The translations under genes were made by a program, and so were the position numbers. Positions 1 through 64,000 of a stretch of 64,000 bases of DNA are shown here, piece after piece. The DNA lies in assembly GCA_029555965.1 (NCBI GenBank), contig JAKQHY010000129.1, forward strand, positions 1,375 through 65,374, in the 5' to 3' direction. The stretch is from Chloroflexota bacterium (GTDB taxonomy: Bacteria; Chloroflexota; Anaerolineae; B4-G1; SLSP01). The notes below the pieces were generated by a model, which saw only the letters and a list, made by a program, of their open reading frames with translations, made no database searches and was not told the origin of the DNA. Each line of letters opens with the position of its first letter. Position 1 is the first letter of the stretch.

Positions 1-59
1 TCGTATTCGAGCAACAAAGCGTCGAATTGAACACGGAACGCGGCTGCCAATTCCTTCAC
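1..59 (-). CDS. 5' end of a further gene of the array, running off the left edge (MKELAAAFRVQFDALLLEY...)
   Basis: GTG at 57-59, 1 nt after the TGA of 61..2043, with GGAGG about 9 nt upstream. The frame is open to the edge. Only 19 codons are visible. Confidence 0.4.
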   Translation of the reverse strand, partial: MKELAAAFRVQFDALLLEY

Positions 60-60
60 G

Positions 61-2043
61 TCACTGGCCTCCCTCTATAGGAGCTGCGCCCTCCGACGCC
101 GCTCCGTTTTCGTGATCATCCACCGTCTGGTCGGCGGCGCTCCCCGACAATTGCTCCGCGCTCCCCAGCCGCACAAAGGTAGGACGGCCCAACACATTGC
201 CCACCTCGCGCAGCAAGGTGCTCAAGACGGTTTCCGGGTCGCTGGAGCTGCGCACGCGGGCCGTTACCTCGCGCAAAACCCGCTCGCGGGCCGCCCGGCG
301 CTGGGTGTCCTGATACAAGCGCGCGCGGTCTATTGTGGCGTTCAATTGTTCGGTCAACGCATTTAACAACGTCGTTTCCTGCGCCGTCCACGCCCCGCCA
401 TCGGAGGGTTTGCGTCCCTCCACGACTCCAATGATCTGGCCGCCCACCCGGATGGGAATAGCCAGGCGGGTTCCCTCACTTTCATCCACCATCGGCATAG
501 CGGCAGATACAGCCTTAACCATCTCCGGCAACCATACATCCGCCGCCGGGAAAACACCTTGCGAGGTACTGCGATAGGCCAGGTCCGGTCGCGCAGCCAG
601 CAATTTCTGCCAGGCCTCCGATTCCAATTCGCCGCGCAACCGGCGCTCTGCTTCTGCGCTTTCTTGCGTTTGCCGGAACAGGGTCGCATTGCTGATCGCC
701 ACCGCAACCTGATCCGCGAGCGACTGTAAGATAGCCACGTCTTCGGTTTTGAAGGCTTCTGACACGCGGCTCTGCACGTCCAGGGCGCCAATGAGGCGCG
801 TCTGCAACCGCAACGGGAATACCACCTGGGAGCGAGTTTCCGGCAGGTCAGGGTTATCGAACTGGACAGCGTTCACGCCCACATCGCGGAACACGCGATA
901 CTCCCCTTGTGCGAGCACTTGCGCCACACGTTCCGGCGCATTCAACCGCACGCGATAGCCGCGCGCCCGCTGCTGCCGCCCGCCCTCACTCGATACGGCG
1001 CGCAACTCAAGCCACTCGCGCTCAATATCTACCAGAAACAGTCCCACATGGTAAAAATCAAACTCCTCCGCAATTGAAGTCACTACATGGTCCAAGAGTA
1101 TTTCAATATCCAGAACCGCGGCCGCCTCACGCGCCACCCGCGAGGTAGTTTCCAGATAGCGCGCGCGCCGTTCCAGGCTCTCCGTGCGTTCCAGCACCTG
1201 CTGCTCCAGGGTTTGCACCAACGTCTGCGCCCGGGTGGTCATCGTAGACAACGCCCGGCTGAGGTCGCCGATTTCGTCCCGGCGAGACAGAGGTTTCACG
1301 GCCCCCCATTCGCCTTGAATCACCCGCTCGGCGTTGCGCGCCATCATCTGAAGGGGGCGCGTCAGCCAGAAGCCCAGGACCACCGCCAGTCCCACACTGC
1401 CCACACCCGTCACCAGAGCCACGGTCAGGAAGCGTTGGCGGGTAAGCCGGGCCACTGAGGAGAGTTCGTCACGCAATTGTTGGGTCGGCTGGGTGAATTC
1501 GTCCATGTAGGTCGTTGCCACAGCGATCAAGGGTGTATCTTCAATCGGCAACAGCACGGCGTACTTAGCGCGCACAGTGCCATCCAATTCAATCCAATCA
1601 TAGTACCCCTCAGAGCTAGCCCCACCCAGGGCGCCCGAAAAGACGGCCCAAAATTCCGGCAACTTGTCCGCCAAAAGGGATAAATCCTCCCCTGCCCTCT
1701 GAGGGTTGACATGAAGGCGAGTATATCCCTGGTTGTCAATCAGGCCGGTATAACCAGTTTTGCCCACGGGCTGCACCGCGATACTGGCTAATTCCGTATT
1801 GCGCTGTAAGGCATCCATATCAAAAGGGTCTACCTCCGGGTGCCGCCCCAGGTACGCCTGTACCTGCTGTTTGATGGTCAGTGCCTCATCGTAAATGACG
1901 GATTTGCCAATCTCTTCCAGCGCCGCCGCGCCACTGGCGACTGCCAGAGTCTCCATAAAGCGGGTCGTCCAAAAGGAGGCTATCAGGAGTGGCAGCATCC
2001 CGACCAACGCAATGATCACGATCAAACGCACGCGAATGCTCAT
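61..2043 (-). CDS. Membrane sensor: TM-Cache-like-TM-HAMP-S-helix-GAF-split-GAF module, no catalytic domain (array member 1)
   Basis: Two hydrophobic segments; HAMP (RPLQMMARNAERVIQG...DEIGDLSRAL); LEQQVLERT S-helix; GAF (FYHVGLFL...NPDLPETRSQVVFPL...GALDVQS); tail RAARERVLREVTARVRSSSDPETVL. ATG overlaps the upstream TAG. Confidence 0.9.
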   Translation of the reverse strand: MSIRVRLIVIIALVGMLPLLIASFWTTRFMETLAVASGAAALEEIGKSVIYDEALTIKQQVQAYLGRHPEVDPFDMDALQRNTELASIAVQPVGKTGYTGLIDNQGYTRLHVNPQRAGEDLSLLADKLPEFWAVFSGALGGASSEGYYDWIELDGTVRAKYAVLLPIEDTPLIAVATTYMDEFTQPTQQLRDELSSVARLTRQRFLTVALVTGVGSVGLAVVLGFWLTRPLQMMARNAERVIQGEWGAVKPLSRRDEIGDLSRALSTMTTRAQTLVQTLEQQVLERTESLERRARYLETTSRVAREAAAVLDIEILLDHVVTSIAEEFDFYHVGLFLVDIEREWLELRAVSSEGGRQQRARGYRVRLNAPERVAQVLAQGEYRVFRDVGVNAVQFDNPDLPETRSQVVFPLRLQTRLIGALDVQSRVSEAFKTEDVAILQSLADQVAVAISNATLFRQTQESAEAERRLRGELESEAWQKLLAARPDLAYRSTSQGVFPAADVWLPEMVKAVSAAMPMVDESEGTRLAIPIRVGGQIIGVVEGRKPSDGGAWTAQETTLLNALTEQLNATIDRARLYQDTQRRAARERVLREVTARVRSSSDPETVLSTLLREVGNVLGRPTFVRLGSAEQLSGSAADQTVDDHENGAASEGAAPIEGGQ

Positions 2044-4283
2044 AGCCCCTCGCCTTCCTGGATAGCTTTCGAAGTTGGCGCCGCCGCACTGACGCGCTGC
2101 GCGACCATTTCTGGGGTAGCCAGACGCACGACCAATTCCTCAAGGTTGAGGACGCGCCGCATTTCTGCGGCGGCCACCTGTAACACGCCGGTCAATTCGA
2201 CCGGCTCGCGCAGGCGCCCGGTGGTTTCCGCAATGGTGCGCTCGCGCGCTGCATTCAGTTGCGTTTCTTCATACAGGCGCGCCCTTTCCAAAGCCTGCGC
2301 CAGTTGACCAGAAATAGCCTCCAACAAGGCGATCTGATCCGGCGCCCACTGCGACGTGCCTTCCGGGAGGTCGGCGCTCAGCACGGCAATCGTCTGATCG
2401 CGCACCCGAATCGGCACGGTCAAGGATGGCGTTATGCCTTCCTCAGTTTTTTCAATAACCGTCTGTTCGAGCTGAACGGCGCGCCGCATCTCCGGCGCCC
2501 ACACATCCTCTATCGGTCGCAGAAGTGCGCCTTCTTTGACAAAACCGAGAACCGATTGGCTACGCAAAAATGCCAACCAGGCTTCCCGGCTCGCATCGCC
2601 ATACGCCCGGCGCTCGGCCTCTAACGCCTGCTGGGTCTGTCCGAAAAGGTGCGCGGTGTGAATCGCCATAGCGACTTGATCGGCCAGGGTTTGCAAGACT
2701 TCCACATCCTCGTCACTGAATGCCTCCGCGAGCACACTCTGCACATCCAACACACCGATGACCGCATCATGCACGCGCAGCGGTAGGGCCATTTCCGAAC
2801 GGGTTTGCGGTAAATCAGGATTATTGAAAAAATGGCGATCCGCGCCGACATCCAGCGCAATCTGCGACTGGCCCAGTTCGGCAACATAGCCCACGAGACC
2901 CTGCTCGCCAACGCGCAAGCGGTGGCCGCGCGCCAACATACGCTGCCCGCCCTCACTCGAGGCCGCGCGTAACACAGCCCATTCTCCTGGAGAATCCAAC
3001 AAAAAGATGCCAGCGTGGTAGAAGTCGAATTTCTCGCTGATCAGGCGCACAACCCGCGACAACAATTGTTCCACGTCCAACTCCGAGGCCGCGTCGCGGG
3101 CAACCGCTGCGGTCGCCTCCAAATAGCGCGCCCGACGATCCAACTCTTGCGCGCGTTCACCCGCGCGCACAAACGCCTCGCGCAGGTTCGCCGTCATCTG
3201 GTTGAAAGCGTGCGCCAACTCCCCCAACTCGTTCTGGCTGGACTCTGGCACGACGCGCTCAAAATCACCGGAAGCCACAGCGATAGCAGCTTTCGTCATT
3301 ATCTCTACCGGATGCATAATGCGTGACATCTGCCAGGCGAAGCCCCAGCCCCCTATGACCAGAGTGGCGACCGTTAGCAGCAGATTGAACGCCAAACGCA
3401 GCAAGGGTTCGCGAATCAATGCCGTGCGGTCGAAGACAATATCTGCAATGCCGATGATCTGACCAGAATAATCCGTCAACGGCGTGCTCAACACGGTATA
3501 GCTGCGACCAGCAACACGCTGATGCCACAGGACCGGCATACCGCCCAGCACGCGCTGATAACGCTCTTCGTCTGCAAAGAAAGGGTTTTCCAGCGTACTA
3601 TCCTGCAAAATCAAATCCTGAGTTGGGCGCATCACACTAACTGACTGATCTTCAAAGCGCGCAATTTCTGCAATCTCCCGTCGCAAGATAATCTGCCAAT
3701 CACCACCAGTTCGGGACTGGATATCGGCCAACCATTTCGCGCCCATATCCAGACCAAATTCGACGGAGCCAATAGGATAGCCCCGATAAAACATCGGCAC
3801 TACCCCGCGGAGTCCCAAACCGGTGCGCCCAATTTCCAAGCCGCTCACCGGACGCCGATTGGTATTGGCCGCCACCACCGTATGACGAAAACTTGAGAGG
3901 TCGTCGCCATATTGTGTAGGTTGATTCACTCGCAGAAAGGAAGTCGCCGGCGCCAGGTGAAATTGGAATTGGGACACGTCGAAAGCGGTATGGAGGTTCA
4001 CATAGGAGACCTGTAACAATTCCAGCAGTTGTTGACGGTCGCGCGCGGCAAACAATTCCTGAACCCGTGGGTTGTAGGCCACTTCGGTCGCCAAAGCCAA
4101 AACCACCGTCCGGCGCGATTCCAAACTATCCTGCATCCCGCGTTCAAAGCGCTCCAGCGCCTGGCGCTCCTGGTCAGACAGGGTACGCAAGCTGGTGAAG
4201 ATATCAATCAGCGTCAACAGCAACAGCAGCACGCCCAACCACGTCAGGATGCTTCTCAGCAATTTTCGCGTAATGGTCATCAT
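2040..4283 (-). CDS. Membrane sensor with dCache_3-like domain, HAMP, GAF, split-GAF module (member 2)
   Basis: SFLRVNQPTQYGDDLSSFRHTVV...GLEIGRTGLGLRGVVP resembles dCache_3 domains of chemoreceptors. HAMP, GAF and tail are present; GGAGG SD. Confidence 0.9.
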   Translation of the reverse strand: MMTITRKLLRSILTWLGVLLLLLTLIDIFTSLRTLSDQERQALERFERGMQDSLESRRTVVLALATEVAYNPRVQELFAARDRQQLLELLQVSYVNLHTAFDVSQFQFHLAPATSFLRVNQPTQYGDDLSSFRHTVVAANTNRRPVSGLEIGRTGLGLRGVVPMFYRGYPIGSVEFGLDMGAKWLADIQSRTGGDWQIILRREIAEIARFEDQSVSVMRPTQDLILQDSTLENPFFADEERYQRVLGGMPVLWHQRVAGRSYTVLSTPLTDYSGQIIGIADIVFDRTALIREPLLRLAFNLLLTVATLVIGGWGFAWQMSRIMHPVEIMTKAAIAVASGDFERVVPESSQNELGELAHAFNQMTANLREAFVRAGERAQELDRRARYLEATAAVARDAASELDVEQLLSRVVRLISEKFDFYHAGIFLLDSPGEWAVLRAASSEGGQRMLARGHRLRVGEQGLVGYVAELGQSQIALDVGADRHFFNNPDLPQTRSEMALPLRVHDAVIGVLDVQSVLAEAFSDEDVEVLQTLADQVAMAIHTAHLFGQTQQALEAERRAYGDASREAWLAFLRSQSVLGFVKEGALLRPIEDVWAPEMRRAVQLEQTVIEKTEEGITPSLTVPIRVRDQTIAVLSADLPEGTSQWAPDQIALLEAISGQLAQALERARLYEETQLNAARERTIAETTGRLREPVELTGVLQVAAAEMRRVLNLEELVVRLATPEMVAQRVSAAAPTSKAIQEGEGL

Positions 4284-4325
4284 CGCTTCCTCCGGCCTCG
4301 GCCCGGTGATTGCCCGCGCCGCACG

Positions 4326-6515
4326 TTAGCCGCGACCACGCTGCGCCCCGGCAGCCTCTTCATCACTAAGCGCGGCATCCGCCGCCACCATACGGATCAG
4401 GACCCGCTGCAATCCTAGCGCCTGCTGGATTTCCGTTACTGCCGTTTTGAGAACATTTTCCATATCCAATTCCTCGCGCACGCGCCCGGCGATTTGACCG
4501 AGCAGGCGCTCGCGGGCGGCCGCCCGCTGCGTTTCATCAATCAAGCGTTGGTTCTCCGCCGCCAACAGCAATTGTTCCGAGAGCGATTCGATCAAAGCGA
4601 CATCCTCATTGCCCCATCCCGGCTTGTCGAAGGGCTGTTCAAACCCCAAGACTCCAACAATCTGGTCCCCCTGTGCCACGGGGATAACCAACCGGTCTTT
4701 TTGCACCACGGCCTGCTGGTATTGCAACACAGGCTGCGCCTCCGGCACCAGCGACTCCGTGAGGGGTGTCAAACCGGTCGGGCCATATTCATAACCGCGC
4801 ACCGGCCGCGTCTGAATGTATTGTCCCCAAGCCTCGCCCTGATAGCGGCGTTGCGCTGCGTACAGGCGATCCAACGTTGATTGGACCTCGGCAAAGAGGC
4901 GCGCATTCTGCACGGCCACCGCCACCTGATCGGCCATATTCTGCAAGAGCGCAATGTAGGTGCTGTCAAAGGCAGACTCTACCACGCTCTGCACCGTCAT
5001 GGCGCCAATGACCACCGTTCCATAACGCAGCGGCAACGCCAGTTCCGAACGAGTATCTGGCAGGTAAGGATTCTCCAAACGTCCCACACCGTCGCCTTCT
5101 GTCTGACGCACACCGACTTCGCCATTAGCGACACATTGCCCAATCATCGAGTCTCCACCAACCGCCAAACGCCAGCCCTCCGCCATCATCTGCCGTCCGG
5201 CGTCTCCGGTTCCGGCGCTCAAAAGAGCATATTCCCGCGCCTCATCCACCAAGAACAAACCCACATAATACAGGTCAAAGCGATCCCGCACCAAATTCAC
5301 CACTTGCGGCAGCAACTGCGTGAGGTTGAGCAGTGAGGTGGTCGCGCGCGACACTTCAGCCACCGTCTCCAACCCTCGCGTGCGTTCCTCCACGCGCTGT
5401 TCCAAACTACTAATGAGTTCGCGCAGTTGCCGGGTCATTTGATTAAAGGCCAGCGCCAATTGCCCCAATTCATCGGTGCGGCTGCTCTGGACGTTCAAGT
5501 GATAGTCGCCGGCGGCAACTCGCGTGGTGGTCATAACCAATTCCTCTAAAGGCTGTGAAAGGGTGCGCGCAAAGATCAATGCCCCGCCGCCGGCCAACGC
5601 AATCGCCACAACAGCCACGGCAATATTGATGAGTCCGGTAGCCTGCGCACCGCGCAGCACCTCTGCCTGATCCATTTCAGCGATGAGCGCCACCTGCAAC
5701 GCCGGCAGCCACCGGTAGACGCCAAACGCCATAGCCCCACTATAGTTCTGGTAGACGGCCATACCGCTTTGTTGTATAGACACGACATGATCGATCCCCT
5801 CGCTATGAACATAGGTGTTGGGGGTAGCATGTAGCGCCTGGGTTAAGAGTAGATAACGGGGCGTCACCAAGTAGGTTTCGCCAAATTCGCCCAGAATATC
5901 CCGGCGCGCCAGGATATCATTTAACTGGGTCAAGTTTGCCCGACCCACCAACACGCCCACCAGATTATCCAGTTGATCAAAAGCCGGCCGGGCGACAAAT
6001 ACAGCCAGGCGGCCCTGGGTTACGTCATAGTAGGGAGGCTGCACATAAAAACCCTCTTGCCCATACGCGAAATAACGCTCATGGCCAAGGAACTTACGTT
6101 CTTGCACGCGGTCAGTGGAAACGACTACCTCTCCATCCAAATTAAGGACAAATACCTCATCGAAACGTTGTGTGCGCGCCACCATTTTCTGGAAATTCCC
6201 CCGCAGGTAGTCCTGGGCATATTGGGGATTCAACAAGGCGCTCTGGGAGGTCGCCGCCGCCACGCTGTCCAATTCATACGTCGAAGTCAACAGCGTATCC
6301 AGGTCCATCTGCAAGCCATACAACCATGACTCAATGGCGAGGGTTTGCAGATCGGCCACTGAGGTTAGCCGATCAAACGCTTGCTGGCGCGCGTAACGAA
6401 AATTAACCCACACGGAGACACTCGAAGTCACCGACACGGCAAAGAGCGTGATAAACGTAAATGCCATCAATAATTGTGTGCGAAGGGTAACTTTGCGTTT
6501 TTTAGACATGCTCAT
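4326..6515 (-). CDS. Membrane sensor with dCache_1, HAMP, GAF, split-GAF module (member 3)
   Basis: ERYFAYG...QPPYYD...VGVLVGR dCache pattern; HAMP DELGQLALAFNQM; LEQRVEERT; GAF YYVGLFL...AGTG; tail. Confidence 0.9.
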   Translation of the reverse strand: MSMSKKRKVTLRTQLLMAFTFITLFAVSVTSSVSVWVNFRYARQQAFDRLTSVADLQTLAIESWLYGLQMDLDTLLTSTYELDSVAAATSQSALLNPQYAQDYLRGNFQKMVARTQRFDEVFVLNLDGEVVVSTDRVQERKFLGHERYFAYGQEGFYVQPPYYDVTQGRLAVFVARPAFDQLDNLVGVLVGRANLTQLNDILARRDILGEFGETYLVTPRYLLLTQALHATPNTYVHSEGIDHVVSIQQSGMAVYQNYSGAMAFGVYRWLPALQVALIAEMDQAEVLRGAQATGLINIAVAVVAIALAGGGALIFARTLSQPLEELVMTTTRVAAGDYHLNVQSSRTDELGQLALAFNQMTRQLRELISSLEQRVEERTRGLETVAEVSRATTSLLNLTQLLPQVVNLVRDRFDLYYVGLFLVDEAREYALLSAGTGDAGRQMMAEGWRLAVGGDSMIGQCVANGEVGVRQTEGDGVGRLENPYLPDTRSELALPLRYGTVVIGAMTVQSVVESAFDSTYIALLQNMADQVAVAVQNARLFAEVQSTLDRLYAAQRRYQGEAWGQYIQTRPVRGYEYGPTGLTPLTESLVPEAQPVLQYQQAVVQKDRLVIPVAQGDQIVGVLGFEQPFDKPGWGNEDVALIESLSEQLLLAAENQRLIDETQRAAARERLLGQIAGRVREELDMENVLKTAVTEIQQALGLQRVLIRMVAADAALSDEEAAGAQRGRG

Positions 6516-6597
6516 CGTCGTTTTCCCAAATAGCCTGGATGGTGCAGCCCCCCGACGCGATAGACGCCGCTGGGGACAGTCCTCGAATGGCTCAAAC

Positions 6598-7566
6598 TCA
6601 TTGCGTATAAATAAAGTGATTCGTATACAGCGATTCCAACGTCACTGAAGAAGTCAACCAACCTTGAGAACGCAGGGCTTCCTGTGTGCTATGCCAGACA
6701 TTGTCTGCCATCATCCCGGGCAAGGTATCCCCGACATCTATGTACGGGATGGTGGCCGCCCAGGAAGCCTGCTGCAAGGCGGTATCCAATGTGGCATCAT
6801 GCGCCAGGGTCAGTTGAACCGCTTCTTCAGGATGCTCAACGGCATAGCGATAGCCTCGTAACGTTGCCCGCACCATCGCTTCTACCAATGCCGGTTGTTC
6901 GGCAATCAAAGCCGCGCGCGTCACCAGTACGTTCGGATACGCCAGGGCGCCGTAGTCGCTCATGTAGATCAGATTGACGTCCTGACCGGTTTGCCGGACC
7001 GCGACCGCTTCGCGGGTAGCCCAGGCGTAGGCCAGCGCGTCCACCTCGCCGGACAGCAAGGCGTCAATCCCCCCAGCGGTTGGCGTCAAAGTCACTTGTT
7101 GCCCACTCAACGCAGTGCGCGTCAACACCACACTCAGCAGGATGTCCGCCTCGGTATGCAAGTCCGCCGACTGCACCCCAATCTGCGTGCGCGGCAAATA
7201 GATAGGGCGAGTCAACCGGGCCGCAGCCAGGGACATGATCGCCTGGGGATTGCGCCGCATAATGGCAGCGACCGCCATCAAGGGTTGGCGCTGACTGCGC
7301 GCCTGCACCAGCCGGATACCCGAACTTACGGCAAAATCCGTCGTTCCTTCAGCAACGCCGGCCAAAGGGGCGTCCTCCCGCACCAGCAACGAAACATCCA
7401 GTCCCTCCGCTGCATAGTATCCCTGCGTCTGCGCCGCATAAAACCCACTCCATAGCACCGAATGAGCCGCATCCAACTGCACCACAACTTTTTGACGCGG
7501 CGGCGGGGGCGTGGTGCATGACAGCAAGCTCACCACCAACAACAGCAACACTGTATTCCTAAACAT
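6598..7566 (-). CDS. NMT1/THI5 (SsuA-like) family substrate-binding lipoprotein
   Basis: Start re-assigned to ATG 7566 (MFRNTVLLLLVVSLLSC, lipobox LLSC). Motifs GFYAAQTQGYYAAEGLDV and EALVEAMVRATLRGYRYAVEHPEEA are typical of the family. Confidence 0.8.
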   Translation of the reverse strand: MFRNTVLLLLVVSLLSCTTPPPPRQKVVVQLDAAHSVLWSGFYAAQTQGYYAAEGLDVSLLVREDAPLAGVAEGTTDFAVSSGIRLVQARSQRQPLMAVAAIMRRNPQAIMSLAAARLTRPIYLPRTQIGVQSADLHTEADILLSVVLTRTALSGQQVTLTPTAGGIDALLSGEVDALAYAWATREAVAVRQTGQDVNLIYMSDYGALAYPNVLVTRAALIAEQPALVEAMVRATLRGYRYAVEHPEEAVQLTLAHDATLDTALQQASWAATIPYIDVGDTLPGMMADNVWHSTQEALRSQGWLTSSVTLESLYTNHFIYTQ

Positions 7567-10465
7567 CGCGCGCCTCTTCGCGCAGCGTCCCTGCGCCGGA
7601 GCCGACCGTATCCACGGCAGTCCACTGAACAAAGGCGCGTGAGGCGCTGAGCACGGACCGCATTTCTTGCACCGCCACCTGCATCAACTCTTCCCAGTTC
7701 AACGTGCGGCGCATTTCGTCCGTGATTTCCCGCGTCAATTGCTCACGCACCGCGCGGCGCTGAGTCTCCTGGTAAAGCCGCGCGCGCTCCAATGTTTGTC
7801 CCAACTGATCGGACAGGGTTTCCAAGAGAGCGGTCTCTTCATTGGACCAAAAGGCGCCAGCCTCTGCTTTTTCAAAACGCAGCACGCCGATCACTTCGTT
7901 GCCAGAACGAATGGGAATCGCCAGCACGCTGCCGGTCTCGGTGGCGCGTAGGGCATACTGACCCGTGCGCTGGGCCTGACGCATCTCGCTATCCCAGGCG
8001 TCGGATACTGGGGTCAACGCGGCGTCGCCCCCGGTTTCCTGCGGTGCGCAGCGATACCCCAGTCCCACACGCGCGCGCGTCAACTCGGCCCAGGCCTCGC
8101 GCGCCCGCGCACCGTAGGCGCGCCGTTCTGCCGCCAACGCCTCCTGCGCTTCCGCGAACAAGCGCGCATTGTCAATTGCCATCGCAACCAAGTCGGCCAC
8201 GGTCTGCAACACAGTGACGGTATCCGCATCAAAGACATCCACCTGGGCGCTTTGCACACTCAACGCCCCCAACACCTGGCCGCGAGAAATCAACGGCAGA
8301 GCCGCCTCCGATTGGGTGTCCGGTAATTCGGAGGCTGCCAGCCAAACAAAGTCGGATTCGGTATGGGAAGCAACCCGCGCCGCCGCGTTGACGATACACC
8401 AGCCGATCATGCCCTCCCCCAATCGGATACGGTAGTTGCGCGCCAACATTGCCCGCCCGCCAGCGCCAGTGCCTGCCTGGAGGACCGCCCACTCTCCAAC
8501 CGCATCCACCAAGAAAAGGCCGACATAATACAGGTCAAAGCGCTCCCGAATCAAATCTGTCACCTGGCGCAGGAGTTGTTCAGAGTCCAGTATCGAGGCC
8601 ACCGCCCGGCCCACCTCCGCCGACGCCGCCAAGTAGCCGGAATGGCGCTCCAGATCGTGGGTGCGGGCGGCCACGCGCTGTTCCAACGCAGCCATGGTTT
8701 CGCGCATTTGCGCCGTCATCTGGTTGAAGGTGTGCGCGAGTTCTCCCAGCTCATCCTCTGCCTCCACTGACGCCACGCCATACAAGTCGCCATGCACGAT
8801 GGCGCGCGCGGCATCGGTCAAGGTCACTACCGGTTTCAAGCTCTGGCGGATGGTAAAGAAAGTCAATACGGATACTATCACGCTGGCCGAGACGACAATG
8901 AGCAACGTCAGGCCCCCTAACCGCCGTAACGGCGAGTGCAGGGTAGTCGTAGTCTGTCGGGTCACAACCCCCCAACCGTTAGGCAGCAGCGTCAAATGAC
9001 TCACCCATGCCACGGATTGTTCGTCAGTGAATTCAAAGACGCCGGCAACATGGTTGCGCAATGCGACAATGGGGGCGGTGCCGCTAAGATCGCGCAATGC
9101 AGCGGTATACGTCGGGTCAGAGTGAACAACCACCAGATTCTGATCGTCTACCACGTAGGCCTGCGCCACCCGCGACAGATCAGGCAGGCGCAACGATTCC
9201 GCCAGAACGGAAAGATCCATTGCGAACATAGCCACGCCAATGACCTGTCCGGCGGGTTCCCGGATGGGTACGGCCACCGCCAGAGCCGGCTGCCCGCTCA
9301 CGCGGTAAAATACCTGCGAGGTGGCCGGCGCCCCCTCGCGCGCCGCAATGAACCACTGCCGATCGCCAAACATTTGAGCCGCTTGCCCATCACTGCGCGC
9401 GATGGTATATCCCTGGATGTCCAGTGTACAAATCAGATCCATGGCCGGATAAATCTCTTGTAAAGATTCCAGCAGAGGACGCTGTTTTTGCGCGTCCATC
9501 GCCACGATTTGAGGCTGTGTCGCCAACTGTTGCAGGAACTTCACATGATCGTCCAGCCACAGGGTTATGTTGGCCGACAGAGTGCGATTATTGGCAGCCA
9601 ATTCGGCTGCCGCGCTTTGAAGTATCGCGGCGCGAGCCTGCAAGTTGACAAAAACCAATCCCGCACACAACATCGGCACCGCCGATGCCAGGATCAGCGT
9701 TGTCAGGCGGATTTGCAGCGGACCGCGCTGTAAGCGGCGCTCCGAGATCATTTGTTGAAGGGCCACATAGGCATACAAGAAAGCAAACAAAGCGTTGCTC
9801 AAGGCGATAGAAAGCATCGGGGCAATAGGGGCCAGCAATAAGAACCATAACGCAGAGATCGTCAACTGCCCTCCCAACAGAAATTGCGCCAAACGGCGGC
9901 GCGGCGGAGCAAGGGTTTTCTCAACAAACACCAAGTACACCTGTATCACCAGGGTCAAAAAGACAATCCCATAACCATATACGGGGCGGAAGTAGGGGTA
10001 CAATACGCCACGCAAGTAAGCTGCGCTATCCACGTACCCGCCTTGATAGATTTGTGGGTCCAGTCCGGTATACCACAAACCCAGATTCCCAACCCAATCC
10101 AGCAATGTCAGAACCATCGGTAGACCGACCAAGGCGTAGAGCAGTCGCCAGAGCCAACGCCATCGGCCCCGTAACCAATCCGGCCGCAATAACACCACGG
10201 TCAACAATGCCATGCCGACTTTGATACTTTCCGTGGTCAGTGACAGTAACAGGGTCGCTACGCCAGCCTGACTCACTCCGGTGGCTTGCACCAGCAGCCC
10301 ATATCCTAGACTGTTCAACGCAAACAGGAGCAACAAACCGCTCAGATGCCGATTGTCCGTGTGCCACGGGTTGAACAACAGCACGTAAAGCGCCATGATC
10401 AGTTCCAGCAAGGCTAAAAACCACCCAATGCCTTGCAATATATCATTCGCCAGCCCCAGACTCAC
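7559..10465 (-). CDS. Sensor with 7-TM (HisKA_7TM-like) domain plus dCache_1, HAMP, GAF, split-GAF module (member 4)
   Basis: About 9 hydrophobic segments; N-terminal LALLELIMALYVLLFNPWHTDNRHLS; dCache DRQWF; HAMP; GAF; tail. GTG overlaps the TGA of the upstream gene. Confidence 0.88.
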   Translation of the reverse strand: MSLGLANDILQGIGWFLALLELIMALYVLLFNPWHTDNRHLSGLLLLFALNSLGYGLLVQATGVSQAGVATLLLSLTTESIKVGMALLTVVLLRPDWLRGRWRWLWRLLYALVGLPMVLTLLDWVGNLGLWYTGLDPQIYQGGYVDSAAYLRGVLYPYFRPVYGYGIVFLTLVIQVYLVFVEKTLAPPRRRLAQFLLGGQLTISALWFLLLAPIAPMLSIALSNALFAFLYAYVALQQMISERRLQRGPLQIRLTTLILASAVPMLCAGLVFVNLQARAAILQSAAAELAANNRTLSANITLWLDDHVKFLQQLATQPQIVAMDAQKQRPLLESLQEIYPAMDLICTLDIQGYTIARSDGQAAQMFGDRQWFIAAREGAPATSQVFYRVSGQPALAVAVPIREPAGQVIGVAMFAMDLSVLAESLRLPDLSRVAQAYVVDDQNLVVVHSDPTYTAALRDLSGTAPIVALRNHVAGVFEFTDEQSVAWVSHLTLLPNGWGVVTRQTTTTLHSPLRRLGGLTLLIVVSASVIVSVLTFFTIRQSLKPVVTLTDAARAIVHGDLYGVASVEAEDELGELAHTFNQMTAQMRETMAALEQRVAARTHDLERHSGYLAASAEVGRAVASILDSEQLLRQVTDLIRERFDLYYVGLFLVDAVGEWAVLQAGTGAGGRAMLARNYRIRLGEGMIGWCIVNAAARVASHTESDFVWLAASELPDTQSEAALPLISRGQVLGALSVQSAQVDVFDADTVTVLQTVADLVAMAIDNARLFAEAQEALAAERRAYGARAREAWAELTRARVGLGYRCAPQETGGDAALTPVSDAWDSEMRQAQRTGQYALRATETGSVLAIPIRSGNEVIGVLRFEKAEAGAFWSNEETALLETLSDQLGQTLERARLYQETQRRAVREQLTREITDEMRRTLNWEELMQVAVQEMRSVLSASRAFVQWTAVDTVGSGAGTLREEARDV

Positions 10466-13284
10466 CAGGTCACCTCCGCCTCGGTCTCTCCAGCTTCCGA
10501 CGCGCCGCCCAAGCGCACCTCGACACTGGCAAAATTCATCGTGTCAAAGATTTCCCGCACAGTGGTGCGCAGGACGGTATCAATATCCAGGGACTCCCGC
10601 ATCCGGGCGGCCAGGTTTGCCACTAGCCGGTCGCGCATGGCCCGCTGCTGTGTTTCCAAATACAATTGCGCGCGCTCCAGTGTTTGCCCTAACTGATCGG
10701 TGAGTGTCCCCAACAGAGTCATCTCTTCATCGGTCCAGGCTACCTCTGCCCCGGTGCGTTCAAAACGCAACACGCCCACTACCTGCCCACTCGTACGCAA
10801 GGGCATGGTCAGGGATGCCGAGGCATCAGACAGTGTCGCCAGGGGGATGTTTGTCTGATAAACCTGCCGCATTTGTGCGTCCCAACCTCCCTGAGCGGCT
10901 ATGAGGGACGGCGCTTCGCCGCCCGCATCCCGCACATAGGCATAGTTCCATAGCTTGTTCGTCCGCATCAACGTCATCCACATTTCCCGTGTGTGCTGAC
11001 CATAAGCGCGCCGCTCGGCCTCCAGGGCTTCCTGAGCCTCGGCGAACAGGCGGGCATTGTCTATGGAGGCCGCGACCAAGTCGGTCATTGTTTGCAACAC
11101 GCTGATGGTGTCTTCGTCAAAAGCATTCGAGACAGTGCTCTGCACACTCAACGCGCCCAAGACCTGACCACGCGAACGTAGCGGCAACGCCGCCTCAGAA
11201 CGGGTGTTGGGCAACTCAGGATTGGTCAAGCGCACCGCATCCGCTTCCGCTTTAGAGGCGATGCGCGCCTGGTTGTGCGCAATACTCCAACCGACCATCC
11301 CCTCGCCAATCCGAATACGGTGCCCGCGTGCTAACATCGCCTGGCCGGCCTCGCCGGTACCGGCGCGCAACACGGCAGAATCTCCACTGATCAAAAATAG
11401 ACCCACGTAATACAGATCAAAACGTTCCAGAATCAAACCGACCACATCCCGGATGAGTTGCTCAATATTCAAGATTGAGGAAACCGCACGACCCACTTCA
11501 GAGGAAGCTTCCAGGTAACGCGAGCGCCGCTGCAAATCGTGCGTGCGCTCGGCCACCCGCTGTTCCAGTCCGCGGAAGGCTCCACGCAGTTGTTCGGTCA
11601 TGCTATTGAAAGCCAGTCCCAAGCGCCCAATTTCATCCTGGCGCGCCACACGCACCACCCGCGTCAAATTGCCCGCGGCCACCTCCGAGGCGGTGTTGGT
11701 CAATTCCAATAGGGGCTGCACAATGCTGCGGGTAATAAGCAGGGTCAACCCCACACTCAAGAGCAAAGCAAAGAAAGCAATCCCACCGTTCAACAGGATG
11801 GTGATATACAATTCACGAAAAGCCTCGCTTTGCGCTTGCTGCACGCTTAACACCGCCGCGATGCGTGGCAACCAATGATAAACTTCTACGAGAGGCACCC
11901 CCATCTCATTCACATAGAACCCTGAACCGCTTCTTTCCCAGTCAATGGCCTCCGCTATCCCTGGCGTCCGGGCCACCAGGCCAAACGTGCCTCCGCGTGA
12001 GTCACTGAGAATTAAATAATCAGACCCAACCAGGTAAATTACGCCCGTTTCACCAAGGCCGGCGCGATCAGTCATAATCTCATTCAAAACATCAAACCCG
12101 ACTCTGCCCGCCAAGACGCCAACAGAGGGAACCGGCGCCCCAGAAGGAGTGTGCAAAACGTCGGTAGAAAAAATAGGCATAGAAACCCAAATAAAGGGCT
12201 GCGACCCTAACGCCCAATTGACGCTAAATCCCTGACGACCATCCGTAAAGAAACGTTCGCTCGCATAATTGCGCCTTCGTTGTTGTGTGTTGTCGGAGGC
12301 CACCACTTCCCCCTGCACATTCAAAATTAACAATTCCTGGAACACCGAGGATTGCCGACGTGCGGTTGCCAGGTACGTTTCCAGGCTACTTGTCAACACA
12401 ACGGGAATGGTAACCGGTTCAGTCGCGGCCACATCAACGTAACGCGGCAAAATATACTGCGAAAACTCGTTGACATTATTATTAGTCAGGACAAGGTTTA
12501 GCTCAGTCTCCAGCCTGTCTACCCAAACATCAATTTGCGATTCCCGCAGGTTGGCCGTCAATTCCAGCCGGTCCAACACATGCCGCTGAACACTGCGCCA
12601 TCCCAACCACACAGAGACCGCGCTAACGGACAACACAGTCAACAGCACACTCACGAGAGACACCAGCAACAACCGGGCCCGGATTGAGAGGCCGCCAACC
12701 CAATGCCCGCCCGCCCAGAGCAGGGCGACCAGATAGACGACTCCGCCGCCGAACAGCGCGGCGCTGAGTACCGGCGGCTGGGTAGACATAGCAAGGCGAG
12801 GAAGAGGCGCCCATACTTCCAGCAGGCCGATGATGCCCGCCGCTCCCAGGCCGCTACCCAGCCAGACTTCCCAACGCCCGGAGCGGCAGAGCGCGCCGCC
12901 GAGCAACAACAGAGCCACAGTAAACCAGGTATAACCGGTAGTCCCCTGGAAAAAAGCCGTGGCCCCGCCATACACCAACACGTAGGCTGCCAGCAATCCA
13001 TAAGCGACACGCACAGGCGCCGCGAAAGTAAAGCGCCGCACCCACCCCAAGAGGAGCAGCGCCGCCAATGCAAGCGGCAACAGCGCCAGGTTTTGCCAGA
13101 GCCGTTGTTGAAAATAATGGCCAAGGCTACCGCCGGCTACCAGCAAGGCGACACCCATATTGCCCCACACCAACCACGTCCAGAGCCGCTGTTGGACGTG
13201 CGCCGTCAGAAACACCGGCCCTCCATGCGGGACAGCGGGTTGGGGGTCTCCAACTGCTATGGACTTTGGTTCTAATTCCCTCAT
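10462..13284 (-). CDS. Sensor with multi-TM membrane domain plus dCache_1, HAMP, GAF, split-GAF module (member 5)
   Basis: About 6 N-terminal TM segments, then TM-dCache-TM-HAMP (DEIGRLGLAFNSM), GAF and tail. ATG 13284 has a GAGG SD; alternative TTG at 13290. Confidence 0.88.
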   Translation of the reverse strand: MRELEPKSIAVGDPQPAVPHGGPVFLTAHVQQRLWTWLVWGNMGVALLVAGGSLGHYFQQRLWQNLALLPLALAALLLLGWVRRFTFAAPVRVAYGLLAAYVLVYGGATAFFQGTTGYTWFTVALLLLGGALCRSGRWEVWLGSGLGAAGIIGLLEVWAPLPRLAMSTQPPVLSAALFGGGVVYLVALLWAGGHWVGGLSIRARLLLVSLVSVLLTVLSVSAVSVWLGWRSVQRHVLDRLELTANLRESQIDVWVDRLETELNLVLTNNNVNEFSQYILPRYVDVAATEPVTIPVVLTSSLETYLATARRQSSVFQELLILNVQGEVVASDNTQQRRRNYASERFFTDGRQGFSVNWALGSQPFIWVSMPIFSTDVLHTPSGAPVPSVGVLAGRVGFDVLNEIMTDRAGLGETGVIYLVGSDYLILSDSRGGTFGLVARTPGIAEAIDWERSGSGFYVNEMGVPLVEVYHWLPRIAAVLSVQQAQSEAFRELYITILLNGGIAFFALLLSVGLTLLITRSIVQPLLELTNTASEVAAGNLTRVVRVARQDEIGRLGLAFNSMTEQLRGAFRGLEQRVAERTHDLQRRSRYLEASSEVGRAVSSILNIEQLIRDVVGLILERFDLYYVGLFLISGDSAVLRAGTGEAGQAMLARGHRIRIGEGMVGWSIAHNQARIASKAEADAVRLTNPELPNTRSEAALPLRSRGQVLGALSVQSTVSNAFDEDTISVLQTMTDLVAASIDNARLFAEAQEALEAERRAYGQHTREMWMTLMRTNKLWNYAYVRDAGGEAPSLIAAQGGWDAQMRQVYQTNIPLATLSDASASLTMPLRTSGQVVGVLRFERTGAEVAWTDEEMTLLGTLTDQLGQTLERAQLYLETQQRAMRDRLVANLAARMRESLDIDTVLRTTVREIFDTMNFASVEVRLGGASEAGETEAEVTW

Positions 13285-13293
13285 ACGCAACCT

Positions 13294-13944
13294 CTACTGC
13301 TCCGAGGTTCCCTCCGACAAGACCTCACCCAAACGCACCTCCACCCGCGAGAAATTGAGGGCATCACCAATTTCACGAATGGTCGTTTGCAATACCGTAT
13401 CAATATCCATCGAAGCGCGCATCCGAGCGCTGACTTCACTAATGATCTGATCGCGCGCGGCGCTACGCCGGGTGTCCTCAAACAGACGGGCGCGATCTAA
13501 CGCGGCGGCCACCTGTTCGGCCAACGCATCCAGCAAAGCACGCTCCTCGGCCAACAACGGGTGTGCCGGATCGTTACGCACGCCCAACATCCCCACCACC
13601 TGCCCCTGCTGCACTTTCATCGGCACAAGGTAAGTCGCAGCATCAGGCTGGGGATGTGCGTGTAACACCTGCACGCGCTGTTCCTCGAAGATATACCCCA
13701 TCTTTCCCTGCCGGCGCGCACGCAACATGGCCCAACCTTCCCGCGCTTGTTCTTGCTGAAGTAACTCCATCACCCGCAAGCGGTCTTCCATCTCCTCGGC
13801 CACTTCATCGGAGTGCTCGGTGGTCATTTCGGCCATTAATTCCAGATCGGCCTTTTCGCGCTCCAGGCGGGCCACCTGCTCGCGCAACATAGCCAATTCG
13901 GCCTGCAAGGACATTTCCCCGACGGGAGGTTTTACATCAGCCAT
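13294..13944 (-). CDS. Small cytoplasmic protein: coiled coil with EKADLELMAEMTTEHSD motif fused to the split-GAF module only (member 6)
   Basis: 216 aa with no TM and no conserved first GAF. Retains W..L..R..GY, VPMKV-QVVGML and the tail RSAARDQIISEVSARMRASMDIDTVL. Confidence 0.85.
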   Translation of the reverse strand: MADVKPPVGEMSLQAELAMLREQVARLEREKADLELMAEMTTEHSDEVAEEMEDRLRVMELLQQEQAREGWAMLRARRQGKMGYIFEEQRVQVLHAHPQPDAATYLVPMKVQQGQVVGMLGVRNDPAHPLLAEERALLDALAEQVAAALDRARLFEDTRRSAARDQIISEVSARMRASMDIDTVLQTTIREIGDALNFSRVEVRLGEVLSEGTSEQ

Positions 13945-13954
13945 TGTTTATGCC

Positions 13955-14305
13955 TTAAATAAATTTCAGCCGCAGCTGCGGCATCAAACGTTGTAGGTTC
14001 TTCAAGGATTTGCCCTGCCAGGGGACCAGGGACGAACCCAGTACCACCAGTTCGCTTTTCCCTAGCTCGCGCACATCAATCACAAACTTGAAGAGGACAT
14101 TAATTCCAGAACTGTTCAGGAAACGTAAATTCTGGACATCCAATGTAATGGTAGCGGGCGCTAAATCCTTGACCTGATCCAATAAGGCCACAATGGGAGC
14201 ATACTCTTCCGTCCCCCGCAAGCGCATCAGCCCATCACATGTAATTGTGGCGCTGGCTTCGTCATACACCACACTATAATCTTGATCCTTGATCTCCATA
14301 ACCAT
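13955..14305 (-). CDS. STAS-like anti-sigma-factor antagonist (slr1659-like regulator)
   Basis: LDVQNLRFLNSSGINVLFKF matches the SpoIIAA/RsbV phospho-Ser motif (D/N-S-S/T-G). C-terminal WQGKSLKNLQRLMP is typical of cyanobacterial slr1659-like proteins (recalled, not searched). Confidence 0.8.
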   Translation of the reverse strand: MVMEIKDQDYSVVYDEASATITCDGLMRLRGTEEYAPIVALLDQVKDLAPATITLDVQNLRFLNSSGINVLFKFVIDVRELGKSELVVLGSSLVPWQGKSLKNLQRLMPQLRLKFI

Positions 14306-14326
14306 TGTTCCTCCAAGCTCCCTTTC

Positions 14327-14899
14327 TTAGAATTGCAGCCGCACCATGGTGGTGACAACAGTAGCTTCGCCCGATTTGCACTCAAAAGTTTTAAATCGCC
14401 AGGACAGTGTCGCGCCATAGTCGCCAATCATTGTCAATAACCCTAATTGCGAACCGCCGCCATCCCCCAGAGCATTCTTCTCAATCTGTTCCAGATACAA
14501 TTCCGCCGGGTCTTCCTCTAACAACCGCTGCACCCGCTGTTGAAACTCGTCTACTTGCTGAGGATCCATCGCGTTGCTGGTGTAGAACCGGAATTCATCC
14601 GAGAAGAGATATAACCCCAGGCTAACCGGATAATCAGCCGGTTCATAACTGAACTTCATGACGTTTTCTAACAATTCATTGGCGATGTAGTTAACGGCAC
14701 CTTTGAATTCCAGGCGCTGTTCCTCCGTCGGCCCCCCCCCTGTCGGCAAAAAAGTGGCCCAATATTCCGACAGGAAATCCGCCGAAAGGCCATTGTTCCG
14801 CCACCGTTGTTGCAACGGCATGGAGGTCGGTGAAAAGTGAATCACCAAGTACTCATATTCATCACAAGGTTCTAGAAATTCTCCAAAAGTTTTCTCCAT
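14327..14899 (-). CDS. slr1658-like regulator; atypical RsbW/SpoIIAB-type GHKL ATP-binding protein
   Basis: QRWRNNGLSADFL motif; N-box-like YIANELLENVMKF; Gly-rich GGGSQLGLLTM. Start is ATG 14899 (GGAG SD) or ATG 14944 overlapping the upstream stop. Confidence 0.75.
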   Translation of the reverse strand: MEKTFGEFLEPCDEYEYLVIHFSPTSMPLQQRWRNNGLSADFLSEYWATFLPTGGGPTEEQRLEFKGAVNYIANELLENVMKFSYEPADYPVSLGLYLFSDEFRFYTSNAMDPQQVDEFQQRVQRLLEEDPAELYLEQIEKNALGDGGGSQLGLLTMIGDYGATLSWRFKTFECKSGEATVVTTMVRLQF

Positions 14900-14940
14900 C
14901 TTCTCATCTCCCAATTGCCAGAATTGACTCAACTCAAACT

Positions 14941-16761
14941 TCATTTTTGCCTCATCACCAGCAAAGTCAAATCATCATAGACTACATGCTGCCCGATGAA
15001 AGCTTGTACGTCCGCGACAACGGCATCTTTGATCGCTTCTGCCGGCTGTGCCCAATTCTGGCTGAGGGTCCGGCACAACCGGTCCAGCCCATAGAATTCC
15101 CCGGCCAGATTTTCGGCTTCTACTACCCCATCTGAATACAACACAATACCATCGCCGGCCGCCAATTCCACTTGCGTCTCGGTCACAAAGTCGGCGATAT
15201 TGTCAACCACGCCGACCGGAAATCCTAAGTCAAGGGTATCCATCAACTCCACAGAACCATTCTTGCGCACGACAATGAGCTGCTCATGCTGCCCACTCAG
15301 ACAAACACGCCCTTTGCGGTAATCCAGTAGCGCCAGGGACAGACTGCGTTCCACATTCATCCGACGGATGTTATCATGCAGCGTGCGGTTCAACACAGCC
15401 ATGAAACGTTTGATATCGGTCTCGCCGCCGACCAACAAAGTGCGCACGGCGGTTTGCAACATCAGCATCACCACGCCGCTTTCCAATCCATGACCGGTCA
15501 CATCGCCTATCCCAATTTTGAGCTGCCCGTCATATTGCAATACATCGTAATAATCGCCGCCCACCTCTTCCGCAGGAGCCATGTAACCAGCGATATCCAA
15601 TTCCTCGATGCGCTTTAATTCTTCCGGTTTCGGCAGTAACATTTGTTGCAACCGGCGAGACACATCCAACTCGGCCACCATGCGCACATTCTCGGCCTTG
15701 AGTTGTTCATTGAGGTAAGCAACATTCAGGGCGTTCGCAATATTGCCGGCCAAGCCTTCCAGCAAATCCAGTTCCAGGTCAGAAAAAGGGGTGATGTCGG
15801 TCCGGTGAATATCCATTGCGCCAAAGACCTTGGCGCCCACCATCAACGGAATCGCCAATTCGACGCGCGTGAAGGCCAAGCGCGAGTAGGTGAACTCAAT
15901 CGGGCGGCCACGCTCGTCCGGCTTTTTCTCCCAGGAGGTTGCGATGCACTTCTGTTTTTGCCGGATGGCTACTGCGACCACTTTGGGGGTCAACAGTCCC
16001 ACTGAGGCTTGCGCGGACTTCACCGTGGCCGCGCCATCTCCCACCGCGTCCACCAATTCCACCGACTCAGTAGCCCAGTTCACCGTGAATAAACCTACAT
16101 GCGAATATCCGAATGTTTCGTGGATCCGTTGAACAGCTTCCTGGATGATAGTTTCCGACGTCTCCGCCGCCGTTGCCATCCGGCCAATCTTGATCCCGGT
16201 ATGGCCGCGCTCAATCTGCTGATGCAGTTGCTGTTCCAAATTGCGAAAAGTGCGCACCAACAGCCAACACAACACAATCAGAACTTGAAGGAAGAGCGCC
16301 GTCCAAACGGCCTGCGCCGCGCCAGTCGGAGTCAGCCCTATCCGCACCAAGAAAGCGATAGCCGTGACTTCCCCCCACACCCAGCCGGCCAGAGGATCGC
16401 ATAGGGTAGCCGCCGCCAAAATGGGCAACACATAAAACAAATAAACCGGCCCAGCAAAAAACACTTCGGACGGCAGGGGCACAGCGATGAATAGCAAAAA
16501 CGCCACAATCAACAAGTTGGCAGCCAACGTCAATCGCTCGCGCTGGAACAGATAATGGAGACCGATGCTCGCCCCCACCCATAGGCTCCCCAATACGATC
16601 AACGGCACTATGTCTGAGATGGCGCCGATCACAATAGAGAACAGCCCCAAAGGGAGTGGCACTTTCAACCACACGAACAAGGCCGCCGTCGCCTGGTCCC
16701 TGTCAGTTTCCCAGAGTTGCATGATCTGCCACAGTTTATGGCGTAACACGGATATGCTCAC
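14941..16761 (-). CDS. Membrane-anchored GAF + SpoIIE/RsbU PP2C Ser/Thr phosphatase
   Basis: All PPM metal-binding motifs are intact: GGDYYD, GDVTGHG, LYSDG, DDLT. About 6 TMs and one GAF N-terminal. GTG start with GGAGGTG SD. Confidence 0.93.
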   Translation of the reverse strand: MSISVLRHKLWQIMQLWETDRDQATAALFVWLKVPLPLGLFSIVIGAISDIVPLIVLGSLWVGASIGLHYLFQRERLTLAANLLIVAFLLFIAVPLPSEVFFAGPVYLFYVLPILAAATLCDPLAGWVWGEVTAIAFLVRIGLTPTGAAQAVWTALFLQVLIVLCWLLVRTFRNLEQQLHQQIERGHTGIKIGRMATAAETSETIIQEAVQRIHETFGYSHVGLFTVNWATESVELVDAVGDGAATVKSAQASVGLLTPKVVAVAIRQKQKCIATSWEKKPDERGRPIEFTYSRLAFTRVELAIPLMVGAKVFGAMDIHRTDITPFSDLELDLLEGLAGNIANALNVAYLNEQLKAENVRMVAELDVSRRLQQMLLPKPEELKRIEELDIAGYMAPAEEVGGDYYDVLQYDGQLKIGIGDVTGHGLESGVVMLMLQTAVRTLLVGGETDIKRFMAVLNRTLHDNIRRMNVERSLSLALLDYRKGRVCLSGQHEQLIVVRKNGSVELMDTLDLGFPVGVVDNIADFVTETQVELAAGDGIVLYSDGVVEAENLAGEFYGLDRLCRTLSQNWAQPAEAIKDAVVADVQAFIGQHVVYDDLTLLVMRQK

Positions 16762-19058
16762 ATCTCACCTCCATCCACAGTCGCATCTGGCGACGGCGTT
16801 GCTTGCTCATCCACCAAGTAGACAAACACTTCACGGCCCAGGGTACGGCCAATCTCCAACACTGCCGTGCGCAGCACCGATTCGACATCCACCGCGCTGC
16901 GAATGTGCTCCGTAATCTCGCGCAACAGTTGCTCCCGCGCCGCCGAGCGCTGCGAGTCCCGATAGAAACGGGCGCTCTCCAACGCAACCTCCAACCGACC
17001 CCGCACTGTTTCTAGCAGCGCCAGTTCTTCCGACGTCCAGAGTGTTCCATCCGGCTTCCGCGCATCCACCACCCCGATGATTTGATCACGAACGCGCAGC
17101 GGCAGCGCCACGGCTTCTGGGGTGACCTCTGCCAGGGTGGTTTCGCCGCGCGTCAACGCTACGGTCATTTCTGGCGACCAGAAGTCCTCAGCCTGACTCA
17201 AAATCCGGCTATGATAACGGTATCCCCCCCCCGCCAGCGCGCGCGACAGCTCAGCCCACGCCCGCCGACTATATTCCCCTTGCGCCCGCAGCACAGCGTC
17301 GTAACGCTCCTGGGATTCTTTGTACAGTTGATTGTTGTGCCACATTAAGGCTAACTGATCGGCGAGAATTTGCAAGATGGGCACATTGTCTTCCGTGAAA
17401 GCATCGGTGAGCACCGCATGAATATCTAACACCCCAATCACGCGCCCCTGAAACCTCATCGGTAAGGCTACCTCCGCATGCGTATCCGGTAAATCCACCC
17501 GCGCTGGCAGCCAGGTATCTTCGTCGCCAGGGACCGCTATGTGCGGCGCAGCCGTGAGCACGGCCTGCCCCACAACACCGGCCCGAGCCACCCGCAGTCG
17601 GTAGCCGTGACTGAGCAAACGTTGCCCGCCCAGACTGGAAGCCGCGCGCAAAACAATCCATTCGCGGGTCTCATCCAACAAGAAGATGCCGGTATGATAA
17701 AAGCCCAACTGCGCGCTAAGGAGATTGACGCCATCGGACAAAAGTTTCTGCGGGTCAAGGATAGTCATAATAATACTGGAAATATTCGCCGCTTTCTGCA
17801 TCATCCCTAAGCGCCCGGCCAGATGTTGAATCTGTCCATCCAACGCCTCATGCGCCCGCTGCCACGCCCCACGGGTTTGCTCCAAGGTCTGAATCAGCCG
17901 CCCCAACTCATCGGAACGCGAGCGGGTATGCTTGTCAACCTCAATCGGCCTCGCGAATTCGCCATGCTCCCACAGCGTCACTTGCGGCGTCAACATGCGG
18001 AGCGGCCGCACAAGGCGCTCCCCACTCCAATAGCCTAGGGCCACCACCCCACAGCTTCCCAACAATAGCCAGCCCAACATCCCCCATTCGAACCGCAACA
18101 TCGGGGACATCACGGCGCGGTAGGGTCGGATGGAAAAAACCAGCCACTGATAGGTGGTTGCCGCCGGGGGAGTGAACCGCTGAAAAGCCAGGAAATCTGC
18201 CCCAGCCCGCAGAACGTCAGTTTGCGTGGTGGCTTCTGGTTGGAAAATGGAATCCAGCATCAGTGGATAATCCTGAAGCAGCGTTAAACCGGTGCGCAAA
18301 TCGCGTCCCCAACACTTCGTCGCATCCGTCGAATGGTAAAGATAATAACCGTCCGCATCCGTCAACACCAACGTTTCCCCGGCCTCGGCTTGCGCCCCCA
18401 ACGTCGCCAGAAAGTGATCGGCATAGACACTGACAACCACGATCCCAGATACACGGCCATTGAACCAGACCGGGGTGGCATAGCGGATCACCGGCTTGAA
18501 TGGTTGCGCAATCTCACCACGAACCCGGTGCAATTCCAGAGGGGAGACCCACACAGCCGCCTCCGGCAATCCGATGGTCTGCACAAAATCATCCTGGGCG
18601 GCCCAATTTTGAAATTGTTCAGGCGGCGCGATAGAAACCTGCGTCCCATCCGAATCTACCCGCGCCACCTCCAAACCCTGAACATCCACAAAACTTATCT
18701 GATGATAAATGCCTTTGGCCTGAGAGAAGGCCAGCAAGTCTCGCGCCAGTACTTGTCGCGCAACTTCATGGGCGGCTTCATCCGCCGTCGCACTCAAGGT
18801 CAGCAGGTCTTGAATGGCGCGCAATTGACCGAGGAACAACACATCTCCACGCACGCCGGAAAGAAATTCGTGGGTGCTCAACATCAGTGACGCAGCACGG
18901 GCCTGCTGGAGACGTTCCGTGTTCGCCAGCATCATGTTGCGCGTCATATAGACACTGTAGGCGCTGCCGCCCACCAAGGCCGGCACCGAGACCAGCAACA
19001 GCACCAGCAAGAGCCGATTACGAAGACTTTGCGCAAAGAAATGATACATCCGGTTCAC
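16758..19058 (-). CDS. Sensor with dCache_1, HAMP, GAF, split-GAF module (member 7)
   Basis: WVSPLELHRVRGEIAQPFKPVIRYATPV dCache signature; HAMP SDELGRL; GAF FYHTGIFLLD; tail. Confidence 0.88.
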   Translation of the reverse strand: MNRMYHFFAQSLRNRLLLVLLLVSVPALVGGSAYSVYMTRNMMLANTERLQQARAASLMLSTHEFLSGVRGDVLFLGQLRAIQDLLTLSATADEAAHEVARQVLARDLLAFSQAKGIYHQISFVDVQGLEVARVDSDGTQVSIAPPEQFQNWAAQDDFVQTIGLPEAAVWVSPLELHRVRGEIAQPFKPVIRYATPVWFNGRVSGIVVVSVYADHFLATLGAQAEAGETLVLTDADGYYLYHSTDATKCWGRDLRTGLTLLQDYPLMLDSIFQPEATTQTDVLRAGADFLAFQRFTPPAATTYQWLVFSIRPYRAVMSPMLRFEWGMLGWLLLGSCGVVALGYWSGERLVRPLRMLTPQVTLWEHGEFARPIEVDKHTRSRSDELGRLIQTLEQTRGAWQRAHEALDGQIQHLAGRLGMMQKAANISSIIMTILDPQKLLSDGVNLLSAQLGFYHTGIFLLDETREWIVLRAASSLGGQRLLSHGYRLRVARAGVVGQAVLTAAPHIAVPGDEDTWLPARVDLPDTHAEVALPMRFQGRVIGVLDIHAVLTDAFTEDNVPILQILADQLALMWHNNQLYKESQERYDAVLRAQGEYSRRAWAELSRALAGGGYRYHSRILSQAEDFWSPEMTVALTRGETTLAEVTPEAVALPLRVRDQIIGVVDARKPDGTLWTSEELALLETVRGRLEVALESARFYRDSQRSAAREQLLREITEHIRSAVDVESVLRTAVLEIGRTLGREVFVYLVDEQATPSPDATVDGGEM

Positions 19059-20572
19059 GCTTCACTCTCACTATTCGCCAATGGTTGCGCCTGGCCTAAT
19101 AATTCATCGGCTGCGCCGAGCCGAATGACCACATCCTCCAGGCCGAACGCCTCTGCCAATTCCCGCACAGCCGCCTGCAACACCGACTCGATCTCCAACG
19201 ATTCGCGGATGCGCGCCGAGACGGTCCCGACCAGGCGCTCTTGCAAAGCCAAACGTCGGCTCTCCTCGTACAGGCGCGCGCTTTCTAAGGCCTGGCTCAA
19301 CCGATTGGTCAAGGTTTCCACCAACGCGATCTGCTGCGCATCCCACCCCCCCGTTCTTTCAGCACGGCGGAAGCGTACCACCCCCAAGACCTGCTCATCC
19401 CGCGACTTCACCGGAACCAACAACGTGGCGGCATCCTCTTGAACAATCTGTCCTTCCTGTTTGGCTTGCAACATCCCCGGCGACCACGCAGCGGAGGCCG
19501 GCCCCAGTCCCGTCGCCATACTCACGTACCCATGACCTTGTGATTGCAGCAACTCCTCCCAGTCCTGGCGTGTCACTTCCCCATAAACGCGCTGCAACGC
19601 ATCATCGGCTGGCTGCATCTCCGTAAGCCAAAAAGCGCCCCCCAAACCCACCGCCATCAGGTCGGCCACACCTCGCAGAATTTCGATGTCTGCCTGTGTG
19701 AATATCACCCCTTGCCCGCCTTGAACATCCAGCACTCCTACCAACTGCCCCCCGACGCTCAAAGGTAACGCGATTTCCGTGCGCGTGTCTGGCAAATCAA
19801 CTGGGGATAGATAGGAGGTATCCCTCGCCACAGCCAAGTTGATGTATGGTTCACGGGTCGCCGCCACCCTTCCCACAATGCTATCGTAGCCTACCGGTTC
19901 CCGTTGAGGGCGCGCCAACATCGGCAAGTCACTTGCGTTGCTCGCGGCGCGCAGCGCCATAGTCTCCCCGCCCTCCTCCAAGAGGAAAACACCTACATGG
20001 TAGCAGTTGAAACGATCACTGATCAGGTTTGTTATCGCCATCAACCGCGCATCCAAATCCTGGATCGAAGCTATCGCACGCCCTACCTCCAACACGGTTT
20101 GCAGCCACAGCGTTTCACGCGCCTTGCCCTGCGCGCACTCGGCAACCTGGCGCTCCAGAGTCGCGGTCGTCTCGGTCAGATGAGACACCAGGGCGTTGAT
20201 CCCTTCTTGTAAGCGGCCAATCTCGTCCTTGGCGCACGGCCGGGCAAGCCGCGCGACGGAATCCCCCCCCGGCGACTGCCGGACCACCTCATCCAGCGCG
20301 CGCAAACGCGCCAGCACCAACGCATTGAACAGGTAGAGCAGTACCAGGGATGTCAATAGGATGACCAACAACCCTGCCGCCCCGCCATACATCACAAGGC
20401 TGCGCCCTTCGGGCTGCGCCAACCATGCCGCCAGGCGCTGCCCTTGCAACAGTCCCGGCTGCCGCCCAAGCCAGGCGCCATACGCCACACCGATCCCGCT
20501 CAGAATGACACATTCGGTTAGGACAATGGCAATCCCTATCTTCACAATCAGGCTGTTTTGGCGTTTTTTCAT
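19055..20572 (-). CDS. TM-short loop-TM-HAMP-GAF-split-GAF module protein (member 8)
   Basis: Two TMs separated by about 30 aa; HAMP DEIGRLQEGINAL; GAF; tail. Confidence 0.87.
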   Translation of the reverse strand: MKKRQNSLIVKIGIAIVLTECVILSGIGVAYGAWLGRQPGLLQGQRLAAWLAQPEGRSLVMYGGAAGLLVILLTSLVLLYLFNALVLARLRALDEVVRQSPGGDSVARLARPCAKDEIGRLQEGINALVSHLTETTATLERQVAECAQGKARETLWLQTVLEVGRAIASIQDLDARLMAITNLISDRFNCYHVGVFLLEEGGETMALRAASNASDLPMLARPQREPVGYDSIVGRVAATREPYINLAVARDTSYLSPVDLPDTRTEIALPLSVGGQLVGVLDVQGGQGVIFTQADIEILRGVADLMAVGLGGAFWLTEMQPADDALQRVYGEVTRQDWEELLQSQGHGYVSMATGLGPASAAWSPGMLQAKQEGQIVQEDAATLLVPVKSRDEQVLGVVRFRRAERTGGWDAQQIALVETLTNRLSQALESARLYEESRRLALQERLVGTVSARIRESLEIESVLQAAVRELAEAFGLEDVVIRLGAADELLGQAQPLANSESEA

Positions 20573-20590
20573 AGGCTCATCCCATACGAA

Positions 20591-23500
20591 TCATCCAAGG
20601 CGCACTTCCACTTCGGCCAATTGCAACGCCTCGCGCAATTCATCCACCGCCGCGCGCAACACGGCGTCCAATTCCAGAGAACGGCGAATCGTCGAAGAAA
20701 CTTCATCCACCATCCGCTCCCGCGCCGCCCGGCTTTGAGTAGCCTCAATCAAGCGCGCATTTTCCAACACCTGCCCCAACTGCTGCGCGACGGCCTGCAC
20801 CAGGGTCAATTGCTCCGGCGACCACGACCACTTCCCTTCGGGATCCTCAAATCCCAACACCCCCAGCACCTGCCCACGCACCATAATCGGAGCCACCAGA
20901 CCAGTGCGCGATTCATCCGCTTCGGCGCTGGCCAAACGGGTCACAACCGCACCCTCGGCGACCGCGCGGACCATTTCCGGTCGCCAGAATTCCGCTGTGC
21001 CGAGCACCTGCTCCTGGTCATACACAAACGTAGTCTGACTCAATTGACGTTCCGCCTGCAAATGTTCCTGCCAGCCCTGCCGCAAGTAGCTGCGGTGTGT
21101 GGCCTCTACTTCATCGCGCGCCACGCGCATATTCTCCAACAGGCGTGTGCGCTCCAAGGCCTGCGCAATCTGATTCGCTACCGGATGCAGAATAGGCAGG
21201 TCTTGCTCGGTGAACGCTCCCGCCTGCGTACTGCTTAAACCCAAGGCGCCAATCAAATGCCCGCCAGACTCCAAGGGCAACAACAAGCGTGAAGCAATCC
21301 CGCCAGACACCAACCGGTCGTCGCCGCTAAAAGTGTGCTTGCCGCGCATGTCGGGCTCCAACCAAAAACGATGGTTCATCAACACCCACCCCAACGCCGC
21401 GCCCTCTAATGACATCCGCACACCCCGCGACACATCTGACGTCAGGCGCGACACCTCGGAAAACAACGTAAACTCGGTCTCGCCTTCGGTGTAAATAGCA
21501 ACTGCCAGTTCATCCACCAGGGCCAACTGCCGCAGCGGCGCAAGGATTCCCGGCAGCCGCTGCGCTAATTCTGCGCGATCTTCACAGTCCCCCACCAACG
21601 TGGCAATCTCCCGCAGAGCCTCCTGACGTTGGGCGCGGGTTTGAGCTTCCTGCAACAAATTGAGGTTTTGCAAGACGGTGGCCGCCTGGCTCGCCAACGT
21701 GAGCAGCCGCCGCAGACGGGCCGCGTCCAACGTGACCGGCGTTTGCAGTATCGGGTTGAAGTAGCCCACCCACTGCCCGCCGGCAATCAACGGCACGTAG
21801 ACGGCGCTGCGCGCCTGGAAAACGTCGCGGAACTGCGCCCGCAACTCGGCATCCACACGCGCATCATTGGCGACTTCGGCAAAAATCACCGGCGCGTCCG
21901 CCCGCAACTGGCGCGCCAACCGCGATCCGCGCAAATCCACGCGCACGCCGACGCCGAGACGCGGCGCGGCGCCGTGTTCTTCACGGGCATCCCACACCGC
22001 AACGGTTTCAGCAAACTCCGGCACATCCTCCCCCCGCCAGGGACGATTGAACAAATACAGTCCTACCCACACCACGCCGGGCAATTCCACGCCGACCATC
22101 AACGCGCTCAGCAATTCATCCATCGTCAGGGCGACATTGATCGCCTGGCTGGCGCGGTAGAGCGCGGCCGTCTCGGCCAGCGCCGTTTGGAGTTGCTGGG
22201 TCTGAGTCGCCAGATCGGCCAACAACCGCTGGCGCTCCACTTCTGTGGCCTCGCGCTCCGTGATGTCCGTAGAGATGCTGCACACGGCATAGGGCGCATC
22301 CTTCGCATCCGTAATCAGGAATTTGAGCGACAAATAAGTGTGCTCACCATCCGCATGGACGGCATGCTCTATCTCCTCCTGGGGAACACCGGCCTGGACG
22401 ACAGCCAGATCATTTGCCCAATACTGGTCGGCCACCTCTGGCGGGAACAAATCATACGCAGTTTTACCCACCACGTTGGTGCGCTGCACGTTAAACAACG
22501 CTTCATAGCGCCGGTTGATAAGCAAGTAGCGCCCCTGCAAATCTTTGACGTAGATTACGGCAGTTGTATTATCCAAAATGCCTTCCAGCAATTGCTGCGT
22601 CTCGCGCAGGATTTCCTCAGCATATTTGTGCTCGGTGATGTCCCGCGAAATGCCAAACGTCCCGGAGGTTTCTCCTTTTTCATCCAACATCTGCAACTTG
22701 GTCGTTGAAACCCAGGTAACACGCCCATCCAGCCACGTCTCTTTCTCTTCTTGATTGATAATTGCCTGCCCATCCTGCATCAACCGCTGCTCGTCTTTAT
22801 ACGCGCGTTCGGCGTGTTCGGCAGAGAAGAAGTCAGCGTCCGTTTTACCAATCGCCTGTTCAGGAGCTGCCAACCCCAACCATGTCGCCAAGGCTCGATT
22901 GATGCGGATATAGCGGCTGTCCGTGTCTTTGAAGTAGATGTGATCGGGTACATTTTCCATCAAAGTCTGTAAGAGGAAGCGCTCGCGCGCCAGGGCCGCT
23001 TCGGTTGCCTTGCGCGCGGTAATATCGCGCACGGACGAAAGAATTAGGCGCTGCTGCCCCACTTCCAGCGGGGTGATTGTGACCTCAATAAAGAGGGGGG
23101 TGCCATCCTTATGTTCGGCGCGCGATTCCAGAAACATCGCGCCGGTTTCCTGGTCGGCGTAAACCGGCAAAGGTTTGCCGGAACTCCCGCGTTGCAACGC
23201 TGAGGTTTTCATTTTTGCAAATTCCTCGCGGGTGTAACCGAACATTTGACAGGCTCGCTTGTTGACCTCTACGATCTCCTCGGCCTCATTTTCCACGAAA
23301 ATCGCATCGTTGGCTTGCTCAAACAGCGCGCGATAACGCACCTCACTCTCACGGAGCATCGCTTCGGCCAATTTAATTTCGGTGATGTCCGTCACCTGGC
23401 TCGCCAGATAGAGAGGCGCGCCCTCCTGATCGTGGATCAGAAACATGTTCTCCCAGGTGGGCACAATCACCCCTTCGTGGGTAATCAGTTCCAATTCACC

Positions 23501-25153
23501 CTGCCAGCGGCCCTCTTGGTGGACGGTAGGCAGCACTTGCTCGCGCAACTGTTTTTGCGCATAGTCGGGGTAATAATTCCAAAAGGACTGTCCCACCATA
23601 TCAGCCACGGTCGCCTCGCCCACCAGACGGCAGAGCATCGGGTTAACATAGGTGATTCGTCCCTCCAGAGTCGCCATCCCAATGCCCTGGCCGGATGATT
23701 CAATCATCTGGCGGAAAGTGCTGGCAGCAGACAATAACTGGGTGCTTTCAATCGCCAACGCGATCTGTCCACACAGTCCTTCGAGCAACAGTTGATCCTC
23801 GGCGGTAAGCGCCCCGACGACGTCGCTCTGCACATCCAAAATTCCCAGGATTTCGTTGCGCAATTTGATGGGCACGGCCAACTCGCCCCGCGTTTTCGGC
23901 AAGAAGGGGTTCGGCACCCAGTCCGGGTCCTGGGCGACATCGCTGGCCAGCACCGCTACACCGGTGAGCGCGGCCGTTCCCACCACCCCCCGCCCCATAG
24001 CCAAATGATGACCGGCGGCCAACATCGCTTGGCCGGTTCGCCCGTACCCACAGACCAGGCGCATCGCGCCCGCCTGTATCCCAGGTTTCTCCGAAACAAA
24101 ATCCGGGTCATAGCGAAAGATTTGCGCGTGATAATAACCAAAGCGCTCCTTCACCAAGGTCACCACGCGGAGGAAGAGTTCCTCCAGTCCCGTCGCAGCC
24201 GCGATCTCCTGCGCGACTTCGGTGCTGGTTTGCACCTGGCGGCCACGCCGCTCCCACGAGGCCTCGACCACCTGCTGCATGCGCCGGCGCTCGGTGATGT
24301 CGCTGGACACACCCAGAACATGCCGGGCCACGCCATCGGGATCAATCAGTGGACGTTTGATCGTCTGCACCCAGCGTTCCTGCTTGCCGCCATAAGCAAT
24401 CAGGCTCTCCACGATAAACTTTTCCTGCAAGGAATCCATCACTTCCAGGTCGGCGCGCCAAATCGCCGCAACCTCGTCCTTGTTTTTATTAAAATCGGCG
24501 TCGGTCTTCCCCACCAAGCCCTCGACGGTCGTGCCGTAAGATTCCGCGATGGCCTGGTTTGCTAGGATAAAACGCCCCTCCCGATCGCGCACAAAGACGA
24601 AGTTGGGATTGATGTCAAGGACCTGCCGTAAGAACAGTTGTTGTTCCGCCAGCTTACGCCGGTCAGTTTCCAGCGCCGCTTCCGCGGCCTGCTGCGCCTG
24701 CTTGGTCAGAACGATAGCGGTCACATCGCGGTCAACGCCGCGATAGCCCAGCCAGGCGCCATCAGCATCCCATATCGGGAGGGCGTTGGTCTGCACATAG
24801 ACGAGTTGTCCCTCTTTATGGCATTTCACATTCTCCAGGTTGACCAACGGCTGGCGCGCGGCAAACACGGTCGCATACTCCTCCTGGAGACGCGCCGCTT
24901 CTTCCGGCAGCGCCAAATCCAGGAAGGTTTTGCCGATCACTTCCGCAACTTCGTAACCTAGCAGCGTGCGCACTCGTTCTGAACAATAGGTGTAACGCCC
25001 GGTCACGTCAGTTTCCCAAATCCAATCCGCCGTTAGTTCGGCCACATCACGGAAGCGCGCGGCAGTCTCATCCGGCCGGCGCCGTGATTGCGCGCGCCGC
25101 CCAGAGTCCGGCTTCGGCTGCGATGCAGTATGCGCCAGTTTTTTATCGCTCAT
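20591..25153 (-). CDS. Cytoplasmic 1520-aa sensor: PAS-PAS-GAF-PAS-PAS-PAS-PAS-GAF-GAF-split-GAF module (member 9)
   Basis: Six PAS/PAC units (WIWETDVTGRY, FVRDREGRF, MATLEGRI, FVENEAEEI, YFKDTDSRY, YVKDLQGRY; PAC ends DVT/DIT); three full GAFs; tail ending VEVRLG. No TM and no kinase. Confidence 0.9.
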   Translation of the reverse strand: MSDKKLAHTASQPKPDSGRRAQSRRRPDETAARFRDVAELTADWIWETDVTGRYTYCSERVRTLLGYEVAEVIGKTFLDLALPEEAARLQEEYATVFAARQPLVNLENVKCHKEGQLVYVQTNALPIWDADGAWLGYRGVDRDVTAIVLTKQAQQAAEAALETDRRKLAEQQLFLRQVLDINPNFVFVRDREGRFILANQAIAESYGTTVEGLVGKTDADFNKNKDEVAAIWRADLEVMDSLQEKFIVESLIAYGGKQERWVQTIKRPLIDPDGVARHVLGVSSDITERRRMQQVVEASWERRGRQVQTSTEVAQEIAAATGLEELFLRVVTLVKERFGYYHAQIFRYDPDFVSEKPGIQAGAMRLVCGYGRTGQAMLAAGHHLAMGRGVVGTAALTGVAVLASDVAQDPDWVPNPFLPKTRGELAVPIKLRNEILGILDVQSDVVGALTAEDQLLLEGLCGQIALAIESTQLLSAASTFRQMIESSGQGIGMATLEGRITYVNPMLCRLVGEATVADMVGQSFWNYYPDYAQKQLREQVLPTVHQEGRWQGELELITHEGVIVPTWENMFLIHDQEGAPLYLASQVTDITEIKLAEAMLRESEVRYRALFEQANDAIFVENEAEEIVEVNKRACQMFGYTREEFAKMKTSALQRGSSGKPLPVYADQETGAMFLESRAEHKDGTPLFIEVTITPLEVGQQRLILSSVRDITARKATEAALARERFLLQTLMENVPDHIYFKDTDSRYIRINRALATWLGLAAPEQAIGKTDADFFSAEHAERAYKDEQRLMQDGQAIINQEEKETWLDGRVTWVSTTKLQMLDEKGETSGTFGISRDITEHKYAEEILRETQQLLEGILDNTTAVIYVKDLQGRYLLINRRYEALFNVQRTNVVGKTAYDLFPPEVADQYWANDLAVVQAGVPQEEIEHAVHADGEHTYLSLKFLITDAKDAPYAVCSISTDITEREATEVERQRLLADLATQTQQLQTALAETAALYRASQAINVALTMDELLSALMVGVELPGVVWVGLYLFNRPWRGEDVPEFAETVAVWDAREEHGAAPRLGVGVRVDLRGSRLARQLRADAPVIFAEVANDARVDAELRAQFRDVFQARSAVYVPLIAGGQWVGYFNPILQTPVTLDAARLRRLLTLASQAATVLQNLNLLQEAQTRAQRQEALREIATLVGDCEDRAELAQRLPGILAPLRQLALVDELAVAIYTEGETEFTLFSEVSRLTSDVSRGVRMSLEGAALGWVLMNHRFWLEPDMRGKHTFSGDDRLVSGGIASRLLLPLESGGHLIGALGLSSTQAGAFTEQDLPILHPVANQIAQALERTRLLENMRVARDEVEATHRSYLRQGWQEHLQAERQLSQTTFVYDQEQVLGTAEFWRPEMVRAVAEGAVVTRLASAEADESRTGLVAPIMVRGQVLGVLGFEDPEGKWSWSPEQLTLVQAVAQQLGQVLENARLIEATQSRAARERMVDEVSSTIRRSLELDAVLRAAVDELREALQLAEVEVRLG

Positions 25154-25154
25154 C

Positions 25155-26885
25155 TCACGCCTCTTCTTGCCCTACGACAGCCGCCGTATCATCATGCCGC
25201 GCCGGAGCGGGAGCTTCCGCCGGCGCTTCCTCATTCAACATCAAGCGGATATAGGTACGGGGCGCCCCCACTGCCTGTCCCAGACTGGTGACGACTGTGC
25301 GCAGAATATTCTCGATATCAATCGAGCGACGCATTTCGTCGGTAATCTCGCGCGTCAACTGCTCGCGCGCCGCCCGACGTTGGCTTTCATAGTAGAATTG
25401 GGCGCTTTCCAGGGCGCTCCCCAACCGTTCCGCAATTTCCTGCAATAACGCTTGCTCATCCGGCGTCCATGCCCCCTCCGCCGCCTCTTTGTAGGTGTCA
25501 ATCACGCCGACGATGTCGCCGCTGGGGATGCGCACCGGCACTGCTAATCGGTATTGGTCAGGATACGTGGAGTCTACCCCGGCGAACACGTCCCCCTGGC
25601 GTAGCACATGCTCACATTCGAGCGGCCACACATCGCCGGCAATTTTGAAGACGCCGCGGGTAGTGCTGCGGTAATTGAAGTCGCCGCGCTCACTCAACAA
25701 CTGCCGCCAGGCTTCCCGGTCAATCTCGCCGTAGGCCTGACGTTGCATCTCAAGGCTTTGTTGCAACTGCGCAAACAAACGGGCGTTGCCAATCGCCATA
25801 GCCACTTGATCGGCCAATCCCTGCAATACAGCCGCATCCTCGGCAGTAAACGCCTCCGCAGCCTCGCTATGCACATCCAACACGCCGGTAATCTCGTTTC
25901 GAACCCGTAACGGCAGCGTCATCCGGGAGCGCGTGTTCGGCAAATCAGGGTTTCGCTCAAAAACACCATTTCCCGCCACATCCGAGGAAAATAGCACCTG
26001 TCCCTGTTGGACCACCTGTCCCACATTGTTGGCGCTGCCTACCCGTACCTGATACCCCCGCAACAACATCCGTTGCCCGCCCAGGCTGGAAGCCGCTTGT
26101 AAGCTCGCCCATTCTCGGCTATCGTCCAATAAAAAGATGGCGGCATGGTAAAAGCCGAAGCGCAGACTTACCAGACGCACGACGCGCTCCAGCAACTCCT
26201 GCAAAGACCGTTCCGAGGCAACATCCCGCGCCACTTCGGAAGTAGCCTCCAGGTAGCGGGCGCGGCGTTCTAATTCTTGGGTGCGCGCTTCCAGCAATGC
26301 TTGACCAGCCTCCAACGCCTGGTTGGTAGTCTTAAGCGTTTCTGCGCTGTCCTCGGAAACCGCCAAGGCGCGCTGCAAATTGGCGCTGGTAATCCAGGCA
26401 ATGACGCCCAACCCGCCAAAGAGCAGCACAGGGATCATCCCCATCAGGTCATCTCCATGACGCGCAAGGCCGATATATAACATCAGCACTTCCAACCCAG
26501 CCATCACGAGCGCCACCCAGGGCGCCACCACCAGGGGCGCCATCACCACCGGGAAAGCGTTGGCTAAGATCATTGGGGTTGTCACGGCATCCTTGGTCAT
26601 CGCGAAAATTAACAATGCAAATGTCAGCAGAAAGACGTAAGAAGGCCAGGCGTGCCCACGCCGGGTAAAGACTATCAACACCCCAAACCAAAGCAGACTG
26701 CCCCCAATCGAGAAGAGCATGTCATAATAGGGGTAGAAAAACAACACTTGGAAAACACTCAAAAACACCAGCAATTCCATAAATGCCAGCAGCACCAACA
26801 ACGTCTGGCTCCGCTGCGCCAGTCGTTTATCATCCGTGCGCACTCGCAAGTAGGTAGTGATCCACCGATTAAGCATGTTTCTCAT
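25155..26885 (-). CDS. Multi-TM membrane sensor + GAF + split-GAF module (member 10)
   Basis: Start re-assigned to ATG 26885 (GAGG SD, overlaps the upstream stop). About 6 TMs, coiled coil, GAF, tail. Confidence 0.87.
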   Translation of the reverse strand: MRNMLNRWITTYLRVRTDDKRLAQRSQTLLVLLAFMELLVFLSVFQVLFFYPYYDMLFSIGGSLLWFGVLIVFTRRGHAWPSYVFLLTFALLIFAMTKDAVTTPMILANAFPVVMAPLVVAPWVALVMAGLEVLMLYIGLARHGDDLMGMIPVLLFGGLGVIAWITSANLQRALAVSEDSAETLKTTNQALEAGQALLEARTQELERRARYLEATSEVARDVASERSLQELLERVVRLVSLRFGFYHAAIFLLDDSREWASLQAASSLGGQRMLLRGYQVRVGSANNVGQVVQQGQVLFSSDVAGNGVFERNPDLPNTRSRMTLPLRVRNEITGVLDVHSEAAEAFTAEDAAVLQGLADQVAMAIGNARLFAQLQQSLEMQRQAYGEIDREAWRQLLSERGDFNYRSTTRGVFKIAGDVWPLECEHVLRQGDVFAGVDSTYPDQYRLAVPVRIPSGDIVGVIDTYKEAAEGAWTPDEQALLQEIAERLGSALESAQFYYESQRRAAREQLTREITDEMRRSIDIENILRTVVTSLGQAVGAPRTYIRLMLNEEAPAEAPAPARHDDTAAVVGQEEA

Positions 26886-28998
26886 GATCGACCTCAGCCA
26901 TCCGCAAACGAATCGTGACCTCGGGCGTTTGCATTGCGACACGGATCTGCTCGGCGGCGGCCCGCAGCACGGTATCCAGATCCAGCGATTCCCGAATGCG
27001 CGCCGCGACTTCTCCGACCACATGTTCGCGGGCCGCAAGTCGCTGCGTCGTATCCATCAGGCGCAAGTTCTCCGCCGCCAGCCCGAATTGTTCGGCCACG
27101 GCCTCGACAAAGGCGACCTGCTCGTCACTCACCGCCTCCCCCTCAGCTACGGCGAACCCCAACGCCCCTAACAATTGATCCCGGAAACGCAACGGCACCA
27201 CGACCTGGGGCGCATCGGCGGCTTTCGCGGAGTTGGTGATCAAAGTCTCCCGCTGGAGCATGGCCTGATCCACGCCGGCCAGCAGTTCCCGTCCCAACGG
27301 CATTAGCCCTTCACGGGTCTTGCGATACCCCCACAAGGGACGCTGTCGCAGGAATTCAGCCCAAGCCTGACCCAGGTAACGCTGTTGGAGCAATTCCATT
27401 TCGTGGAGGGCCTGTTGCGTGCGCGCGTACGACCGCGCATTGTCAATAGCCACCGCCACCTGATCCGCCATTGTCTGCATCACCAGAATATTGGTTTCGT
27501 CAAAGGCGGCCTCGCGCCTACTTTGAATGGTCAGTGCGCCAATCGCGCGTCGCTGCGCCCGCAACGGGAGCGCCATCTCCGAGCGCGTGTCCGGCAGCAG
27601 GGGGTTGTCAAAATGGTGCGCCTCGTCGCCCACATCCAGTGCAATGCACGCCTGAGCCGTCGTCACGCATCTGGCAATTGGGGCATCGGCGTTGAGCAGC
27701 AGCCGATACCCGGTCGCCATCATCTGCTTTCCCGGCTCACCGGTGCCAGCCTGCAGGACCAGATAGGTCTCCTCTTCGTCCAGGAGAAACAGGCCCACAT
27801 AGTACAAGTCAAAACGATCGCGCACGAGCCTCACTGTTTCCCGCAATAATGCGTCCGGATCTAGCATCGCAGTCGTCGAACGGGAGACATCCGCCGCGGC
27901 CAACAACCCGCGCGTCCGCTCATCCACCCGCTGCTCCAACGTATTGATGGTTTGATTGAGCTGTGCGGCCAAGCTATTGAGGGTATTGGTCAAGGCGGCA
28001 AACTCGCCATGCCCCAGCGCTTCAATAGGATGAGTCAGGTCGTGTTCTAGCGCAAAGACGCCGCTGTGTAAAACTCGCAAAGGGGTCACAATCTCCCGTC
28101 GGGCAAACTGCACAGTACTGATAACAAGCGCGACAATCCCCACCGCCAGGAGCAATAGAAGGAAAAGTTGTCGCAAGAAAGGCACAATACCGCCCCACAG
28201 AGATTGCTGCACGACGACATACCACGGCCCACTCAGCAGCCTATTCCCCACGAGTACGACCGGATCTCCGTCCACCTGGGTATAGACCGGCACAAATCCG
28301 GTCAGTTGCTGCAAGTCCGACGCGGAAAGCAATACAGCCTTCTGTTGCATCAGTTGCGCCTCGCTGTGCAACAGCGCCCTCCCGGTCGCATCCGTCGCGT
28401 AAACACGGAAATCCGGCCCCTTATTCTGTGTTTTTAGGCTGTTCCACAATGGGGTTAAGTCAACCCGGGCCACCACAGCGCCCACAAAATTCTGTGTCTC
28501 ATCCCACACCGGCACCGCCATATCTACCAGGGGAAGGGCCCCCTCGCCATCATAATCCAACACCCCAATGTAGAACGCCCCCTGCTTCACCGTCTCCCAC
28601 CAGGGTTGGGAAGTCGGCGCGGCAACCGCCGGCACAGCGTCGCGGCGGTGTGATGCCAAAACCCTGCCATCCACGTCCACCCAGAGCATTTCAAAGAAAC
28701 TGGACTCCCGTCGGGCCATCGTACGCCGCAGAAGCGGCGCCGCCTCTCCCCCCGCGCCCAGGGCATCGGCAGTGGCCCACAGGTCATCCGCGGCGCGCCA
28801 CAGGAATTCTTCAAACACCCCGATCACGGTAGCACGAGTCTGTTGAAGTTGTGCCTGCGAATTCCGCATCGTCACCTGCCAGGCCAGGAAAGCCAACCCC
28901 GGCAAGATCAGCAACGCAATCAAGCTCAACAAACTTATCCGCCAGGAGAGTTGTCGTCCGATGATGTTTTTCCGCTCTGAAGTCATGTTGCTGCGCAT
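26869..28998 (-). CDS. Sensor with dCache_1, HAMP, GAF, split-GAF module (member 11)
   Basis: QPWW...LVDMAVPV...VGAVVARVDL dCache; HAMP GEFAALTNTLNSL; LEQRVDERT; GAF; tail. Confidence 0.88.
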   Translation of the reverse strand: MRSNMTSERKNIIGRQLSWRISLLSLIALLILPGLAFLAWQVTMRNSQAQLQQTRATVIGVFEEFLWRAADDLWATADALGAGGEAAPLLRRTMARRESSFFEMLWVDVDGRVLASHRRDAVPAVAAPTSQPWWETVKQGAFYIGVLDYDGEGALPLVDMAVPVWDETQNFVGAVVARVDLTPLWNSLKTQNKGPDFRVYATDATGRALLHSEAQLMQQKAVLLSASDLQQLTGFVPVYTQVDGDPVVLVGNRLLSGPWYVVVQQSLWGGIVPFLRQLFLLLLLAVGIVALVISTVQFARREIVTPLRVLHSGVFALEHDLTHPIEALGHGEFAALTNTLNSLAAQLNQTINTLEQRVDERTRGLLAAADVSRSTTAMLDPDALLRETVRLVRDRFDLYYVGLFLLDEEETYLVLQAGTGEPGKQMMATGYRLLLNADAPIARCVTTAQACIALDVGDEAHHFDNPLLPDTRSEMALPLRAQRRAIGALTIQSRREAAFDETNILVMQTMADQVAVAIDNARSYARTQQALHEMELLQQRYLGQAWAEFLRQRPLWGYRKTREGLMPLGRELLAGVDQAMLQRETLITNSAKAADAPQVVVPLRFRDQLLGALGFAVAEGEAVSDEQVAFVEAVAEQFGLAAENLRLMDTTQRLAAREHVVGEVAARIRESLDLDTVLRAAAEQIRVAMQTPEVTIRLRMAEVDHEKHA

Positions 28999-29001
28999 CC
29001 C

Positions 29002-30738
29002 TTAGCCCTCAGCCGGCTGCTTCGCCGCCTCATCCGCCGCCGGCTGCGCCAACTGCACAAACGTCAGTGGCGCATCAAGCACAGCGGCCATTTCCTCGAC
29101 CGTCGTTCTGATCAAATCGTCCATATCCACCGCGCGGCGCATTTTGTCCGCAATCTCGCGCGTGAAACGCTCCCGGTTCGCCAGCAATTGGCTGCTCTGA
29201 TACAAACGAGCGCTATCCAGAGCCGGGTCTAATTGTTCGCCAAGCGTTTCCAACAACAGCAGCTCATCTTGAGTCCACCCGCCCGCTCCGGGCCGTTTAC
29301 GCGCATCAATGACCCCCACGATCTGCCCGCGCACTTTGATCGGCAACGCCACCGCCTGGGATGACTCATCGGCAACCGGCGCAACTTGCTGCAAGGCCTG
29401 CTGCATATGGGGACGCAGTTCGGCGGCAGAGGGCATAATACCTTGCTGATTGCGCACATGTCCCGGCGCCTTCATAGCGGCAGCCAGCGCGACCCAATCC
29501 CGGCGCTCCATCTGCTGATAAATCTGACGCTCCGATTCCAGGCGCGCTTCCAGGCGACGCAACAACTCCGCATTGCTGATGACCAGCGAAATATGATCGG
29601 CCAACGTGCGCAACACAACGACATCATCCTCCGTAAAGGCGCGCGGTTGATCGGACTGCACGTCCAACACCCCGATAATTCCTTCACGTCCCTGCAAAGG
29701 CAACGCGATCTCGGCCCGCGTGTTCGGCAGAAGCGGATTATAGACAAACACGGCATCCTCGGTTACGTCCGCCGCGATCCGTGGCTCTCCATGCACCGCG
29801 GCATGGACCACCAGTCCGCCTTCCTCCAGGCGCAGCGTATACCCCTCCGCCAACAAAAGCTGGCCCCCCCGCGAGGAAGCCGCGCGCAATGCCAAACGCG
29901 CTTCTCCGACCTCCAATAAATAGATCGCCGCGTGGTAAAAGTCAAACTGCTCCGAGATCAGTTGCACGGTGCGCGCCAGCGCCTGGGCCAAATCCCCAAG
30001 ACCGGCGACTTCACGGGCCACTTGCGCAGCAGTCTGGAGCCGGGCGCCCCGGCGAGATAAGTCTATTTCTTGCTGCGCGACCAGGTCCTCCAGGCGATCC
30101 TGATAGTCGGTCAGTTCACGGGCAAGGTGACCGGACTCGGTCATAGCGGCAATCAAACGGGGTATCAGATAGTTGATGGAAGCTACGATAAAAATCCCCA
30201 TCCCCAACATCACCAAAACCCCGCTCCCCCAGGCCGCGAGATTCGTTGAAGTAGCCACTTCACTCACTGTGAGGAAACCTGAAGAGAAGGCTATCGCAAA
30301 GACCACGTTGGTGCCGGCCGCTACGATCAAGGCGTTAATGGCCGAGCGTTCTCCTAAGAAAACCGCCGCCGTGAAAACAAAGATCAACAAGAAAATTCGC
30401 GCCCCGCCGGTGCGTCCATCCGACAGAAAGTCTGTCAGCGCCAGGCCATAGGCCAGTGCCATCATCACCCGGACGCGCGTGACGTACCCCAATCTCCGGC
30501 GAAGTGTGATAAAAAGCAAGATGCCATAGATGCTTAAAAACAGGACTATGTCCAGAAAACGCTGCTGGGTCAGCCGGTAAATCGCACCGGCCAGCAGGAG
30601 CAAACCGCCAATGGAGCACATCACGCGCAAAACCCGCGTGATAAGCTCTTCACGCCACCCCTGCAAATCCTGCCCGGTCGAGAGGCGATCGCGCATCAAC
30701 CCAATGTGCAAATCTTCCGCTTCAGCCTTCTTTGCCAT
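29002..30738 (-). CDS. Multi-TM (MASE-like) membrane sensor + GAF + split-GAF module (member 12)
   Basis: About 6 TMs (RVRVMMALAYGLAL...GGARIFLLIF); GAF; tail. Confidence 0.88.
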   Translation of the reverse strand: MAKKAEAEDLHIGLMRDRLSTGQDLQGWREELITRVLRVMCSIGGLLLLAGAIYRLTQQRFLDIVLFLSIYGILLFITLRRRLGYVTRVRVMMALAYGLALTDFLSDGRTGGARIFLLIFVFTAAVFLGERSAINALIVAAGTNVVFAIAFSSGFLTVSEVATSTNLAAWGSGVLVMLGMGIFIVASINYLIPRLIAAMTESGHLARELTDYQDRLEDLVAQQEIDLSRRGARLQTAAQVAREVAGLGDLAQALARTVQLISEQFDFYHAAIYLLEVGEARLALRAASSRGGQLLLAEGYTLRLEEGGLVVHAAVHGEPRIAADVTEDAVFVYNPLLPNTRAEIALPLQGREGIIGVLDVQSDQPRAFTEDDVVVLRTLADHISLVISNAELLRRLEARLESERQIYQQMERRDWVALAAAMKAPGHVRNQQGIMPSAAELRPHMQQALQQVAPVADESSQAVALPIKVRGQIVGVIDARKRPGAGGWTQDELLLLETLGEQLDPALDSARLYQSSQLLANRERFTREIADKMRRAVDMDDLIRTTVEEMAAVLDAPLTFVQLAQPAADEAAKQPAEG

Positions 30739-30748
30739 GTCAATTCCC

Positions 30749-32464
30749 CTACGGGTTACGCGGCGTGAGACGCACGACCACTTCTTCCAAGTCTAACGCC
30801 CGATAGATTTCGTCCGCCGCCGTCTTTAACACAGCCTCTACATCCAGCGTTTGCCGCATCCGGCCGGTGGACTCCGTCACTAACCGCTCCCGCATCGCCA
30901 AACGTTGCGAGTCTTGATATAAACGGGCGCGTTCCAACGCCACCCCCATTTGTTCCGTGATGCTTTCCATCATCGCAATCTGCTCCGGCGTCCAGGCGCC
31001 GCCCTGCTCTGGCTTACGCAGCCGCACCACTCCCAACACATCGCCGCCTTCACGCAGTCGCACCGGAATCGCCACCGTCTGCGCATCAGACTGTACAACT
31101 TGCCCGGATTGTGCCGCGAGCGCAACCACCGGCAACGCCGCGCCGCTGACCGGGAACGTGCCGTCCCGATCGTCCACGTAGCCAATCTCTCCCTGCATAC
31201 GCAACATTTCCACCCAGGCGCGGTAACTCAATTCGCCATAAGCGCGCCGCTCTGCGGCCACGCTCTCTTGCAACCGCTCAAACAGGCGGGCGTTGCTGAT
31301 TGCCAGGGCCAACTGGTCGGCCAGGGATTGCAGCACGGTCGCGTCCTCCGGTGTAAAGGCAGCGGCCTCCGTGCTTTGCACGTCTAATGCCCCAATAATA
31401 CGCCCGCGTGCACGCAAAGGCAAAGTCAATGCCGAGCGAGTTCCCGGCAGGTCGGGATTGTCAAAAAATACCGCATCCGCCCCCACATCCAACGCAATGC
31501 GAGCTTCCCCCCGCGCGGTCACGTACCCCACCGTCCCGCGCTGTCCCACCTCAAGACGGTGCCCCCGCGCCAACATCCGTTGTCCGCCCTCGGAGGATGC
31601 TGCATGTAATTCCGCCCAGCGCCCGGTCGCGTCAATTAAGAAAATTCCGGCATGATAGAAGCCAAACCGTTCACTGATCAGCGTGACCATGCGCGAAAGC
31701 AGTTCTTCCATGTCCAGTTCCAAAGCCACATAGCGGGCGACGTCCGCGGTCGCCTCCAAGTAGCGCGCGCGGCGCGAAAGATCGCGCGTGCGCTCTTCCA
31801 CACGCTGCTCCAACGAAGCTTGAAGGGCCTGAGATTCCTGGCTTGTCCGCCGCACCTCCGCCAGCGACCGGTCGAAATTGCCTAGCGCCATATAAAAGAG
31901 AAACGTCGTAAAAACCAGCGCGAAGCCGCTGGTAGCCAAAAAGACGAAAGGCGTGATCTCGGTCAAAGGAGCGTTTTTCACCCCCAGGGCCTCGGCGACG
32001 GTCAGCCCAATCCCGACCCCAACGCCCCAGATAGCTACCCCCATCCCCGAACGCCGGCTCAGCGTCATCCCGGCCACCAGCGCGAACAGACCATACAGAC
32101 CAAAAAAGGGGGTGCGCATGCCGCGATCCGAGAGGATCAAGCGAACGGTCAAACCCAATACATGCGCCCAAACAAGCGTCAGCGCCGCTTCACGCACGTT
32201 GCCCCGCCGGGAAAACACCTGGCTTAAGGTAGCGACTACCGCCCCGAACACCCCAAAGGCGATCCAGCCCACAGCCTCACGCAAATAGACCGCATCCTGA
32301 CGTATGAAATACTGCACGCCGGTCAGCCCCACGCCCACAAACAACCCCAATGACAACAGCAGCAGCACTGCCACACCCTGGCTGAGTGCAGTGGCCTGAC
32401 GGCTTTTGTCGGCGTCATCGGTAAATATCGGCGGTCGCAAGAAAGCTTTGATGCTGGTAAACAT
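30749..32464 (-). CDS. Multi-TM membrane sensor + S-helix + GAF + split-GAF module (member 13)
   Basis: About 6 TMs; LEQRVEERTRDLSRRARYLE; GAF FYHAGIFL...AASSEGG; tail. Confidence 0.9.
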   Translation of the reverse strand: MFTSIKAFLRPPIFTDDADKSRQATALSQGVAVLLLLSLGLFVGVGLTGVQYFIRQDAVYLREAVGWIAFGVFGAVVATLSQVFSRRGNVREAALTLVWAHVLGLTVRLILSDRGMRTPFFGLYGLFALVAGMTLSRRSGMGVAIWGVGVGIGLTVAEALGVKNAPLTEITPFVFLATSGFALVFTTFLFYMALGNFDRSLAEVRRTSQESQALQASLEQRVEERTRDLSRRARYLEATADVARYVALELDMEELLSRMVTLISERFGFYHAGIFLIDATGRWAELHAASSEGGQRMLARGHRLEVGQRGTVGYVTARGEARIALDVGADAVFFDNPDLPGTRSALTLPLRARGRIIGALDVQSTEAAAFTPEDATVLQSLADQLALAISNARLFERLQESVAAERRAYGELSYRAWVEMLRMQGEIGYVDDRDGTFPVSGAALPVVALAAQSGQVVQSDAQTVAIPVRLREGGDVLGVVRLRKPEQGGAWTPEQIAMMESITEQMGVALERARLYQDSQRLAMRERLVTESTGRMRQTLDVEAVLKTAADEIYRALDLEEVVVRLTPRNP

Positions 32465-32488
32465 ACTGCTGCTCCTAAAAATCAGGGA

Positions 32489-34840
32489 TTAGGATTCAGA
32501 GATAGGGGGAGCGGATACCGGCAAGCCTTGCGCCTCCACCCCTACTCCGAGCCGCACTTCAGCCTCGCTCAACCCAAGGAGGGCGCGCATTTCCTGCACG
32601 GTAGTCTGGAGTACCGTCTCTACGTTCAAGGAAGCCCGGATGCGACTGGAAATGTCGCTCATCAACCGCTGGCGCACGGCGCGTTCCTGGGCGTCTTCAT
32701 AAAGCCGCGCATTCTCCATCGCCACCCCCAACTGCGTCGTCAATACCTGCAATTGCGCCATTTCTTCCGGCGTCCACTCTCCAAAGTTCGCCGGTTTCGC
32801 CACATCCATCACCCCAATGATCTCACCGCGCGAGATAATAGGGAGCGCCAATGATTGTTCGTGCAACGGCTCGGCTTCATCCGGCCGCCCCATAGCCGGC
32901 GTCCCCGCCATCCAGGCCTCCTGCGCCTCAACCTGCCAGGTCTCCGGTTCGGCCGGCGCCAATTTGACCACGCCGGCTACACCCGCCTCATACCCGGCGC
33001 CGGTAAGTTCCCGCGTGCGCATCAATTCTTCCCAGGCCGCGCGTGTCGCTTCACCATAAGCGCGCTGCAAACGCACCGTAGCTTCCTGTCGTTCGAGGAA
33101 CAAACGGATACTGTCTATTGCGACCGCTATCTGATCGGCAATGGTCTGCAACACGATGCGCATTTCATCATCGAAGGTCTCGGTATGATAGCTCAAGGCC
33201 CAAAATACTCCCAGGATTTCACCACGCGAGCGCAATGGCAGGGCCACTTCAGCGCGTGCGTAGGGCAACTCAGGTGCCGCCTCCGCGCGCTCCATCGCCA
33301 GCTCCAGGTTCCAATGAGACACGCCATCCGCTAGGGACGCCCCCACCACGCCATCACCGGGCGACACACGATACCCACGAGCCAACAATGTTGCGCCAGC
33401 TTCCCCTGTACCGGCCTGCAATATCGCCCATGTCCGCGACTCATTGACCAGGAACAATCCCACAAAGTACAATCCAAATCGTTCCCGGATAAGTTCGGTC
33501 ACTTGAGACGCCAGATTGCCAATATTCAACGTGGCAGAGGTCAACTGCCCGACCGCGGCGGCAGCCTCCAGATCGCGCAGCCGCCGCGCCTGCTCCCGCG
33601 TTCGTTCGTCCGTGCGCCGCGCGGCAGTGGCCAGCAAAGCGCGCTTTTCGGCCAACAGCCGATTGATGCCCTCTGCCACCATCCCTAAATTATCCGGGGC
33701 GTATACCCAGGCGAGGACATTCTGATCTCCGGCAGCTTCTTGTTGTAAAATCTGCACAAGCTGTTGTACGGGTGTTTCGACGCTGCGCGCCGCCCACCAG
33801 CCAAGGCCCGATGCCCCGCCCATCAGCAACAATGGCAATAGCACGCCAACCCACACCATTTGTCGCAGTTCACGTTGAATGACCCGCGTAGTCTGATAAG
33901 CCATCAACGACCAATGCAGCGACCTGATTGCAGCAGCAGTTTCAGTGTCAGCAGTGGTGAGAGACTCCAGGCGTAGCACAGCGCCCAGCGCCTTTTCACC
34001 GTTCGCCAGCGCCAGCGGCTGCGCGCCGCCTCGCTGGCTGACCGAGGCCACCCAGGCCGTAGTCACTCCCCCGGTCACGGTCGCGGGCGTTTCCGCAATG
34101 GGCGCGTAAGCCGCATCAAACAGCATGTACCAGCGATTCTCAGCAGTCACCGTTTCAACTATTTGCCGCAATGGCGCCGGGTCAAAAGTGGCATGAACAA
34201 AGCCGATCAAGGCCCCATCTGCCGCATACATTGGCATGGACATCATAAGCAGCGTTGTCCCTCCGCGCGAGTACCACATAATCGCCAACTGCCCCGCCCC
34301 CTCCGCATACGCCGCCGGCCACCACACCGTGTCCCGTTGCTGGTAGGCCTCCGGACGGGCCGTAGCCGCCAGCGTATCCCCATAACGATCCACGACCAAC
34401 AACATCGTCAACGCCGGATAGTCCTGCACATAGGTTTGCAGCGACGCCACCAGTGAATTCACCTCAGGGGATAGGATTTGCTGCACCGATTCGCTATCAT
34501 CTGGCGCTCGATGCCATTCTGCCGCCAGCGCCGAGGATACCGTCGGATTGTGATTGGCGCTAGAGAAGGCGGCTGCCGTCGTCACGGCCCGATCCAGGGA
34601 TACATGACGCACAACGGCGATTTGCTCCGCCAGCAGCGCGTTCACCCGTTCCGTCTGCCGAACGACATCCTGGTGCAAGGCAGCGTGGGTTTTCTCCTGG
34701 ATACGGTCGTAGGCCACCTTCACCAGGACATAACTGCCGCCGCCCATGCCCACCAGAATGATCAGGCCGATGAAAAAGAAGATTTTATAGAAGATGGGCC
34801 AGCGAGCAAACCCAAACCAGCGATTCTCACGTTGTTTCAT
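32489..34840 (-). CDS. Sensor with dCache_1, HAMP-like linker, GAF, split-GAF module (member 14)
   Basis: TM-dCache (YQQRDTVWW)-TM; degenerate HAMP; GAF YFVGLFL...AGTG; tail. Confidence 0.87.
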   Translation of the reverse strand: MKQRENRWFGFARWPIFYKIFFFIGLIILVGMGGGSYVLVKVAYDRIQEKTHAALHQDVVRQTERVNALLAEQIAVVRHVSLDRAVTTAAAFSSANHNPTVSSALAAEWHRAPDDSESVQQILSPEVNSLVASLQTYVQDYPALTMLLVVDRYGDTLAATARPEAYQQRDTVWWPAAYAEGAGQLAIMWYSRGGTTLLMMSMPMYAADGALIGFVHATFDPAPLRQIVETVTAENRWYMLFDAAYAPIAETPATVTGGVTTAWVASVSQRGGAQPLALANGEKALGAVLRLESLTTADTETAAAIRSLHWSLMAYQTTRVIQRELRQMVWVGVLLPLLLMGGASGLGWWAARSVETPVQQLVQILQQEAAGDQNVLAWVYAPDNLGMVAEGINRLLAEKRALLATAARRTDERTREQARRLRDLEAAAAVGQLTSATLNIGNLASQVTELIRERFGLYFVGLFLVNESRTWAILQAGTGEAGATLLARGYRVSPGDGVVGASLADGVSHWNLELAMERAEAAPELPYARAEVALPLRSRGEILGVFWALSYHTETFDDEMRIVLQTIADQIAVAIDSIRLFLERQEATVRLQRAYGEATRAAWEELMRTRELTGAGYEAGVAGVVKLAPAEPETWQVEAQEAWMAGTPAMGRPDEAEPLHEQSLALPIISRGEIIGVMDVAKPANFGEWTPEEMAQLQVLTTQLGVAMENARLYEDAQERAVRQRLMSDISSRIRASLNVETVLQTTVQEMRALLGLSEAEVRLGVGVEAQGLPVSAPPISES

Positions 34841-34845
34841 CTCTA

Positions 34846-37659
34846 TCAGCCTTCATCTGCTTCTTGTGACCGGGTCGCCAGTCGAATCGTGACCCGCGAC
34901 AGGTCCATCACTTCACGAATCTGGGCGGCGGCCGTTTTGAGGACGGCGTCCACATCCAGATTCTCCCGCATTTGAGCGATCACCCGTCCCACCAACTGCT
35001 CGCGTTCAGCCGTGCTACGGGTTGCTTGCAACAAACGCGCGCTCTCCAATGAAATTGCCAGGCGATCTGAAATCTGATTCACCCATTCCACCGTTTCGGG
35101 GGGCACCTCGCCCTCCTCAAAGCGCAAATCCAACACGCCGAGAAGCTGATTGCGCAGTCGAATGGGCACGGCCAGCGCACTACGTATTCCGGGCGTCCCC
35201 GTCAAGGGCAGTAAGACCGCCTCATTATGTTCCCAGGCGCGTTGCGCCTCCGGATACTTTTCGGTAAGGGGTTCCACAGTCACTTGCCGGTACCGATACC
35301 CCAATTGCTGGGCGGCGTGCCGCACATACTCGCGCCACGACTCGGCTGTATAACGCCCGGAAGCGATCTCCAATTCATAGCGGCTCTGGGTCATCTGTTC
35401 CAACAACCGCACGTTTTCAATGGCATTGGCTAATTGATCGGCCATCGTCTGGAGTGTTAACAGATCGTCCTCGGAGAACACACCCGGTTCGGCGGATTGG
35501 ATGCTCATGGCGCCCGTGACGCGCTCCCGACTTAGCAATGGGAGGACCGCCTCAGAACGGGTGTCCGGCAGAAGCGGATGGGCCAAATAAGGGGATTCTT
35601 GTTGGGCAACATCCGACACCACCTGCGCCTGCCCCGTTATGACGCAAGTACCGACCAACGACGAAGCGCTTACAGGCAACCGGTAGCCCTGCGCCAACAG
35701 ACGCCCCTCGCCGGCGCCGGCGTCCGCACTTAACACCGCCCACTGGCGGGCCTCATCCACCAGGAAGATCCCGACATAGTACAATTTAAAATGGTCATAA
35801 ATCAACTCTGCCGCCCGAGGCAGCAACTCGCTCAAGTGCGTCAACGATGTAGCCGTTTGTGAAAGTTCCGCAGCCCCGCTCAACAAGTGAGCGCGCCGTT
35901 GCACATCCATCAACAGTCGTTCCACGTCACGTTGCACCATCTGCTGCTGCTCGATCAACAGAGAGCGGAAAATAGCCCCACTCAGTTGGCTGCCCAATTG
36001 ATCATAAAGCCAGGTCGGGTGAGCCTCGTGTTTCAACAAGACAAACCCCAAATGGCGCTCCCGCATCAACAAAGGCATAATGACAACAGTGGTGCGTTCC
36101 GCGCGCGGCCAGAGATTCTCCGGCAGCAAGTGGGAAACCGGATAGGAGGCTGAATCCGCATAAAACTGGGCGGCGCCGTTCTCATAGCTCAACAGCAACC
36201 GCGCGCGGGACATAAGTTCCGCGTCATCCCCAGCATAGAGCGCCACATGGCAAACTTCTATGTGCAGACCTGGTAAATAATGGGTTAACGCTGCGGGCAA
36301 ATCAGGCAACGCCAATACCGCGTTCATAGCCTTATCCAGCGCCTGAGAATTTGCCGCATAGCCGCGGTCATCCTGACGCAGCCGGTTGCTTAGGCGGATG
36401 GCCGCTTCACTGACCAGGATCCGCGCTTGTTGGATGAGCGTTTCGAGCCGCATCACCAACGCGGCGCCGAAAAAATCCGGGCGAGCGGCGCGCTGCCGCA
36501 CCCCATACAACATCGCCGCGTGACGCAACGAAGACAGGACCTCCTGCCAGCGTTCCATCTCGCCACGCTCATAGTAGGTCTTGGATAGCAGTTGGTCAAA
36601 GGCGATCAGGAATTTCCCCTCCAGGGTGCCTTCCAACTCGTCCACCATAGCGTACCATAACACTTCCGGCACGTCCTTCGGAACGGTTTCCCGGGATATC
36701 ATCAAGACTTCTTTGCCGGCATACGCGCCGATTTCAAGCTGAGCCTGGCGCACCGCCAGCGGCAGACAGCCGCATGAGCGGCGCACGATCAACTGTGAGG
36801 GGATCATCTGGACAGGAGGCGCCGTCTCACCATGGATCTGCCGTAGTACCGTCTCCATCATCAATTGCGCCATCTGACAGAACGGTTGACGCACTGTCGT
36901 CAAGGGCACACTCAAGTTGCGCGCAACCTGCGCGTCATCGAACCCGACCACCGCCACGTCTTCCGGGGTTCGCAAGCCGTGCGCTGCCAGCAATTCCAGG
37001 GTGGCAATCGCGCTAACGTCGTTGGAGGCGACGATAGCATCCACAATCTCACCTTTCTGGAGCCATTCCGCAACCGCCGCCTGAGAACCCGGTCCGGCAA
37101 AATCGCCAAACACAATCAGGTTCTCATCCAGGGGAATGGCGTGCGCGGCTAACGCCTCCTCATACGCCTGATAGCGCGCTTCGGCTTCCGGTTGACCCAC
37201 CGGGCCGCGGATGAAGGCTATCCGGCGGTGTCCGTGCTCGACAATCAAATGCTCGATCATCTGGCGCATCCCCACCCGGTTATCGCACAAAATCTGTGGG
37301 ATTCCCTCTGCACCAAAAGCGCCGCTAACCAACGGCGTGCCCGTAAACCGGGCGCAGAAAGCGCGCAAGAGCGCGGGATCGCAAGCGTGGGCCAGGGAAG
37401 GGCTGATGATCAACCCATCCACGCAATCGGCTGAGATCAAATCGTAAATCACGTTTTGCGGGTAGCTCTCACGCAGGTCGCCGCCGACAAAACACAGCAG
37501 GTCCACCCCCAGCTTTTGGGCCACCCCGTGCATGTCGGCCACCAGAGCGCTTTGGTAATCATCCTGGAGCCAGGAAAGCAGCAAGCCCACCACCGGGCGG
37601 GGACGCCCCCCCCCTGCGGACGATGCCGTTACCGGCATTTCTCTCTTTTTAGCGGCCAT
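34846..37659 (-). CDS. Cytoplasmic LacI-type (class I periplasmic-binding fold) sugar-binding sensor + GAF(s) + split-GAF module (member 15)
   Basis: DNRVGMRQMIEHLIVEHGHRRIAFIRGP...ASNDVSA...DVAVVGFDD...LTTVRQP is the LacI/GalR effector domain. No HTH, no signal peptide. Confidence 0.9.
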   Translation of the reverse strand: MAAKKREMPVTASSAGGGRPRPVVGLLLSWLQDDYQSALVADMHGVAQKLGVDLLCFVGGDLRESYPQNVIYDLISADCVDGLIISPSLAHACDPALLRAFCARFTGTPLVSGAFGAEGIPQILCDNRVGMRQMIEHLIVEHGHRRIAFIRGPVGQPEAEARYQAYEEALAAHAIPLDENLIVFGDFAGPGSQAAVAEWLQKGEIVDAIVASNDVSAIATLELLAAHGLRTPEDVAVVGFDDAQVARNLSVPLTTVRQPFCQMAQLMMETVLRQIHGETAPPVQMIPSQLIVRRSCGCLPLAVRQAQLEIGAYAGKEVLMISRETVPKDVPEVLWYAMVDELEGTLEGKFLIAFDQLLSKTYYERGEMERWQEVLSSLRHAAMLYGVRQRAARPDFFGAALVMRLETLIQQARILVSEAAIRLSNRLRQDDRGYAANSQALDKAMNAVLALPDLPAALTHYLPGLHIEVCHVALYAGDDAELMSRARLLLSYENGAAQFYADSASYPVSHLLPENLWPRAERTTVVIMPLLMRERHLGFVLLKHEAHPTWLYDQLGSQLSGAIFRSLLIEQQQMVQRDVERLLMDVQRRAHLLSGAAELSQTATSLTHLSELLPRAAELIYDHFKLYYVGIFLVDEARQWAVLSADAGAGEGRLLAQGYRLPVSASSLVGTCVITGQAQVVSDVAQQESPYLAHPLLPDTRSEAVLPLLSRERVTGAMSIQSAEPGVFSEDDLLTLQTMADQLANAIENVRLLEQMTQSRYELEIASGRYTAESWREYVRHAAQQLGYRYRQVTVEPLTEKYPEAQRAWEHNEAVLLPLTGTPGIRSALAVPIRLRNQLLGVLDLRFEEGEVPPETVEWVNQISDRLAISLESARLLQATRSTAEREQLVGRVIAQMRENLDVDAVLKTAAAQIREVMDLSRVTIRLATRSQEADEG

Positions 37660-37691
37660 AGGTTTGCCTCATCCTGTACTCCATTTTTTTG

Positions 37692-38921
37692 CTATTCGCG
37701 GTTGGGCCTAGGCCCAATATCCTCGGCAATGGTCTGGGGCGCATCAATGTGAACCGCTACCTCCGCCACGCCCGGCAGTCGCCCCAACTCGCGCACGGCC
37801 GCTTGCAACATCGTTTCCATATTCACGGCCCCCGAAAAGACCCGCGACACATCACTGAGTTGCTGCTGGTAAGTCGCGCGCTGCCGGCTGTCCGTCAACA
37901 ACTGCGCATTATCCAGCGCCAGACCGGCCTGCACGCCGATTTCCTCCACCAGCGCCACCTCCTCATCGGACCAGGGAAGCTGCACCGGGTCTCGTTCCAG
38001 CGTAATCGAACCGATCACATGGTCTCGCAAGAAAATGGGGATGACCAACTGATGCGATGTAACGACGTGCCGCCCATCCATCCCCTCCGGCACGCCCTCC
38101 TCCCACACGCGCGCGACGTTCAGACCATCATACGTATACGTGCGCGTCCCCACACGACTGCGCCACATCTCCCCCATCTGCTCCCGGTAGAGCATTTCCA
38201 GGCGTTCAACCGTGCGCCGGTTCTCCTCGAACAAGCGCGCGCCCTGAATTGCCAGGGCTAACTGGTCGGCCATCGTCTGCAAAATTTCAACATCTTCCTG
38301 GCTAAAGGCGTGAGGTTCGGTGGACTGCACATCCAGCACGCCAATAACCTGCTCGCGGATCTTCAAAGGCAGGGCCATCTCCGAGCGCGTTTCAGGCAAT
38401 TCCAATGTACTGGTCCAGGTGGGGTCTTCGCCGACATTCAATGCAATCCGCGCCTCACCACGCGCAGCCACGTAGCCCACCATCCCTTGCTCGGCCACCC
38501 GCAGTTTGTGGCCCCGCGCCAACATGCGCCGCCCCCCCTCGGAGGAAGCCGCCTGCATCACAGCGAAATCACCGGCGTCGTCCAACAAAAAAATTCCGGC
38601 GTGATAAAAGTCAAATTGCTGCGAAATCAACGCCACCAACGTCTGCATCAATTCGTCCAAGTCACGAATGGCCGCGGCATCCCGCGCCACCAACGCCGCG
38701 GCCCGGAAACGCGCCATACGCTGGGCGAACATCTCGGCCTGCCGCGCTAATTGCCGCTGCCCCGCCATCTGCGTGTTCGTCAACCCATCTATGCGCCGTT
38801 CCAACATGCGATGGTTGATTAACAAATTCTGGATGCGATGCCGCTGCCGCAGGATTATCCCCACAGTCACCACGATCAACACTACGAATACACCGATCGC
38901 CGCTAACCACATCCACGTCAT
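37692..38921 (-). CDS. Single-TM anchor + coiled coil + GAF + split-GAF module (member 16)
   Basis: N-terminal TM at residues 3-24; GAF; divergent tail (RATYQQQL). Confidence 0.88.
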   Translation of the reverse strand: MTWMWLAAIGVFVVLIVVTVGIILRQRHRIQNLLINHRMLERRIDGLTNTQMAGQRQLARQAEMFAQRMARFRAAALVARDAAAIRDLDELMQTLVALISQQFDFYHAGIFLLDDAGDFAVMQAASSEGGRRMLARGHKLRVAEQGMVGYVAARGEARIALNVGEDPTWTSTLELPETRSEMALPLKIREQVIGVLDVQSTEPHAFSQEDVEILQTMADQLALAIQGARLFEENRRTVERLEMLYREQMGEMWRSRVGTRTYTYDGLNVARVWEEGVPEGMDGRHVVTSHQLVIPIFLRDHVIGSITLERDPVQLPWSDEEVALVEEIGVQAGLALDNAQLLTDSRQRATYQQQLSDVSRVFSGAVNMETMLQAAVRELGRLPGVAEVAVHIDAPQTIAEDIGPRPNRE

Positions 38922-41146
38922 GGCTGGGCCTGCCTTTCGCTTTTGGTGGCCGGCAGCTCCACCGCAGTGGAGGCCCAGGAGGAAGGGCCACTCAGGTGAA
39001 TCTTACCGGTCGCGTGCAGCAGCCGCCCCAGCTCACGGATGGTGGTTTGCAAAACCACATCTATATCTGTGGCCGCGCCCCGAATCCGCGCGGCCAGGTC
39101 GCCGGTCAACCGCTCGCGGGCTACGCGCTCCCGTGACTCATCCAACAGCCGCACATTGTCCAATGCCAGTCCCACCTGATCGCATGTCGCTTCTACCAGG
39201 GCCAGGTCTGCCTCAGACCAGGGGGGCGCATCGGCAGATTGCTGCAACACCAACGAACCCAAAATGTGATCTCGCATCCGAATAGGCGCCACCAGGCGGC
39301 GCTGATCCCCCTCGGTTAGCACGGTGACGCGCTCCTGCGGCGTGACCGTGAATTTTTGCAGCGTGCGCCCCGACGCGGTTTCCACGCGCACACCGGTATA
39401 ATGATAAGCGGCCAGCTCCCGAGAAAGCCGCGCCTGCCAGGCAGTGTGAATCTGCTCGCCATACCGTCGCTCCAATTCCCGCACGGCGAACTCACTCTCC
39501 CGCAGCAATCGCGCATTCTGAATCGCCAGCGCCACCTGTTCGGCCATTGTCTGTAAGACGACCACATCCTCATTCGTAAAGGCCGCAGCCTGTTCCGATT
39601 GCACGTCCAACACCCCAATGACCCGGCTGCGCGCCGTCAGCGGCAGCGCCATTTCGGAGCGCGTCGCCGGAATGTCTGGGTTAGCCACAAACGCGCCGTC
39701 AGCATCTACATCCAGAGCGATGCGGGGCTGGCCGGTGCGCGCCACCGCGCCGACAATACCCTGGCCGAGTTTAAGCCGGTGCCCCCGCGCCAACATCCGC
39801 CGGCCGCCCTCTGAAGAAACGGCCCGCAAAACAGCATATTCTTCGGCCTCGTCCAACAAAAAGATACCGACGTGAGCGACTTCCAGGTGCCTCGGAATCA
39901 ATCGCGCCGTTTCATCCAGCAATTGATCGACATCGTAGATGGCCGAGACGGCGCTGGCGACACGCGCCGCCGCTTCGAGCTGGCGCGAGCGTTTTTCAAG
40001 GGCCTGGGTGCGCACTTGCACTTGCCGCTCCAGTTCAGCATACGAGGTCCGCAATTGCGTGGTCATTTGATTGAAGGTCTGCGCAAATATGCCCAACTCA
40101 TCCTGCGTGACCACCGGAACCTGCCGATCCAACCGCCCCTGCGTAACCTCGTGGGCCACCTCGGTCAAAACGCGCAAGGGGCGCACCCCCTGCCGCATCA
40201 GGAAAAAGGCGCCCACCAAGAACAGCACGGACACCGCCGTCCCGGCCACCAACACGTTCATCGCCAAACTCCGCGCCGGCGTTAAAATCGCATACTCTTC
40301 GTCCACCTCGGCCAGCAAACCCAGATCATGTTCATCAATCCAGTGATAAACGCCCACCACGGAACGCCCCTCATAATTCGGGTAGACCGCCTGACCGTCC
40401 TGCTGCGCCGTGACCGCGCGCACTCCGACAGTCGGGGTCTCCAGGTCCGCCCCGGCCGCCAGCAGCGCTCGCGGCGCCATAATGAAGTCGCCATCGCCAT
40501 CCACCAGGAAGGCCTCGCTGCGAGCGCCCAGGCCAGGGCTTTCCAGGATGATTTGCTGCATCCGCTCCAAATTCAAGTGCGCCGCCAACACCCCGATACG
40601 TTCCCCCGCAGGGTCGAACAGGGGAGTGGCGACAGTGATCGTCGGATCGCCATCCTCTAGGAGGTAAATATTCTGCACATAGATGCGCAAGCGACCTTGA
40701 ATGAAATATTCGGCCTCGGCATAGGACTGTCCTTCACGCGCCGGGTTGGTGGAGATCAGCACCTGGCCGTCCGGCTCGGCAAGCACGAAAATTTCCCGAA
40801 ATCCGGCGCGCTGCGTGACTGCCGTTCGCAAATAAGCCCTAAATGCGGGATAAATAGCCTCCCGCGCCGTTTCCCCCTGAAGCAGTTGCGTGGCCCACTG
40901 GCGCACCGGAACCTGCCCGGCCATCCATGTGATATTCTGCCGTTGATCCGTCACCCAACGTTGCAATTCATCTTCCTTCAGTGTCACCACCGATTCCAGG
41001 CGATTGAAGACCGAGGTAGTGAGGTTACGTTGCGCCAAAGTGTAGGCCAAATATCCCATCAAGCTGATGGTCAACAATAGCAACAGCATGACATAAACGA
41101 GGACCCGGTTGACCAGGCTTTTCGTGACGAAGGACCAGAACCTCAT
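38918..41146 (-). CDS. Sensor with dCache_1, HAMP, GAF, split-GAF module (member 17)
   Basis: AEYFIQG dCache; HAMP QDELGIFAQTFNQM; GAF; tail. ATGA overlap. Confidence 0.9.
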   Translation of the reverse strand: MRFWSFVTKSLVNRVLVYVMLLLLLTISLMGYLAYTLAQRNLTTSVFNRLESVVTLKEDELQRWVTDQRQNITWMAGQVPVRQWATQLLQGETAREAIYPAFRAYLRTAVTQRAGFREIFVLAEPDGQVLISTNPAREGQSYAEAEYFIQGRLRIYVQNIYLLEDGDPTITVATPLFDPAGERIGVLAAHLNLERMQQIILESPGLGARSEAFLVDGDGDFIMAPRALLAAGADLETPTVGVRAVTAQQDGQAVYPNYEGRSVVGVYHWIDEHDLGLLAEVDEEYAILTPARSLAMNVLVAGTAVSVLFLVGAFFLMRQGVRPLRVLTEVAHEVTQGRLDRQVPVVTQDELGIFAQTFNQMTTQLRTSYAELERQVQVRTQALEKRSRQLEAAARVASAVSAIYDVDQLLDETARLIPRHLEVAHVGIFLLDEAEEYAVLRAVSSEGGRRMLARGHRLKLGQGIVGAVARTGQPRIALDVDADGAFVANPDIPATRSEMALPLTARSRVIGVLDVQSEQAAAFTNEDVVVLQTMAEQVALAIQNARLLRESEFAVRELERRYGEQIHTAWQARLSRELAAYHYTGVRVETASGRTLQKFTVTPQERVTVLTEGDQRRLVAPIRMRDHILGSLVLQQSADAPPWSEADLALVEATCDQVGLALDNVRLLDESRERVARERLTGDLAARIRGAATDIDVVLQTTIRELGRLLHATGKIHLSGPSSWASTAVELPATKSERQAQP

Positions 41147-42984
41147 ACGTTATCCTCCACATCGGCAGGCGGGTGTAAAGGTTGCGTGCGTCGAATCTGG
41201 CGACTCTCCCCCAATCCCAGACGGATCAGACCATCGGAGGCGCGCAGTGACCGCCCCAACTCGCGGATAGCCGTCTGCAAAATCGTGTCCACATCCGTGT
41301 GCCGGCGAATCTGCGCCGTGATGTCGGTCACGCGCCGCTCGCGCGCCGCTCGCTGCGTCATCTCTTCTATCAGGTGAATGCTCTGCAACACCAGTGCGGC
41401 CTGATCGGCCAGACTACGGTACACCCGCCGTTCCCGCTCGGTGAAATGGTAGGGAGTGCGTTGCGCGGCAGCCAGCAGCCACCCCCACAACTGCCCCCCG
41501 GCCACCAGCGGCACCAGGATGAACGCGCGAAGGCGCAGGATTTCTTGGTACACCTGCCGCGAGGTTTCGTCCAGATGCGGGGCGACAGCAATATCGTCCA
41601 CCGCCAAAACCGTAGTCGTCGTCTGCGCCATCGCCGGGATTTTCGCCACCTCCCAGCGGTCCCCCAGCAAAGGAGACCGGGCCTTGCCCGCATCCCAGGC
41701 GGCTCCCAGGCGCACCAAAGCGCCTGGCCCTGCCGTGCCCGGCTCGATCAAAGCCAACGCGCACCGGTCAATCTCCGGCGCGATCAAATAATCCACAAAT
41801 GCCCGCAGCACTTGTTCTTCTGAGCGCGCCACCCCCAGCGCCTGGCTGCACCGATACAAGACGCCGACTTCCTCCAGCGCCGTCTGCATCTTGCTGAACA
41901 GGCGGGCGCTTTCCATCGCGCGTCCGGCTTCATCCACCACGGCCCGCGCCAGGTCCAGATCGTCAGAGTTCAGCGCGTCGGCATCCGCGAAAATTTTCAA
42001 CTCGCCCATCGCCTCACGCCCCCCCCGGAGCGCCAACACCCATGAGGGAGGGCGGTCGCCAAGGTCCAGTTCGGCGGCGGCTTTCACTTCGATGCCATCA
42101 TATCCGTATCCCCATTGCTGCCGCTCCTGCGTCAAACGGCCCCACTCCTCCTCCCCCTGGGTGCGGAGCAAACGGTTGATCTCGTTGATTTGGGCCTCGG
42201 TCGTGGCCTGGATATGCGCGGTGCGCCAAATCAGGCTCAATTCATCGGCCAGCATTTGCAACAGGGCACATTGCTCTGGAACAAAAGCGCCGGCCCCTTC
42301 CGAGTGGACATCCAAGACCCCAATCACATCGCCCTGCGCGCGCAAAGGGAAGAGCGCTTCAGCGCGGGTTTGCGGGAACGGGAAATCTTCAGGCGCAAAT
42401 AGCGGAAGAGAAGCCATGAGGCACTGCCCCTGCGCCAGCACTGCGCTAAAATCCGCAGATTCTGCCAACGTCACCTTGTAGCCTTCCTCCAATAGATGCC
42501 GCCCCACCGTCGAGGAGGCCGCGCGCAACAAAGCCGTCTGCCGCGACTCATCCAACAGAAACAATCCCACGTGATAGAACCCCAATTGTTCGGATAGATG
42601 GCGAACCGTTGCGTTCAGCCACTCTTCTGCGGTGAGCGCCGTTGCGATTTGCTGCGAAACCCGCGCCGCAGCCTCCACCCGCGCAGTTTGCCGTTCCACC
42701 CCTGCGGCTTGCGCCGCGACCTGTTCCTCCAGGGTCGCCAACCGGGTTTGCCAATGGGTGGACAATGCCGCCAATGCCCGCGCCAACGCGCCCACTTCAT
42801 CCGAACGTTTTTCGGCGGGAAGCGCCCGCCACTCGCCCGCCGCAAGGCGCGCAGCAGCAGCGGTCAAAGCGCGCAGCGCACGCCGCTCATTGCGCACCTG
42901 GACCAGAGTGACGCCGAAGGCCACCCCGACGACGCCCAGCGCCAACACACCGACGATCAGTAAGAGATTCAACTCTCCTAACAT
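41143..42984 (-). CDS. TM-HAMP-GAF-short core-full GAF-tail protein (member 18)
   Basis: Start re-assigned to ATG 42984 (GGAGG SD). HAMP SDEVGALARAL; an extra complete GAF lies before the tail. Confidence 0.85.
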   Translation of the reverse strand: MLGELNLLLIVGVLALGVVGVAFGVTLVQVRNERRALRALTAAAARLAAGEWRALPAEKRSDEVGALARALAALSTHWQTRLATLEEQVAAQAAGVERQTARVEAAARVSQQIATALTAEEWLNATVRHLSEQLGFYHVGLFLLDESRQTALLRAASSTVGRHLLEEGYKVTLAESADFSAVLAQGQCLMASLPLFAPEDFPFPQTRAEALFPLRAQGDVIGVLDVHSEGAGAFVPEQCALLQMLADELSLIWRTAHIQATTEAQINEINRLLRTQGEEEWGRLTQERQQWGYGYDGIEVKAAAELDLGDRPPSWVLALRGGREAMGELKIFADADALNSDDLDLARAVVDEAGRAMESARLFSKMQTALEEVGVLYRCSQALGVARSEEQVLRAFVDYLIAPEIDRCALALIEPGTAGPGALVRLGAAWDAGKARSPLLGDRWEVAKIPAMAQTTTTVLAVDDIAVAPHLDETSRQVYQEILRLRAFILVPLVAGGQLWGWLLAAAQRTPYHFTERERRVYRSLADQAALVLQSIHLIEEMTQRAARERRVTDITAQIRRHTDVDTILQTAIRELGRSLRASDGLIRLGLGESRQIRRTQPLHPPADVEDNV

Positions 42985-43009
42985 CTCCACCTCCGGCGCC
43001 GCCCGCAGA

Positions 43010-45235
43010 TCATGCGCGTGAAACCTCGCCGGCGCCACTGACCTCAATGGTCGTCAATTCGGCTTGCAACAGGCGGCCCAGGGCCTGCACCGTTGTCTTC
43101 ATAATCACGTCCGGGTCCAAAGTCGCACGCAATTGCCCACCGATCTCCCCCACCAGACGGTCACGCGCGGCGCGGTCGCGGGTCTCTTCCAACAAACGCG
43201 CCACCTCCAAAGCCTGGGCGATCCCTTGCGCAGCCTGCTGCACAAATTGCATTTCCTGCGAAGTCCAGGGGTGCGTCGCTGGACGATTCAAACGCAGAGC
43301 GCCAAAAGTTCGCCCGCCCAGCATCCGCAACGGCGACACTAATGTGTTGGCGGCAGTGATATGCGTGGACTCCACAGTGTCGGACGGCATCTCGGTGAGA
43401 TAGGGGATCGGGCGGGTTTCTTCGGGCGTATAACGGTAGCCCAGCAACGCCGAAGCGCGCGCGCGCCATCCCTGTTCTCCCGTTTCCCCATACGCCCGCT
43501 GCAATTCTTGCAACGCCCGCTGACTATCCTGAAATAGTTGCGCATTCTGAATCGCGATGGCGATTTGATCGGCCAGCACCCGCAACGTTTCCACATCTTC
43601 CGTGGAAAAAGCGTTCGGCGCTTCGCTTTGAATATCCAGAACACCCAGCAGACGGTTGCCCACGCTCAGCGGCAGGGCCATTTCCGATCGGGTGGTCGGC
43701 AAATCAAGGCTTTTCATCCACACCGCATCCACATCTACATCCAACGCGATGCGCGGACGCCCGGTGCCCGAAACATACCCCACAATGCCCTGTTCCCCCA
43801 CCCGCAAGCGATGTCCACGCGCTAACATATTCCGCCCCCCTTCGGAAGATGCGGCGCGCAAAACGGCCCATTCCCGGCTTTCGTCCAACATAAAAATGGC
43901 AATGTGATAAAAACCAAACCGGTCGGTGATCAAATGCGCGACGCGCGGCAGCAACTCTTCCACATCCAGGATGGCATTGGCAACTCGGCTGACCTGTCCG
44001 GTGACTGCCAGATATGTGGCGCGCTGTTCCAACTCGCGGGTGCGTTCCGCCACCCGCGACTCCAAGGAGTGAATCAATTCCCGAAGTTGCGTCGTCATAC
44101 TGTTAAAGGCCCGTCCGAGCATACTCAACTCGTCCGGGCCTTCTGCGATCACGGCGCGGCTGAGATCGCCTGCGGCGATGGCATTGACTGTTTCTGTCAT
44201 GCTCGCAATAGGACGAAAAGCCTGACGCAGCGTCAAGAAAAACGCCAGGGCCAACATGGCCACGCCAACCCACCCCACCAACCACGCAGACTGCATAAAG
44301 GAACGCATTCCAGATAGCAGTTCTGCTTCCTGCTGCTGCACCACAATCCCCCAGCCGGGGCCGCCCTCGCGAACCACCGCCCACCAACGGGCATCATCCG
44401 TCGCAAATTTTACCCATGGGCCGCGCCCGGCGCGCAAGGCCTCTACGGGGGCCGTAGTACTCATATCGGTCAACGGTGTTGTAGCGTGCAGGTCCGGGTG
44501 CGCCAGCAGGCGATTTTCGCTGTCCACAATATAAGTGTAGCCAGTATTGCCGACTTGACGAGTCCGCACCTGAGCGGCCACATCGGACAAAGCGCAGGCA
44601 AACATCCCGACGCCCACCAAGTTTCCCTCCCTATCACGGATAGGCATGGCGCCGATCAACGCCGGAGCATTGATTGCAGGATCCAGGGCAACCTGAAAAA
44701 CCTGGGGGGCGCCATCCAGCACCGCCTGAAACCAATCCTGAGCGGCGTAGTGTTCCGGTGGGAGCGCGTCGCTGCGGGTCACATTCATTCCGGTCAGGTC
44801 TAACGTACTCACCAAGTACATGGTGGGGTGAGTCTCCGCCATCATTTCCAGAAGGGCGCGCTGCTGCGCCGGATCCATACTAACAATGGCCGGATCGGAC
44901 ACCAATCGGCTCAAGACGCCTGCGTGAAGGTCAACCCACACCTCGGCATTGGAAAGCAATGCAGCGTTCAAAACTTCCAGGCGCTGGGATTCCTGCTTCT
45001 CCACCACACGCACCGCCGAGACTGTCACCCAGACCACCCCACCCGTTAGAATCGGCGCAGTGATCGCCAATAGCAAGAAGGTCAGGCGCGTGCGCAACAG
45101 CCAGCGTTGCCGCCCGGTGCTGGCGGGATGTCGCAGATTCAATAGCACGAGATAGGCCAGCAGCACTGCTTCCAGGAAAAACGACGTCCAGGCGAACCAT
45201 TGCAATATCTGGCTAAAGGATGGTGTCAGGGTCAT
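43010..45235 (-). CDS. Sensor with dCache_1, HAMP, GAF, split-GAF module (member 19)
   Basis: Start ATG 45235 (ATGA overlap, GGAGG SD); QDWF dCache; HAMP PDELSMLGRAFNSM; GAF; tail. Confidence 0.9.
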   Translation of the reverse strand: MTLTPSFSQILQWFAWTSFFLEAVLLAYLVLLNLRHPASTGRQRWLLRTRLTFLLLAITAPILTGGVVWVTVSAVRVVEKQESQRLEVLNAALLSNAEVWVDLHAGVLSRLVSDPAIVSMDPAQQRALLEMMAETHPTMYLVSTLDLTGMNVTRSDALPPEHYAAQDWFQAVLDGAPQVFQVALDPAINAPALIGAMPIRDREGNLVGVGMFACALSDVAAQVRTRQVGNTGYTYIVDSENRLLAHPDLHATTPLTDMSTTAPVEALRAGRGPWVKFATDDARWWAVVREGGPGWGIVVQQQEAELLSGMRSFMQSAWLVGWVGVAMLALAFFLTLRQAFRPIASMTETVNAIAAGDLSRAVIAEGPDELSMLGRAFNSMTTQLRELIHSLESRVAERTRELEQRATYLAVTGQVSRVANAILDVEELLPRVAHLITDRFGFYHIAIFMLDESREWAVLRAASSEGGRNMLARGHRLRVGEQGIVGYVSGTGRPRIALDVDVDAVWMKSLDLPTTRSEMALPLSVGNRLLGVLDIQSEAPNAFSTEDVETLRVLADQIAIAIQNAQLFQDSQRALQELQRAYGETGEQGWRARASALLGYRYTPEETRPIPYLTEMPSDTVESTHITAANTLVSPLRMLGGRTFGALRLNRPATHPWTSQEMQFVQQAAQGIAQALEVARLLEETRDRAARDRLVGEIGGQLRATLDPDVIMKTTVQALGRLLQAELTTIEVSGAGEVSRA

Positions 45236-46908
45236 TGCGCCTCCCACTGCACCGGTGTCAGATAAATCTGCACTTCATGGGCATCCAACACCCGCCCCAG
45301 TTCTTGGACACTGCTTTCCATAATGGCTGCCGTGCTCGGGTTGCGCCACACAACATCATCCAGACGCCCCAACTGCTCCTGGTAGAACGCTTGACGCCGG
45401 GTCTGCACCAGCAGGCGTGTATTGTCCAACGCGAGCGCCAACCGTTCAGCAGCCGCCTCGATAAAAACGCGCGTCTCGGCATCCCAGTCGCCCTGTTCCA
45501 CCGAGCGGGTAAAAGCCAGATAGCCCAACGGGACATCCCGCGCAATCAAAGGGACCACCAGCAGGTAATCATCCGTTCCCTCAACGGGGGGGCATGAGCG
45601 TATTGCGCGATCTCGTAACGCCTCAGCCGCTAAAGTCTGGACCGCAGCTTCCGGCAACGCGCCGGCGGTATAAGACAGCTTTAACTTTGCCTCCAATAAC
45701 GAGCGCCACCCGGCCGTTGTGTATTGGCTGTACAACGTTCGCATCTCCTGAAGCTGGCCGTTGATCTCTTCCAGCGCGGCTAGCATATCCAGAGAGGCGG
45801 TTACATAGCCGGCAACGACCCGGAAAAGTTGCATATCACTGTCGGAGAAGGTGGCTTCGGTGCTGTGAATATCCAAAACACCGAGCAACTCACCGCGCAC
45901 CACCAGGGGCAAGGCCATCTCCACCCGGCTCAATGGAAACTCCTCAGCCTCATCTGGAGAGAGCACCCGCACCTGTTCGCGCCCGGTTTGCGCCACTTGT
46001 CCTAGCAGTGAGCGCTCGCCAACCCACACAGAAAATCCCTCCGCGACCAGCGCCTCCCCCTGCGCCCCAGCGGCGGCGGCCAGAATCAAGGTTGAACCGG
46101 TGCGGTCGGTCAAGAAGACATTGACTTGATACAAGTCGAGGCTGCGTTCCATATCTCGCACCGTGCGCCACGCCACCATTTCTCGCCGCCGCAGGGAGGC
46201 CAGCGCATTGCCAAATTCGGCCACCCACTGCATCCGCACCGCGTGCAAGTAGGCGTACTCAGCATTTTGCTCGGCTTGCATCCGTTGTGTATCTAACTTA
46301 TTCGCCAGGTCGTGGCTCTTGATCAGCACTTCCCGGAAACGGGATACCAGTTGATTCAAAGAGGTGATCACGAAGGCGCTGACAAACAATAACGTCAAGG
46401 TGTAGCTAAACCAGGCCATAGGTTTATGGGACAAGACCTGAACACTGACCGGTATCTTCAAGATCTCCAGCGAGAATAACCCGGCAAACTCGCTCATTGT
46501 CAACATAGAGAGCGCCAACGCGACAAATCCGGCCCGCCGCCCCAGAAATACCACGGCCATCAAAGGTAACATCAGCAAAAACAAGCGCACATTGCTCGAT
46601 AGTCCCCCGCGAAAGACCGATAACAGCGCAAGGCCATAGGCCAGTGCCAATAAAGCGCCGATTCGCACATGGTAGGGGATGCGCCTAGCCACATAGAGGA
46701 TTCCCAAGGCGCAGAACAAAACGACATACGCCAATCCATACATCCAGTTGCCATCGGTCGCAACATAATACCCACCCACAATCAACGCCGGGAATCCTGC
46801 CAGAAAGAGTACGCGCATGACATGGGTCAACAGCGTATGCCGCAACTCCCGGATTTCGGAATCCGCCGCGGCTACTTCCGGCGCGTTCTGCTTCTGTTCG
46901 TCTCTCAA
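45232..46908 (-). CDS. Multi-TM (MASE-like) membrane sensor + divergent GAF + split-GAF module (member 20)
   Basis: TTG start with GGGAGG SD; about 6 TMs; GAF (SRVEMALPL...GVLDIHS); divergent tail. Confidence 0.85.
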   Translation of the reverse strand: MRDEQKQNAPEVAAADSEIRELRHTLLTHVMRVLFLAGFPALIVGGYYVATDGNWMYGLAYVVLFCALGILYVARRIPYHVRIGALLALAYGLALLSVFRGGLSSNVRLFLLMLPLMAVVFLGRRAGFVALALSMLTMSEFAGLFSLEILKIPVSVQVLSHKPMAWFSYTLTLLFVSAFVITSLNQLVSRFREVLIKSHDLANKLDTQRMQAEQNAEYAYLHAVRMQWVAEFGNALASLRRREMVAWRTVRDMERSLDLYQVNVFLTDRTGSTLILAAAAGAQGEALVAEGFSVWVGERSLLGQVAQTGREQVRVLSPDEAEEFPLSRVEMALPLVVRGELLGVLDIHSTEATFSDSDMQLFRVVAGYVTASLDMLAALEEINGQLQEMRTLYSQYTTAGWRSLLEAKLKLSYTAGALPEAAVQTLAAEALRDRAIRSCPPVEGTDDYLLVVPLIARDVPLGYLAFTRSVEQGDWDAETRVFIEAAAERLALALDNTRLLVQTRRQAFYQEQLGRLDDVVWRNPSTAAIMESSVQELGRVLDAHEVQIYLTPVQWEAQ

Positions 46909-46932
46909 CTCTGCCTCCCTAAAAACTCGGTC

Positions 46933-48831
46933 CTAATCCTCCCCCGGCGGCGCCAGGGACACCAGCACACTCTCTGCCTGTACAGCATCCTGGAGCAACT
47001 GCGCGGATTGCGCCACCATCGTTTCCAGATCAGGAATGCGCAACACCTGTTCGCCAAACTCCCGCAGCCAGCGTTCGCGCCCCACGCGGGTCTGCGCCTC
47101 ATGCAACAGCCGGATCCGCTCCAAGGCCACCGTCGCCAGATTCGTGAGCACGCGCTGAAGCTGCCCCTGGAGTGGGGTAAACTGATGCGGGGTGTTGTAG
47201 GTAATCAAAACCACCCCAAGACACTGTGATTCCATCCGCATAGGCGCCAGCGTCAACGCCAAAACGCCCAATTCGGCGGCAAGATTGGATAATAACCGGT
47301 CCACATCCGCGCTGCCAGAATGATAGGGCATACTCAAATCACCGATTACCAGAGAGGATTCTAACATAGCCCCAAAATTAATGAGATCTCCGATGTGGTG
47401 TATGGCCGCTGCCGTGATATATTGTTCATAAAAACTCATGTCGCCGCCGCGCATTTCGGCTACCAGGTATGCTTGTTCTGCCGGGGGCGTGTGCGAATTG
47501 GGTAAACGGCTTTGGCGGAAGATAAACACTCGCGCCGGGTTAAAGTCGCGCAACGCCCCCAACATCGCGGCGTAGATCTCGCGTTCGGTGCGCGTGGTCG
47601 CCAGTTGATGCGCAAGCCGATACAAGGGGCTGGCCGCCTCCAGGACGGCGGCTTCGTCCCCCAAACGCCGCGCATTGTCCACCGCCACCGACAGCAGCCC
47701 GGCCAGGCCCTGAAGGGCATGCACATCATCCTGATCAAAAATAACTTCTTCGCCGCTGTACACATCCAACACCCCAATCAGCCGGCTGCCCACCATCAAC
47801 GGCAAGGCCGCCTCCGAGCGCACTACGGCCAAGTCCACTTCTGTCGCATAGGCCACATTGCGCCGGCCTTTGGTCACAATACACGGCTCTTGATTGGCTA
47901 ACACCATCCCCACCGCATTCAGGTCGCCGACGCGCCAACGTTGTGAGCGCATGGTCATGCGCCGACCGCCTATTGAGGCAGCCGCATGAAGCTGAACCGA
48001 TTGGCCCTCATCGTCTGTCAAAAAAATCGCCGCGCGGTAGAAATCAAAGTGCTGCACAATGAGGTTCACAGCCTGTTCCAACAGAATTTCAGCCTCAAAA
48101 ACCGTTGCTAACGCCTGAGAGACCTGGGTGCTGGCCTCCAAAAACATAGCCCGTCGCTGCAAATTGGTATTGGCCTCCTGAAGCGTCCGCGTCCGTTCGG
48201 CTAAAACAGCTTGCTGTTCTTCCAGGGAAATAGAAAGAGCCGCACTTTTTTGCAATGCAGTAAGCAAACGAGGAACCAGATAATTGAATGAGGCATAGAG
48301 TCCAATCGTCACAGCGACAAAAATAACCAGCCCAACGAGTAAAGAAAAATGAGGATAGGCGGCTGTCGGATAGAGAGGCGGAACAAATACTCCGGTCACA
48401 ATACCCACAACGAACAGTCCCAGAACAACACAAATCCCGATCAACACACCCAGGCCATGACGCCCACCCAGGAAAAGGGTCGCAAACAGCATGGCGCCCA
48501 GCCAGTAGATGCGCACATCCCGCCCCCAACCGTAAGTCAATAAATCCCCTAACCCCAACCCCAGAAGCACTGCTAAAAAAGCCCACACCCGTAGAGGATA
48601 AGGGATCTGCGGAACAAAAGCCCCGATAATAATCACGCTATAGGCGCCCAGGATGACCGGCGTCAGCCAGAGCGCCTGAGTCACATAGACATAATACAAA
48701 GCGAGCAACACCACCGGAAAAGTTGCCGCCGTAATCATCCGCAACGTCCGCGCAAACAAATTGCGCTGCCAAACGCCCATATCCTCTCTGGACATCAGCG
48801 CATCGGCAACCGGCACTTGTTTCTTACTCAC
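46933..48831 (-). CDS. Multi-TM membrane sensor + GAF + second full-length GAF + tail (member 21)
   Basis: Start re-assigned to GTG 48831 (GGAGG SD, overlaps the kinase TAA). About 6 TMs, two GAFs, tail RVGRERWLREFGEQV. Confidence 0.83.
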   Translation of the reverse strand: MSKKQVPVADALMSREDMGVWQRNLFARTLRMITAATFPVVLLALYYVYVTQALWLTPVILGAYSVIIIGAFVPQIPYPLRVWAFLAVLLGLGLGDLLTYGWGRDVRIYWLGAMLFATLFLGGRHGLGVLIGICVVLGLFVVGIVTGVFVPPLYPTAAYPHFSLLVGLVIFVAVTIGLYASFNYLVPRLLTALQKSAALSISLEEQQAVLAERTRTLQEANTNLQRRAMFLEASTQVSQALATVFEAEILLEQAVNLIVQHFDFYRAAIFLTDDEGQSVQLHAAASIGGRRMTMRSQRWRVGDLNAVGMVLANQEPCIVTKGRRNVAYATEVDLAVVRSEAALPLMVGSRLIGVLDVYSGEEVIFDQDDVHALQGLAGLLSVAVDNARRLGDEAAVLEAASPLYRLAHQLATTRTEREIYAAMLGALRDFNPARVFIFRQSRLPNSHTPPAEQAYLVAEMRGGDMSFYEQYITAAAIHHIGDLINFGAMLESSLVIGDLSMPYHSGSADVDRLLSNLAAELGVLALTLAPMRMESQCLGVVLITYNTPHQFTPLQGQLQRVLTNLATVALERIRLLHEAQTRVGRERWLREFGEQVLRIPDLETMVAQSAQLLQDAVQAESVLVSLAPPGED

Positions 48832-51220
48832 TCTGGCCTCCCGCGGCAAGCTCCATCGGCTTCTCGGCTTCGGTAAGCGCTTCCCCATAACAGGGTAGGG
48901 AAAACGTAAACATACTGCCCTCATCTACCCGACTCTGCGCCCAAATTTGCCCGCCGTGCATTTCCACGAATTCCTTGCACAGGGCCAGTCCCAAACCGGC
49001 GCCCTGTTGCGGATTGCGTCGTGCAGAGCCTTGGTTGAACCGCACAAAAATGCGTTCCAGGTCTTCCGGGGGAATTCCCACTCCGGTATCGCTCACACTC
49101 ACATACACCCAATCGTCCCGATACCAGGCGCGCAAGGTAATCCGTCCTTTGTAGGTAAACTTCGCAGCGTTATTAAGTAAATGCACCAAAACCTGGCGGA
49201 TGTGAGAGGGATCAATGCGCAACAAGGGCAGATCTTCAGGGATGTCCCGCACCAGCTCCACATCCTTACCCTGAACCAACGCGGTAGCAGTGGGCATCAC
49301 CCCGGCAACGACTTCGATAAGATGGATAGGCTGAAGTTTCAACTCCATCAACCCGGCCTGGATCTGTGAAATTGCCAGGATATCGTTGATCAGGAACAGC
49401 AGGCGCTGGCTATCCGCGTAGACGCGCTCCATATCCTGCTGCTGCAATTCCGTCAGTGGGCCATCCACCCCCTTGATCAGCAACCGCGAGAAGCCAATAA
49501 CGGTGTTCAAAGGTTCGCGCAAAGCGTGCGACATATTCGCCAAGAATCGCGCCTTGAAGGCTTCCGCCTCCTCCAAATGCTGCGTTGCCACCCGCTCCCG
49601 CTCGTAAGCCCGTGCATTTTCGACCGCAATAGCAATCTGATTGGCTAAGAGTTCCAACACCTCTAGCTCGTCGGGCTGCACCCCTTCATGCTCGGTGCTC
49701 AGGGCGGCAATCGCGCCGATGACCCGCTCCCCCATCCGCAACGGCACGGCGACCCGACTTAACGTGCGGCGATACCAATCTACTTCTTCGTGAGTTTCCT
49801 GGTGCTCTACCTGGGAAACGCGCTTGCGAATGGCCCGTTCGACGGTGGAGCCGTCGCCTGGGTATACATAATCGGCCCAGCCCCCGATTTCTCCCTCCGC
49901 GCTAGGACGGGCGCCCCGCACGTCTGGGCTGAGCGCATTCAGCGCTGCCGCGCCCCCTCCGGGTTCCACCATATAGATAGCAACCGACGCATACATAAAA
50001 CTGTCACGAATCAGATCGGCCATCTGCATAAACAACAAATCCGGATCGCGCACTGAGGTGATCGCCTGACTCACCTCCTGGCTGGCCTGCAAATGGAGCG
50101 CGCGCCGCTGAATCTGATAGTTCGCCCGTTGCAACATTCGTGTGCGATCGACTACCTTCGCTTCCAGGTCCGCATACAGCGATTTCAGTTGCGCGGCCAT
50201 ATCATTAAACACGTAGGTCAGGATGCCGATTTCATCACGCGATGTGACCGCCAGATGTTGATCCAGCTCCCCTTCTGCCATCGCCAGCGCGGATTCCGTC
50301 AAGCGAATCACGGGCAGGGTGATCTGCCGGATCACTACCGCGGCAATCGCAGTAGTGACCAACGCAACGGCCAACACCAGGGCGATGAATGTTGCCGCGA
50401 TCAACTCGACCGACTCCAACGTCTGCGATTGAGGCTGCTCTACCAAAATACCCACGTCCGCATTCGGCAGAGGGTAGTATGCTCCCGTCACCGCAATAGC
50501 AACGTTGTTGACATACGTGCCGCTGCCCGGCTGGCCGCCTGGCGTCCAACCATTCATCGGCTGCGAACACGGCGTCGTCGTGCTCGGCCAGAGACACATC
50601 TTGTGAATCAAATAGACCCGAGTGGTGCCATCGGACACGCCCTCGTGGTGGATCACTCGTTCGATCATGGCGCCATCCATACAAAAAAGCAGGGAGCGAT
50701 CTTGATATTCAATTGGTAAAAAAACAGTTGCACCCAAATCAGAAACGGCAAACTCCGCCGGGGAAGAAAACAAGTTGGCCCCTGAGATCGTGAGGCGAAA
50801 TTGATCCCAGGCCTGAGCACACTCGCCGGCGGTCCAACGGGACTGTTCCTCCGGCTGCCACACCACCACGCCAGTCAAATCGGGGATTTGCTGCGTGAGG
50901 GTCGTCCACCACTCCGTGTAATCATCGGTGTTGTCGGCCAATTTCACCGACAGCAATAACACCGATTGCAAATCGTCAAACCAACGCTCAAGTTCCTCGC
51001 CCTTGAGGGCAGCGACCGCCAATAACTTACTTTCTACTTCACGCTGCACATTCTCGCGGTTTTGCTGCACAGCGTAACTGACCGTGAGCGTCAACGGCAA
51101 AATCGTCAAAATTAGAAACGCAGTCAGCAAAGTGCGACCTAAGCCGCCGCGCATACCGGTGGTAGGGACTGGTCGGGGGACGTTCGCAGATAAACGTTCC
51201 CCGCCTATTCCGGCTCCCAT
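48824..51220 (-). CDS. dCache-HAMP-GAF sensor histidine kinase (HisKA + HATPase_c) with non-canonical H-box
   Basis: H-box FLANMSHALREPLN; N-box HLLNNAAKFT; G1 DTGVGI; F IFVRF; G2 GAGLGL. GAGGAGG SD. Confidence 0.92.
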   Translation of the reverse strand: MGAGIGGERLSANVPRPVPTTGMRGGLGRTLLTAFLILTILPLTLTVSYAVQQNRENVQREVESKLLAVAALKGEELERWFDDLQSVLLLSVKLADNTDDYTEWWTTLTQQIPDLTGVVVWQPEEQSRWTAGECAQAWDQFRLTISGANLFSSPAEFAVSDLGATVFLPIEYQDRSLLFCMDGAMIERVIHHEGVSDGTTRVYLIHKMCLWPSTTTPCSQPMNGWTPGGQPGSGTYVNNVAIAVTGAYYPLPNADVGILVEQPQSQTLESVELIAATFIALVLAVALVTTAIAAVVIRQITLPVIRLTESALAMAEGELDQHLAVTSRDEIGILTYVFNDMAAQLKSLYADLEAKVVDRTRMLQRANYQIQRRALHLQASQEVSQAITSVRDPDLLFMQMADLIRDSFMYASVAIYMVEPGGGAAALNALSPDVRGARPSAEGEIGGWADYVYPGDGSTVERAIRKRVSQVEHQETHEEVDWYRRTLSRVAVPLRMGERVIGAIAALSTEHEGVQPDELEVLELLANQIAIAVENARAYERERVATQHLEEAEAFKARFLANMSHALREPLNTVIGFSRLLIKGVDGPLTELQQQDMERVYADSQRLLFLINDILAISQIQAGLMELKLQPIHLIEVVAGVMPTATALVQGKDVELVRDIPEDLPLLRIDPSHIRQVLVHLLNNAAKFTYKGRITLRAWYRDDWVYVSVSDTGVGIPPEDLERIFVRFNQGSARRNPQQGAGLGLALCKEFVEMHGGQIWAQSRVDEGSMFTFSLPCYGEALTEAEKPMELAAGGQSE

Positions 51221-51624
51221 ACCTCCTCACCTTGCAGGACGCGGCGTATTTGTTCGGGGAATCGCTCCGGATCCAAAGGCTTGCCGATAAACCCGTTAAA
51301 TCCAGCCTGCCGCGCGCGGCTGAGGTTCTCGCGGGAGACGTGGGCCGTCACGGCCACAATCGGCACATCCGTGAAACGTTTATGCGAGCGTAATGAAGCC
51401 AACGCCTGAAACCCGTCAGCGTCCGGTAAATTCACATCCATCAACACCAGACTGACATTGCCCAGCGTCTCGGCAAACTCCAGCACTTTCCAGCCGGAAG
51501 CCTTCCACTCGCACTTTTTCACACCCAAAAAGGCCAGCAAGCGCGTCATCAAAATGAAGTTGTTGAGATTATCCTCTACAATTAGGATGACCGCATCTTT
51601 AGGGGGGGTCGGCTTCCATACCAT
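51205..51624 (-). CDS. Single-domain response regulator (receiver only)
   Basis: ILIVEDN, LVLMD(VNLP), VTA and GKP motifs are intact. Confidence 0.92.
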   Translation of the reverse strand: MVWKPTPPKDAVILIVEDNLNNFILMTRLLAFLGVKKCEWKASGWKVLEFAETLGNVSLVLMDVNLPDADGFQALASLRSHKRFTDVPIVAVTAHVSRENLSRARQAGFNGFIGKPLDPERFPEQIRRVLQGEEVWEPE

Positions 51625-51666
51625 AGCTGCAATCCTTTACATAGAATACTGAATAGCTAAAGCGCG

Positions 51667-52068
51667 CTACCCGCGCGCATCCAAAAAACGCCGGATCTGA
51701 CGCGGCAACTCGTCCACGTCAATCGGCTTGGGGATATAGCCATCGCAACCGGCCTCCAACGTCTTCTCCTTATCTCCCAACATCACGTTGGCGGTCATAG
51801 CAATAATGGGGATCTTTTTGATTTCTGGGATGGCCCGAATCTGTTTGGTCAATTCATAGCCATCCACTTCCGGCAAATTCATGTCCATCAGAATCAGATC
51901 CGGAATTTCGCGCAAAGCCAACTCAATACCCGTCCGACCATCTTCGGCCTCAATGACAACGTAATCTTCTACCAAAAGGATGCGGCGCACCAACATACGA
52001 TTGCCAGGATTGTCTTCAATATACAAGATTTTTTCACCACGACCGCTAGTTTCCTCGTCAAAGAACAT
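51667..52068 (-). CDS. Single-domain response regulator, DivK-like
   Basis: ILYIEDN, LILMDMNLPEVDG, AMTANVM and PKPID motifs. Start ATG 52068 with GGGAG SD. Confidence 0.93.
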   Translation of the reverse strand: MFFDEETSGRGEKILYIEDNPGNRMLVRRILLVEDYVVIEAEDGRTGIELALREIPDLILMDMNLPEVDGYELTKQIRAIPEIKKIPIIAMTANVMLGDKEKTLEAGCDGYIPKPIDVDELPRQIRRFLDARG

Positions 52069-52116
52069 ATTTGCTCCCTTCATGCCTTGTGTTTACGTTG
52101 TCTCGTGACTGTCTAA

Positions 52117-52125
52117 ATTATATCA
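52117..52125 (-). promoter_or_regulatory. Candidate extended -10 sigma70-type promoter (TGATATAAT) for the array operon
   Basis: Perfect TGn-TATAAT on the minus strand about 50 nt upstream of ATG 52068, in the AT-rich 52084-52316 intergenic region. Confidence 0.5.
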
Positions 52126-52250
52126 CGAAACCCCATGTGAGATAAAGTTATAGAATGAACGTTTGGTTAACGTTTGAAGAAAAAACAGGTTGGCAGCTCC
52201 CAACTTTTCAAACGAACTAAGTAGCAAGTAGTGTTAAACTAACCAATTTT

Positions 52251-52279
52251 ATTATATCCATTTTCTCCGTATAATGCAA
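52251..52279 (-). promoter_or_regulatory. Second candidate promoter (TTGCAT-17 nt-TATAAT)
   Basis: Minus-strand TATAAT at 52251-52256, with TTGCAT at 52274-52279 and a 17-nt spacer. Confidence 0.4.
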
Positions 52280-52316
52280 AAAACGGCTACAAACATTGCC
52301 AAAAAAACACATGGCT

Positions 52317-55058
52317 TCACGATGATATGTCAGAAGGCTCTAACACAACGACCCCACGTTTTCGCCGCAAACACGCCGCATACCCGATGCCCCCCCCCAC
52401 CCCCAATAAACTGAGCAAACCACCCATCGCCAACCCGTGAGGCCGATAGACAAAAGTAACCCCCCAGTTTCCCGGTCCCAACCACACCCCACGGAAGAGC
52501 AAATCCACCCGCAACGCCGATGTGAACAGCGTCGGTTCCTTCGTTGAAGGCGTCGTCCTCACTTGCCAGCCGGGATACCACGCCTCGGCCAGGGTCAACA
52601 AGCCGGAGGTAGGCGTCGTGACCTCTAGCCGCACCTCGGTAGCGCTGCGTCGGATGAGCCGAATGTCCGCCTTCCGGCCCTCCCCGACCGCCTCCATTCC
52701 GCCCTCACACCCCTGCACCACCGCGCGCGCGGCGGGATCAAAGGCCGGGGCGCGCATCACAGCCAGGGCCGCCGCATCGTCGCTCACACACGTGTAAGCC
52801 GGCGTCCAGAAGACGCGGGGCGACGCTGCCAGCGCCTCGTAAATCTTCACGTCCCCGGAATGAGCCAAGCGGAAATGCTCTGAAAGTGTCAGAGGATAGA
52901 ATGCCCCGGCCCGCTCATCCAACAGACTCGCGCCGGTCAACGTTAAACCGGGAATGGAGGCTTGCAAAGTCACACCGGTCACACGAGCAGCGGCGCCCCA
53001 TCGCACACGATACGGCGATTCGGCCACCTGAGCCGGTAGTGTTGCGGTGAGCGCGCGCCCGTCTCCCAACGTCAACGTGACGTTACCGGCGCCGGCATAC
53101 AACAGGCCCAACGCATCGGCAGTGAAATCGTCCGGCAACCATCCCAACGACAACGACGCGTCAGCATCTAGCGCCGGCTGAAATTGCCGGTCATAGAACA
53201 CATCCTCCACCCAGGCGTCGCCGGTTTTGTCGGTCATCACAAAGCGCACGTCCAACAAAGAAAGCCAGCGCGCGTCCGGGATACGCGTCAGATTCTCCCG
53301 CAACCGGCCATCCAGCGTGCCTTCGGGCAGCATCAACTGCGAGAAAGCACTGTAGTGTCGCAGCGGCAGCAAGCCGCCATCGTAGCCATCCACCGCCGGG
53401 ACGCCAAACGCCAACGCCAGGTTGGGCGACAGCACTTCGCGGTGTTTGGCCGCTACCTTGTACTGCCACAGCGCGTCCGTCGAGAGCGCCTCCCCGTAAA
53501 TGGCCGTCATATCCACCTCGTCCCCGGCGTCGAAGAGTGTCTTGGAAATGCTGAGGAAGCGTCCCGGCCACTCACTTGTTAGCGCAAACTGCGTCGCCGC
53601 CACCAAATGCGCGATCGCCGGGCGCAGGTCGGTGTAGGCGCGCGCCGCCGTTGCGTCGGCGTGTGGCAGATGAGCGGAAGAAAGCAACAGTTCGACGAAA
53701 ACCAGAAAGGTTACAATGCCCCCGATCAAATATGTCAACGGATTGAACGGATTTGAACGGATTAGGGGGAAGGTCGTCGTCTCTGGGCGAACGCCATTTT
53801 CCGTTTTAATCTGCTGAATCCGCTTAATCTGCTGACGAAAAAGAAGTTCCAACAACTCAGGCAACGCTGAAAAGCCCAGCCCGGCCAGCAGCGCCATCCC
53901 CAGCGTGTACAGCGCCAGGAAACGCGCCGGAGCGCGGAAGTGAATCAAGCCCGGTATCCCCAGACGTACCGCCGCCAGATACAGAGGGTTGTAAGCTCCC
54001 AGAGCCAGGAACACCCCTACCCCCGCCAGCACAACCAGCGCCCAGGCGGATTCATCCCGCCAACGCATCCCGCGCCACGCCCCCCACCCTGCCAACGCCA
54101 TCCCCACCAACCCCAAGTAAGCGACGCCTTCCGGCAGCAGCGGCGTGACCAGGTAGGTCGGCAACAGCGTCTCCGGCAGATCCCACGGACGGATGGAAAA
54201 CGACACCGCCTCCCGCCAGGGCAAGCCGCCGCTGCGGAGCGAAAATTGCGTCAACTCAAGGGTAGGCAACAACTGCACGGCGGCGATCAAGGGGGCCAGC
54301 GCAAAGGGAAGCAAGGACAGGAAATAGGAAATAGGAAATAGGAAATAGGGCCCGCGAGAAACGGCATAACGATTCCCTAAGCTCCAGGAACCGCAATCCA
54401 CCGCTTTCCAAACAAGGAGGCCGACGCCGGCAATAAAGGCCATTTGGGTGTGGCCGGCCAGGAGCATCAGCGCAAAGGCGACGACACTCGCCGCCGAGGG
54501 AAAGGGAACGTGAAACGTGAAGTGTGAAACGTGAAACTGTATCTTTTGCCCCGGCAGCAGCACTAATGGCAGCCAGGCCAACCCCTGCAACTGATTCAGA
54601 TGTTCGATGTGCAGGCCCAGGTAGCCGCCCCCGGCATAGAGCAGCCCTGCCAGCGCTGCGCCCCACGGCGTAGCGCCCACCCGCCGGGCCAACACACACG
54701 CCGTCACAGCCGCCAGCGCCAAGTGCAACAGCACGCTGAGATGCAAGGCACGCGTCACCCCCAACAGCGATCCGTCAGACAGCGCCCACAACGGCCAGTT
54801 AAGGGGATAAAACACGCCGATCTGCGGGTTTGCGAGCAACGGCGCCCCCGCAAACAAATCAGGAGTCCATAAAGGCAGCTTCCCGGCCAGGAACGCCCGC
54901 GCCGCCGTCATCCAATAGGGGAAAAAATACAAGTGCAAATCGCCGTCAGCCAACACCCGCCCGGCGAGCAGGCGCCGGTAGATGAGCGCGAGGCCCAATC
55001 CCATCACGACCACCGGGCCGGCCCACGCACGGAGAAAATTCCCTCGAAGATTTTTCAT
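52317..55058 (-). CDS. YfhO-family polytopic membrane protein (GT-C-type glycosyltransferase)
   Basis: GDLHLYFFPY...GKLPLWTPDLFAGAPLLANPQIGVFYP N-terminus; FRAPARF; C-terminal LTLAEAWYPGW...G.W.V.F.YRP typical of YfhO. Confidence 0.85.
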   Translation of the reverse strand: MKNLRGNFLRAWAGPVVVMGLGLALIYRRLLAGRVLADGDLHLYFFPYWMTAARAFLAGKLPLWTPDLFAGAPLLANPQIGVFYPLNWPLWALSDGSLLGVTRALHLSVLLHLALAAVTACVLARRVGATPWGAALAGLLYAGGGYLGLHIEHLNQLQGLAWLPLVLLPGQKIQFHVSHFTFHVPFPSAASVVAFALMLLAGHTQMAFIAGVGLLVWKAVDCGSWSLGNRYAVSRGPYFLFPISYFLSLLPFALAPLIAAVQLLPTLELTQFSLRSGGLPWREAVSFSIRPWDLPETLLPTYLVTPLLPEGVAYLGLVGMALAGWGAWRGMRWRDESAWALVVLAGVGVFLALGAYNPLYLAAVRLGIPGLIHFRAPARFLALYTLGMALLAGLGFSALPELLELLFRQQIKRIQQIKTENGVRPETTTFPLIRSNPFNPLTYLIGGIVTFLVFVELLLSSAHLPHADATAARAYTDLRPAIAHLVAATQFALTSEWPGRFLSISKTLFDAGDEVDMTAIYGEALSTDALWQYKVAAKHREVLSPNLALAFGVPAVDGYDGGLLPLRHYSAFSQLMLPEGTLDGRLRENLTRIPDARWLSLLDVRFVMTDKTGDAWVEDVFYDRQFQPALDADASLSLGWLPDDFTADALGLLYAGAGNVTLTLGDGRALTATLPAQVAESPYRVRWGAAARVTGVTLQASIPGLTLTGASLLDERAGAFYPLTLSEHFRLAHSGDVKIYEALAASPRVFWTPAYTCVSDDAAALAVMRAPAFDPAARAVVQGCEGGMEAVGEGRKADIRLIRRSATEVRLEVTTPTSGLLTLAEAWYPGWQVRTTPSTKEPTLFTSALRVDLLFRGVWLGPGNWGVTFVYRPHGLAMGGLLSLLGVGGGIGYAACLRRKRGVVVLEPSDISS
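53735..53835. repeat. Nonamer-based imperfect inverted-repeat element inside the yfhO-like CDS
   Basis: TCAACGGAT-TGAACGGAT-TTGAACGGATTA ... TAATCTGCTGA-ATCCGCTTA-ATCTGCTGA. Related copies at 55071-55136 and 60399-60455. Confidence 0.7.
54320..54347. repeat. Perfect heptamer tandem repeat (GGAAATA)x4 inside the CDS
   Basis: Read directly; encodes PYFLFPISYFL on the minus strand. Confidence 0.9.
54509..54536. repeat. Heptamer tandem repeat (CGTGAAA)x4, imperfect, inside the CDS
   Basis: CGTGAAA CGTGAAG TGTGAAA CGTGAAA. The same unit occurs x2 at 62229-62242. Confidence 0.85.
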
Positions 55059-55070
55059 GGCTAAACTATC

Positions 55071-55136
55071 TCAATACATTCAACAGATTGAACAGATAAA
55101 AACGGAAAAACCCGTTTCATCCATTCAATCCGTTGA
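55071..55136. repeat. Intergenic copy of the nonamer inverted-repeat element
   Basis: TCAATACAT-TCAACAGAT-TGAACAGAT-AAAAACGGAAAAACCCGTTTC-ATCCATTCA-ATCCGTTGA. Confidence 0.7.
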
Positions 55137-55140
55137 AAAG

Positions 55141-56652
55141 CTACTGCTGACAGAGGCTCAACGTTTGTCGAGCGTTGGCATCTTCTGGATCGAGCCGCAG
55201 CGCCGTCTGGATGTAAGGCTGCGCATTGTTGCACTCATCCAGATAATAATAACACAACCCCAAGGTGTAGTAGGTCTCAATAGGTGGGCCTTTCACCGTT
55301 CCGGTTTCTCCCTCCAATTCTACCCGACCATCAGGCGCCGGAAAAATCGGCGCCGTATGCACCGTAGCACGTTCTGGCGTCAACAAAGGGATAAACCAGC
55401 CCATATACACCTTGCCGGATGACGGCTGCGCCATCTGCGTCAAACGCAGTGAATACCGCCCGTTGACCACATCCAGGCGCACGTACCCCTGAAAAGGACT
55501 GTCCCCTTCGGTGTTATTAAACGTCGCCCGCAGAGGCATATCCACGTTCAACGGATGCACAAACTCCGCACGCGCCAGCACTTGAGACGAGGGCGCAGTC
55601 CCAACCTGACTCAAATCCTCTTCCGTGATCACAAAAAATACCGTTCGCCGCCGCGAACGCGCCTCCCCATAGCGGATGGCGGGCAGAAACAATTCGATGG
55701 CGCCTTCATAATTGCGCTGGTAATAGTATAAAGTCGCTAGATGCGTGGCGGCATCAGAATTGATCGGATTGAGGTCCAATGCCTGACGCAATACCGTCCG
55801 CGCATTGTCATAATCCCCCAGCAAAAGATACACCCAGCCCAGGTTATCCAGCAACAAAGCATTGTTGGGATCGATTTTGACGGCCTCTTTGTAAGCATCC
55901 CGCGCCATAGGCAAATTGCTCACCGCGCCGGCATTGCGTCCGATGGAGGTGTAGATGTATCCCAAGGGCCGAATTTCCAATGCCTTTTCATAGAATTCAA
56001 TCGCCCCGTAATAGTTACCCTGGTTTTCCAAAACGTAACCGTAATTGCGCAAAACATCCACGTTGGCGTCGTCCAATTCCATCGCGGTTGCGATAGCATC
56101 ATTCGCAGCGAACCAGTTTCCAGCATCCATATACGCTTCCGCCAAATACGCATACGCCTCCGGCAAAGTCGGATCGAGTTCCAACGCCCGCTCGCACGCC
56201 GCAATCGCCTCGTAGGGCAATCCCAACCAGTCATACGCCAGGCCAACCAAAGCCCAGGCCCGCGCGTTATCCGGCTGACGGCGCAGCGCCTCCTTCGCCA
56301 TCAACAACCCCCGCTCCGGTTGTTCCTGCAAAATCAACAGGCGCGCCAGGGTCACATAAACCTCGGTTTGATTAGGCTCCAGATCCAGCGCGTTTTGGTA
56401 ATCCGTGATGGCAGCCCTCACATCGGCCCGCCAATACGCTTCCTCAGCTTGCGCGACGTACAACAAAGGCGAAGGGGTGGCCGTCGGCGCCGGCGTTGGC
56501 GTGGCTGGCGTCACCACCTGCGCCTCGAGGCGCACCAGGATCAAATATCCGATGTAGCCGCCAATCCCCAGCAACAACATCACCGCAAACCATTGCAGCC
56601 ACGGCGTATTCCGCCGCCGCCGATACAACTCCCGCTCCGACTTTAACTGCAT
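55141..56652 (-). CDS. Membrane-anchored tetratricopeptide-repeat protein
   Basis: N-terminal TM, Pro/Thr linker (TPATPTPAPTATPSP), about 8 TPR motifs (YQNALDLEP, ERALELDPTLPEAY, QALDLNP), an inserted beta-rich segment, then a final TPR. Confidence 0.88.
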   Translation of the reverse strand: MQLKSERELYRRRRNTPWLQWFAVMLLLGIGGYIGYLILVRLEAQVVTPATPTPAPTATPSPLLYVAQAEEAYWRADVRAAITDYQNALDLEPNQTEVYVTLARLLILQEQPERGLLMAKEALRRQPDNARAWALVGLAYDWLGLPYEAIAACERALELDPTLPEAYAYLAEAYMDAGNWFAANDAIATAMELDDANVDVLRNYGYVLENQGNYYGAIEFYEKALEIRPLGYIYTSIGRNAGAVSNLPMARDAYKEAVKIDPNNALLLDNLGWVYLLLGDYDNARTVLRQALDLNPINSDAATHLATLYYYQRNYEGAIELFLPAIRYGEARSRRRTVFFVITEEDLSQVGTAPSSQVLARAEFVHPLNVDMPLRATFNNTEGDSPFQGYVRLDVVNGRYSLRLTQMAQPSSGKVYMGWFIPLLTPERATVHTAPIFPAPDGRVELEGETGTVKGPPIETYYTLGLCYYYLDECNNAQPYIQTALRLDPEDANARQTLSLCQQ

Positions 56653-56667
56653 CCTGCCACACCCCGT

Positions 56668-57651
56668 TCACAATCCGCCATGCGCGCCATACCAGTCCCA
56701 CGCTTCCTGCACCGCCGCGCGCGCCGAAACAAAGGGGAACGCCAGCTCTCGGTGCGCCTTGCGCCCATCGAAGCACATCGCCCGCGCGCTCAGCGCCAAC
56801 TGCGCCGCGTCCACCGGCAACGACTTACCGTAGAGATATGTCCCCAGACGTACTGCTCCCGCCGCGCCCCTCATCAGCGCGGGCGTCAGCGTGATCCACG
56901 GCAGACGCGCGCCCGTCACCTCAGCCACCAACGCCAGCAGGGCGCGATGGGGCACATTTTCGCCGTTGAGGATGTACCGCTCGCCGGCGCGCCCACGCTC
57001 GGCAGCCAGGACGTGCCCCAGCCCCACCACGCGCGCCCCCACAATCCCCATCGCGCCCGGCGGCGCTGCCGGCATCAGCCCCCGCGCCACCATCCGCAAA
57101 ATCTCCCCCCCCACAAAGTTCACGTCGCGCTGCCCGATGACGGACGCCGGGTTGACGATGACGACGTCCAGCCCTTGCGCCACGGCGCGCTGCACGTCCG
57201 CCTCGGCCAGCCACTTGCTGTGCCCGTAATGGAACTGCGCCGGATGCAGGTTGAACGTCGCCGTCTCGTCCAAAAGTTGCCCGGCCCGCGTCGGTACGCC
57301 CAGCACCGCCACCGAGCTGGTGAAAATCACCCGGCGCACGCCGCACACCTGCGCCGCGCGCAGCACGTTCCGCGTCCCGGTCACGTTGACGCGATAAATC
57401 TCGTCGGGGTGGCTGCGCCAGTACTGCGACACCGCCGCCGCGTGGAACACCCACGCGCAGCCGTCCATCGCCGCGCGCAGGGCGGATTCGTCCAGCACGT
57501 CGCCCACCGCCCATTCCGGCGTCAGGCCCGCCAGCGCGTCCAGCCGCGACGTCGCCCGCCGCAGCGCCCGCACGCCATACCCCCGCGCCAGCAGCGCCTC
57601 CACAATATTAGCCCCGACACACCCGGTTGCCCCGGTCACTAAAGCGTCCAT
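56668..57651 (-). CDS. NAD-dependent epimerase/dehydratase, dihydroflavonol-4-reductase/HpnA-like SDR
   Basis: ALVTGATGCVG Rossmann motif; FHAAA; TSS; YGHSK catalytic YxxxK; IVNPASVIG. Confidence 0.88.
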   Translation of the reverse strand: MDALVTGATGCVGANIVEALLARGYGVRALRRATSRLDALAGLTPEWAVGDVLDESALRAAMDGCAWVFHAAAVSQYWRSHPDEIYRVNVTGTRNVLRAAQVCGVRRVIFTSSVAVLGVPTRAGQLLDETATFNLHPAQFHYGHSKWLAEADVQRAVAQGLDVVIVNPASVIGQRDVNFVGGEILRMVARGLMPAAPPGAMGIVGARVVGLGHVLAAERGRAGERYILNGENVPHRALLALVAEVTGARLPWITLTPALMRGAAGAVRLGTYLYGKSLPVDAAQLALSARAMCFDGRKAHRELAFPFVSARAAVQEAWDWYGAHGGL

Positions 57652-57664
57652 AGCGAAATAGGAA

Positions 57665-57791
57665 TTAGGAGTTAGGAGTTAGGAGTTAGGAGTTAGGAGT
57701 GGCGAGTTAGGAGTGCTGATTGCTGAGGACTGAGTGCTGAGTCTCCTCATCACCTTGTCTCCCCCTCTCCCCCTCTCCTTGTCTCCCCCTC
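57665..57791. repeat. Intergenic short-tandem-repeat block: (TTAGGAG)x5-TGGCGAG-TTAGGAG, (TGCTGAG-like)x4, then C/T-rich TCCCCCTC repeats
   Basis: Read directly between the epimerase start and the hutH stop. Confidence 0.9.
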
Positions 57792-59330
57792 TCACACTGC
57801 CGCGTCCACGGCTTTCACCAGCTCTCCACCGGTGATGAGGGCGCGCACGGATTCAATCAGCGGCGCGAGCGGGGCGTCGTGCTCCAGGAAGGGCGCGCAG
57901 GAACGCACCGCCTGATATGCCACCGCCGTGCCCTTGCCCAACTGCGCTGTCCGTCCCAACTGCTGGCGGCGCAAATCAATCCCCTGCGCGGCGGCCAGCA
58001 ATTCCACCGCGATGATGCACTCGACGTTATCCACCACCTGCCGGGTGTTGTGCGCCGCGTTGGTCGCCATGCTGACGTGATCCTCCGTATTGGCGGACGT
58101 AGGAATCGAGTCCGCTGTCGCCGGGTGCGCCAGCACCTTGTTCTGCGAAGCCAGCGCCGCCGCCGTGTACTGCGCGAGCATAAAGCCGCTTTCCAGCCCG
58201 CCGTGGCGCGTGAGGAACGGCGGCAGCCCATTGCTCAACGCCTCGTCCACCAGCCGGGCCGTGCGCCGCTCGCTGATGTTGCCCAGTTCCACCATCCCCA
58301 GCTTGAGGTAATCCAGCGCCAGCCCCACCGGCTCGGCGTGGAAATTGCCGCCCGAAAGCACCTCCGGGCGGCCTTCCGCATCGAAGAAAATCAGCGGGTT
58401 GTCTGTCACCGCGTTAAGTTCAATTTCCAGCGCCCAGCGCGCGTAGGCTACCGTGTCGCGCACCGCGCCGTGAACCTGGGGGATGCACCGCAGGCTGTAA
58501 GCGTCTTGAATGTCGCGGGGATCGTGGGGGCGGACGAACGTGCTGCCAGCGAGGATGCGCCGCATGTACGCCGCCGCGTCCACCTGACGTGGGTGCGGGC
58601 GGACGAAGTGCAGGCGCGGGTCGAAGGCGGCGACGGTGCCGCGCAGCGCCTCCAGCGAGAGCGCGCCCGCGATGTCGGCGGCGCGGATGAGATTCTCGGT
58701 CCGCAACTCCACCAGCGCGCCCAGGGCCGTCGTCACCGCCGTGCCGTTGATCAGGGCCAGCCCTTCCTTCGCGCCAAGTTCCACCGGCGTCAAACCAGCG
58801 TGGCGCAAAGCCTCGCCGCCGGGCAGCCGCTCGCCGCCATACCACGCCTCGCCCTCGCCAATGAGGACGCACGCGAGATGCGCCAGCGGGGCCAGATCGC
58901 CGCTGGCGCCCAGCGAGCCATACGCCGGGATCACCGGCACGACACCCGCGTTCAACAGCGCCAGCAACGCCTCCGCCGTCTGTGGGCGGATGCCGGAATA
59001 GCCCATTGCCAGCGTATTGACACGCACCGCCATCACCGCGCGCACCGTCTGCTCGTCCAACGCTGGCCCGACGCCTGCCGCGTGGCTCAACACCAGATTG
59101 CGCTGCAACGCCGCCACCTCGTGCAGCGGAATGATGCGACCCTTGAATGCGCCGAAGCCCGTCGTGATCCCGTAGGCGATCTCGCCGTTCGCCAGGAGCG
59201 TCTGCACGCCCGCCCACGAGCGCGCCATCGCCTCCGCCGCGTAAGGCGCCAACGTCGCCCGCGCCCCCGCCGCCACGGCGGCGACGTCTTCCATCGTCAG
59301 GTGTTCACCGGTGATGATGATCGTTTGCAT
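57792..59330 (-). CDS. hutH: Histidine ammonia-lyase
   Basis: MIO-forming GSLGASGDLAPLAH; YGITTGFG; the HAL-type LVLSHAAG (Ser-His) pair; QDAYSLRC; GGNFH; EDHVSM. Confidence 0.9.
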   Translation of the reverse strand: MQTIIITGEHLTMEDVAAVAAGARATLAPYAAEAMARSWAGVQTLLANGEIAYGITTGFGAFKGRIIPLHEVAALQRNLVLSHAAGVGPALDEQTVRAVMAVRVNTLAMGYSGIRPQTAEALLALLNAGVVPVIPAYGSLGASGDLAPLAHLACVLIGEGEAWYGGERLPGGEALRHAGLTPVELGAKEGLALINGTAVTTALGALVELRTENLIRAADIAGALSLEALRGTVAAFDPRLHFVRPHPRQVDAAAYMRRILAGSTFVRPHDPRDIQDAYSLRCIPQVHGAVRDTVAYARWALEIELNAVTDNPLIFFDAEGRPEVLSGGNFHAEPVGLALDYLKLGMVELGNISERRTARLVDEALSNGLPPFLTRHGGLESGFMLAQYTAAALASQNKVLAHPATADSIPTSANTEDHVSMATNAAHNTRQVVDNVECIIAVELLAAAQGIDLRRQQLGRTAQLGKGTAVAYQAVRSCAPFLEHDAPLAPLIESVRALITGGELVKAVDAAV

Positions 59331-59434
59331 AGCGAAAAAGCGAAAAAGCGAATCAGCGAGTCAGCGAGTCAACGAAGACTCAGTCCTCAGCACTCAGTCC
59401 TCAGTCCTAACTCCTAACTCGCCACTCCTAACGC
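59331..59434. repeat. Intergenic repeat block: AGCGA(A/G)NN octamers x6, CTCAGTC-type heptamers x4, CTAACTC-type heptamers x4
   Basis: Read directly; the heptamer part is the reverse complement of the block at 57692-57741. Confidence 0.88.
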
Positions 59435-60376
59435 CTCACGCTGATACCACTCCCAGAACCGCGTCATCCCCTCTTCGACGGAGACGTGCGGATCGTAGCC
59501 GAGCAGGGTGCGCGCCAGGGTGATGTCGGCGTAGGTGATGGGCGGCTCGCTATCCGGGGCGGGCGGCGTCTCCATCCGCGCGGGCTTGCCCACCAGCTTC
59601 TCCACCAGCGCGACGAAGTCGGCCATGCGCACCGGCTCGCCGCGCCCCAGGTTCAGGCGGACGTAGTCCAACGGGCGATCCAGTGCGGCGATGAGGCCCT
59701 GGACGATGTCGCCCACGTAAGTCCAGTCGCGGTACATTTCGCCCGCGTTGAACAGCTTGAAGGACTTGCCATGCACAATACTGTCGGTGACGGTGTAAGG
59801 CATCATATCGGGGCGCCCGCGCGGGCCGTAGACGCTGAAGAACCGCACCGCCGTGAAGGATAGCTTGAAGAGATTGTGATACGTGTAGCCCATCAATTCC
59901 CCGGCGATTTTGCTGGCGGGATAGGGCGCCAACGGCTGGCCGAGGGGATCGTCTTCTTTAAAAGGTAGTCGCTCCGTCTTTCCATAGACCGACGAGGTCG
60001 AGGCAAACACGATGTGCGGCGTCCCGGCGTGACGCATCCCTTCCAGCACGTTGACCGTGCCTCGGATGTTCACGTCGGTGTAAAGCGGCGCGCGCTCGAT
60101 GGAATACCGCACGCCCGCCAGCGCGCCCAGGTGCGCCACTGCATCGAAGTGCCCTTCAGCAATGATGCGCGCCACGCCCGCTTCGTCGCGCAAATCCAGT
60201 TCGTGCAGCGTAAAGGCCGGATACGTCGCCAGCACGGCCACATTGGCGCGTTTGCGCGCCGGGCTGTAGTAGTCGCAGAAATTGTCCAGCCCCACCACCG
60301 TATCGCCGCGTTGCAGCAGCATTTCGGCCAGATTGCTCCCGATAAACCCGGCTGCGCCGGTCACCAACACTCGCAT
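59414..60376 (-). CDS. NAD-dependent nucleotide-sugar epimerase (UDP-glucuronate 4-epimerase-like)
   Basis: VLVTGAAGFIG; HLGALAGVRYS; ASTSSVYG; YPASK; RFFSVYGPRGRPDM; RDWTYV. Start ATG 60376 with GGAGGGAG SD. Confidence 0.9.
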   Translation of the reverse strand: MRVLVTGAAGFIGSNLAEMLLQRGDTVVGLDNFCDYYSPARKRANVAVLATYPAFTLHELDLRDEAGVARIIAEGHFDAVAHLGALAGVRYSIERAPLYTDVNIRGTVNVLEGMRHAGTPHIVFASTSSVYGKTERLPFKEDDPLGQPLAPYPASKIAGELMGYTYHNLFKLSFTAVRFFSVYGPRGRPDMMPYTVTDSIVHGKSFKLFNAGEMYRDWTYVGDIVQGLIAALDRPLDYVRLNLGRGEPVRMADFVALVEKLVGKPARMETPPAPDSEPPITYADITLARTLLGYDPHVSVEEGMTRFWEWYQREALGVAS

Positions 60377-60398
60377 AGTCTCCCTCCATAACAATATC

Positions 60399-60455
60399 TC
60401 AACGAATTGAATGAATTTAACGGAAAAATCCGTTCAAATCCGTTGAATCCGTTGA
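60399..60455. repeat. Intergenic hairpin copy of the nonamer inverted-repeat element
   Basis: TCAACGAATTGAATGAATTTAACGGA-AAAA-TCCGTTCAAATCCGTTGAATCCGTTGA; the two arms are near-complementary. Confidence 0.75.
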
Positions 60456-60468
60456 GAAAGATCTTCAA

Positions 60469-62187
60469 TCATTCGGCAATATGGATGTCATGCACATCCA
60501 GTTGCAAGTTAACGCGCCCGTTCCACTCGTTGACTTTCAGCACGTAGACGATATCAATCAAATCCGGCAATCGCCCGATCCATTCACCCTGGCGGAAGGC
60601 AATGGCGTCCCACGTCCGGCCCTGCTGGTCGGAGAGGAAGAGCTTGAGGTGGCGGCCATCCGCGCCGACGGCGCGCGCGCTGCGCACCCGCGCCCGGCGG
60701 CTGACGAACACCGGCGTCGGGTTGCCATAGCCGAAGGGCTGCAACTTCTCCATTTCCCGATATAAATCCCACGAGAGCATCTCCAGCGGGACCTCCACAT
60801 CCACCTGAAACGTCGGGGCGAGGGTCAGGCCGGCCAGTTGCTCGCGGGCCAACGCCAGCAGCCGCGCCTTGAGTTCCGGCAGCCGCTCCGTCCGCACGGT
60901 AAAGCCCGCCGCCGCCGCGTGGCCGCCGTGGCGCAACAACATGTCCGCCATCGTATCCAACGCCTGGGTGATGTGAAATTCGGGGATGGAACGCGCTGAG
61001 CCTTTGCTCCACTCGTCCTCAATCGAGACGACGATGGCCGGGCGGTAGAACTCGTCCAGCAGGCGGCTGGCGGCCAGGCCCACCACGCCGTGGGGGAAAT
61101 CGGCGGAGGCGGCAAAGAGCAGCGGCGGCGTCTCGTCCGTCTCCATAATCAAGGCGCGCGCGCGATCCTGCACGTCGGTCGTCAGGGTGCGACGCTCCTG
61201 GTTGAGGGTATCCAATTCTTGCGCCAGCGGCATAGCCGACGCCATATCCGGGGCCAACAACAAGTCCAGGGCCGTCATCGCCTCGCTGATGCGCCCGGCG
61301 GCATTGAGGCGCGGGGCGAGCATAAAGCCGATGGTATTGGTCGTGACCTGCCCGACCTCCGCGCCAGACACGGCCAGCAAGGCGTTCACGCCAGGACGGC
61401 GGGCGGCGTTGATGGCTTCTACCCCTTTGGCGACCAGGACGTGGTTTTCGCCCAACAGCGGCACCATATCCGCCACCGTACCCAACGCCACCAAGTCGAG
61501 CAGTTCGGCCTCGTCCAATTCCGTGCGAGTCGTAGGCAGCGGCGACTGGCGGTTGACCCGCAGCAACGCCTGCGCCAGTTTGTACGCCACCCCTACCCCG
61601 GCCAAATCCTTGAACGGATACGCACATTCCGAGCGCCGCGGATTAAGCACAGCCTCCGCCGGGGGCAGCGCCTCGGCCAGATGATGGTGATCGGTGACGA
61701 TCACCTGCATGCCCTGGCGCCGCGCCCACGCCACCTCGTCGAGAGAACGTATGCCGCAGTCTACCGTGATCAATAAACGAGCGCCATCCTCCGCGAGCGT
61801 CGTGATCGCATCCTTGTTGAGACCGTAGCCCTCGTCCTCGCGGTTGGGAATATAAGGCAGCACCTGTCCACCGAGAGAGCGCAACGTCTGGATGAGGATA
61901 GCGCACGCCGTGACGCCGTCCACATCGTAGTCCCCGTAGACCACGATCAAGTCGCCGCGCGCCAACGCCTGCCGCGCCAAACGCACGGCGGCCTCCATTC
62001 CCTGCATCTGAAACGGATTGTCGGCTATGAGGGCGCCATCCAGGAAAGCCGCCACCGCGGCGCTCTCAGTAATCCCCCGATTGTAGAGGATTTGCGCGAT
62101 CAGAGGATGAATAGCGGGCAAGCGTTCAAAAAAAATGGCCGGCGCCGGGGGCGCGATCTGCCATCGCTTGATGCCTATAGTTTCCAT
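60469..62187 (-). CDS. recJ: Single-stranded-DNA-specific exonuclease RecJ
   Basis: YGDYDVDG, ITVDCG, TDHHH, LGTVAD, PRLNAAGR, GSARS and GGHAAAAG motifs. Start ATG 62187 with GGAG SD. Confidence 0.96.
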   Translation of the reverse strand: METIGIKRWQIAPPAPAIFFERLPAIHPLIAQILYNRGITESAAVAAFLDGALIADNPFQMQGMEAAVRLARQALARGDLIVVYGDYDVDGVTACAILIQTLRSLGGQVLPYIPNREDEGYGLNKDAITTLAEDGARLLITVDCGIRSLDEVAWARRQGMQVIVTDHHHLAEALPPAEAVLNPRRSECAYPFKDLAGVGVAYKLAQALLRVNRQSPLPTTRTELDEAELLDLVALGTVADMVPLLGENHVLVAKGVEAINAARRPGVNALLAVSGAEVGQVTTNTIGFMLAPRLNAAGRISEAMTALDLLLAPDMASAMPLAQELDTLNQERRTLTTDVQDRARALIMETDETPPLLFAASADFPHGVVGLAASRLLDEFYRPAIVVSIEDEWSKGSARSIPEFHITQALDTMADMLLRHGGHAAAAGFTVRTERLPELKARLLALAREQLAGLTLAPTFQVDVEVPLEMLSWDLYREMEKLQPFGYGNPTPVFVSRRARVRSARAVGADGRHLKLFLSDQQGRTWDAIAFRQGEWIGRLPDLIDIVYVLKVNEWNGRVNLQLDVHDIHIAE

Positions 62188-62262
62188 TGGGTGCTCCAAT
62201 CCGGGGTTACACGTTATCTACCCCATTTCGTGAAACGTGAAACACAGGGGGATTAGAAAGTG

Positions 62263-62315
62263 GGGATTAGGGATTGGGGCTATCCCAATCCCTAATCCCT
62301 AATCCCCAATCCCTA
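62263..62315. repeat. 16-bp perfect inverted repeat built from AATCCC(T/C) heptamers upstream of recJ
   Basis: GGGATTAGGGATTGGG (62263-62278) / CCCAATCCCTAATCCC (62284-62299), followed by further heptamers. Confidence 0.85.
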
Positions 62316-62353
62316 TTTTTCAGAGGAGTATACCACACGGATCAGGCTGCGTC

Positions 62354-62393
62354 AAAAAAAACGGCTTCCCTTTTCACAAGGGAAGCCGTTTTT
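62354..62393 (-). terminator. Rho-independent terminator (probably bidirectional) after the DUF4870 gene
   Basis: Stem CGGCTTCCCTT/AAGGGAAGCCG with a 5-nt loop, A8 on the left (U8 on the minus strand) and T5 on the right. Confidence 0.85.
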
Positions 62394-62408
62394 GTGTCTT
62401 GCAGTGGG

Positions 62409-62750
62409 TTAGCTGATCCAACCCTGGTTCTTGCAGAAATCGGTAATCACCGGCACTGTGACCCAGTTGCCCTGGTAGGCCTGAATCGCCAGATAGATGG
62501 CATAGACAAGCCAGGCGACGCCAATGACACAGCCGATCACCACAAAGCTCAGCAGCGCCGTCAAGACGCCACCCACCAGACTCAGAGCGAGCGATTGCAC
62601 GGCGTTGTACATCATGAACTTACGCTGTTTCTTATCCTCCGTAAAAACAACGATCAGGGCCGCAATCCAGCCCAGGTACGGAAGCCAACTCAGCATAGCC
62701 CATAACTTATCATCATCAGTTACATCCATTTGCATTTGTGGATCCATCAT
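62409..62750 (-). CDS. DUF4870-family small membrane protein
   Basis: DDKLWAMLSW...KFMMYNAVQSL...AIQAYQGNWVTVPVI pattern with three TMs. Confidence 0.8.
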   Translation of the reverse strand: MMDPQMQMDVTDDDKLWAMLSWLPYLGWIAALIVVFTEDKKQRKFMMYNAVQSLALSLVGGVLTALLSFVVIGCVIGVAWLVYAIYLAIQAYQGNWVTVPVITDFCKNQGWIS

Positions 62751-62905
62751 ACTTCCTTACTCCTTTCAATATTAAGTAGATTTTGGGTCATAAACACCAG
62801 AATGTCTTACCCTTGATAACCTGATTGTAGAGGGTAACAAAAGAAAGTCAAACCGGCGTCATTCTCTATACGGTTTTTCAGAAGACGGGTTGCATCATCA
62901 GAAAG

Positions 62906-62941
62906 GAAAGGGGCAGCCTTGTCACAAGGACAGCCCCTTTC
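62906..62941 (-). terminator. Probable terminator hairpin after the solute-binding-protein gene
   Basis: GAAAGGGGC..CCTTG-TGA-CAAGG..GCCCCTTTC on the minus strand, followed by CTTTC, about 40 nt past the TAA at 62983. Confidence 0.6.
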
Positions 62942-62982
62942 GTTCAAACACTTATCCGGTTATAAAGCCAACCGACAGGTTT

Positions 62983-64000
62983 TTAACCCTTCTTGGCCTT
63001 CCACTCGGCGTACTGCTTCTCGACTTCGGCCTTGATCGTGTCGAGGCCGGCGGCCTTCAAGTCCGCAATGTACTTGGGCAGTTCGACCTCGGGGTCAACG
63101 TAGCCGGTCAACAAAGCCCGTTGCATACCGTCGCGGACAGCATTCACCGCGGTCAGTTCGGGGTCAATGGGGCCGGTGCGGAAGCGGAAGCCCAACGCCA
63201 CATGGTTGATCGAATCGTTGGAGTATTCGATCAGCATCCGGTTTTTGTCTGGGTCTTCCTTGTTGGTGACGGCCTGAAGCATGGTATTCCCCACCGTCCA
63301 CGCGCCGGCGTGCGCGCCGTACCACGCGCTGTTGATGAGGTTCACGCGGCCATCGGCCTCGTATTCCCAGTGGGTGCCCTCGACGCCAAACAACTGCATA
63401 TTGATCACTTTCGGATCGGTGTGCAGCAGGTTGATGTACTGCATGGCCTGCACCGGGTACTCGGACATGGCGGGGATGGCGAGCATCGAGCCGCCGGCGT
63501 GGGTGGTGATGTTGACCTTGGGCTGACCGTAGATTTCCTTCAACACCAGGTCGGCATTGCCGGAGGCGTTCATGATTTCCTGCGCCTTGATGTTGTTACC
63601 CTTCAGCGGCATGGGGCAGATGAAGAACTTGCCCGCGTTATAGTATTGGTTGACCTCAAAGGTGCTCAGGCCAGAATCGGGGTGAATCCACTCCTTCTCA
63701 TACCACTCACGCATGATCATCAAGCGTTCCTTGGTCACATCCTGTTCCATCACGCTGAGGATGGTCTCATCCCACGCGCCATTGGCATCGGGAGCCAACT
63801 TCATATTGATCAGATTCCCATCAACGCCACTGGCGAGGTCCTGGGGCCAGGGCGAGAAGCCATCCCGACCATCCGTCAGGTAAGGATACTCATCCGGACG
63901 CTTCGCCTTGGCCTTTTCGAGCCAGGGCTCCATATCCCGGTAGCTCTTGATCTTGGCCGCTTCGGCCTCGGTAAAACCAATCTCTTCGGCCAACGTTACA
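62983..64000 (-). CDS. ABC transporter (carbohydrate-type) substrate-binding protein with DUF3502-like C-terminus; 5' truncated by the window edge
   Basis: AMQYINLLHTDPKVINMQLFGVEGTHWE and GFRF...LLTGYVDPEVELPKYIADLKAAGLDTIKAEVEKQYAEW. The frame is open to position 64000. Confidence 0.85.
   Translation of the reverse strand, partial: VTLAEEIGFTEAEAAKIKSYRDMEPWLEKAKAKRPDEYPYLTDGRDGFSPWPQDLASGVDGNLINMKLAPDANGAWDETILSVMEQDVTKERLMIMREWYEKEWIHPDSGLSTFEVNQYYNAGKFFICPMPLKGNNIKAQEIMNASGNADLVLKEIYGQPKVNITTHAGGSMLAIPAMSEYPVQAMQYINLLHTDPKVINMQLFGVEGTHWEYEADGRVNLINSAWYGAHAGAWTVGNTMLQAVTNKEDPDKNRMLIEYSNDSINHVALGFRFRTGPIDPELTAVNAVRDGMQRALLTGYVDPEVELPKYIADLKAAGLDTIKAEVEKQYAEWKAKKG

Follow-up and report, generated by a model that had tools for sequence, protein, structure and literature searches.

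We found that a single-strand array of 46 genes (95.4 kb) in an uncultured Anaerolineae bacterium encodes 35 sensors without a kinase together with two histidine kinases and two receivers, and an arrangement in which many sensors feed few shared kinases is well supported by this gene context. As judged from sequence, the conserved hub is the pair of receivers plus a hybrid kinase that lies outside the window (the whole stretch of 64,000 nucleotides analyzed here), joined in this order by a further kinase, HK1. An earlier note on this DNA had read it as many receptors on one hub; the single clustered sensor family and its shared frame of kinases and receivers stand, while the partner switch that the note counted as part of the hub turned out not to be conserved with it. 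We found no published description of such an array.

Extent and composition of the array

The window covers the first 52 kb of the array, with 28 consecutive minus-strand open reading frames (ORFs) between positions 61 and 52083 and no intergenic gap above 82 nt, so that the ORF map bears out the gene run as first described. Contrary to what had been assumed, the array extends beyond position 61 and crosses from the contig of the window (C33) into a second contig (C162), where 14 further sensors, three solute-binding proteins, and a hybrid kinase (HK2) extend it to C162:33233. We accepted this join because the two contigs share an exact overlap of 141 nt, because joining them yields an uninterrupted PAS-GAF-core-tail ORF of 868 amino acids (an open frame of 873 codons), and because a sister genome (G001) carries the entire array on a single contig with identical gene order. 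The complete array starts with two CheY-like receivers and runs through HK1 to the 35 transducers, with four solute-binding proteins and a PP2C/slr1658/slr1659 switch interspersed, and then to HK2. Since it terminates in a hybrid kinase there are two kinases rather than one; the output genes listed by the earlier note (HK1, the two receivers, PP2C, slr1658, and slr1659) are those of the window, and HK2 has to be added to them. A single 95-kb transcript spanning the array is unlikely. The features of the window, from the head of the array onward, are the following.

52251..52280, minus strand: sigma-70-like promoter candidate, TTTGCA-18-TATAAT, by 10/12 consensus matches alone, within the 233-nt gap that precedes the first receiver gene
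51667..52083, minus strand: receiver 1 (g28), single-domain CheY-like REC, first gene of the array (Pfam Response_reg 2.2e-27)
51205..51624, minus strand: receiver 2 (g27), single-domain REC of a separate orthogroup with CEWKASGW and GKPLDPDRFP motifs (Pfam 4.5e-20)
48824..51220, minus strand: HK1, 2TM-HAMP-GAF-HisKA-HATPase with the atypical H-box SHALREPL (Pfam)
46933..48924, minus strand: sensor g25, MASE11-GAF-tail, without the W/gYrY core (Pfam, tail HMM)
45232..46908, minus strand: sensor g24, MASE11-GAF1-core-tail (Pfam, tail HMM)
43010..45247, minus strand: sensor g23, dCache_1-HAMP-GAF1-core-tail (Pfam, tail HMM)
41143..43047, minus strand: sensor g22, TM-HAMP-GAF, extra GAF-like insert, and tail, full core unmatched (Pfam, tail HMM)
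38918..41146, minus strand: sensor g21, dCache_1-HAMP-GAF1-core-tail (Pfam, tail HMM)
37692..38921, minus strand: sensor g20 (409 aa), long N-terminal helix-GAF1-core-tail (Pfam, AlphaFold2 model)
34846..37659, minus strand: sensor g19, soluble LacI-type periplasmic-binding-fold domain-GAF1-core-tail (Pfam, tail HMM)
32489..34840, minus strand: sensor g18, Cache-like-GAF1-core-tail (Pfam, tail HMM)
30749..32464, minus strand: sensor g17, 4TM-GAF1-core-tail (Pfam, tail HMM)
29002..30738, minus strand: sensor g16, MASE11-GAF1-core-tail (Pfam, tail HMM)
26869..28998, minus strand: sensor g15, dCache_1-HAMP-GAF1-core-tail (Pfam, tail HMM)
25155..27038, minus strand: sensor g14, 5TM-GAF1-core-tail (Pfam, tail HMM)
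20591..25153, minus strand: sensor g13 (1520 aa), soluble, six PAS and three GAF, then core-tail (Pfam, tail HMM)
19055..20572, minus strand: sensor g12, 2TM-GAF1-core-tail (Pfam, tail HMM)
16758..19058, minus strand: sensor g11, HK_sensor_dom_bact-GAF1-core-tail (Pfam, tail HMM)
14941..16761, minus strand: accessory-switch phosphatase (g10), 5TM-GAF-PP2C (Pfam SpoIIE 1.6e-37; weak SiaA similarity)
14327..14944, minus strand: accessory-switch slr1658-family protein (g09), DUF6272, GHKL-like (NF052618 217 bits, cut-off 200; NF047703 207 bits, cut-off 100; weak SiaB-kinase similarity)
13955..14305, minus strand: accessory-switch slr1659-superfamily STAS-like protein (g08) (NF047705 148 bits, cut-off 100)
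13294..13944, minus strand: g07 (216 aa), likely adaptor, N-terminal leader LEREKADLELMAEMTTEHSD with bare core and tail (phmmer of leader, AlphaFold2 model)
10462..13290, minus strand: sensor g06, multi-TM plus dCache_1-HAMP-GAF1-core-tail (Pfam, tail HMM)
7559..10465, minus strand: sensor g05, 7TM plus dCache_1-HAMP-GAF1-core-tail (Pfam, tail HMM)
6598..7632, minus strand: NMT1/THI5-type solute-binding protein, probable periplasmic co-sensor (Pfam NMT1 2.6e-40)
4326..6515, minus strand: sensor g03, dCache_1-HAMP-GAF1-core-tail (Pfam, tail HMM)
2040..4283, minus strand: sensor g02, dCache_3-HAMP-GAF1-core-tail (Pfam, tail HMM)
61..2043, minus strand: sensor g01, Cache_3-Cache_2-HAMP-GAF1-core-tail, last complete gene of the window (Pfam, tail HMM)

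The NMT1-type gene (6598-7632) was missing from the earlier list of the gene run; genes of this type also lie within the arrays of G001, G013, and G020. The "first sensor" subtype represented by g25 is kept at the same position in other arrays.

An HMM built from an alignment of the C-terminal tail matched the 21 proteins of the window in which the tail had been noticed, with domain E-values of 7e-12 to 3e-19. The conserved part measures roughly 45 aa, and the matches stop 1-46 residues short of the C terminus, where a variable extension of 5-46 aa (mean identity, 13%) follows. A Pfam search at E<0.01 agreed that these 21 proteins have no output domain, finding no HisKA, HATPase, GGDEF/EAL, cyclase, MCPsignal, STAS, or HTH. 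Their inputs include dCache_1, dCache_3, Cache_3-Cache_2, MASE11, a LacI-type periplasmic-binding fold, six PAS domains, HK_sensor_dom_bact, and unassigned multi-TM domains, and about 28 of the 35 transducers are membrane proteins. The N-terminal 230 aa cannot be aligned with one another (median local score, 35) whereas the cytoplasmic segments share 33-40% identity, as expected from the earlier description of diverse inputs over a conserved cytoplasmic part. This constant part consists of GAF1 (preceded by HAMP where present), a long helix, a family-specific core made of a conserved W, a gYrY hairpin, GAF strands 4-5, and helix 5, and finally the tail, a stub. Every sensor cytoplasm has one complete and one partial GAF and is hence not domain-poor. 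Just as had been proposed, the sensors form one family that shares its C-terminal module and lacks a catalytic output. For 25 of 31 paralogues from this genome (G000) the nearest relative belongs to another genus, and the paralogues are therefore old and maintained.

The receiver and kinase frame

All tail-bearing genes of the genome found with the tail HMM belong to this locus (35/35), and the sensor family is present in 41 of 41 sampled relatives. Every array with visible ends (those of G001, G013, G014, G020, G029, G037, G083, G059, G143, G179, and G274) has the same frame of two receivers, HK1 in some cases, N sensors, and a hybrid kinase, with N ranging from 4 to 35, and in the complete genome G083 the best 10 of 12 matches all fall within the span of one array holding 12 sensors. 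Homologues are tied to the same signaling genes across Anaerolineae and are not scattered, although of the output genes expected to accompany them only the receivers and the hybrid kinase are constant, the slr1658 family being restricted to a few relatives (see below). A g27-type receiver occurs in 21 of 21 genomes with multicopy sensors and in 0 of 230 without them (251 sampled Chloroflexota genomes), a phyletic co-occurrence within one class whose events are therefore not independent. In one family (f6), the receiver and the sensors are present and absent jointly. A ParA/MinD-type ATPase is found inside the arrays of several other lineages, and no ParA-like gene is found in the array of this genome.

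Exclusive clustering, a constant frame, and perfect co-occurrence with the g27-type receiver are what an arrangement of many receptors and few transmitters predicts. Alternatively, each sensor could work independently of the neighboring kinases and use GAF1 or the stub to bind or sequester, for example, a small molecule or an unlinked effector, with the clustering due to tandem duplication and co-regulation. GAF domains do often bind small ligands, but ancient paralogues that never disperse, a frame of receivers and hybrid kinase that is kept across families while N varies, and the co-occurrence itself make such autonomous receptors unlikely.

The receivers g27 and g28 are REC-only proteins of 138-139 aa with intact active-site residues, g28 having the acidic pair, the phospho-Asp, the Thr, and the Lys. 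They represent two separate orthogroups, both at the array head: orthologues of g28 are 55-74% identical, and those of g27, which are single-copy, are 56-75% identical across arrays. HK2 is a soluble PAS-multiGAF-HisKA-HATPase-REC-REC hybrid kinase of 2380 aa, with about 10 GAFs in G000, so that the locus contains, as in two-component systems, both a HisKA-HATPase with its phospho-His and a receiver with its phospho-Asp. The H-box of HK2 reads SHELRTPL and that of HK1 SHALREPL; HK1 orthologues read SH[E/A]LREPL, and therefore Glu at H+4 is conserved, with Ala at H+1 in two genera.

Outside the sensor family, the full core HMM (116 positions) matched hybrid kinases only. Every complete HK2 of this order had one match (aa 879-988 in G000; iE 9e-18), and a partial hybrid kinase of G017 had two. 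In HK2 the core is followed by a complete GAF and then the kinase, in the sensors by the stub, and a tail-plus HMM matched every GAF-GAF junction of HK2. In a tree, the HK2 core regions fall among the diverse sensor sequences. The GAF units of HK2 do not scale with the sensors (about 10 for 35 sensors in G000, 3 for 7 in G037, and 2 for 12 in G083). In the f4 family, HK1 is absent and the resemblance of HK2 to the core is limited to a short N-terminal piece, so that any docking site would differ among arrays.

Since the transducers lack a catalytic output, we infer that they must signal by contact, and the likeliest targets would be the co-encoded kinases, above all HK2, which bears the same core together with a complete GAF and a kinase. 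On balance, we lean toward a model in which dimers of transducers would dock on HK2 (and on HK1 where present), or form mixed oligomers with it, through core and stub. Docking would set the kinase/phosphatase balance toward the two receivers, which would carry the integrated output onward, and the switch would be an add-on. We see it as possible, if doubtful, that the system is a GAF-based counterpart of the chemoreceptor lattice, in which the stub would heterotypically dock on or complete the core of another protein, be it another paralogue or HK2. Dozens of transducers and the hybrid kinase would then form a higher-order membrane-associated complex, positioned by ParA/MinD in several lineages, whose many chemical inputs would be integrated as phosphorylation of two dedicated CheY-like receivers.

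In a variant of the docking model that specifies the sign of the effect, the sensors would be decoys or antikinases, truncated HK2-like protomers that form dead-end heterodimers through GAF1 and core and inhibit HK2 in a ligand-dependent manner. Histidine kinases require two DHp helices per dimer, the blocking of GacS by RetS provides a precedent, the sensor architecture is that of HK2 cut before the kinase, and the place of the HK2 cores in the tree would also fit. Most sensors are, however, membrane-anchored parallel dimers with HAMP while HK2 is soluble, and pure inhibition leaves the precisely truncated and conserved stub of all 35 paralogues unexplained, which renders this version improbable.

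The stub and the accessory switch

On the sequence evidence, the tail corresponds to the start of a GAF domain, its first helix-helix-strand, with truncation after strand 1. In hhalign it paired in register with the helix-helix-strand at the N terminus of GAF1 from the same sensors (E 1.9e-4), and no such alignment was obtained with DHp. While GAF1 of each sensor matches the GAF model over its full length (PF01590, positions 1-133), the C-terminal module matches only its last third to two-thirds. A circularly permuted GAF that closes on itself, either within one chain or through a symmetric swap between the two chains of a homodimer, and in which the tail is merely structural, would explain why the core matches Pfam GAF positions 46-133 and the tail resembles positions 1-45. 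Yet the core is detectably GAF only over its last 63 columns, and AlphaFold2 models of single chains of two proteins, g20 (pLDDT 86) and g07 (pLDDT 81), run helix 5 and tail helix 1 together into one continuous helix of 46-47 residues (319-364 in g20) and leave the last strand unpaired. Foldseek returned no complete GAF match for the C-terminal module (best E 0.2, about 59 aligned residues), and couplings between the stub and its own sheet were depleted (3 pairs among the top 60, against 13.9 expected), all of which makes a permuted GAF very unlikely. The two models and coevolution disfavor a tail that fills in the partial GAF of its own chain or of a homodimer partner.

Couplings within the tail and within the sheet were enriched in the DCA, with 9 helix 1-helix 2 pairs against 1.8 expected and 6 helix 2-strand pairs against 1.1 in the top 60; the depth is modest (Neff 173), and missing coupling in cis is no proof of a partner in trans. 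This pattern shows the stub to be a self-contained unit, and its lack of coupling to its own sheet would suit a surface meant for contact with a different protein. In Foldseek, the g20 model was matched best by tandem-GAF modules (PDE2A, PDE5A, and CyaB2) and phytochrome GAF-PHY, which have in common with g20 the long helix connecting GAF units. Unlike in these proteins, the second unit of the sensors is reduced to four strands and helices and the third is truncated after strand 1, with no effector domain after it.

The slr1658-family and slr1659-superfamily genes are adjacent to each other and to PP2C, as is typical of a partner switch. The g07 leader LEREKADLELMAEMTTEHSD recurs on neighbors of slr1658/slr1659 genes outside arrays (phmmer E 1.6e-12, 4.6e-9, and 2.7e-5), g07 orthologues always lie directly after slr1658/slr1659 pairs, and g07 is likely an adaptor between the switch and the core and stub module. 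It would be a client of a genus-specific switch, carrying the docking leader of the switch on a free core and stub, and would connect an input controlled by phosphorylation to the interface that the sensors use. Genes of the slr1658 family were found in 5 of 41 relatives, all five with sensors, and were missing from 36; the switch is therefore accessory and not the hub component that the earlier note had taken it for. That the sensors converge on it as a stressosome-like central hub is hardly credible, even though the triad sits in the middle of the array, its gene junctions are translationally coupled, and g07 joins its docking leader to core and stub, since all relatives have sensors and so few have the switch, since it lies outside any sensor array in two of the five (G006 and G008), since a 60%-identical relative has a second slr1658/slr1659 pair in place of PP2C, and since the common module of the sensors comes from GAF and not STAS; as a general mechanism it is largely refuted by the phyletic distribution.

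Relation to known systems

The array resembles chemosensory arrays in that numerous receptors differ in their inputs, share a constant cytoplasmic tip, and lack a catalytic output, in that few kinases and single-domain CheY-like receivers (g27 and g28) are encoded with them, and in that HAMP is the membrane-proximal transducer, while the ParA/MinD-type ATPases of other lineages find a parallel in chemosensory arrays positioned by ParC/PpfA. It differs in that the constant module derives from GAF. No MCPsignal (PF00015) was detected at E<0.01 in the 21 window sensors nor, at E<1e-3 to 1e-4, in 11 of the remaining 14, there is no CheW-like gene among the 46 array genes, both kinases are HisKA-HATPase and not CheA-type, and no methylation genes were seen in the array.

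With the stressosome (RsbR paralogues, RsbS, and RsbT), the array shares variable N-terminal sensors on a conserved C-terminal module, and with the RsbU/V/W partner switch this genus shares co-encoded PP2C, GHKL-like, and STAS-like proteins. The common module of the sensors is, however, a GAF fragment (hhalign), with no STAS match on the window sensors, the association with a kinase/PP2C switch is not conserved, the steady partners being histidine kinases and receivers, and no sigma or anti-sigma factor is present.

In Pseudomonas, several sensors (RetS/LadS/GacS) converge on one kinase via homologous cytoplasmic modules. Those partners are complete kinases at scattered loci, whereas the sensors described here have neither DHp nor CA and are strictly clustered. 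NreA of Staphylococcus is a stand-alone GAF co-sensor of the histidine kinase NreB. In Streptomyces, the stand-alone GAF protein CvnF8 binds CvnA8 and stimulates its ATPase activity and autophosphorylation (PMC13343842), which provides a precedent for the docking model. As in these two pairs, GAF proteins that lack an output share a locus with a kinase; unlike CvnF8 and NreA, each a single small soluble GAF protein per kinase, the sensors here number up to 35 and are large, mostly membrane-bound transducers with their own inputs, HAMP, core, and stub. The switch corresponds to SiaABCD and slr1658-slr1659 switches, with g10 as the PP2C, g09 as the slr1658-family (weakly SiaB-like) and g08 as the slr1659-superfamily member, but its client is g07 and not a diguanylate cyclase. 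Disruption of slr1658 in Synechocystis was reported to hamper recovery from iron limitation (PMC7555055).

If the docking model is true, a whole bacterial class uses an undescribed wiring from sensor to kinase, in which separate proteins provide input and transmitter, with as many as 35 receptors sharing a pair of kinases and a pair of receivers. This would be a third example of many-to-one signal integration beside chemoreceptor arrays and stressosomes, built from GAF domains, and the truncated-GAF stub is a candidate new protein-protein docking module. The idea is directly testable with g07 (216 aa) and g20 (409 aa), which are naturally small, and in cultured Anaerolineaceae with arrays of 4-12 sensors. 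Anaerolineae are abundant in sediments, sludge, and anammox reactors, and thousands of proteins annotated just as "GAF domain-containing protein" would gain a function.

Extent and composition of the array

ORF calling, with the longest possible starts taken, gave 28 successive minus-strand genes in the window with junctions of −170 to +82 nt, the run that the earlier note had described. A six-frame search of the whole genome (G000, a draft genome, 85% complete) found strong matches to the sensor tail HMM at two places only, 21 on the window's contig (C33) and 14 at the end of contig C162. The start of C33 and the end of C162 overlap exactly over 141 nt, their join gives an unbroken 868-aa PAS-GAF-core-tail ORF (873-codon open frame), and the sister genome G001 carries the complete array on a single 204-kb contig with a gene order identical to that of G000. 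The ∼52 kb first proposed therefore holds for the run in the window but not for the whole array, which comprises 46 genes over 95.4 kb on two contigs, all sharing one strand and nowhere separated by more than 200 nt. Assembly graphs with k=141 typically break with such an overlap; the break here falls inside the PAS-GAF sensor gene and is probably due to paralogous repeats.

Features of the array and its surroundings (window coordinates unless a contig is given)
61-52083, minus strand: 28 ORFs, namely 21 tail proteins, two receivers, the kinase HK1, a membrane GAF-PP2C protein, an slr1658-family protein, an slr1659-superfamily protein and an NMT1-type solute-binding protein
46933-48924, minus strand: g25, first sensor after HK1 and the receivers, MASE11 input
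49505-49540, minus strand: HK1 H-box
52280-52251, minus strand: sigma-70-like site, in a 233-nt gap ahead of the first array gene
52317-55058, minus strand: 913-aa protein with seven predicted transmembrane segments, directly upstream of the array
C33:1-141 = C162:75130-75270: contig overlap

The full array consists of two single-domain receivers and HK1, 35 tail proteins (hereafter sensors), 4 solute-binding proteins, the 3 genes of the PP2C/slr1658/slr1659 switch and, as its last gene, HK2, a soluble hybrid kinase of 2380 aa with PAS, multiple GAF, HisKA, HATPase and REC-REC domains and the canonical H-box SHELRTPL. HK1 is thus the single kinase of the earlier note within the window, but not within the array. 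The 913-aa upstream protein, which is followed by a TPR protein and an NAD-dependent epimerase, had no Pfam or NCBIfam match and showed no link to the array.

The HK1 H-box reads SHALREPL in G000 and G014 and SHELREPL in G013, G029 and G037, so that Glu occupies H+4 in all orthologues and Ala occupies H+1 in G000 and G014 only. HisKA kinases need Thr or Asn at H+4 for phosphatase activity, and their acid at H+1 is catalytic. Given these replacements, HK1 may be phosphatase-deficient and, in G000, also a weak autokinase. The IRESLD of the sensor tail looks like the LREPLN of this H-box. Among named genomes, a search with HK1 returned MAGs only (Anaerolineae, Chloroflexota, Thermoflexus sp., Anaerolineales), with no cultured strain name.

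The C-terminal module of the sensors and its counterpart in HK2

An HMM of the 45 conserved columns of the common C-terminal motif matched all 21 window sensors that had been credited with the same tail (domain E-values 7e-12 to 3e-19), and every match lies 1-46 residues short of the C-terminus. In Pfam none of the 21 has a transmitter or output domain, as the first reading had it, and the 11 that were scanned among the 14 off-window sensors likewise have no output domain. The inputs in the window proved as diverse as claimed, comprising dCache_1, dCache_3, Cache_3-Cache_2, MASE11, a LacI-type binding fold, HK_sensor_dom_bact, unassigned multi-TM regions and, in one sensor, six PAS domains; N-terminal transmembrane segments are present in ∼28 of the 35 sensors.

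In the alignment, each sensor runs from a complete GAF domain (GAF1) through a long helix and ∼55 residues containing an invariant Trp and a gYrY hairpin to a block (LavPirvrGqviGvl...W..eE..Lle.l..QlalALEnARLyeet) and the tail (aaRErL..Eit.riR.SLD.d.vL.tav.Ei...L....v.vRL). In profile-profile comparison the block corresponds to strands 4-5 and helix 5 of GAF (E 7e-17), the Trp/gYrY stretch has no GAF similarity, and the tail matches, in register, the helix-helix-strand with which the family's own GAF1 begins (E 1.9e-4). Because of this register, and since an HMM of block plus tail matches every GAF-GAF junction in HK2, the tail is the beginning of a further GAF domain that ends after its first strand, which we call the stub. 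A His-less DHp helix was rejected, as hhalign against a DHp alignment of 12 array kinases gave no alignment while the GAF N-terminus aligned in register; completion of a truncated GAF by read-through was likewise rejected, as the next genes start with TM or Cache inputs and supply no GAF strands.

The family-specific core was modelled as a 116-position HMM of the Trp/gYrY stretch, strands 4-5 and helix 5, and 155 of the 177 tail proteins gathered across 13 genomes match this HMM from end to end. Beyond the sensor family, full-length core matches were confined to hybrid kinases, the few other core-only matches being sensors of f4 (another family of the class) with tails below the thresholds used. 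It occurs once per complete HK2 of this order (aa 879-988 in G000, iE 9e-18; up to 1e-27 in others) and twice in the partial HK2 protein of G017. HK2 continues after the core with a complete GAF and the kinase, so the sensors have the HK2 architecture cut short past strand 1 of the GAF that comes next. The number of GAF units in HK2 is not proportional to the number of sensors.

Sensors built in this way could act as inhibitory decoys of HK2, which we consider unlikely, and we give the same low probability to the sensors being autonomous receptors.

The first sensor after HK1 or the receivers (g25 type) keeps the stub and lacks the Trp/gYrY core in every array (also G013, G014, G029, G037, G083, G059, G179 and G274), a positionally conserved subtype. 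A 1454-aa ORF of G017 (C1:117814-122178), with an internal tail and then a second complete sensor, stems either from a sequencing frameshift or from natural fusion of two array members.

AlphaFold2 models of g20 (409 aa, pLDDT 86) and g07 (216 aa, pLDDT 81) both show a four-stranded sheet and a single continuous helix of 46-47 residues running from helix 5 into tail helix 1, with the second tail helix present and the terminal segment unpaired. In Foldseek, g20 resembles GAF structures, both single and tandem; for g07 alone the best match had an E of 0.2 over ∼59 residues. Mean-field DCA of 243 core plus stub sequences (Neff 173, a modest depth) placed among its top 60 couplings 14 intra-sheet pairs versus 6.2 expected and, within the stub, 9 helix 1-helix 2 pairs versus 1.8 and 6 helix 2-strand pairs versus 1.1, with sheet-stub pairs depleted to 3 versus 13.9. 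From this enrichment and depletion, the stub behaves as a self-contained helix-helix-strand unit. We regard a C-terminal module that completes itself as a permuted GAF as very improbable, both cis circular permutation and a symmetric homodimer swap being disfavoured by the models, Foldseek and DCA. Heterotypic docking of the stub would be compatible with these results.

Conservation of the frame and the place of the partner switch

The sensor family is present in 41 of 41 sampled relatives of the same genus, family and order, and 13 further arrays were annotated. Where both ends are visible in this order (arrays compared: G001, G013, G014, G017, G020, G029 and G037), the layout is REC-REC-HK1-N sensors-hybrid HK2, with N from 7 to ∼35 and solute-binding proteins included. 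In f4, complete genomes included, HK1 is absent and the layout is REC-REC-4 to 12 sensors-ParA/MinD-type ATPase-hybrid kinase-PLP enzyme fused to REC-EamA. The best 10 of 12 matches in the complete genome G083 all fall within the span of a single array, which has 12 sensors.

Features in other arrays and elsewhere in G000
G083 C1:1844014-1846650: PLP-dependent (PALP, threonine-synthase-like) enzyme-receiver fusion after the hybrid kinase, then an EamA-type transporter; also in G059, G143 and G179
G083 C1:1849784-1850572: ParA/MinD-type ATPase inside the sensor array
G029 C2:88566-89426: ParA/MinD-type ATPase inside the sensor array
G037 C11:63887-64816: ParA/MinD-type ATPase inside the sensor array
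G000 C9:6417-7217: nearest ParA/MinD-type homologue in this genome, adjoining a 939-aa HAMP protein

The PLP-REC enzyme may be an enzymatic output, one absent from the G000 array. The array ATPases of other lineages (AAA_31 2.8e-51, CbiA, BcsQ-like) are reminiscent of ParC/PpfA, the ATPases by which chemoreceptor clusters are positioned.

The two receivers belong to separate orthogroups; within each, identity across all these arrays is 55-75%, and between the two it is only ∼40%. Of 251 phylum genomes sampled evenly, 21 have multi-copy sensors; three more single matches are ordinary multi-GAF kinases (two of three inspected). The same 21 genomes, and 0 of the 230 others, have one copy of a g27-type receiver (E<=1e-47, 53-59% identity), at the array head wherever checked, and in family f6 one genus has both sensors and receiver and three genera have neither. 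The association of homologues with the same output genes that the earlier note had made its check thus recurs as the frame of receivers and hybrid kinase.

In a tree of GAF1-core-stub regions the nearest neighbour lies in another genus for 25 of 31 G000 paralogues; the paralogues are therefore old and maintained, and recent tandem amplification was rejected. Homologues number in the thousands, labelled merely "GAF domain-containing protein"; a global census with a 102-position profile gave 11,753 clusters at E<=1e-30, too unspecific for a count since its top matches are very large multi-GAF proteins, each matched at 10-21 junctions.

The slr1658-family genes occur in only 5 of 41 relatives, inside the array in G001, G002 and a 60%-identical MAG and not inside it in G006 and G008. 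The N-terminal 60 residues of g07 (LEREKADLELMAEMTTEHSD), a leader exclusive to g07 within G000, recur N-terminally on proteins adjoining slr1658/slr1659 in G006 and G008 (phmmer E 1.6e-12, 4.6e-9 and 2.7e-5), and their His is not invariant. Orthologues of g07 always come after slr1658/slr1659 pairs. In a relative (L122 8041-10639; GCA_016931835.1, JAFGEA010000257.1) two tandem pairs without PP2C precede the g07 orthologue, so the switch varies in composition. We read g07 as a putative switch client in which a docking leader is joined to core and stub alone, and the fusion itself suggests that core plus stub is an interaction module. The partner switch as hub, proposed at the outset together with the kinase, is the least probable reading of all given this distribution; its role in this genus is that of an accessory input.

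Candidate route of signalling

Chemoreceptor arrays and stressosomes follow a similar logic; the defining domains of both were tested for and are absent here, in agreement with the first reading. Biochemically, the nearest precedent is CvnF8-CvnA8, whose stand-alone GAF co-sensor activates the kinase (PMC13343842). We found no description of the array in the literature on slr1658/slr1659, permuted or split GAF domains, Anaerolineae GAF kinases, MASE11 or output-less Chloroflexi sensors. We lean towards a mechanism in which the transducers would touch the operon's kinases through core and stub and signal by that contact, with the two receivers as the carriers of the integrated output.

Follow-up and report, generated by a model that had tools for sequence, protein, structure and literature searches.

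The window, as the whole 64,000-nucleotide stretch of DNA analysed here is called, carries an array of 21 paralogous sensor genes that lack a kinase and end in a shared C-terminal module. The host of these 21 neighbouring sensors is an Anaerolineae bacterium. The array is interrupted at two places, and a histidine kinase gene lies at its head. The main features are as follows.

61..48924, minus strand: array of 21 paralogous kinase-less sensor genes ending in the shared C-terminal module
6598..7632: NMT1-like gene interrupting the array
13294..13944, minus strand: stand-alone 216-aa member (P0001) with an N-terminal coiled coil, short core and tail
13955..16761: SpoIIE / DUF6272 / STAS-like cassette interrupting the array
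30908..31270, minus strand: hinge helix and short GAF-like core (aa 399-519) of member 30749..32464, used as AlphaFold2 target
48824..51220, minus strand: HAMP-GAF-HisKA-HATPase histidine kinase at the head of the array

Each member consists of a variable input, a full GAF domain and the shared C-terminal module. The inputs include dCache, Cache_3-Cache_2, HAMP, PAS x6, MASE11 and a periplasmic-binding-protein-like domain, and the Cache, HAMP or MASE11 domains mark most members as membrane receptors. A domain search found no HisKA, HATPase, GGDEF, EAL, cyclase or similar output domain in any of the 21 members. HisKA and HATPase occur only in the separate gene 48824..51220, the product of which has the same sensor-side layout as the members, with a kinase core in place of the module. 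The SpoIIE / DUF6272 / STAS cassette was considered as a general partner of the sensors and rejected because it is present in only two close relatives (L001 and L004). The original prediction placed GAF, hinge, core and tail in this order; the tail is indeed found in every one of the 21 paralogues, and the order holds in 19 of them, as full GAF, hinge (ERRAYG..REAW), GYxY, W.PEM, LAxPI, GxVIGV, W..EE..LL, ExARL and tail. The two exceptions are 41143..43047, which has a complete extra GAF between the short core and the tail, and 46933..48924, in which the tail follows the full GAF and no short core was detected. The stand-alone member P0001 has a minimal four-strand short core (aa 55-158) and the tail at aa 156-207.

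The tail motif, RAxRExL..EI...IR.SLD.E.VLQTAV.EL...L....V.VRL, recurs in every one of the 21 large ORFs on the minus strand, from 61..2043 to 46933..48924, with tail HMM scores of 52.9-90.1 bits. As the original prediction had stated, the proteins stop shortly after it, at a distance of 0-31 residues in all 21 members. The tails are located as follows.

157..312, minus strand: tail of 61..2043 (65.9 bits; 31 aa to the stop)
2112..2270, minus strand: tail of 2040..4283
4383..4538, minus strand: tail of 4326..6515
7616..7771, minus strand: tail of 7559..10465
10504..10656, minus strand: tail of 10462..13290
13324..13479, minus strand: tail of the 216-aa protein 13294..13944 (90 bits, the top-scoring tail of the genome)
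16812..16958, minus strand: tail of 16758..19058
19109..19267, minus strand: tail of 19055..20572
20594..20746, minus strand: tail of the 1520-aa PAS-rich member 20591..25153 (0 aa between strand and stop)
25239..25388, minus strand: tail of 25155..27038
26899..27051, minus strand: tail of 26869..28998
29041..29199, minus strand: tail of 29002..30738
30761..30916, minus strand: tail of 30749..32464 (aa 517-568; 3 residues to the stop)
32546..32698, minus strand: tail of 32489..34840
34873..35028, minus strand: tail of 34846..37659
37737..37892, minus strand: tail of 37692..38921
38984..39142, minus strand: tail of 38918..41146
41215..41367, minus strand: tail of exception 41143..43047 (short core at 41893..42192, complete extra GAF between)
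43034..43189, minus strand: tail of 43010..45247
45253..45405, minus strand: tail of 45232..46908
46945..47103, minus strand: tail of exception 46933..48924 (follows a full-length GAF)

The assignment of the tail to helix 1, helix 2 and strand 1 of a GAF domain is borne out by PDB profile search, Pfam and hhalign alike. In the PDB profile search, tail profile positions 131-174 align to residues 11-54 of 8w26 (33 bits, i-E 4e-7), and the further solved GAFs 2lb5 (11-54), 8k9o (13-58), 6ozb (9-54) and 3oov (5-45) place the tail, by sequence homology, on residues ~5-58 of the domain. In these cyanobacteriochrome and knotless-phytochrome GAFs the first ~45-50 residues match the tail residue for residue, with the common motif R..R[DE].L...I...IR.SLdLd.iL....E. 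There, however, the segment is an integral part of the domain, whereas here it is a C-terminal orphan that co-varies only with itself. The whole genome encodes 35 such proteins, with C-terminal tail copies at 34-90 bits, and its internal GAF starts score 24 bits or less with the same HMM.

The members resemble copies of multi-GAF kinases that have been cut short behind strand 1 of the following GAF, and the tail might then be the functionless remnant of a truncated kinase gene. We regard this as very improbable, because the same truncation point and sequence have been kept in ~800 proteins from 203 of the 401 sampled Anaerolineae genomes; the 801 tails with a real stop end at a median of 11 aa before it, 94% of them within 30 aa. 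In addition, conservation within the module is highest in the tail, with an entropy of 2.24 bits against 2.58 bits in the core, and the tail has strong internal covariation, which indicates that its fold is maintained.

The short core, in turn, passes the Pfam gathering score for GAF: isolated modules score 28-40 bits, and the 216-aa protein reaches 37.0 bits with PF01590 (cut-off 22.4), 32.3 with PF13185 (28.6) and 31.7 with PF13492 (27). No whole-domain GAF match was obtained for it, as Pfam covers only profile positions ~46-133 or 76-133, and in hhalign (local mode, -M 50) the native core corresponds to columns 66-168 of a 168-column complete-GAF profile. With this partial coverage in both methods, the core is 'headless' by sequence, that is, devoid of the first ~45-65 positions of a GAF, as the original prediction had described it in outline. 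Placing the tail before the core raises the hhalign score from 120 (103 columns) to 153-163 (140-161 columns, template positions 2-168) and extends Pfam coverage to positions 1-133 in four of the five modules re-ordered in this way, at a score increase of just 1.6-4.5 bits. This comparison of re-ordered and native sequences, which had been proposed together with the original prediction, thus turns a partial GAF match into an end-to-end one. Moreover, in at least one natural protein, P0241 (possibly also in P0199), the tail stands directly before a short core, indicating that both pieces can adopt the normal GAF order. Such matches are what would be seen if the module were a circularly permuted GAF, whose tail folds back to complete its own core in one chain, and equally if the tail strand and helix of one subunit filled the incomplete GAF of another, as the original prediction proposed, giving antiparallel dimers or open head-to-tail polymers that mix paralogues.

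Predicted structures and covariation bear on both of these readings. Two AlphaFold2 models were obtained, with pLDDT 80.0 (30 sequences) and 88.4 (149 sequences); the deep-alignment model is that of the single-chain module of member 30749..32464. In both, one unbroken helix of ~47 residues (132-177 and 109-155) runs through the core/tail junction at a pLDDT of ~85-97. The core is modelled confidently without the tail (pLDDT 94-97 for b5/b6), and the terminal tail strand, at a pLDDT of 93, is unpaired in the monomer models. Since the last helix of the core is continuous with the first helix of the tail, the tail comes to lie apart from the core of its own chain, in line with what had been predicted, and cis insertion of the strand is seen in neither of the two single-chain models. 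There is also no Gly or Pro at the junction among 30 aligned sequences, and the exception 41143..43047 has a whole GAF between core and tail. Since neither AlphaFold2 nor covariation gives any sign of the tail packing back onto its own core, we attach hardly any credence to completion in cis, despite the full-length matches of the re-ordered sequences. The same continuous helix and unpaired strand are, on the other hand, expected if the tail is donated to another subunit.

For that case, mean-field DCA was carried out on 668 modules (Meff 590). Tail-core pairs account for none of the top 50 couplings and for one of the top 100, the latter comprising 46 core-core, 53 tail-tail and 1 core-tail pairs, though core-tail pairs make up 43% of those possible. 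For comparison, the complete GAF in these proteins served as control (Meff 375); there, pairs between a1-a2-b1 and the rest of the domain number 17 in the top 50 and 28 in the top 100. By this same-chain measure, which is blind to a contact that invariant residues make exclusively with another protein, no co-evolving donor-acceptor interface was detected between tail and core. Weak tail-core pairs seen with fewer sequences (165E-77R, 170L-109Q and 82G-127A; ranks 33-58, Meff 317-447) were treated as noise, as they were lost when sequences were added up to Meff 590. As a separate observation, tail residues 159-162 couple with R140/L143 in a way that does not match a simple hairpin; these couplings were not taken as dimer contacts because strongly conserved positions of the IR.SLD motif are involved.

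Within the core, the GY strand couples with the last strand (ranks 2 and 7), hinge residue W19 couples with R117 of the last helix (rank 38), and 12 pairs between the hinge and the rest of the core are among the top 100 core pairs. By these couplings the core looks closed, and neither the strand slot nor the helix slot appears to be free; together with the confident core model, they argue against an open strand slot in the acceptor. The models and covariation suggest that the hinge helix and a tight hairpin fill the N-terminal positions of a small closed domain, a picture drawn from covariation (one very strong strand pair) and from DSSP and pLDDT rather than from inspection of the sheet. The original prediction that the core starts at about strand 2 therefore stands as a statement about profiles, whereas the domain itself is more probably closed than open. 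In Foldseek searches with both models, the top matches were all GAF or PHY domains with probabilities of 0.96-1.0, but with E-values of 0.02-0.2, a best TM of 0.47 and alignments of 90-105 columns.

The distribution of the two pieces is also hard to reconcile with completion of one subunit by another. The tail occurs after complete GAFs, not only in the exceptions 41143..43047 and 46933..48924 but also in L155, L114, L055, L063 and L067 and in P0264 and P0137. Conversely, the short core is found without the orphan tail in a hybrid kinase of 2381 aa encoded by the same genome, in which the next a1-a2-b1 belongs to a complete GAF. Furthermore, Cache, HAMP or MASE11 membrane receptors would be expected to form parallel dimers, which makes an antiparallel, staggered or head-to-tail assembly difficult. 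The proposal that the tail completes the core of another subunit is therefore not sustained, and we consider it distinctly improbable, even though the tail is a GAF start, re-ordering restores a full-length match and a natural protein with the tail before the short core exists.

We favour, with moderate confidence, a different reading, in which the module is not a split GAF but two independent structural units on one long rigid helix, with tips that pair or dock. The first unit would be a minimised, self-contained GAF-like domain. It would start with the hinge helix and a tight GY hairpin, after which come a W.PEM helix and strand, both optional, then the strands LAxPI and GxVIGV, and finally the last helix. 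Helices 1 and 2 of a normal GAF would be replaced by the hinge helix, and the first strand of the hairpin would adjoin the last strand. The second unit, some 47 helical residues (roughly 70 A) away, would be the tail, which folds on itself as the orphaned N-terminal subdomain (helix, helix, strand) of a GAF. The module may have arisen as a phase-shifted slice of a tandem-GAF array, cut just after strand 1 of the next GAF; a similar GAF / short core / GAF segment is found in the hybrid kinases encoded next to the arrays. In a parallel receptor dimer, the input domains and HAMP would drive a helical spine of GAF, hinge and core, and the two conserved tails would be brought together at the distal tip. 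There, each with one unsatisfied strand edge, the paired tails could form a dimerising cap or a docking surface, and the latter might be read by a shared partner, most likely the GAF-containing histidine kinase of the same operon. The tail is thus probably a self-contained, conserved end-piece with which kinase-less sensors, encoded next to histidine kinases, pair or dock at their tip.

Tail proteins were found in about half of the Anaerolineae genomes sampled, in arrays of mostly 10-15 members, and in loci from many genomes the arrays are flanked on the same strand by GAF-containing histidine kinases, a sensor-kinase link suggested by synteny. The 2381-aa hybrid kinase of the present genome carries the same GAF and short-core unit as the sensors. 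The orphan strand may dock on or insert into a GAF-type domain of another protein, be it the hybrid kinase of the operon or a sister sensor, which we think unlikely on the whole. In the narrower form of this idea, the acceptor is the histidine kinase of the operon, where the strand would augment or insert into a GAF-type domain, for instance the short core of the giant hybrid kinase, so that many kinase-less sensors would converge on one kinase. The flanking kinases, the shared GAF and short-core unit, the confidently modelled but unpaired free strand and the strong conservation of the tail are all in keeping with it. However, in the kinase a complete GAF comes after the short core in cis, and this core resembles that of the sensors, which appears closed; we hold this form to be decidedly unlikely.

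Whichever partner the tip has, hundreds of Anaerolineae receptors join ordinary inputs (Cache, PAS, HAMP, MASE11) to an ending without enzymatic output. Nothing about this family came up in literature searches on circularly permuted GAF domains, GAF domain swaps in Chloroflexi, MASE11 and Anaerolineae output domains. Reading the ending as a closed mini-GAF joined by a rigid helix to a conserved GAF fragment that folds on itself, rather than as the proposed two-chain split GAF, narrows the questions to the binding partner of the tip and to whether the neighbouring kinases read it. Docking of the strand onto another GAF would represent a new, non-catalytic output principle for bacterial receptors, and split-GAF signalling would mean that tens of kinase-less receptors are wired into one phosphorelay via a non-catalytic GAF fragment. 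If the tip is only a dimer cap, the family would be a kinase-less modulator variant of ordinary GAF kinases.

Several known systems offer points of comparison. The arrays recall the MCP families, in which varied inputs are combined with a conserved distal tip and a shared kinase: a single genome has 10-35 paralogues whose inputs are Cache, HAMP and PAS domains and whose distal end is strongly conserved, and a kinase gene lies beside the array. The MCP signalling domain and CheA/CheW are absent here, however, and the tip is a GAF fragment; a functional analogy with MCPs is speculation. Donor-strand complementation and 3D domain swapping, as in chaperone-usher pilins, share with the module an unpaired terminal strand and a rigid connector that leads away from the nearest sheet, but the open acceptor groove of such systems is unsupported here, given that the first and last strands of the core co-vary and tail-core covariation is absent. 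A parallel in architecture is offered by the tandem GAF-A/GAF-B proteins (PDE2A, PDE5/6 and CyaB2) and the GAF-PHY spine of phytochromes and Cph2, where the last GAF helix likewise continues, as a single long helix, into helix 1 of the next domain. The differences from tandem GAFs are that the second domain here stops after strand 1 (~50 residues), that the domain before it is a shortened GAF, in the N-terminal third of which GAF profiles find no match, and that the sensors have no enzymatic output downstream. Foldseek and the PDB profile search match such tandem-domain junctions, namely residues 148-243 of 8w26, 4bwi, 3mf0/3lfv and 6oap.

The array consists of 21 paralogous genes on the minus strand between positions 61 and 48924, many of which overlap or have only a few bases between them. 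According to Pfam, the inputs vary across members (dCache_1, dCache_3, Cache_3-Cache_2, HAMP, MASE11 and a periplasmic-binding-protein-like domain, with six PAS domains in a 1520-aa member) and are followed by one complete GAF and then a second, partial GAF match, which spans profile positions ~46-133 or 76-133, the C-terminal half to two thirds. Pfam found no kinase, cyclase or other output domain in any of the 21 members. The other genes of concern here, including one from contig C162, which carries a second array of the same genome, are as follows:

48824..51220, minus strand: HAMP-GAF-HisKA-HATPase kinase, heading the array
6598-7632, minus strand: NMT1/THI5-like solute-binding protein gene, interrupting the array
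13955-16761, minus strand: genes for SpoIIE-PP2C (with GAF), DUF6272 and a small STAS-like protein, a cassette that interrupts the array together with the gene for the 216-aa stand-alone module protein (13294..13944)
C162:34893-42035, minus strand: 2381-aa hybrid kinase, outside the window and adjoining the second array (14 tail-bearing genes)

Fourteen further array loci contain genes similar to the NMT1/THI5-like one.

Aligned over their last ~215 residues, all members and the orthologues of the 216-aa protein share a C-terminal module, in which a hinge (ERRAYG..REAW) is followed by a short core (GYxY, W.PEM..A, LAxPI, GxVIGV, W..EE..LL..L..QL..ALExARL) and finally by a tail, RAAREQL..EI...IR.SLD.E.VLQTAV.EL...L....V.VRL. 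A tail HMM scores 52.9-90.1 bits across all 21 members, with the stop codon 0-31 residues after the tail, and the full order is found in 19 of them, so that the motif order of the original prediction is confirmed. In member 41143..43047, a complete extra GAF separates the short core from the tail, and in member 46933..48924 a full GAF precedes the tail and the short core is absent. By the same HMM, the whole genome has 35 tails, every one C-terminal and confined to two contigs; the highest-scoring internal GAF start reaches just 24 bits. Of 401 genomes sampled from the class, 203 have matches to the tail profile, and the usual genome, when all candidates are scored, has one array of ~10-15 members. 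In the 801 tails for which a real stop is present, the stop lies at a median distance of 11 residues, and within 30 residues in 94%; this truncation point, fixed across the class, indicates that the tail is under selection. Public names are 'GAF domain-containing protein' only, from Anaerolineae, Thermoflexales and Chloroflexi MAGs, and we found no account of the tail-bearing sensor family in the literature searched.

In a PDB search with a profile from 149 modules, tail positions 131-174 align with residues 11-54 of 8w26 (i-E 4e-7), and the tail also matches the opening ~45-55 residues of 2lb5, 8k9o, 6ozb and 3oov. These segments are the N-terminal helix-helix-strand of solved cyanobacteriochrome/phytochrome-class GAFs, and by this homology the tail genuinely represents the beginning of a GAF (helix 1, helix 2 and strand 1), the remainder of the domain being absent. 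Module-profile positions 71-167 match the junction between GAF and PHY in 8w26. In a library of 1.8 billion proteins, the best matches of the module profile are giant multi-GAF proteins with 10-21 matches each, most of which cover positions ~90-205, the back half of one GAF and the start of the next. Since these matches straddle successive GAFs, the module is a segment of a tandem-GAF array cut out of phase with the domain borders. Two database proteins have the pieces in the other order: in P0241 (aa 2078-2263) a short core comes immediately after a tail, and a second tail ends the protein; in P0199 (aa 785-~950) a short linker lies between the tail and the short core that comes after it. This order fits a phase-shift origin and shows that the normal GAF order is viable though rare. 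When the tail was placed before the core, Pfam GAF coverage reached 1-133 in four of five re-ordered modules, with a gain of just 1.6-4.5 bits. Against a profile made from the complete first GAFs of these proteins, the native core matched columns 66-168 alone (score 120) and tail plus core matched columns 2-168 (score 153-163). The re-ordering check proposed earlier thus came out positive at the sequence level, and its result tells the homology of the pieces, not whether tail and core pack together.

The original prediction went further, in that the tail of one subunit would complete the headless GAF core of another in trans. AlphaFold2 monomer models bear out one part of it, the displacement of the tail from its own core: they place the tail at the distal end of a ~47-residue helix, with no insertion in cis. 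For the 216-aa protein (30 sequences, pLDDT 80), the model has four strands, a helix (132-177) that fuses the last helix of the core with the first of the tail, and a second tail helix (181-196), the terminal strand being absent. For the module of member 30749..32464 (149 diverse sequences, pLDDT 88.4; five models 85.7-88.4), a hinge helix (2-39), a hairpin (45-48/51-54), a helix (61-69) and strands 79-85 and 92-99 are followed by a single helix (109-155) and another at 158-173; the last 14 residues are non-strand by DSSP, yet pLDDT is 93 at 171-180. In the models, the last segment of the tail is thus confidently placed without a strand partner, and the core is confidently predicted without the tail. 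Foldseek matches of both are GAF/PHY domains only, with weak statistics.

Trans completion itself is not supported by covariation, domain context or receptor geometry. The window, the contig of the second array, database proteins and 195 loci of other genomes or of metagenomes together supplied 668 unique full modules (Meff 590) for mean-field DCA at a pair separation of at least 5. The top 100 pairs form two clean blocks, 46 core-core and 53 tail-tail, with one core-tail pair, a class that makes up 43% of all possible pairs; same-chain covariation is blind to contacts with another protein through invariant residues. In contrast, the same procedure, run on the complete first GAF of these proteins with fewer effective sequences (Meff 375), placed pairs between helix 1-helix 2-strand 1 and the rest of the domain 17 times in the top 50 and 28 times in the top 100 (for example, helix 2 with the last helix at ranks 6 and 22, and strand 1 with strand 2 at ranks 17, 32 and 34). 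As this control gives a clear signal at this depth, a GAF start that belongs to its domain is detectable, and there is no such signal between tail and core. Tail and core also occur apart. The tail follows a complete GAF in the two window exceptions, in proteins of loci L155 (393 aa), L114, L055, L063 and L067, and in database proteins P0264 and P0137. The short core occurs with no orphan tail directly after it in member 41143..43047 and in the 2381-aa hybrid kinase, where a GAF plus short core unit (aa 695-986, short core 866-986) is followed by a complete GAF and the C-terminus carries two receiver domains. Moreover, Cache, HAMP or MASE11 domains mark most members as membrane receptors, which are expected to form parallel dimers; their tails would then lie next to each other at the distal tip, away from the partner's core.

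Couplings within each block suggest how the two parts could stand alone. In the core, the GY strand pairs with the last strand (33Y-85L, second-strongest overall; 29L-85L, rank 7), hinge W19 couples with last-helix R117 (rank 38), and hinge-to-rest-of-core pairs number 12 among the top 100 core pairs. On the simplest reading, the hinge helix would occupy the helix slot and the tight GY hairpin the strand-1/strand-2 position, the missing part being the helix-3/strand-3 region; with these slots filled, the short core would be a minimised but closed domain. In the tail, couplings between helices 1 and 2 (139-148, 138-155) and from helices to strand (153-165, 133-166, 146-169) indicate that it retains a small fold of its own. 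Conservation is higher in the tail (entropy 2.24 bits) than in the core (2.58 bits), and the most variable stretches of the module are the GY hairpin and the middle region (3.2 bits). The module most likely comprises a closed mini-GAF and, on a rigid helix, an orphan GAF fragment that is conserved and folds by itself, and we infer that the tail is a putative pairing or docking end of kinase-less receptors.

Obvious candidate readers of the tail are the GAF-containing histidine kinases that flank arrays and share their strand in loci of many genomes (L006, L071, L103, L115, L140, L144, L155, L183 and ~35 more). One type lies upstream, dCache-HAMP-GAF-HisKA-HATPase, as in the window (48824-51220), and the other is a downstream hybrid, (PAS)-GAF-HisKA-HATPase-REC-REC. 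The SpoIIE/DUF6272/STAS cassette and the 216-aa protein were rejected as a general partner, as these genes co-occur only in two close relatives (L001 and L004) and are absent from arrays elsewhere.

The control GAF contains an exceptional covariation pair, columns 87 and 130 (score 7.1 versus 2.8 for the next), which joins the 'GYVAARG' helix and the 'IGALDV' strand and could reflect a switch in the ligand pocket from one subfamily to another. Within the window array, four same-frame adjacent gene pairs are separated by one stop codon plus 3-24 nt (13290-13296, 20572-20593, 32464-32491 and 46908-46935), and at the end of 20591..25153 a genome search gave a 1526-aa open frame interrupted by a single internal TGA; these are candidate sites of read-through. 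The listed ORFs 25155..27038 and 26869..28998 share 170 nt (26869-27038), where the true start of the downstream gene probably lies further in.

Follow-up and report, generated by a model that had tools for sequence, protein, structure and literature searches.

The window, i. e. the whole stretch of DNA analysed here, comprises 64,000 nucleotides of contig C33 from a 4.9-Mb uncultured Anaerolineae-type Chloroflexota MAG. On its minus strand, at 13294..13944, ORF calling and translation gave a gene for a soluble protein of 216 amino acids (the target protein), which opens with MADVKPPVGEMSLQAELAMLREQVARLEREKADLELMAEMTTEHSDEVAEEM... and contains LREQVARLEREKADLELMAEMTTEHSDEVAEEM exactly. Its N-terminal part, the leader (residues 11-62, 13759..13914, delimited by profile search), is a heptad coiled coil carrying the conserved motif TTEHSD (residues 41-46, 13807..13824, from motif tallies), in which His44 is encoded by the codon 13813-13815. 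This is followed by a core with W71 and G83-Y84 and a partial GAF domain (residues 71-155, 13480..13734; Pfam GAF and AF2), which comprises four strands and the helix alpha-5. The remainder is a tail (residues 156-208, 13321..13479; module HMM and AF2), the common C-terminus of the array proteins described below, which looks like the beginning of another GAF domain, its N-terminal helix and first strand.

No membrane segment was found in the target protein, the highest Kyte-Doolittle mean over 19 residues being 0.73, and neither Pfam nor NCBIfam scans revealed a sensor domain. A transmembrane or sensor domain was thus ruled out by the Pfam scan and hydropathy. Residues 1-60 gave nothing specific in Pfam, and the whole protein nothing relevant in NCBIfam. 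The preliminary description of this locus had noted a His-containing TTEHSD coiled coil fused to a bare GAF module directly after a STAS gene, with no membrane or sensor domain. The ORF, the Pfam matches, the 10-nt gap to the STAS gene, the hydropathy and the empty scans agree with it on all these points.

The orthologs P0002-P0007 share 58-85% identity with the target protein. The small orthologs (n=7, 210-222 aa, within the same range of identity) come from Anaerolineae-type assemblies, and EHSD is invariant among them. In comparison with the two nearest orthologs the dN/dS of the gene was 0.06-0.07 overall (dS 1.2-1.9). The leader, with a dN/dS of 0.028, showed the strongest constraint within the gene. 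The gene is under strong purifying selection, and a pseudogene or fragment could be ruled out from these dN/dS values.

The target gene starts 10 nt past the stop of a gene on the same strand (13955..14305, minus) that encodes a 116-aa STAS protein. This protein is slr1659-like (NF047705 slr1659_superfam, 148.5 bits, cut-off 100), its match to STAS itself being weak. Its candidate phospho-acceptor, Ser65 (codon 14111-14113), lies within the loop F-L-N-S-S-G-I, and in 70 homologs of the slr1659 family the positions of this loop, F62-L-N64-S65-S66-G-I68, are invariant or nearly so. The preceding gene (14327..14944, minus), the only copy of its kind in the genome, encodes an slr1658-like GHKL-type protein, presumably the switch kinase (NF052618, 216.7 bits, cut-off 200; NF047703, 206.5 bits). 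It is in turn preceded by a gene (14941..16761, minus) for a membrane-GAF-SpoIIE/PP2C phosphatase, presumably the sensor phosphatase of the switch (Pfam SpoIIE 1.6e-37, GAF 3e-10). The order of the operon is hence PP2C phosphatase, GHKL kinase-like protein, STAS protein, target protein. On the other side lies the gene for a dCache-HAMP-GAF receptor of 942 aa (10462..13290, minus; Pfam), the first possible start codon of which is found 3-9 nt past the target stop. This receptor ends in the same module as the target protein (module HMM, 95.8 bits).

Such receptors fill the minus strand of the window almost without a break, and most of them have HAMP and GAF domains and lack a catalytic output. 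The input side consists of dCache, dCache_3, MASE11, a periplasmic-binding domain or PAS; the run also includes a receiver gene and a single histidine kinase with HAMP and GAF. A module HMM built from residues 56-208 of the target protein and its relatives identified 73 ORFs in the 4.9-Mb genome, with the strongest matches in two arrays, one on C33 and one on contig C162. About 25 neighbouring sensor proteins without an output domain share the C-terminal end of the target protein; in the genome there are about 45. The second large array, also on the minus strand (C162:33236-75269, outside the window), includes multi-GAF proteins of 1329-2381 aa. Contig C162 holds no slr1658 homolog. Two members of the array in the window, of 409 and 505 aa (37692-38921 and 19055-20572, both minus), show only GAF in Pfam and neither a sensor nor a HAMP domain. 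Thus the target protein is not the sole member without a Pfam-recognisable sensor, but it is the sole one with a leader. The receptor operon further contains a gene for an NMT1/THI5-like solute-binding protein (6598-7632, minus), which is a conserved part of the array since an equivalent gene occurs in the arrays of L001, L004 and L006.

The Pfam models GAF, GAF_2 and GAF_3 (PF01590, PF13185, PF13492) matched residues 59-151 of the target protein with 37, 32.3 and 31.7 bits, above the gathering cut-off. These matches cover only profile positions of about 42-136 (46-133 for GAF itself). AF2, run on the module with a 62-sequence alignment, gave a model of moderate confidence (pLDDT 78) with a helix, four strands, one 46-residue helix in which alpha-5 runs straight into the tail, and a further helix. 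A circularly permuted GAF domain, in which the tail folds back on the core in cis, was considered; in the AF2 monomer obtained with the deeper alignment alpha-5 extends into the tail instead, a result compatible with, but no proof of, completion of the domain in trans. In a Foldseek search against the PDB, GAF domains and the phytochrome photosensory core ranked first, these matches being weak and partial (E 0.26-1.5, 50-100 aligned residues, rmsd about 2.5 Å). A fold search with the first full-length AF2 model (pLDDT 67) returned nothing. The predicted structure, with four strands and a long helix that leads into the start of another GAF-like element, recalls the tandem-GAF helical spines of phytochromes and of PDE2/PDE6. 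In the target protein, however, the following domain is cut to a helix-helix-strand tail. In the receptors the module is placed after GAF-A, and the residues after the leader motif of the target protein (EEMEDRL..LLQQ..REGW) align with the GAF-A-to-module linker of the array members P0008 and P0010.

The consensus of the leader is DLE-LLE-TT-x-H-[SAG]-D. A profile built from the orthologs' leaders (53 residues), run against 1.84 billion representative proteins, retrieved 185 of them at E<=1e-3, the match being nearly always N-terminal and often present in 2-5 tandem copies. One of the leader proteins comes from the cyanobacterium Tumidithrix. Motif copies (n=190) were gathered with a pattern requiring His. 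Asp at +2 was present in 187 of the 190, and residue +1 was S, A or G in 189. His itself, tallied without this constraint, is found in about 95% of copies and forms the sole invariant column of the alignment A4. Ala or Gly takes the place of the motif's Ser in 58% of copies. The Thr positions (T, A, I, V, N) and the preceding Glu are variable as well. Judged from hydrophobic periodicity, T(-3) would occupy heptad position d, [SAG](+1) position a and V/I/L(+4) again d, with His at g and Asp at b. With T(-3) at d and [SAG](+1) at a, the core of the coiled coil should be small and polar right at the motif.

Against the broad profile A4 the target protein scored 66.1 bits (E 1.1e-17), its leader being one of the 50 sequences in A4. 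A second profile, made solely from the leaders of other proteins, recovered the same motif class in relatives. A narrow profile of the orthologs found only 3 loci when run against genome contigs, and the patterns derived from it were too specific. In Pfam, NCBIfam and the PDB the leader had no match beyond generic coiled coils, those in the PDB being to its first half, and the Pfam and NCBIfam models left the leader uncovered in every protein scanned. A full-text literature search with the motif strings (TEHSD, TEHGD and others) found no paper that prints the motif. The 93 longer leader matches carry a variety of signalling domains: PAS (55), HisKA/HATPase (32-36), GGDEF (19), REC (14), class III cyclase (13), GAF (8), SpoIIE (2) and STAS (2).

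All orthologs with a leader are encoded after slr1658-like and slr1659-like genes, of which there are often two pairs. One paralog of the target protein is leaderless (L005 9600-10000): in the leader's place the sequence translates as repeated FVIRHS(P/S) units, and there are no slr1658/slr1659 genes next to it. In a genome from a different Chloroflexota class (G245) genes for PP2C, slr1658 and slr1659 proteins are followed by a 78-aa leader-only ORF and a leader-cyclase gene. This small ORF (L010 9177-9422, minus) lies between the slr1659-like and the leader-cyclase gene. At other loci the gene after slr1658 and slr1659 encodes two leaders, PAS, HK, REC and cyclase in one protein of 911 aa (L009), or two leader-HK genes lie directly upstream of the pair (L011). 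At L097 the order is PP2C-hybrid, slr1658, slr1659, a protein with the leader twice and GGDEF, and a leader-PAS-HK-REC protein. The link between leader and switch is independent of the GAF module. Near a single leader protein the slr1658-like genes can be duplicated (L001 8041-9989, L004 96-2043, L008 7999-9958, L011 9384-10930), and in some of these loci the slr1659-like genes are duplicated too, upstream of or beside the leader gene.

A metagenome scan seeded with slr1658 homologs yielded 80 loci with 549 kb, of which the 59 that extend at least 400 bp beyond the pair were taken as informative. The next gene bears the leader in 50 of these 59 loci, and in 45 of the 50 the leader starts 26-116 bp past the slr1658/slr1659 pair; the remaining 9 loci are truly without a leader gene. 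The 549 kb contain 54 leader ORFs, each of which sits right after the pair and none elsewhere. In 401 Chloroflexota genomes the leader occurred in 2 and the slr1658 family, rare in this phylum, also in 2, and these were the same two genomes. By chance, such an overlap would arise with a probability of 1 in C(401,2), about 1.2e-5. Leader-bearing genomes have only about two leader genes each, and some leader genes sit far from any switch. Chance adjacency of leader and switch genes was thus ruled out by the positions in the metagenomes, the shared two genomes and the low leader count.

The preliminary description had stated that similar leaders occur beside slr1658/slr1659 homologues. With 50 of 59 loci, the same two of 401 genomes and several unrelated architectures, this association is much stronger than stated there, and the leader-profile search and gene-neighbourhood check that it proposed showed a conserved motif linked to slr1658/slr1659 loci. 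Invariance of EHSD, low dN/dS and constant position after slr1658/slr1659-like genes make the feature more than chance. As far as sequence can tell, the leader is a distinct, portable and uncurated module that marks the gene after operons of the order PP2C, slr1658, slr1659.

Could the target protein nevertheless be just a truncated, sensor-less paralog of the array proteins, capping or dominant-negative, in which the coiled coil is a generic dimeriser and the position of the gene has no functional meaning? The module is found in 73 ORFs of the genome, the leaderless L005 paralog has no adjoining triad, and in the PDB the first half of the leader matches generic coiled coils, all of which would fit such an origin. 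Yet the motif is specific, its His and Asp are near-invariant, the leader has a dN/dS of 0.028, and its place after slr1658/slr1659 genes is kept irrespective of the fused domain. We therefore regard this explanation as quite improbable.

The domains of the 50 operon-linked leader proteins indicate what a fourth gene usually encodes. Guanylate_cyc (class III cyclase) was found in 27, PAS in 18, HATPase_c in 8, HisKA in 7 and GGDEF in 3. A ParA/MinD-like P-loop ATPase domain, replacing or beside the signalling enzyme domain, was seen in 5 of the 50 fourth genes (L014-L093). At least one His-containing motif is present in all 50 proteins and two or three in 27, tandem leaders being spaced by 25 residues in 22 cases and by 32 residues in 5. 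The target protein has two traits of leader-bearing fourth genes, the N-terminal x-H-[SAG]-D coiled coil and the place beside the pair. The signalling enzyme domain typical of them (cyclase, HK, GGDEF) is absent from it according to Pfam, and its GAF-like module was found in none of the 50 metagenomic fourth genes. Judging by domain matches, the usual catalytic domain is replaced in the target protein by the partial-GAF-plus-tail module of the receptors.

The conserved Thr, His and Ser of the motif had been put forward in the preliminary description as possible phospho-acceptors, which would turn the leader into a phosphotransfer element. For Thr and Ser this finds no support because they are not conserved: Thr is variable, 58% of copies have Ala or Gly instead of Ser, and only His and Asp are near-invariant. 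The near-invariance of His, together with the GHKL-type protein encoded two genes upstream, could be read in favour of His as the acceptor. However, no HisKA or Hpt match was found in the target protein, and E-H-[SAG]-D differs from the H-box H-E-[LIV]-[RK]-T-P-L, which the leader-bearing kinases have separately. Since His lacks an H-box or Hpt context and these kinases possess their own H-box, it is unlikely to be phosphorylated. Moreover, RsbW-type kinases target a STAS serine, and this serine is invariant here. Phosphotransfer through the leader thus seems very improbable.

A different role of the near-invariant His and Asp would be that of a metal-, pH- or redox-sensitive input helix. The slr1658/slr1659 pair is named after Synechocystis PCC 6803 genes, and the two genes upstream of the target gene are clear members of these families, above curated cut-offs. 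Synechocystis with a disrupted slr1658 recovers less well from iron limitation (Zer et al. 2018, as cited in PMC7555055), which would suit a metal-sensing function. The slr1658 literature searched gives this mutant phenotype and no mechanism. No other ligand residues are conserved in the leader, though, and His and Asp, one of each at i and i+2 (presumably positions g and b), cannot chelate together on one helix. A sensitive helix also explains the operon linkage no better than docking of a protein does, so we give this role hardly any credence.

Docking is suggested by comparison with enzyme-controlling partner switches. SiaABCD of Pseudomonas aeruginosa consists of the PP2C phosphatase SiaA, the kinase SiaB, the STAS-like protein SiaC and the diguanylate cyclase SiaD (PMC8457831). 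[quoted passage not shown] The system described here is similar in gene order and logic, with a phosphatase, a kinase, a small phospho-protein and an effector with an N-terminal coiled coil. The repeated conserved motifs in the effector coiled coil have their counterpart in the 1-3 tandem copies of operon-linked leaders. The loop Y-x-N-T-S-x-I of SiaC resembles F-L-N-S-S-G-I of the slr1659-like protein, S-D-x-[VIL]-E of the leader echoes S82-D83-R84-Y85-Q86 of SiaD, and the L097 relative with the leader twice and GGDEF is built like a SiaD-type effector.

There are also differences. The models of SiaA (NF038263) and SiaB (NF038262) gave only 34.6 bits (cut-off 700) and, for the slr1658-like protein, 23.5 bits (cut-off 85), the latter a weak match. 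The 116-aa protein belongs to the slr1659_superfam and not to SiaC (DUF1987). The leader has a motif of its own, T-x-H-[SAG]-D, and the tandem spacing is mostly 25 and not 32 residues. Searches of the PDB by phmmer with the leader, the STAS-like and the kinase-like protein did not return any SiaD, SiaC or SiaB chain. Finally, the target protein has neither GGDEF nor any other catalytic domain. Thus the likeness is architectural only, and by the curated family models the system is not a member of SiaABCD. BgrR of Sinorhizobium meliloti (BgrSTUWV) and HsbD of P. aeruginosa (HptB-HsbR-HsbA) are likewise enzymes on which a STAS protein acts, as described in PMC8457831. Compared by description only, these switches agree with the present one in that the output is a signalling enzyme and not a sigma factor; their effectors are GGDEF proteins, in contrast to the non-catalytic GAF-like module of the target protein.

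We consider it probable that the target protein is the fourth-gene effector of an slr1658/slr1659-type switch, in which the STAS protein docks on the leader and thereby gates a sensor-less member of the array. The leader would be the family-specific docking module of this operon. In a first step, the membrane PP2C phosphatase and the slr1658-like kinase would set the phosphorylation of the STAS protein at Ser65 (or Ser66). We infer that it is the STAS protein that binds the leader, and that it does so when unphosphorylated: its loop F-L-N-S-S-G-I would dock on the parallel dimeric leader at T-x-H-[SAG]-D, where the small core residues would leave room for it. Docking could then stabilise or re-register the coiled coil, which appears continuous with what is the GAF-A-to-module linker in the receptors. 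By this, the terminal module of the sensor-less member would be switched, and through it the role of the shared module in the array, which is most likely homo- or hetero-oligomerisation by contacts between modules. Since the linker to the terminal module is a continuation of the leader helix, docking of the STAS protein would replace the sensor-HAMP-GAF input of the receptors.

The partner of the leader might also be a different one. In canonical partner switches (RsbW/RsbV, SpoIIAB/SpoIIAA) it is the kinase that holds the effector, and RsbW-type GHKL kinases phosphorylate a serine of the STAS protein. Since in classical switches the kinase and not the STAS protein holds the effector, the leader might be bound by the slr1658-like GHKL protein, as RsbW and SpoIIAB hold a sigma factor, and be released when the unphosphorylated STAS protein competes for the kinase. 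Synteny and co-occurrence fit this arrangement and STAS docking equally, and in L001, L004 and L008 there are two kinase/STAS pairs per leader protein. Against it stand the enzyme-controlling switches, where in SiaC-SiaD, BgrV-BgrR and HsbA-HsbD a STAS-type protein binds the effector (PMC8457831), and the invariant N-S-S loop of slr1659, which resembles the docking loop of SiaC. On balance, we think it unlikely that the kinase holds the target protein, and retain docking of the STAS protein.

Whichever of the two proteins binds it, the leader marks the gene after slr1658/slr1659, and the C-terminal end of the target protein is common to the sensors; for this reason the target protein most likely connects the phospho-switch to the sensor array, as predicted from its sequence. 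This part of the preliminary description, a coupling subunit between the receptor assembly and the partner switch, is plausible and partly supported by the tie of the leader to the switch and by the module common to it and the receptors. The further proposal of a functional CheW analogue holds only loosely. Like CheW, the target protein is small and soluble, has a module in common with larger partners and could link many receptors to one set of enzymes. Unlike CheW, it is encoded at the position of an effector and not of a scaffold, no physical receptor lattice is known here, and a CheW-like domain (PF01584) was not matched at E<=0.1. Because its place is that of the controlled effector elsewhere, the target protein is more like a target in the position of SiaD than a scaffold. 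It may thus be better seen as a switch-gated, sensor-less array member than as a CheW-like scaffold.

The only other leader gene of the genome (C92:28345-29406, plus) encodes a soluble leader-HisKA-HATPase kinase of 320-350 aa and lies far from the switch. Orthologs of this kinase were found at L094 5038-6372 (minus) and L095 4444-5433 (plus), and the two related genomes that have such orthologs also have a leader-module gene. As this kinase family carries the same leader (LLESLAEHSD or MEVVTEHSD) and is conserved in three related Anaerolineae genomes away from switch genes, the kinase may be served by the switch in trans. One can go further and speculate that the leader is an address tag for all clients of the switch, in cis and in trans, with exactly two clients in this Anaerolineae lineage, the target protein and the C92 kinase, between which the STAS protein is partitioned. 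We hold this idea with little confidence. If it were true, a sensor array of about 45 members without output would be coupled to a two-component kinase by competition for one phospho-protein, and the terminal partial-GAF-plus-tail would be a new kind of transmitter module.

By analogy, the mechanism favoured here, docking of the STAS protein on the leader, would be of a known kind, namely a Sia-like partner switch that acts on its effector via an N-terminal coiled coil. Two aspects appear to be new in the sources searched: a portable candidate docking motif specific to the slr1658/slr1659 family, and, in this lineage, the fusion of this motif to the non-catalytic end that the proteins of a large sensor array share. 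Only a few partner switches are known to act on enzymes instead of sigma factors (SiaABCD, BgrSTUWV, HsbA/HsbD), and the literature searched gives no description of how the widespread slr1658/slr1659 family finds its targets. A short searchable motif that predicts the clients of the switch would make the outputs of this family readable from sequence; the candidate clients seen so far include cyclases, histidine kinases, GGDEF enzymes and the non-catalytic target protein. The motif also pinpoints individual residues, His44, Ser45 and Asp46 of the leader and Ser65 of the STAS protein. For this locus, the motif provides the first concrete handle on how about 25 adjacent output-less sensors (about 45 genome-wide) might be wired to a signalling output.

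What the first reader, a model, noticed from the sequence alone, without database searches (positions are those of the whole stretch)
49505..49540. The only histidine kinase has H-A-L-R-E instead of H-E-L-R-T: possible pseudokinase or scaffold-activated kinase
Seen: ANMSHALREPLN (His codon at 49526-49528, then GCT Ala, and GAA Glu at H+4). The first N-box Asn is His (HLLNNAAKF), while G1, F and G2 are intact. Known: in HisKA kinases the acidic H+1 residue is needed for autophosphorylation and the H+4 Thr/Asn for phosphatase activity. Inference: this may be a DivL-like ATP-binding pseudokinase or docking protein for the DivK-like receivers next to it, or it may be activated by partners in the array.
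Basis: partly seen in the sequence, partly recalled or inferred. Interest (0 to 1): 0.65.

Follow-up and report, generated by a model that had tools for sequence, protein, structure and literature searches.

The report
Phosphatase-type kinase heading a sensor array
The histidine-kinase gene at the head of a huge array of sensor genes in an Anaerolineae bacterium carries the same three active-site substitutions as a bacteriophytochrome shown to have no kinase activity and to act as an ATP-dependent phosphatase. It therefore most likely removes phosphate from the two neighbouring receiver proteins, while a canonical giant kinase at the far end of the array adds it.

Summary
The 798-aa HAMP-GAF-HisKA-HATPase protein (48824-51220, minus strand) reads FLANMSHALREPLN and HLLNNAAKFT, with intact G1, F and G2 boxes.

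It is not an error or local drift. The same-genus species has the same codons, and Ala at H+1 arose at least four times in the orthologue family, with different Ala codons.

Family-wide, Glu at H+4 and loss of the first N-box Asn are the rule. H+1 is the one variable site in a frozen H-box (E/A/D/T/H/G, at least 10 changes). The phospho-acceptor His itself is replaced by Arg, Gly or Gln in positional orthologues. The ATP-binding residues never change.

A giant hybrid kinase closing the same arrays keeps HELRT and the N-box Asn in 20 of 20 genomes.

The triad of non-acidic H+1, Glu H+4 and N-box His is that of Deinococcus DrBphP, which is kinase-dead and an ATP-dependent phosphatase. The most likely reading is therefore a kinase-deficient, phosphatase-biased transmitter acting on the two adjacent receivers.

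A pure DivL-like pseudokinase or a slow non-canonical kinase remain possible. This is a new member of a known kind, in an unusual genomic setting.

The parts
48824..51220 (-). Array-head sensor 'kinase' gene (798 aa from the first ATG). The start is probably Met23 at 51154, as in the 776-aa database copy P0002. Domains: TM, extracytoplasmic domain, TM, HAMP, GAF, HisKA, HATPase_c.
49505..49540 (-). H-box ANMSHALREPLN: His565 (49526-49528), Ala566 at H+1 (49523-49525), Glu569 at H+4 (49514-49516).
   Evidence: Parsimony changes per column in 113 family members: 0-1 for neighbouring residues, 3 for His, 10 for H+1, 3 for H+4.
49352..49555 (-). HisKA (DHp) domain, residues 556-623.
   Evidence: PF00512, E 3.1e-16. 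Closest paralogue DHp in the genome is the tail hybrid kinase: 51% identity, 106 bits against 80 for the next.
49154..49192 (-). N-box VLVHLLNNAAKFT. His680 (49181-49183) replaces the first Asn. Asn684 (49169-49171) is the invariant Mg-ATP Asn.
48890..49213 (-). HATPase_c (CA) domain, residues 670-777, with G1 DTGVGI (49073-49090), F-box (49037-49051) and G2 GAGLGL (48986-49003). All are invariant in the family.
   Evidence: AF2 model of the core: pLDDT 83, CA part 94-98. Foldseek top hits are WalK, HK853 and DivL.
49616..50335 (-). Input module: HAMP (50183-50335), coiled coil and GAF (49616-50047). Homologous (28-30% identity) to the cytoplasmic part of the output-less array sensors downstream.
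51205..51624 (-). RR2, a single-domain receiver directly upstream. Phospho-site residues are present (ED, D in LVLMD, T, K).
51667..52083 (-). RR1, a single-domain receiver. Best solved relatives are PleD Rec1 and DivK. Phospho-site residues are intact. It is highly conserved across the order.
61..48831 (-). Downstream array of sensor-(HAMP)-GAF genes without an output domain. It includes a GAF-SpoIIE phosphatase and a DUF6272 gene. The array continues on contig C162 and ends there in a 2381-aa hybrid kinase.

Best explanation
The protein is a signal-regulated transmitter that has lost, or nearly lost, autokinase activity. What it keeps is the reverse reaction: it binds the two adjacent single-domain receivers and dephosphorylates them, with nucleotide bound to its intact CA domain as cofactor.

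The catalytic dyad that activates the His for attack on ATP is gone on both sides: the H+1 acid is now Ala566, and its partner, the first N-box Asn, is now His680. The residues used on the receiver side are kept: His565, Glu569 at H+4, the DHp docking surface and every ATP-binding residue.

The phosphodonor for the receivers is most likely the canonical hybrid kinase that closes the same gene array. Its DHp is the closest paralogue in the genome.

Shown here: the sequence features, their conservation and lability, the synteny, and the canonical tail kinase.
Taken from experiments on other proteins: E-to-A kills autokinase, and the triad of non-acidic H+1, Glu at H+4 and N-box His gives an ATP-dependent phosphatase in DrBphP.
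Inferred: that this protein behaves the same way, that RR1 and RR2 are its substrates, and that the tail kinase is the donor.
For: (1) The triad Ala566 / Glu569 / His680 is present. DrBphP has His533 / Glu536 / His648. It shows no autokinase activity. Its phosphatase activity needs ATP, is abolished by E536T/N/D and reduced by E536A (PMC8292422; preprint).

(2) E-to-A at H+1 abolishes autophosphorylation but not phosphatase activity in CrdS, HK853, HK4262 and HK1190, with a similar result reported for NtrB E140A. CrdS H371A keeps phosphatase activity. In CpxA, Glu249 bonds Asn356 and N356Y is kinase-deficient.

(3) In 113 family members, H+1 changes at least 10 times (E68, A34, D6, T4, H1) while its neighbours change 0-1 times. 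His is lost at least 3 times (11 Arg, 1 Gly). N684, D711, G713, G715, F725 and G740-L745 change 0 times. Glu at H+4 is present in 110 of 113.

(4) Ala arose in at least 4 clades, uses GCT, GCG or GCC, and all 34 Ala variants keep His. This fits a His still needed for something other than autophosphorylation.

(5) H+4 decays (Gly, Met, Asp) almost only where His is lost: 5 of 6 His-less 50%-identity clusters against 0 of 14 His-bearing ones.

(6) The tail hybrid kinase of the same arrays has [16 protein letters not shown] and the first N-box Asn in 20 of 20 genomes. In 119 related giant kinases, His is present in 116, an acidic H+1 in 116, Thr at H+4 in 116, and the N-box Asn in 95 of 95 recognised.

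(7) RR1-RR2-HK synteny with intact phospho-Asp holds in 34 of 38 loci, including His-less ones.

(8) The head and tail DHp share H+7 Asn, H+11 Gly and H+12 Phe.
Against: No biochemistry exists for any member of this family.

In DrBphP, Arg at H+7 contributes to receiver binding; here H+7 is Asn572. Putting Glu at H+4 of Agp1 did not create phosphatase activity, and CrdS N375D lost both activities. Glu at H+4 is therefore context-dependent.

The first N-box Asn is missing even in sister lineages that keep HELRT, so its loss alone may not abolish kinase activity.

Some His-less orthologues have also lost Glu at H+4 yet keep all ATP motifs. The family's most conserved role may therefore be non-catalytic.

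Invariant ATP-binding motifs are also what an active kinase would show.
Confidence: 0.5

Rival explanations
1. DivL-like non-catalytic pseudokinase. The DHp-CA module neither phosphorylates nor dephosphorylates. It senses or sequesters phosphorylated RR1/RR2 (or nucleotide) and passes that state back through GAF/HAMP to the sensor array or to the tail kinase.
For: Positional orthologues with Arg, Gly or Gln in place of the phospho-acceptor His exist in the same TPR-YfhO-like-RR-RR-HK-array context. Several of these have also lost Glu at H+4 while keeping the N, G1 and G2 motifs. CrdS E372A/N375A is K-P-. RR1 is DivK/PleD-like. DivL is among the best structural and sequence matches, at 37-38% identity.
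Against: This protein and all 34 Ala variants keep His and Glu at H+4, which a pure docking protein would not need. DivL binds nucleotide poorly and has Tyr throughout its homologues, whereas here the ATP motifs are invariant. The DrBphP precedent shows that this exact triad is catalytically active as a phosphatase.
Confidence: 0.22
2. Still a working autokinase with non-canonical chemistry. The family-invariant Glu at H+4 (one helical turn from His), a partner protein, or simply a slow uncatalysed step replaces the H+1 base. H+1 then only tunes the rate.
For: His is kept in about 90% of the family and in every Ala variant. All ATP-binding and lid residues are invariant. Glu at H+4 decays only where His is lost, so the two work together. 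About two thirds of the family still has Glu or Asp at H+1.
Against: E-to-A, G, Q and even D abolished autokinase activity in CrdS, and E-to-A did so in three further HisKA kinases, with a similar result for NtrB. Agp1 D529H is kinase-dead, and DrBphP H533D did not regain kinase activity. The dyad partner Asn is also missing. The tail kinase in the same genomes never varies at these sites, so the variation is specific to the head protein.
Confidence: 0.2
3. Sequencing or assembly error, or a decaying pseudogene.
For: The genome is a metagenome-assembled genome at 85% completeness. Reads could not be inspected.
Against: The open frame is intact. The identical codons occur in a second species of the genus. 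HALRE is present in 34 database sequences from many assemblies. GCT is two steps from GAA/GAG. The rest of the protein is strongly conserved.
Confidence: 0.02

Closest known systems
Deinococcus radiodurans bacteriophytochrome DrBphP, histidine-kinase module (Multamaki et al. 2021, PMC8292422)
   Same: HisKA/HATPase_c transmitter with a phospho-acceptor His, a non-acidic H+1, Glu at H+4 and His in place of the first N-box Asn. ATP-binding motifs are kept and a single-domain receiver is encoded next to it. DrBphP has no kinase activity and is an ATP-dependent phosphatase that depends on the H+4 Glu.
   Different: H+1 is Ala here, not His. H+7 is Asn, not the Arg that helps DrBphP bind its receiver. 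The input is TM-HAMP-GAF rather than a bilin photosensory module. There are two receivers. The gene heads a 50-90 kb array of output-less sensors. There is no close common ancestry: PDB phytochrome chains match only at E about 1e-18.
Caulobacter DivL pseudokinase (Childers et al. 2014, PMC4211667)
   Same: An HK-like protein next to, or partnered with, a DivK-type single-domain receiver. The canonical catalytic residues are lacking. It is among the best matches by fold and sequence, at 37-38% identity. The His-less orthologues in other species are DivL-like.
   Different: DivL has Tyr for His in all its homologues, keeps H+1 Glu and H+4 Thr, binds nucleotide weakly, has PAS inputs and controls CckA. 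This protein keeps His and has invariant ATP motifs.
Engineered K-P+ and K-P- HisKA mutants (CrdS E372A, HK853 E261A, CrdS E372A/N375A; Willett & Kirby 2012, PMC3510030)
   Same: The natural sequence reproduces the E-to-A change that abolishes autokinase activity while sparing phosphatase activity.
   Different: These are laboratory mutants of bifunctional kinases with Thr/Asn at H+4. Here the change is natural, recurrent and combined with Glu at H+4.
RetS-GacS type kinase-kinase modulation in Pseudomonas
   Same: Two paralogous transmitter modules sit in one pathway, one canonical and one atypical. RetS and GacS cores are among the structural matches.
   Different: There is no evidence here for heterodimers. 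RetS is a hybrid protein with receivers, whereas in this system the hybrid partner is the canonical one.

Membership tests
Class I HisKA/HATPase_c histidine kinase (PF00512 + PF02518) | HisKA and HATPase_c domains above Pfam gathering scores | tested here: met
   HisKA 59.6 bits (cut-off 26.9); HATPase_c 104.5 bits (cut-off 26.4). AF2 and Foldseek give a DHp-CA fold.
Class I HisKA/HATPase_c histidine kinase (PF00512 + PF02518) | Phospho-acceptor His in the H-box | tested here: met
   His565 aligns with HK853 His260.
Class I HisKA/HATPase_c histidine kinase (PF00512 + PF02518) | Acidic residue at H+1 (general base for autophosphorylation) | tested here: not met
   Ala566. An acidic H+1 is present in 116 of 119 related giant kinases.
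Class I HisKA/HATPase_c histidine kinase (PF00512 + PF02518) | First N-box Asn (partner of the H+1 acid) | tested here: not met
   His680 aligns with the first N-box Asn of HK853. Asn is present in 95 of 95 control kinases.
Class I HisKA/HATPase_c histidine kinase (PF00512 + PF02518) | ATP-binding residues (second N-box Asn, G1, F, G2) | tested here: met
   Asn684, DTGVGI, RIFVRF and GAGLGL, with zero changes in 113 relatives.
Class I HisKA/HATPase_c histidine kinase (PF00512 + PF02518) | Autophosphorylation with ATP | not testable with these tools
   Needs a [gamma-32P]ATP assay.
DrBphP-type kinase-dead, phosphatase-active HisKA transmitter | Non-acidic H+1 together with loss of the first N-box Asn | tested here: met
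   Ala566 and His680 here, against His533 and His648 in DrBphP.
DrBphP-type kinase-dead, phosphatase-active HisKA transmitter | Glu at H+4 | tested here: met
   Glu569, present in 110 of 113 family members.
DrBphP-type kinase-dead, phosphatase-active HisKA transmitter | Arg at H+7 contributing to receiver binding | tested here: not met
   Asn572 at H+7.
DrBphP-type kinase-dead, phosphatase-active HisKA transmitter | ATP-dependent dephosphorylation of the cognate receiver, with no autokinase activity | not testable with these tools
   Only the intact nucleotide-binding motifs and adjacent phospho-competent receivers could be shown.
DivL-type pseudokinase | Non-phosphorylatable residue in place of the His, conserved among homologues | tested here: not met
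   His565 is present. Arg, Gly or Gln occur only in some orthologue lineages.
DivL-type pseudokinase | Impaired nucleotide binding in the CA domain | tested here: not met
   All ATP-binding motifs are canonical and invariant. Binding itself was not measured.
DivL-type pseudokinase | Partner is a DivK-like single-domain receiver, bound in its phosphorylated form | tested here: inconclusive
   RR1's best solved relatives are PleD Rec1 and DivK (E 1e-24 to 1e-26), and it is adjacent in 34 of 38 loci. Binding is not testable here.

The most novel reading that the evidence does not exclude
The array is a push-pull signalling hub. A canonical hybrid kinase sits at the tail and a dedicated phosphatase or pseudokinase at the head. 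Both carry the same GAF-type input as the 25-45 output-less sensors encoded between them, and together they set the phosphorylation of two small receivers.

Evolution repeatedly switches the head protein between bifunctional (H+1 Glu/Asp), phosphatase-only (Ala/Thr/His/Gly) and inert (His to Arg/Gln, H+4 Gly/Met) states, while always keeping its ATP site. That would imply a nucleotide-dependent role beyond phosphoryl chemistry, for example in assembling or gating the sensor array.
Probability: 0.18. Interest if true: 0.75.

Novelty: new member of a known kind. Interest (0 to 1): 0.45.

Why it matters
It provides a natural, recurrent example outside the phytochromes of the residue triad shown experimentally in DrBphP to turn a HisKA kinase into a phosphatase.

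It offers a ready-made evolutionary series for testing which residues decide kinase against phosphatase output: Glu, Asp, Ala, Thr, His or Gly at H+1, and His, Arg, Gln or Gly at the acceptor site.

It also changes how the surrounding 50-90 kb sensor array should be read.

Tried and rejected
I relied on the second species of the genus and on many independent assemblies instead.

Assembly error or drift: rejected.

'Only kinase': rejected at genome and array level.

RR1 and RR2 as duplicates of the tail kinase's own receivers: not supported. Their best genomic matches are other proteins and the tail kinase is not among the top hits.

The array sensors' weak hits to my kinase-core profile (E 1e-6 to 1e-11) come from the shared GAF/linker part and not from a hidden DHp.

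The idea that His680 could act like the general-base Glu at the same position in GHKL ATPases (mentioned in PMC3904827) was dropped. Orthologues have Arg, Gln, Lys or Gly there.

The monomer AF2 model and the Foldseek search confirmed the fold only. They cannot show activity or head/tail heterodimers.
Full report
**What is there.** The finding lies in a minus-strand gene, 48824..51220, of 798 aa. Pfam finds HAMP (296-346), GAF (392-535), HisKA (556-623) and HATPase_c (670-777). Two hydrophobic segments flank an extracytoplasmic region of about 220 aa that has no Pfam hit.

The H-box reads FLANMSHALREPLNT. His565 is CAC at 49526-49528, Ala566 is GCT at 49523-49525 and Glu569 is GAA at 49514-49516. 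The N-box reads QVLVHLLNNAAKFT. G1 (DTGVGI), F (RIFVRF) and G2 (GAGLGL) are canonical. In the phmmer alignment to HK853, His680 falls on the first N-box Asn and Asn684 on the ATP/Mg Asn.

**Context.** The window is contig C33:1375-65374 of an 85%-complete Anaerolineae genome assembled from a metagenome. Almost the whole window is one minus-strand run of genes.

In transcription order these are: epimerase-like genes, a TPR protein, a 913-aa protein (YfhO-like in relatives), two single-domain receivers (RR1 51667-52083, RR2 51205-51624), this kinase gene, and then about 25 genes for sensor-(HAMP)-GAF proteins. The sensor inputs are dCache, MASE11, periplasmic-binding or PAS domains. No sensor gene has an output domain. 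A GAF-SpoIIE phosphatase and a DUF6272 protein sit mid-array.

The kinase's own HAMP/coiled-coil/GAF part is 28-30% identical to the array members. It is therefore an array member whose C-terminal end is a transmitter.

The array continues on contig C162 and ends there in a 2381-aa hybrid kinase: PAS, many GAFs, HisKA with [22 protein letters not shown], HATPase_c and two receivers. In 18 related genomes the head kinase and this tail kinase lie on one contig and one strand, 17-91 kb apart, with the tail always downstream. The tail kinase is by far the closest paralogue of the head core in the genome. The DHp is 51% identical (106 bits against 80 for the next hit) and the core is 47% identical (225 bits against 172).

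**Not an error, not local drift.** The orthologue in the second species of the genus (89% identical) has the same CAC GCT codons and a synonymous difference nearby. The third species (61% identical) has HELRE.

Among the 120 best database relatives, 113 belong to the family and 34 of these have Ala at H+1. On a maximum-likelihood tree the Ala variants form at least four separate groups. These are the query's clade of 8, a clade of 18, a clade of 7 and one single sequence. Glu-, Asp- and Thr-bearing lineages separate them. The Ala codon is GCT, GCG or GCC in different lineages, and it also varies within one clade. All four groups sit in the same RR1-RR2-HK-MASE11/GAF context. Ala at H+1 is thus a recurrent, maintained state.

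**The family pattern.** The minimum numbers of changes per column in the 113 family members are:
- H-box: F559 0, N562 0, M563 1, S564 0, His565 3, position 566 (H+1) 10, L567 1, R568 1, Glu569 3, P570 0, L571 0.
- ATP-binding positions: N684, D711, G713, G715, F725 and G740/G742/L743/G744/L745 all 0.
- His680: 8 changes (His, Arg, Gln, Tyr, rarely Asn).

H+1 is therefore the single free site in a frozen motif (E68, A34, D6, T4, H1). The phospho-acceptor His is replaced by Arg in 11 sequences and by Gly in 1.

The Arg variants are true positional orthologues. They sit in the same epimerase, TPR, YfhO-like, RR1(-RR2), HK, GAF-array neighbourhood, and the receivers there keep their phospho-Asp.

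The species-level set of 38 loci from the order gives the same picture:
- Ala at H+1 in three genomes, Asp in three, Thr in one and Gly in one.
- Arg for His in two.
- Thr at H+4 in one sister family (HELRTPLTN), Glu elsewhere.
- The first N-box Asn present only twice.

In a search of 1.8 billion cluster representatives, the family collapses to about 20 clusters at 50% identity. Six of them lack the His (Arg or Gln) and five have a non-acidic H+1.

The controls are stable:
- All 20 tail kinases examined have HELRT and the first N-box Asn.
- Of 119 related giant multi-GAF kinases, 116 have His, 116 have an acidic H+1 and 116 have Thr at H+4. The N-box Asn is present in 95 of 95 recognised.
- The contrast is 11 of 20 against at most 6 of 119, Fisher p about 2e-7. 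The clusters are not phylogenetically independent.
- In the window's own genome, no other recognisable H-box among about 95 has Ala at H+1 or Glu at H+4.

**What the residues mean.** In the CpxA Michaelis complex, the H+1 Glu hydrogen-bonds the His N-delta and the first N-box Asn across the DHp-CA interface, and N356Y is kinase-deficient (PMC3904827). E-to-A at H+1 abolished autophosphorylation in CrdS, HK853, HK4262 and HK1190, with a similar result reported for NtrB, and left phosphatase activity intact. CrdS H371A also kept phosphatase activity (PMC3510030).

Deinococcus DrBphP has His533 at H+1, Glu536 at H+4 and His648 at the first N-box position. It shows no autokinase activity even after H533D and is an ATP-dependent phosphatase of its neighbouring single-domain receiver. 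E536A reduces that activity and E536T/N/D abolish it, whereas E536Q keeps it. In the authors' large sequence sample, loss of the N-box Asn and gain of Glu at H+4 go together with a non-acidic H+1 (PMC8292422; preprint). The window's protein has this same triad.

**Most likely mechanism (confidence about 0.5).** The protein is a kinase-deficient, phosphatase-biased transmitter.
- Input from its sensor/HAMP/GAF module sets the DHp-CA conformation.
- With nucleotide bound to the intact CA domain, it docks RR1~P and/or RR2~P and promotes hydrolysis, using His565 and Glu569.
- The phosphoryl groups come from another kinase, most plausibly the canonical tail hybrid kinase. Its DHp helix-1 matches at the positions after the His that usually carry partner specificity: H+7 Asn, H+11 Gly and H+12 Phe (the role of these positions is general knowledge, not tested here).

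This reading explains four observations:
- His and Glu569 stay in all Ala variants.
- The ATP site never changes.
- H+1 is free to vary.
- H+4 decays to Gly, Met or Asp almost only in lineages that have lost the His: 5 of 6 against 0 of 14 clusters, p about 4e-4.

All functional steps are inferred from sequence and from experiments on other proteins.

**Rivals.**
- *(a) A DivL-like inert sensor of receiver~P (0.22).* The His-less and H+4-less orthologues that still keep the ATP site show that some conserved role is independent of DHp chemistry. However, DivL's defining features (Tyr for His throughout, weak nucleotide binding; PMC4211667) are not met by this protein.
- *(b) A working but non-canonical kinase (0.2).* The conserved His and ATP site allow it. 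The mutational precedents and the missing dyad partner argue against it.
- *(c) An artefact (0.02).*

**Comparison and novelty.** The protein works most like DrBphP's output module but is not a phytochrome and not closely related to one. Phytochrome chains match only at about 1e-18, whereas GacS, VicK, HK853 and DivL match at 1e-31 to 1e-38. It is a member of the HisKA/HATPase_c superfamily that fails two of the residue criteria for an active kinase.

I file it as a new member of a known kind, a naturally kinase-dead, phosphatase-type HisKA protein. What is new is the setting and the evolutionary behaviour. It is an order-wide lineage of array-head transmitters that repeatedly loses kinase residues while an invariant canonical kinase closes the same array.

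**Limits.** No reads could be inspected. The trees used a quick search. The motif tallies for the giant kinases rest on regular expressions. No activity, binding or heterodimer test is possible with these tools.

Noticed in passing
own genome contig C162:33236-40378 (minus); relatives L041-L060: A 1800-2700 aa hybrid kinase (PAS, many GAFs, HisKA, HATPase_c, REC-REC) closes the sensor array 17-91 kb downstream of the head kinase, on the same strand, in 18 genomes. Its H-box F[LM]A[NS][18 protein letters not shown] is identical in 20 of 20.
   Followed up: partly
L021:10001-12619, L022:10001-11524, L018, L029; proteins P0122-P0124, P0130, P0131, P0204: Positional orthologues of the head kinase have Arg, Gly or Gln instead of the phospho-acceptor His. 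They often also have Gly or Met at H+4, yet the N, G1 and G2 ATP motifs are intact and phospho-competent receivers lie upstream.
   Followed up: partly
proteins P0139, P0151, P0152, P0225: A more distant lineage combines H-A-L-R-T with Ala at the first N-box position (ALLSNAVKFT). Two members lack recognisable G1 and G2 motifs. This may be a second, independent route to a dead kinase.
   Followed up: no
L022:9204-11524 and L023:7666-9986: In one Arg-variant species the head kinase is called as two genes: 266 aa (sensor part) plus 507 aa (HAMP to CA), overlapping by 4 bases. The same split appears in two independent assemblies (ENA and JGI).
   Followed up: no
window 51154-51220: The longest ORF starts at ATG 51220 and overlaps the RR2 stop by 16 bases. 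The database copy P0002 starts at Met23 (51154), which leaves a gap of about 50 bases. The true start is probably the latter.
   Followed up: no
window 51205-51624 (RR2) against 51667-52083 (RR1): RR2 carries a 10-residue insertion after helix 1 and an 8-residue deletion before strand 3 relative to RR1. Both features are conserved in a distant orthologue. Its best solved match is the second (adaptor) receiver of PleD, whereas RR1 matches PleD Rec1 and DivK.
   Followed up: partly
window 52317-59330; L021:3737-9348; L022:1888-8238: The genes upstream of the receivers are conserved with the array head: NAD-dependent sugar epimerases, a TPR protein and a roughly 900-aa YfhO-like membrane protein. 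This hints that the output concerns envelope glycan synthesis. In L021 the YfhO-like gene is split (493 + 444 aa) and only RR1 is present.
   Followed up: no
own genome C192:12332-14755 and C192:152-2404: Two other atypical H-boxes occur in the same genome: SHQFRTPV (Gln at H+1) and AQELRTPV (Gln in place of His). They lie about 10 kb apart on one contig.
   Followed up: no
L038 (G023:C57:5700-11200): The head kinase of this genome is broken at the H-box into a 573-aa and a 270-aa frame, with masked or unknown residues (XX) and one TAA. This is either an assembly gap or a disrupted gene.
   Followed up: no
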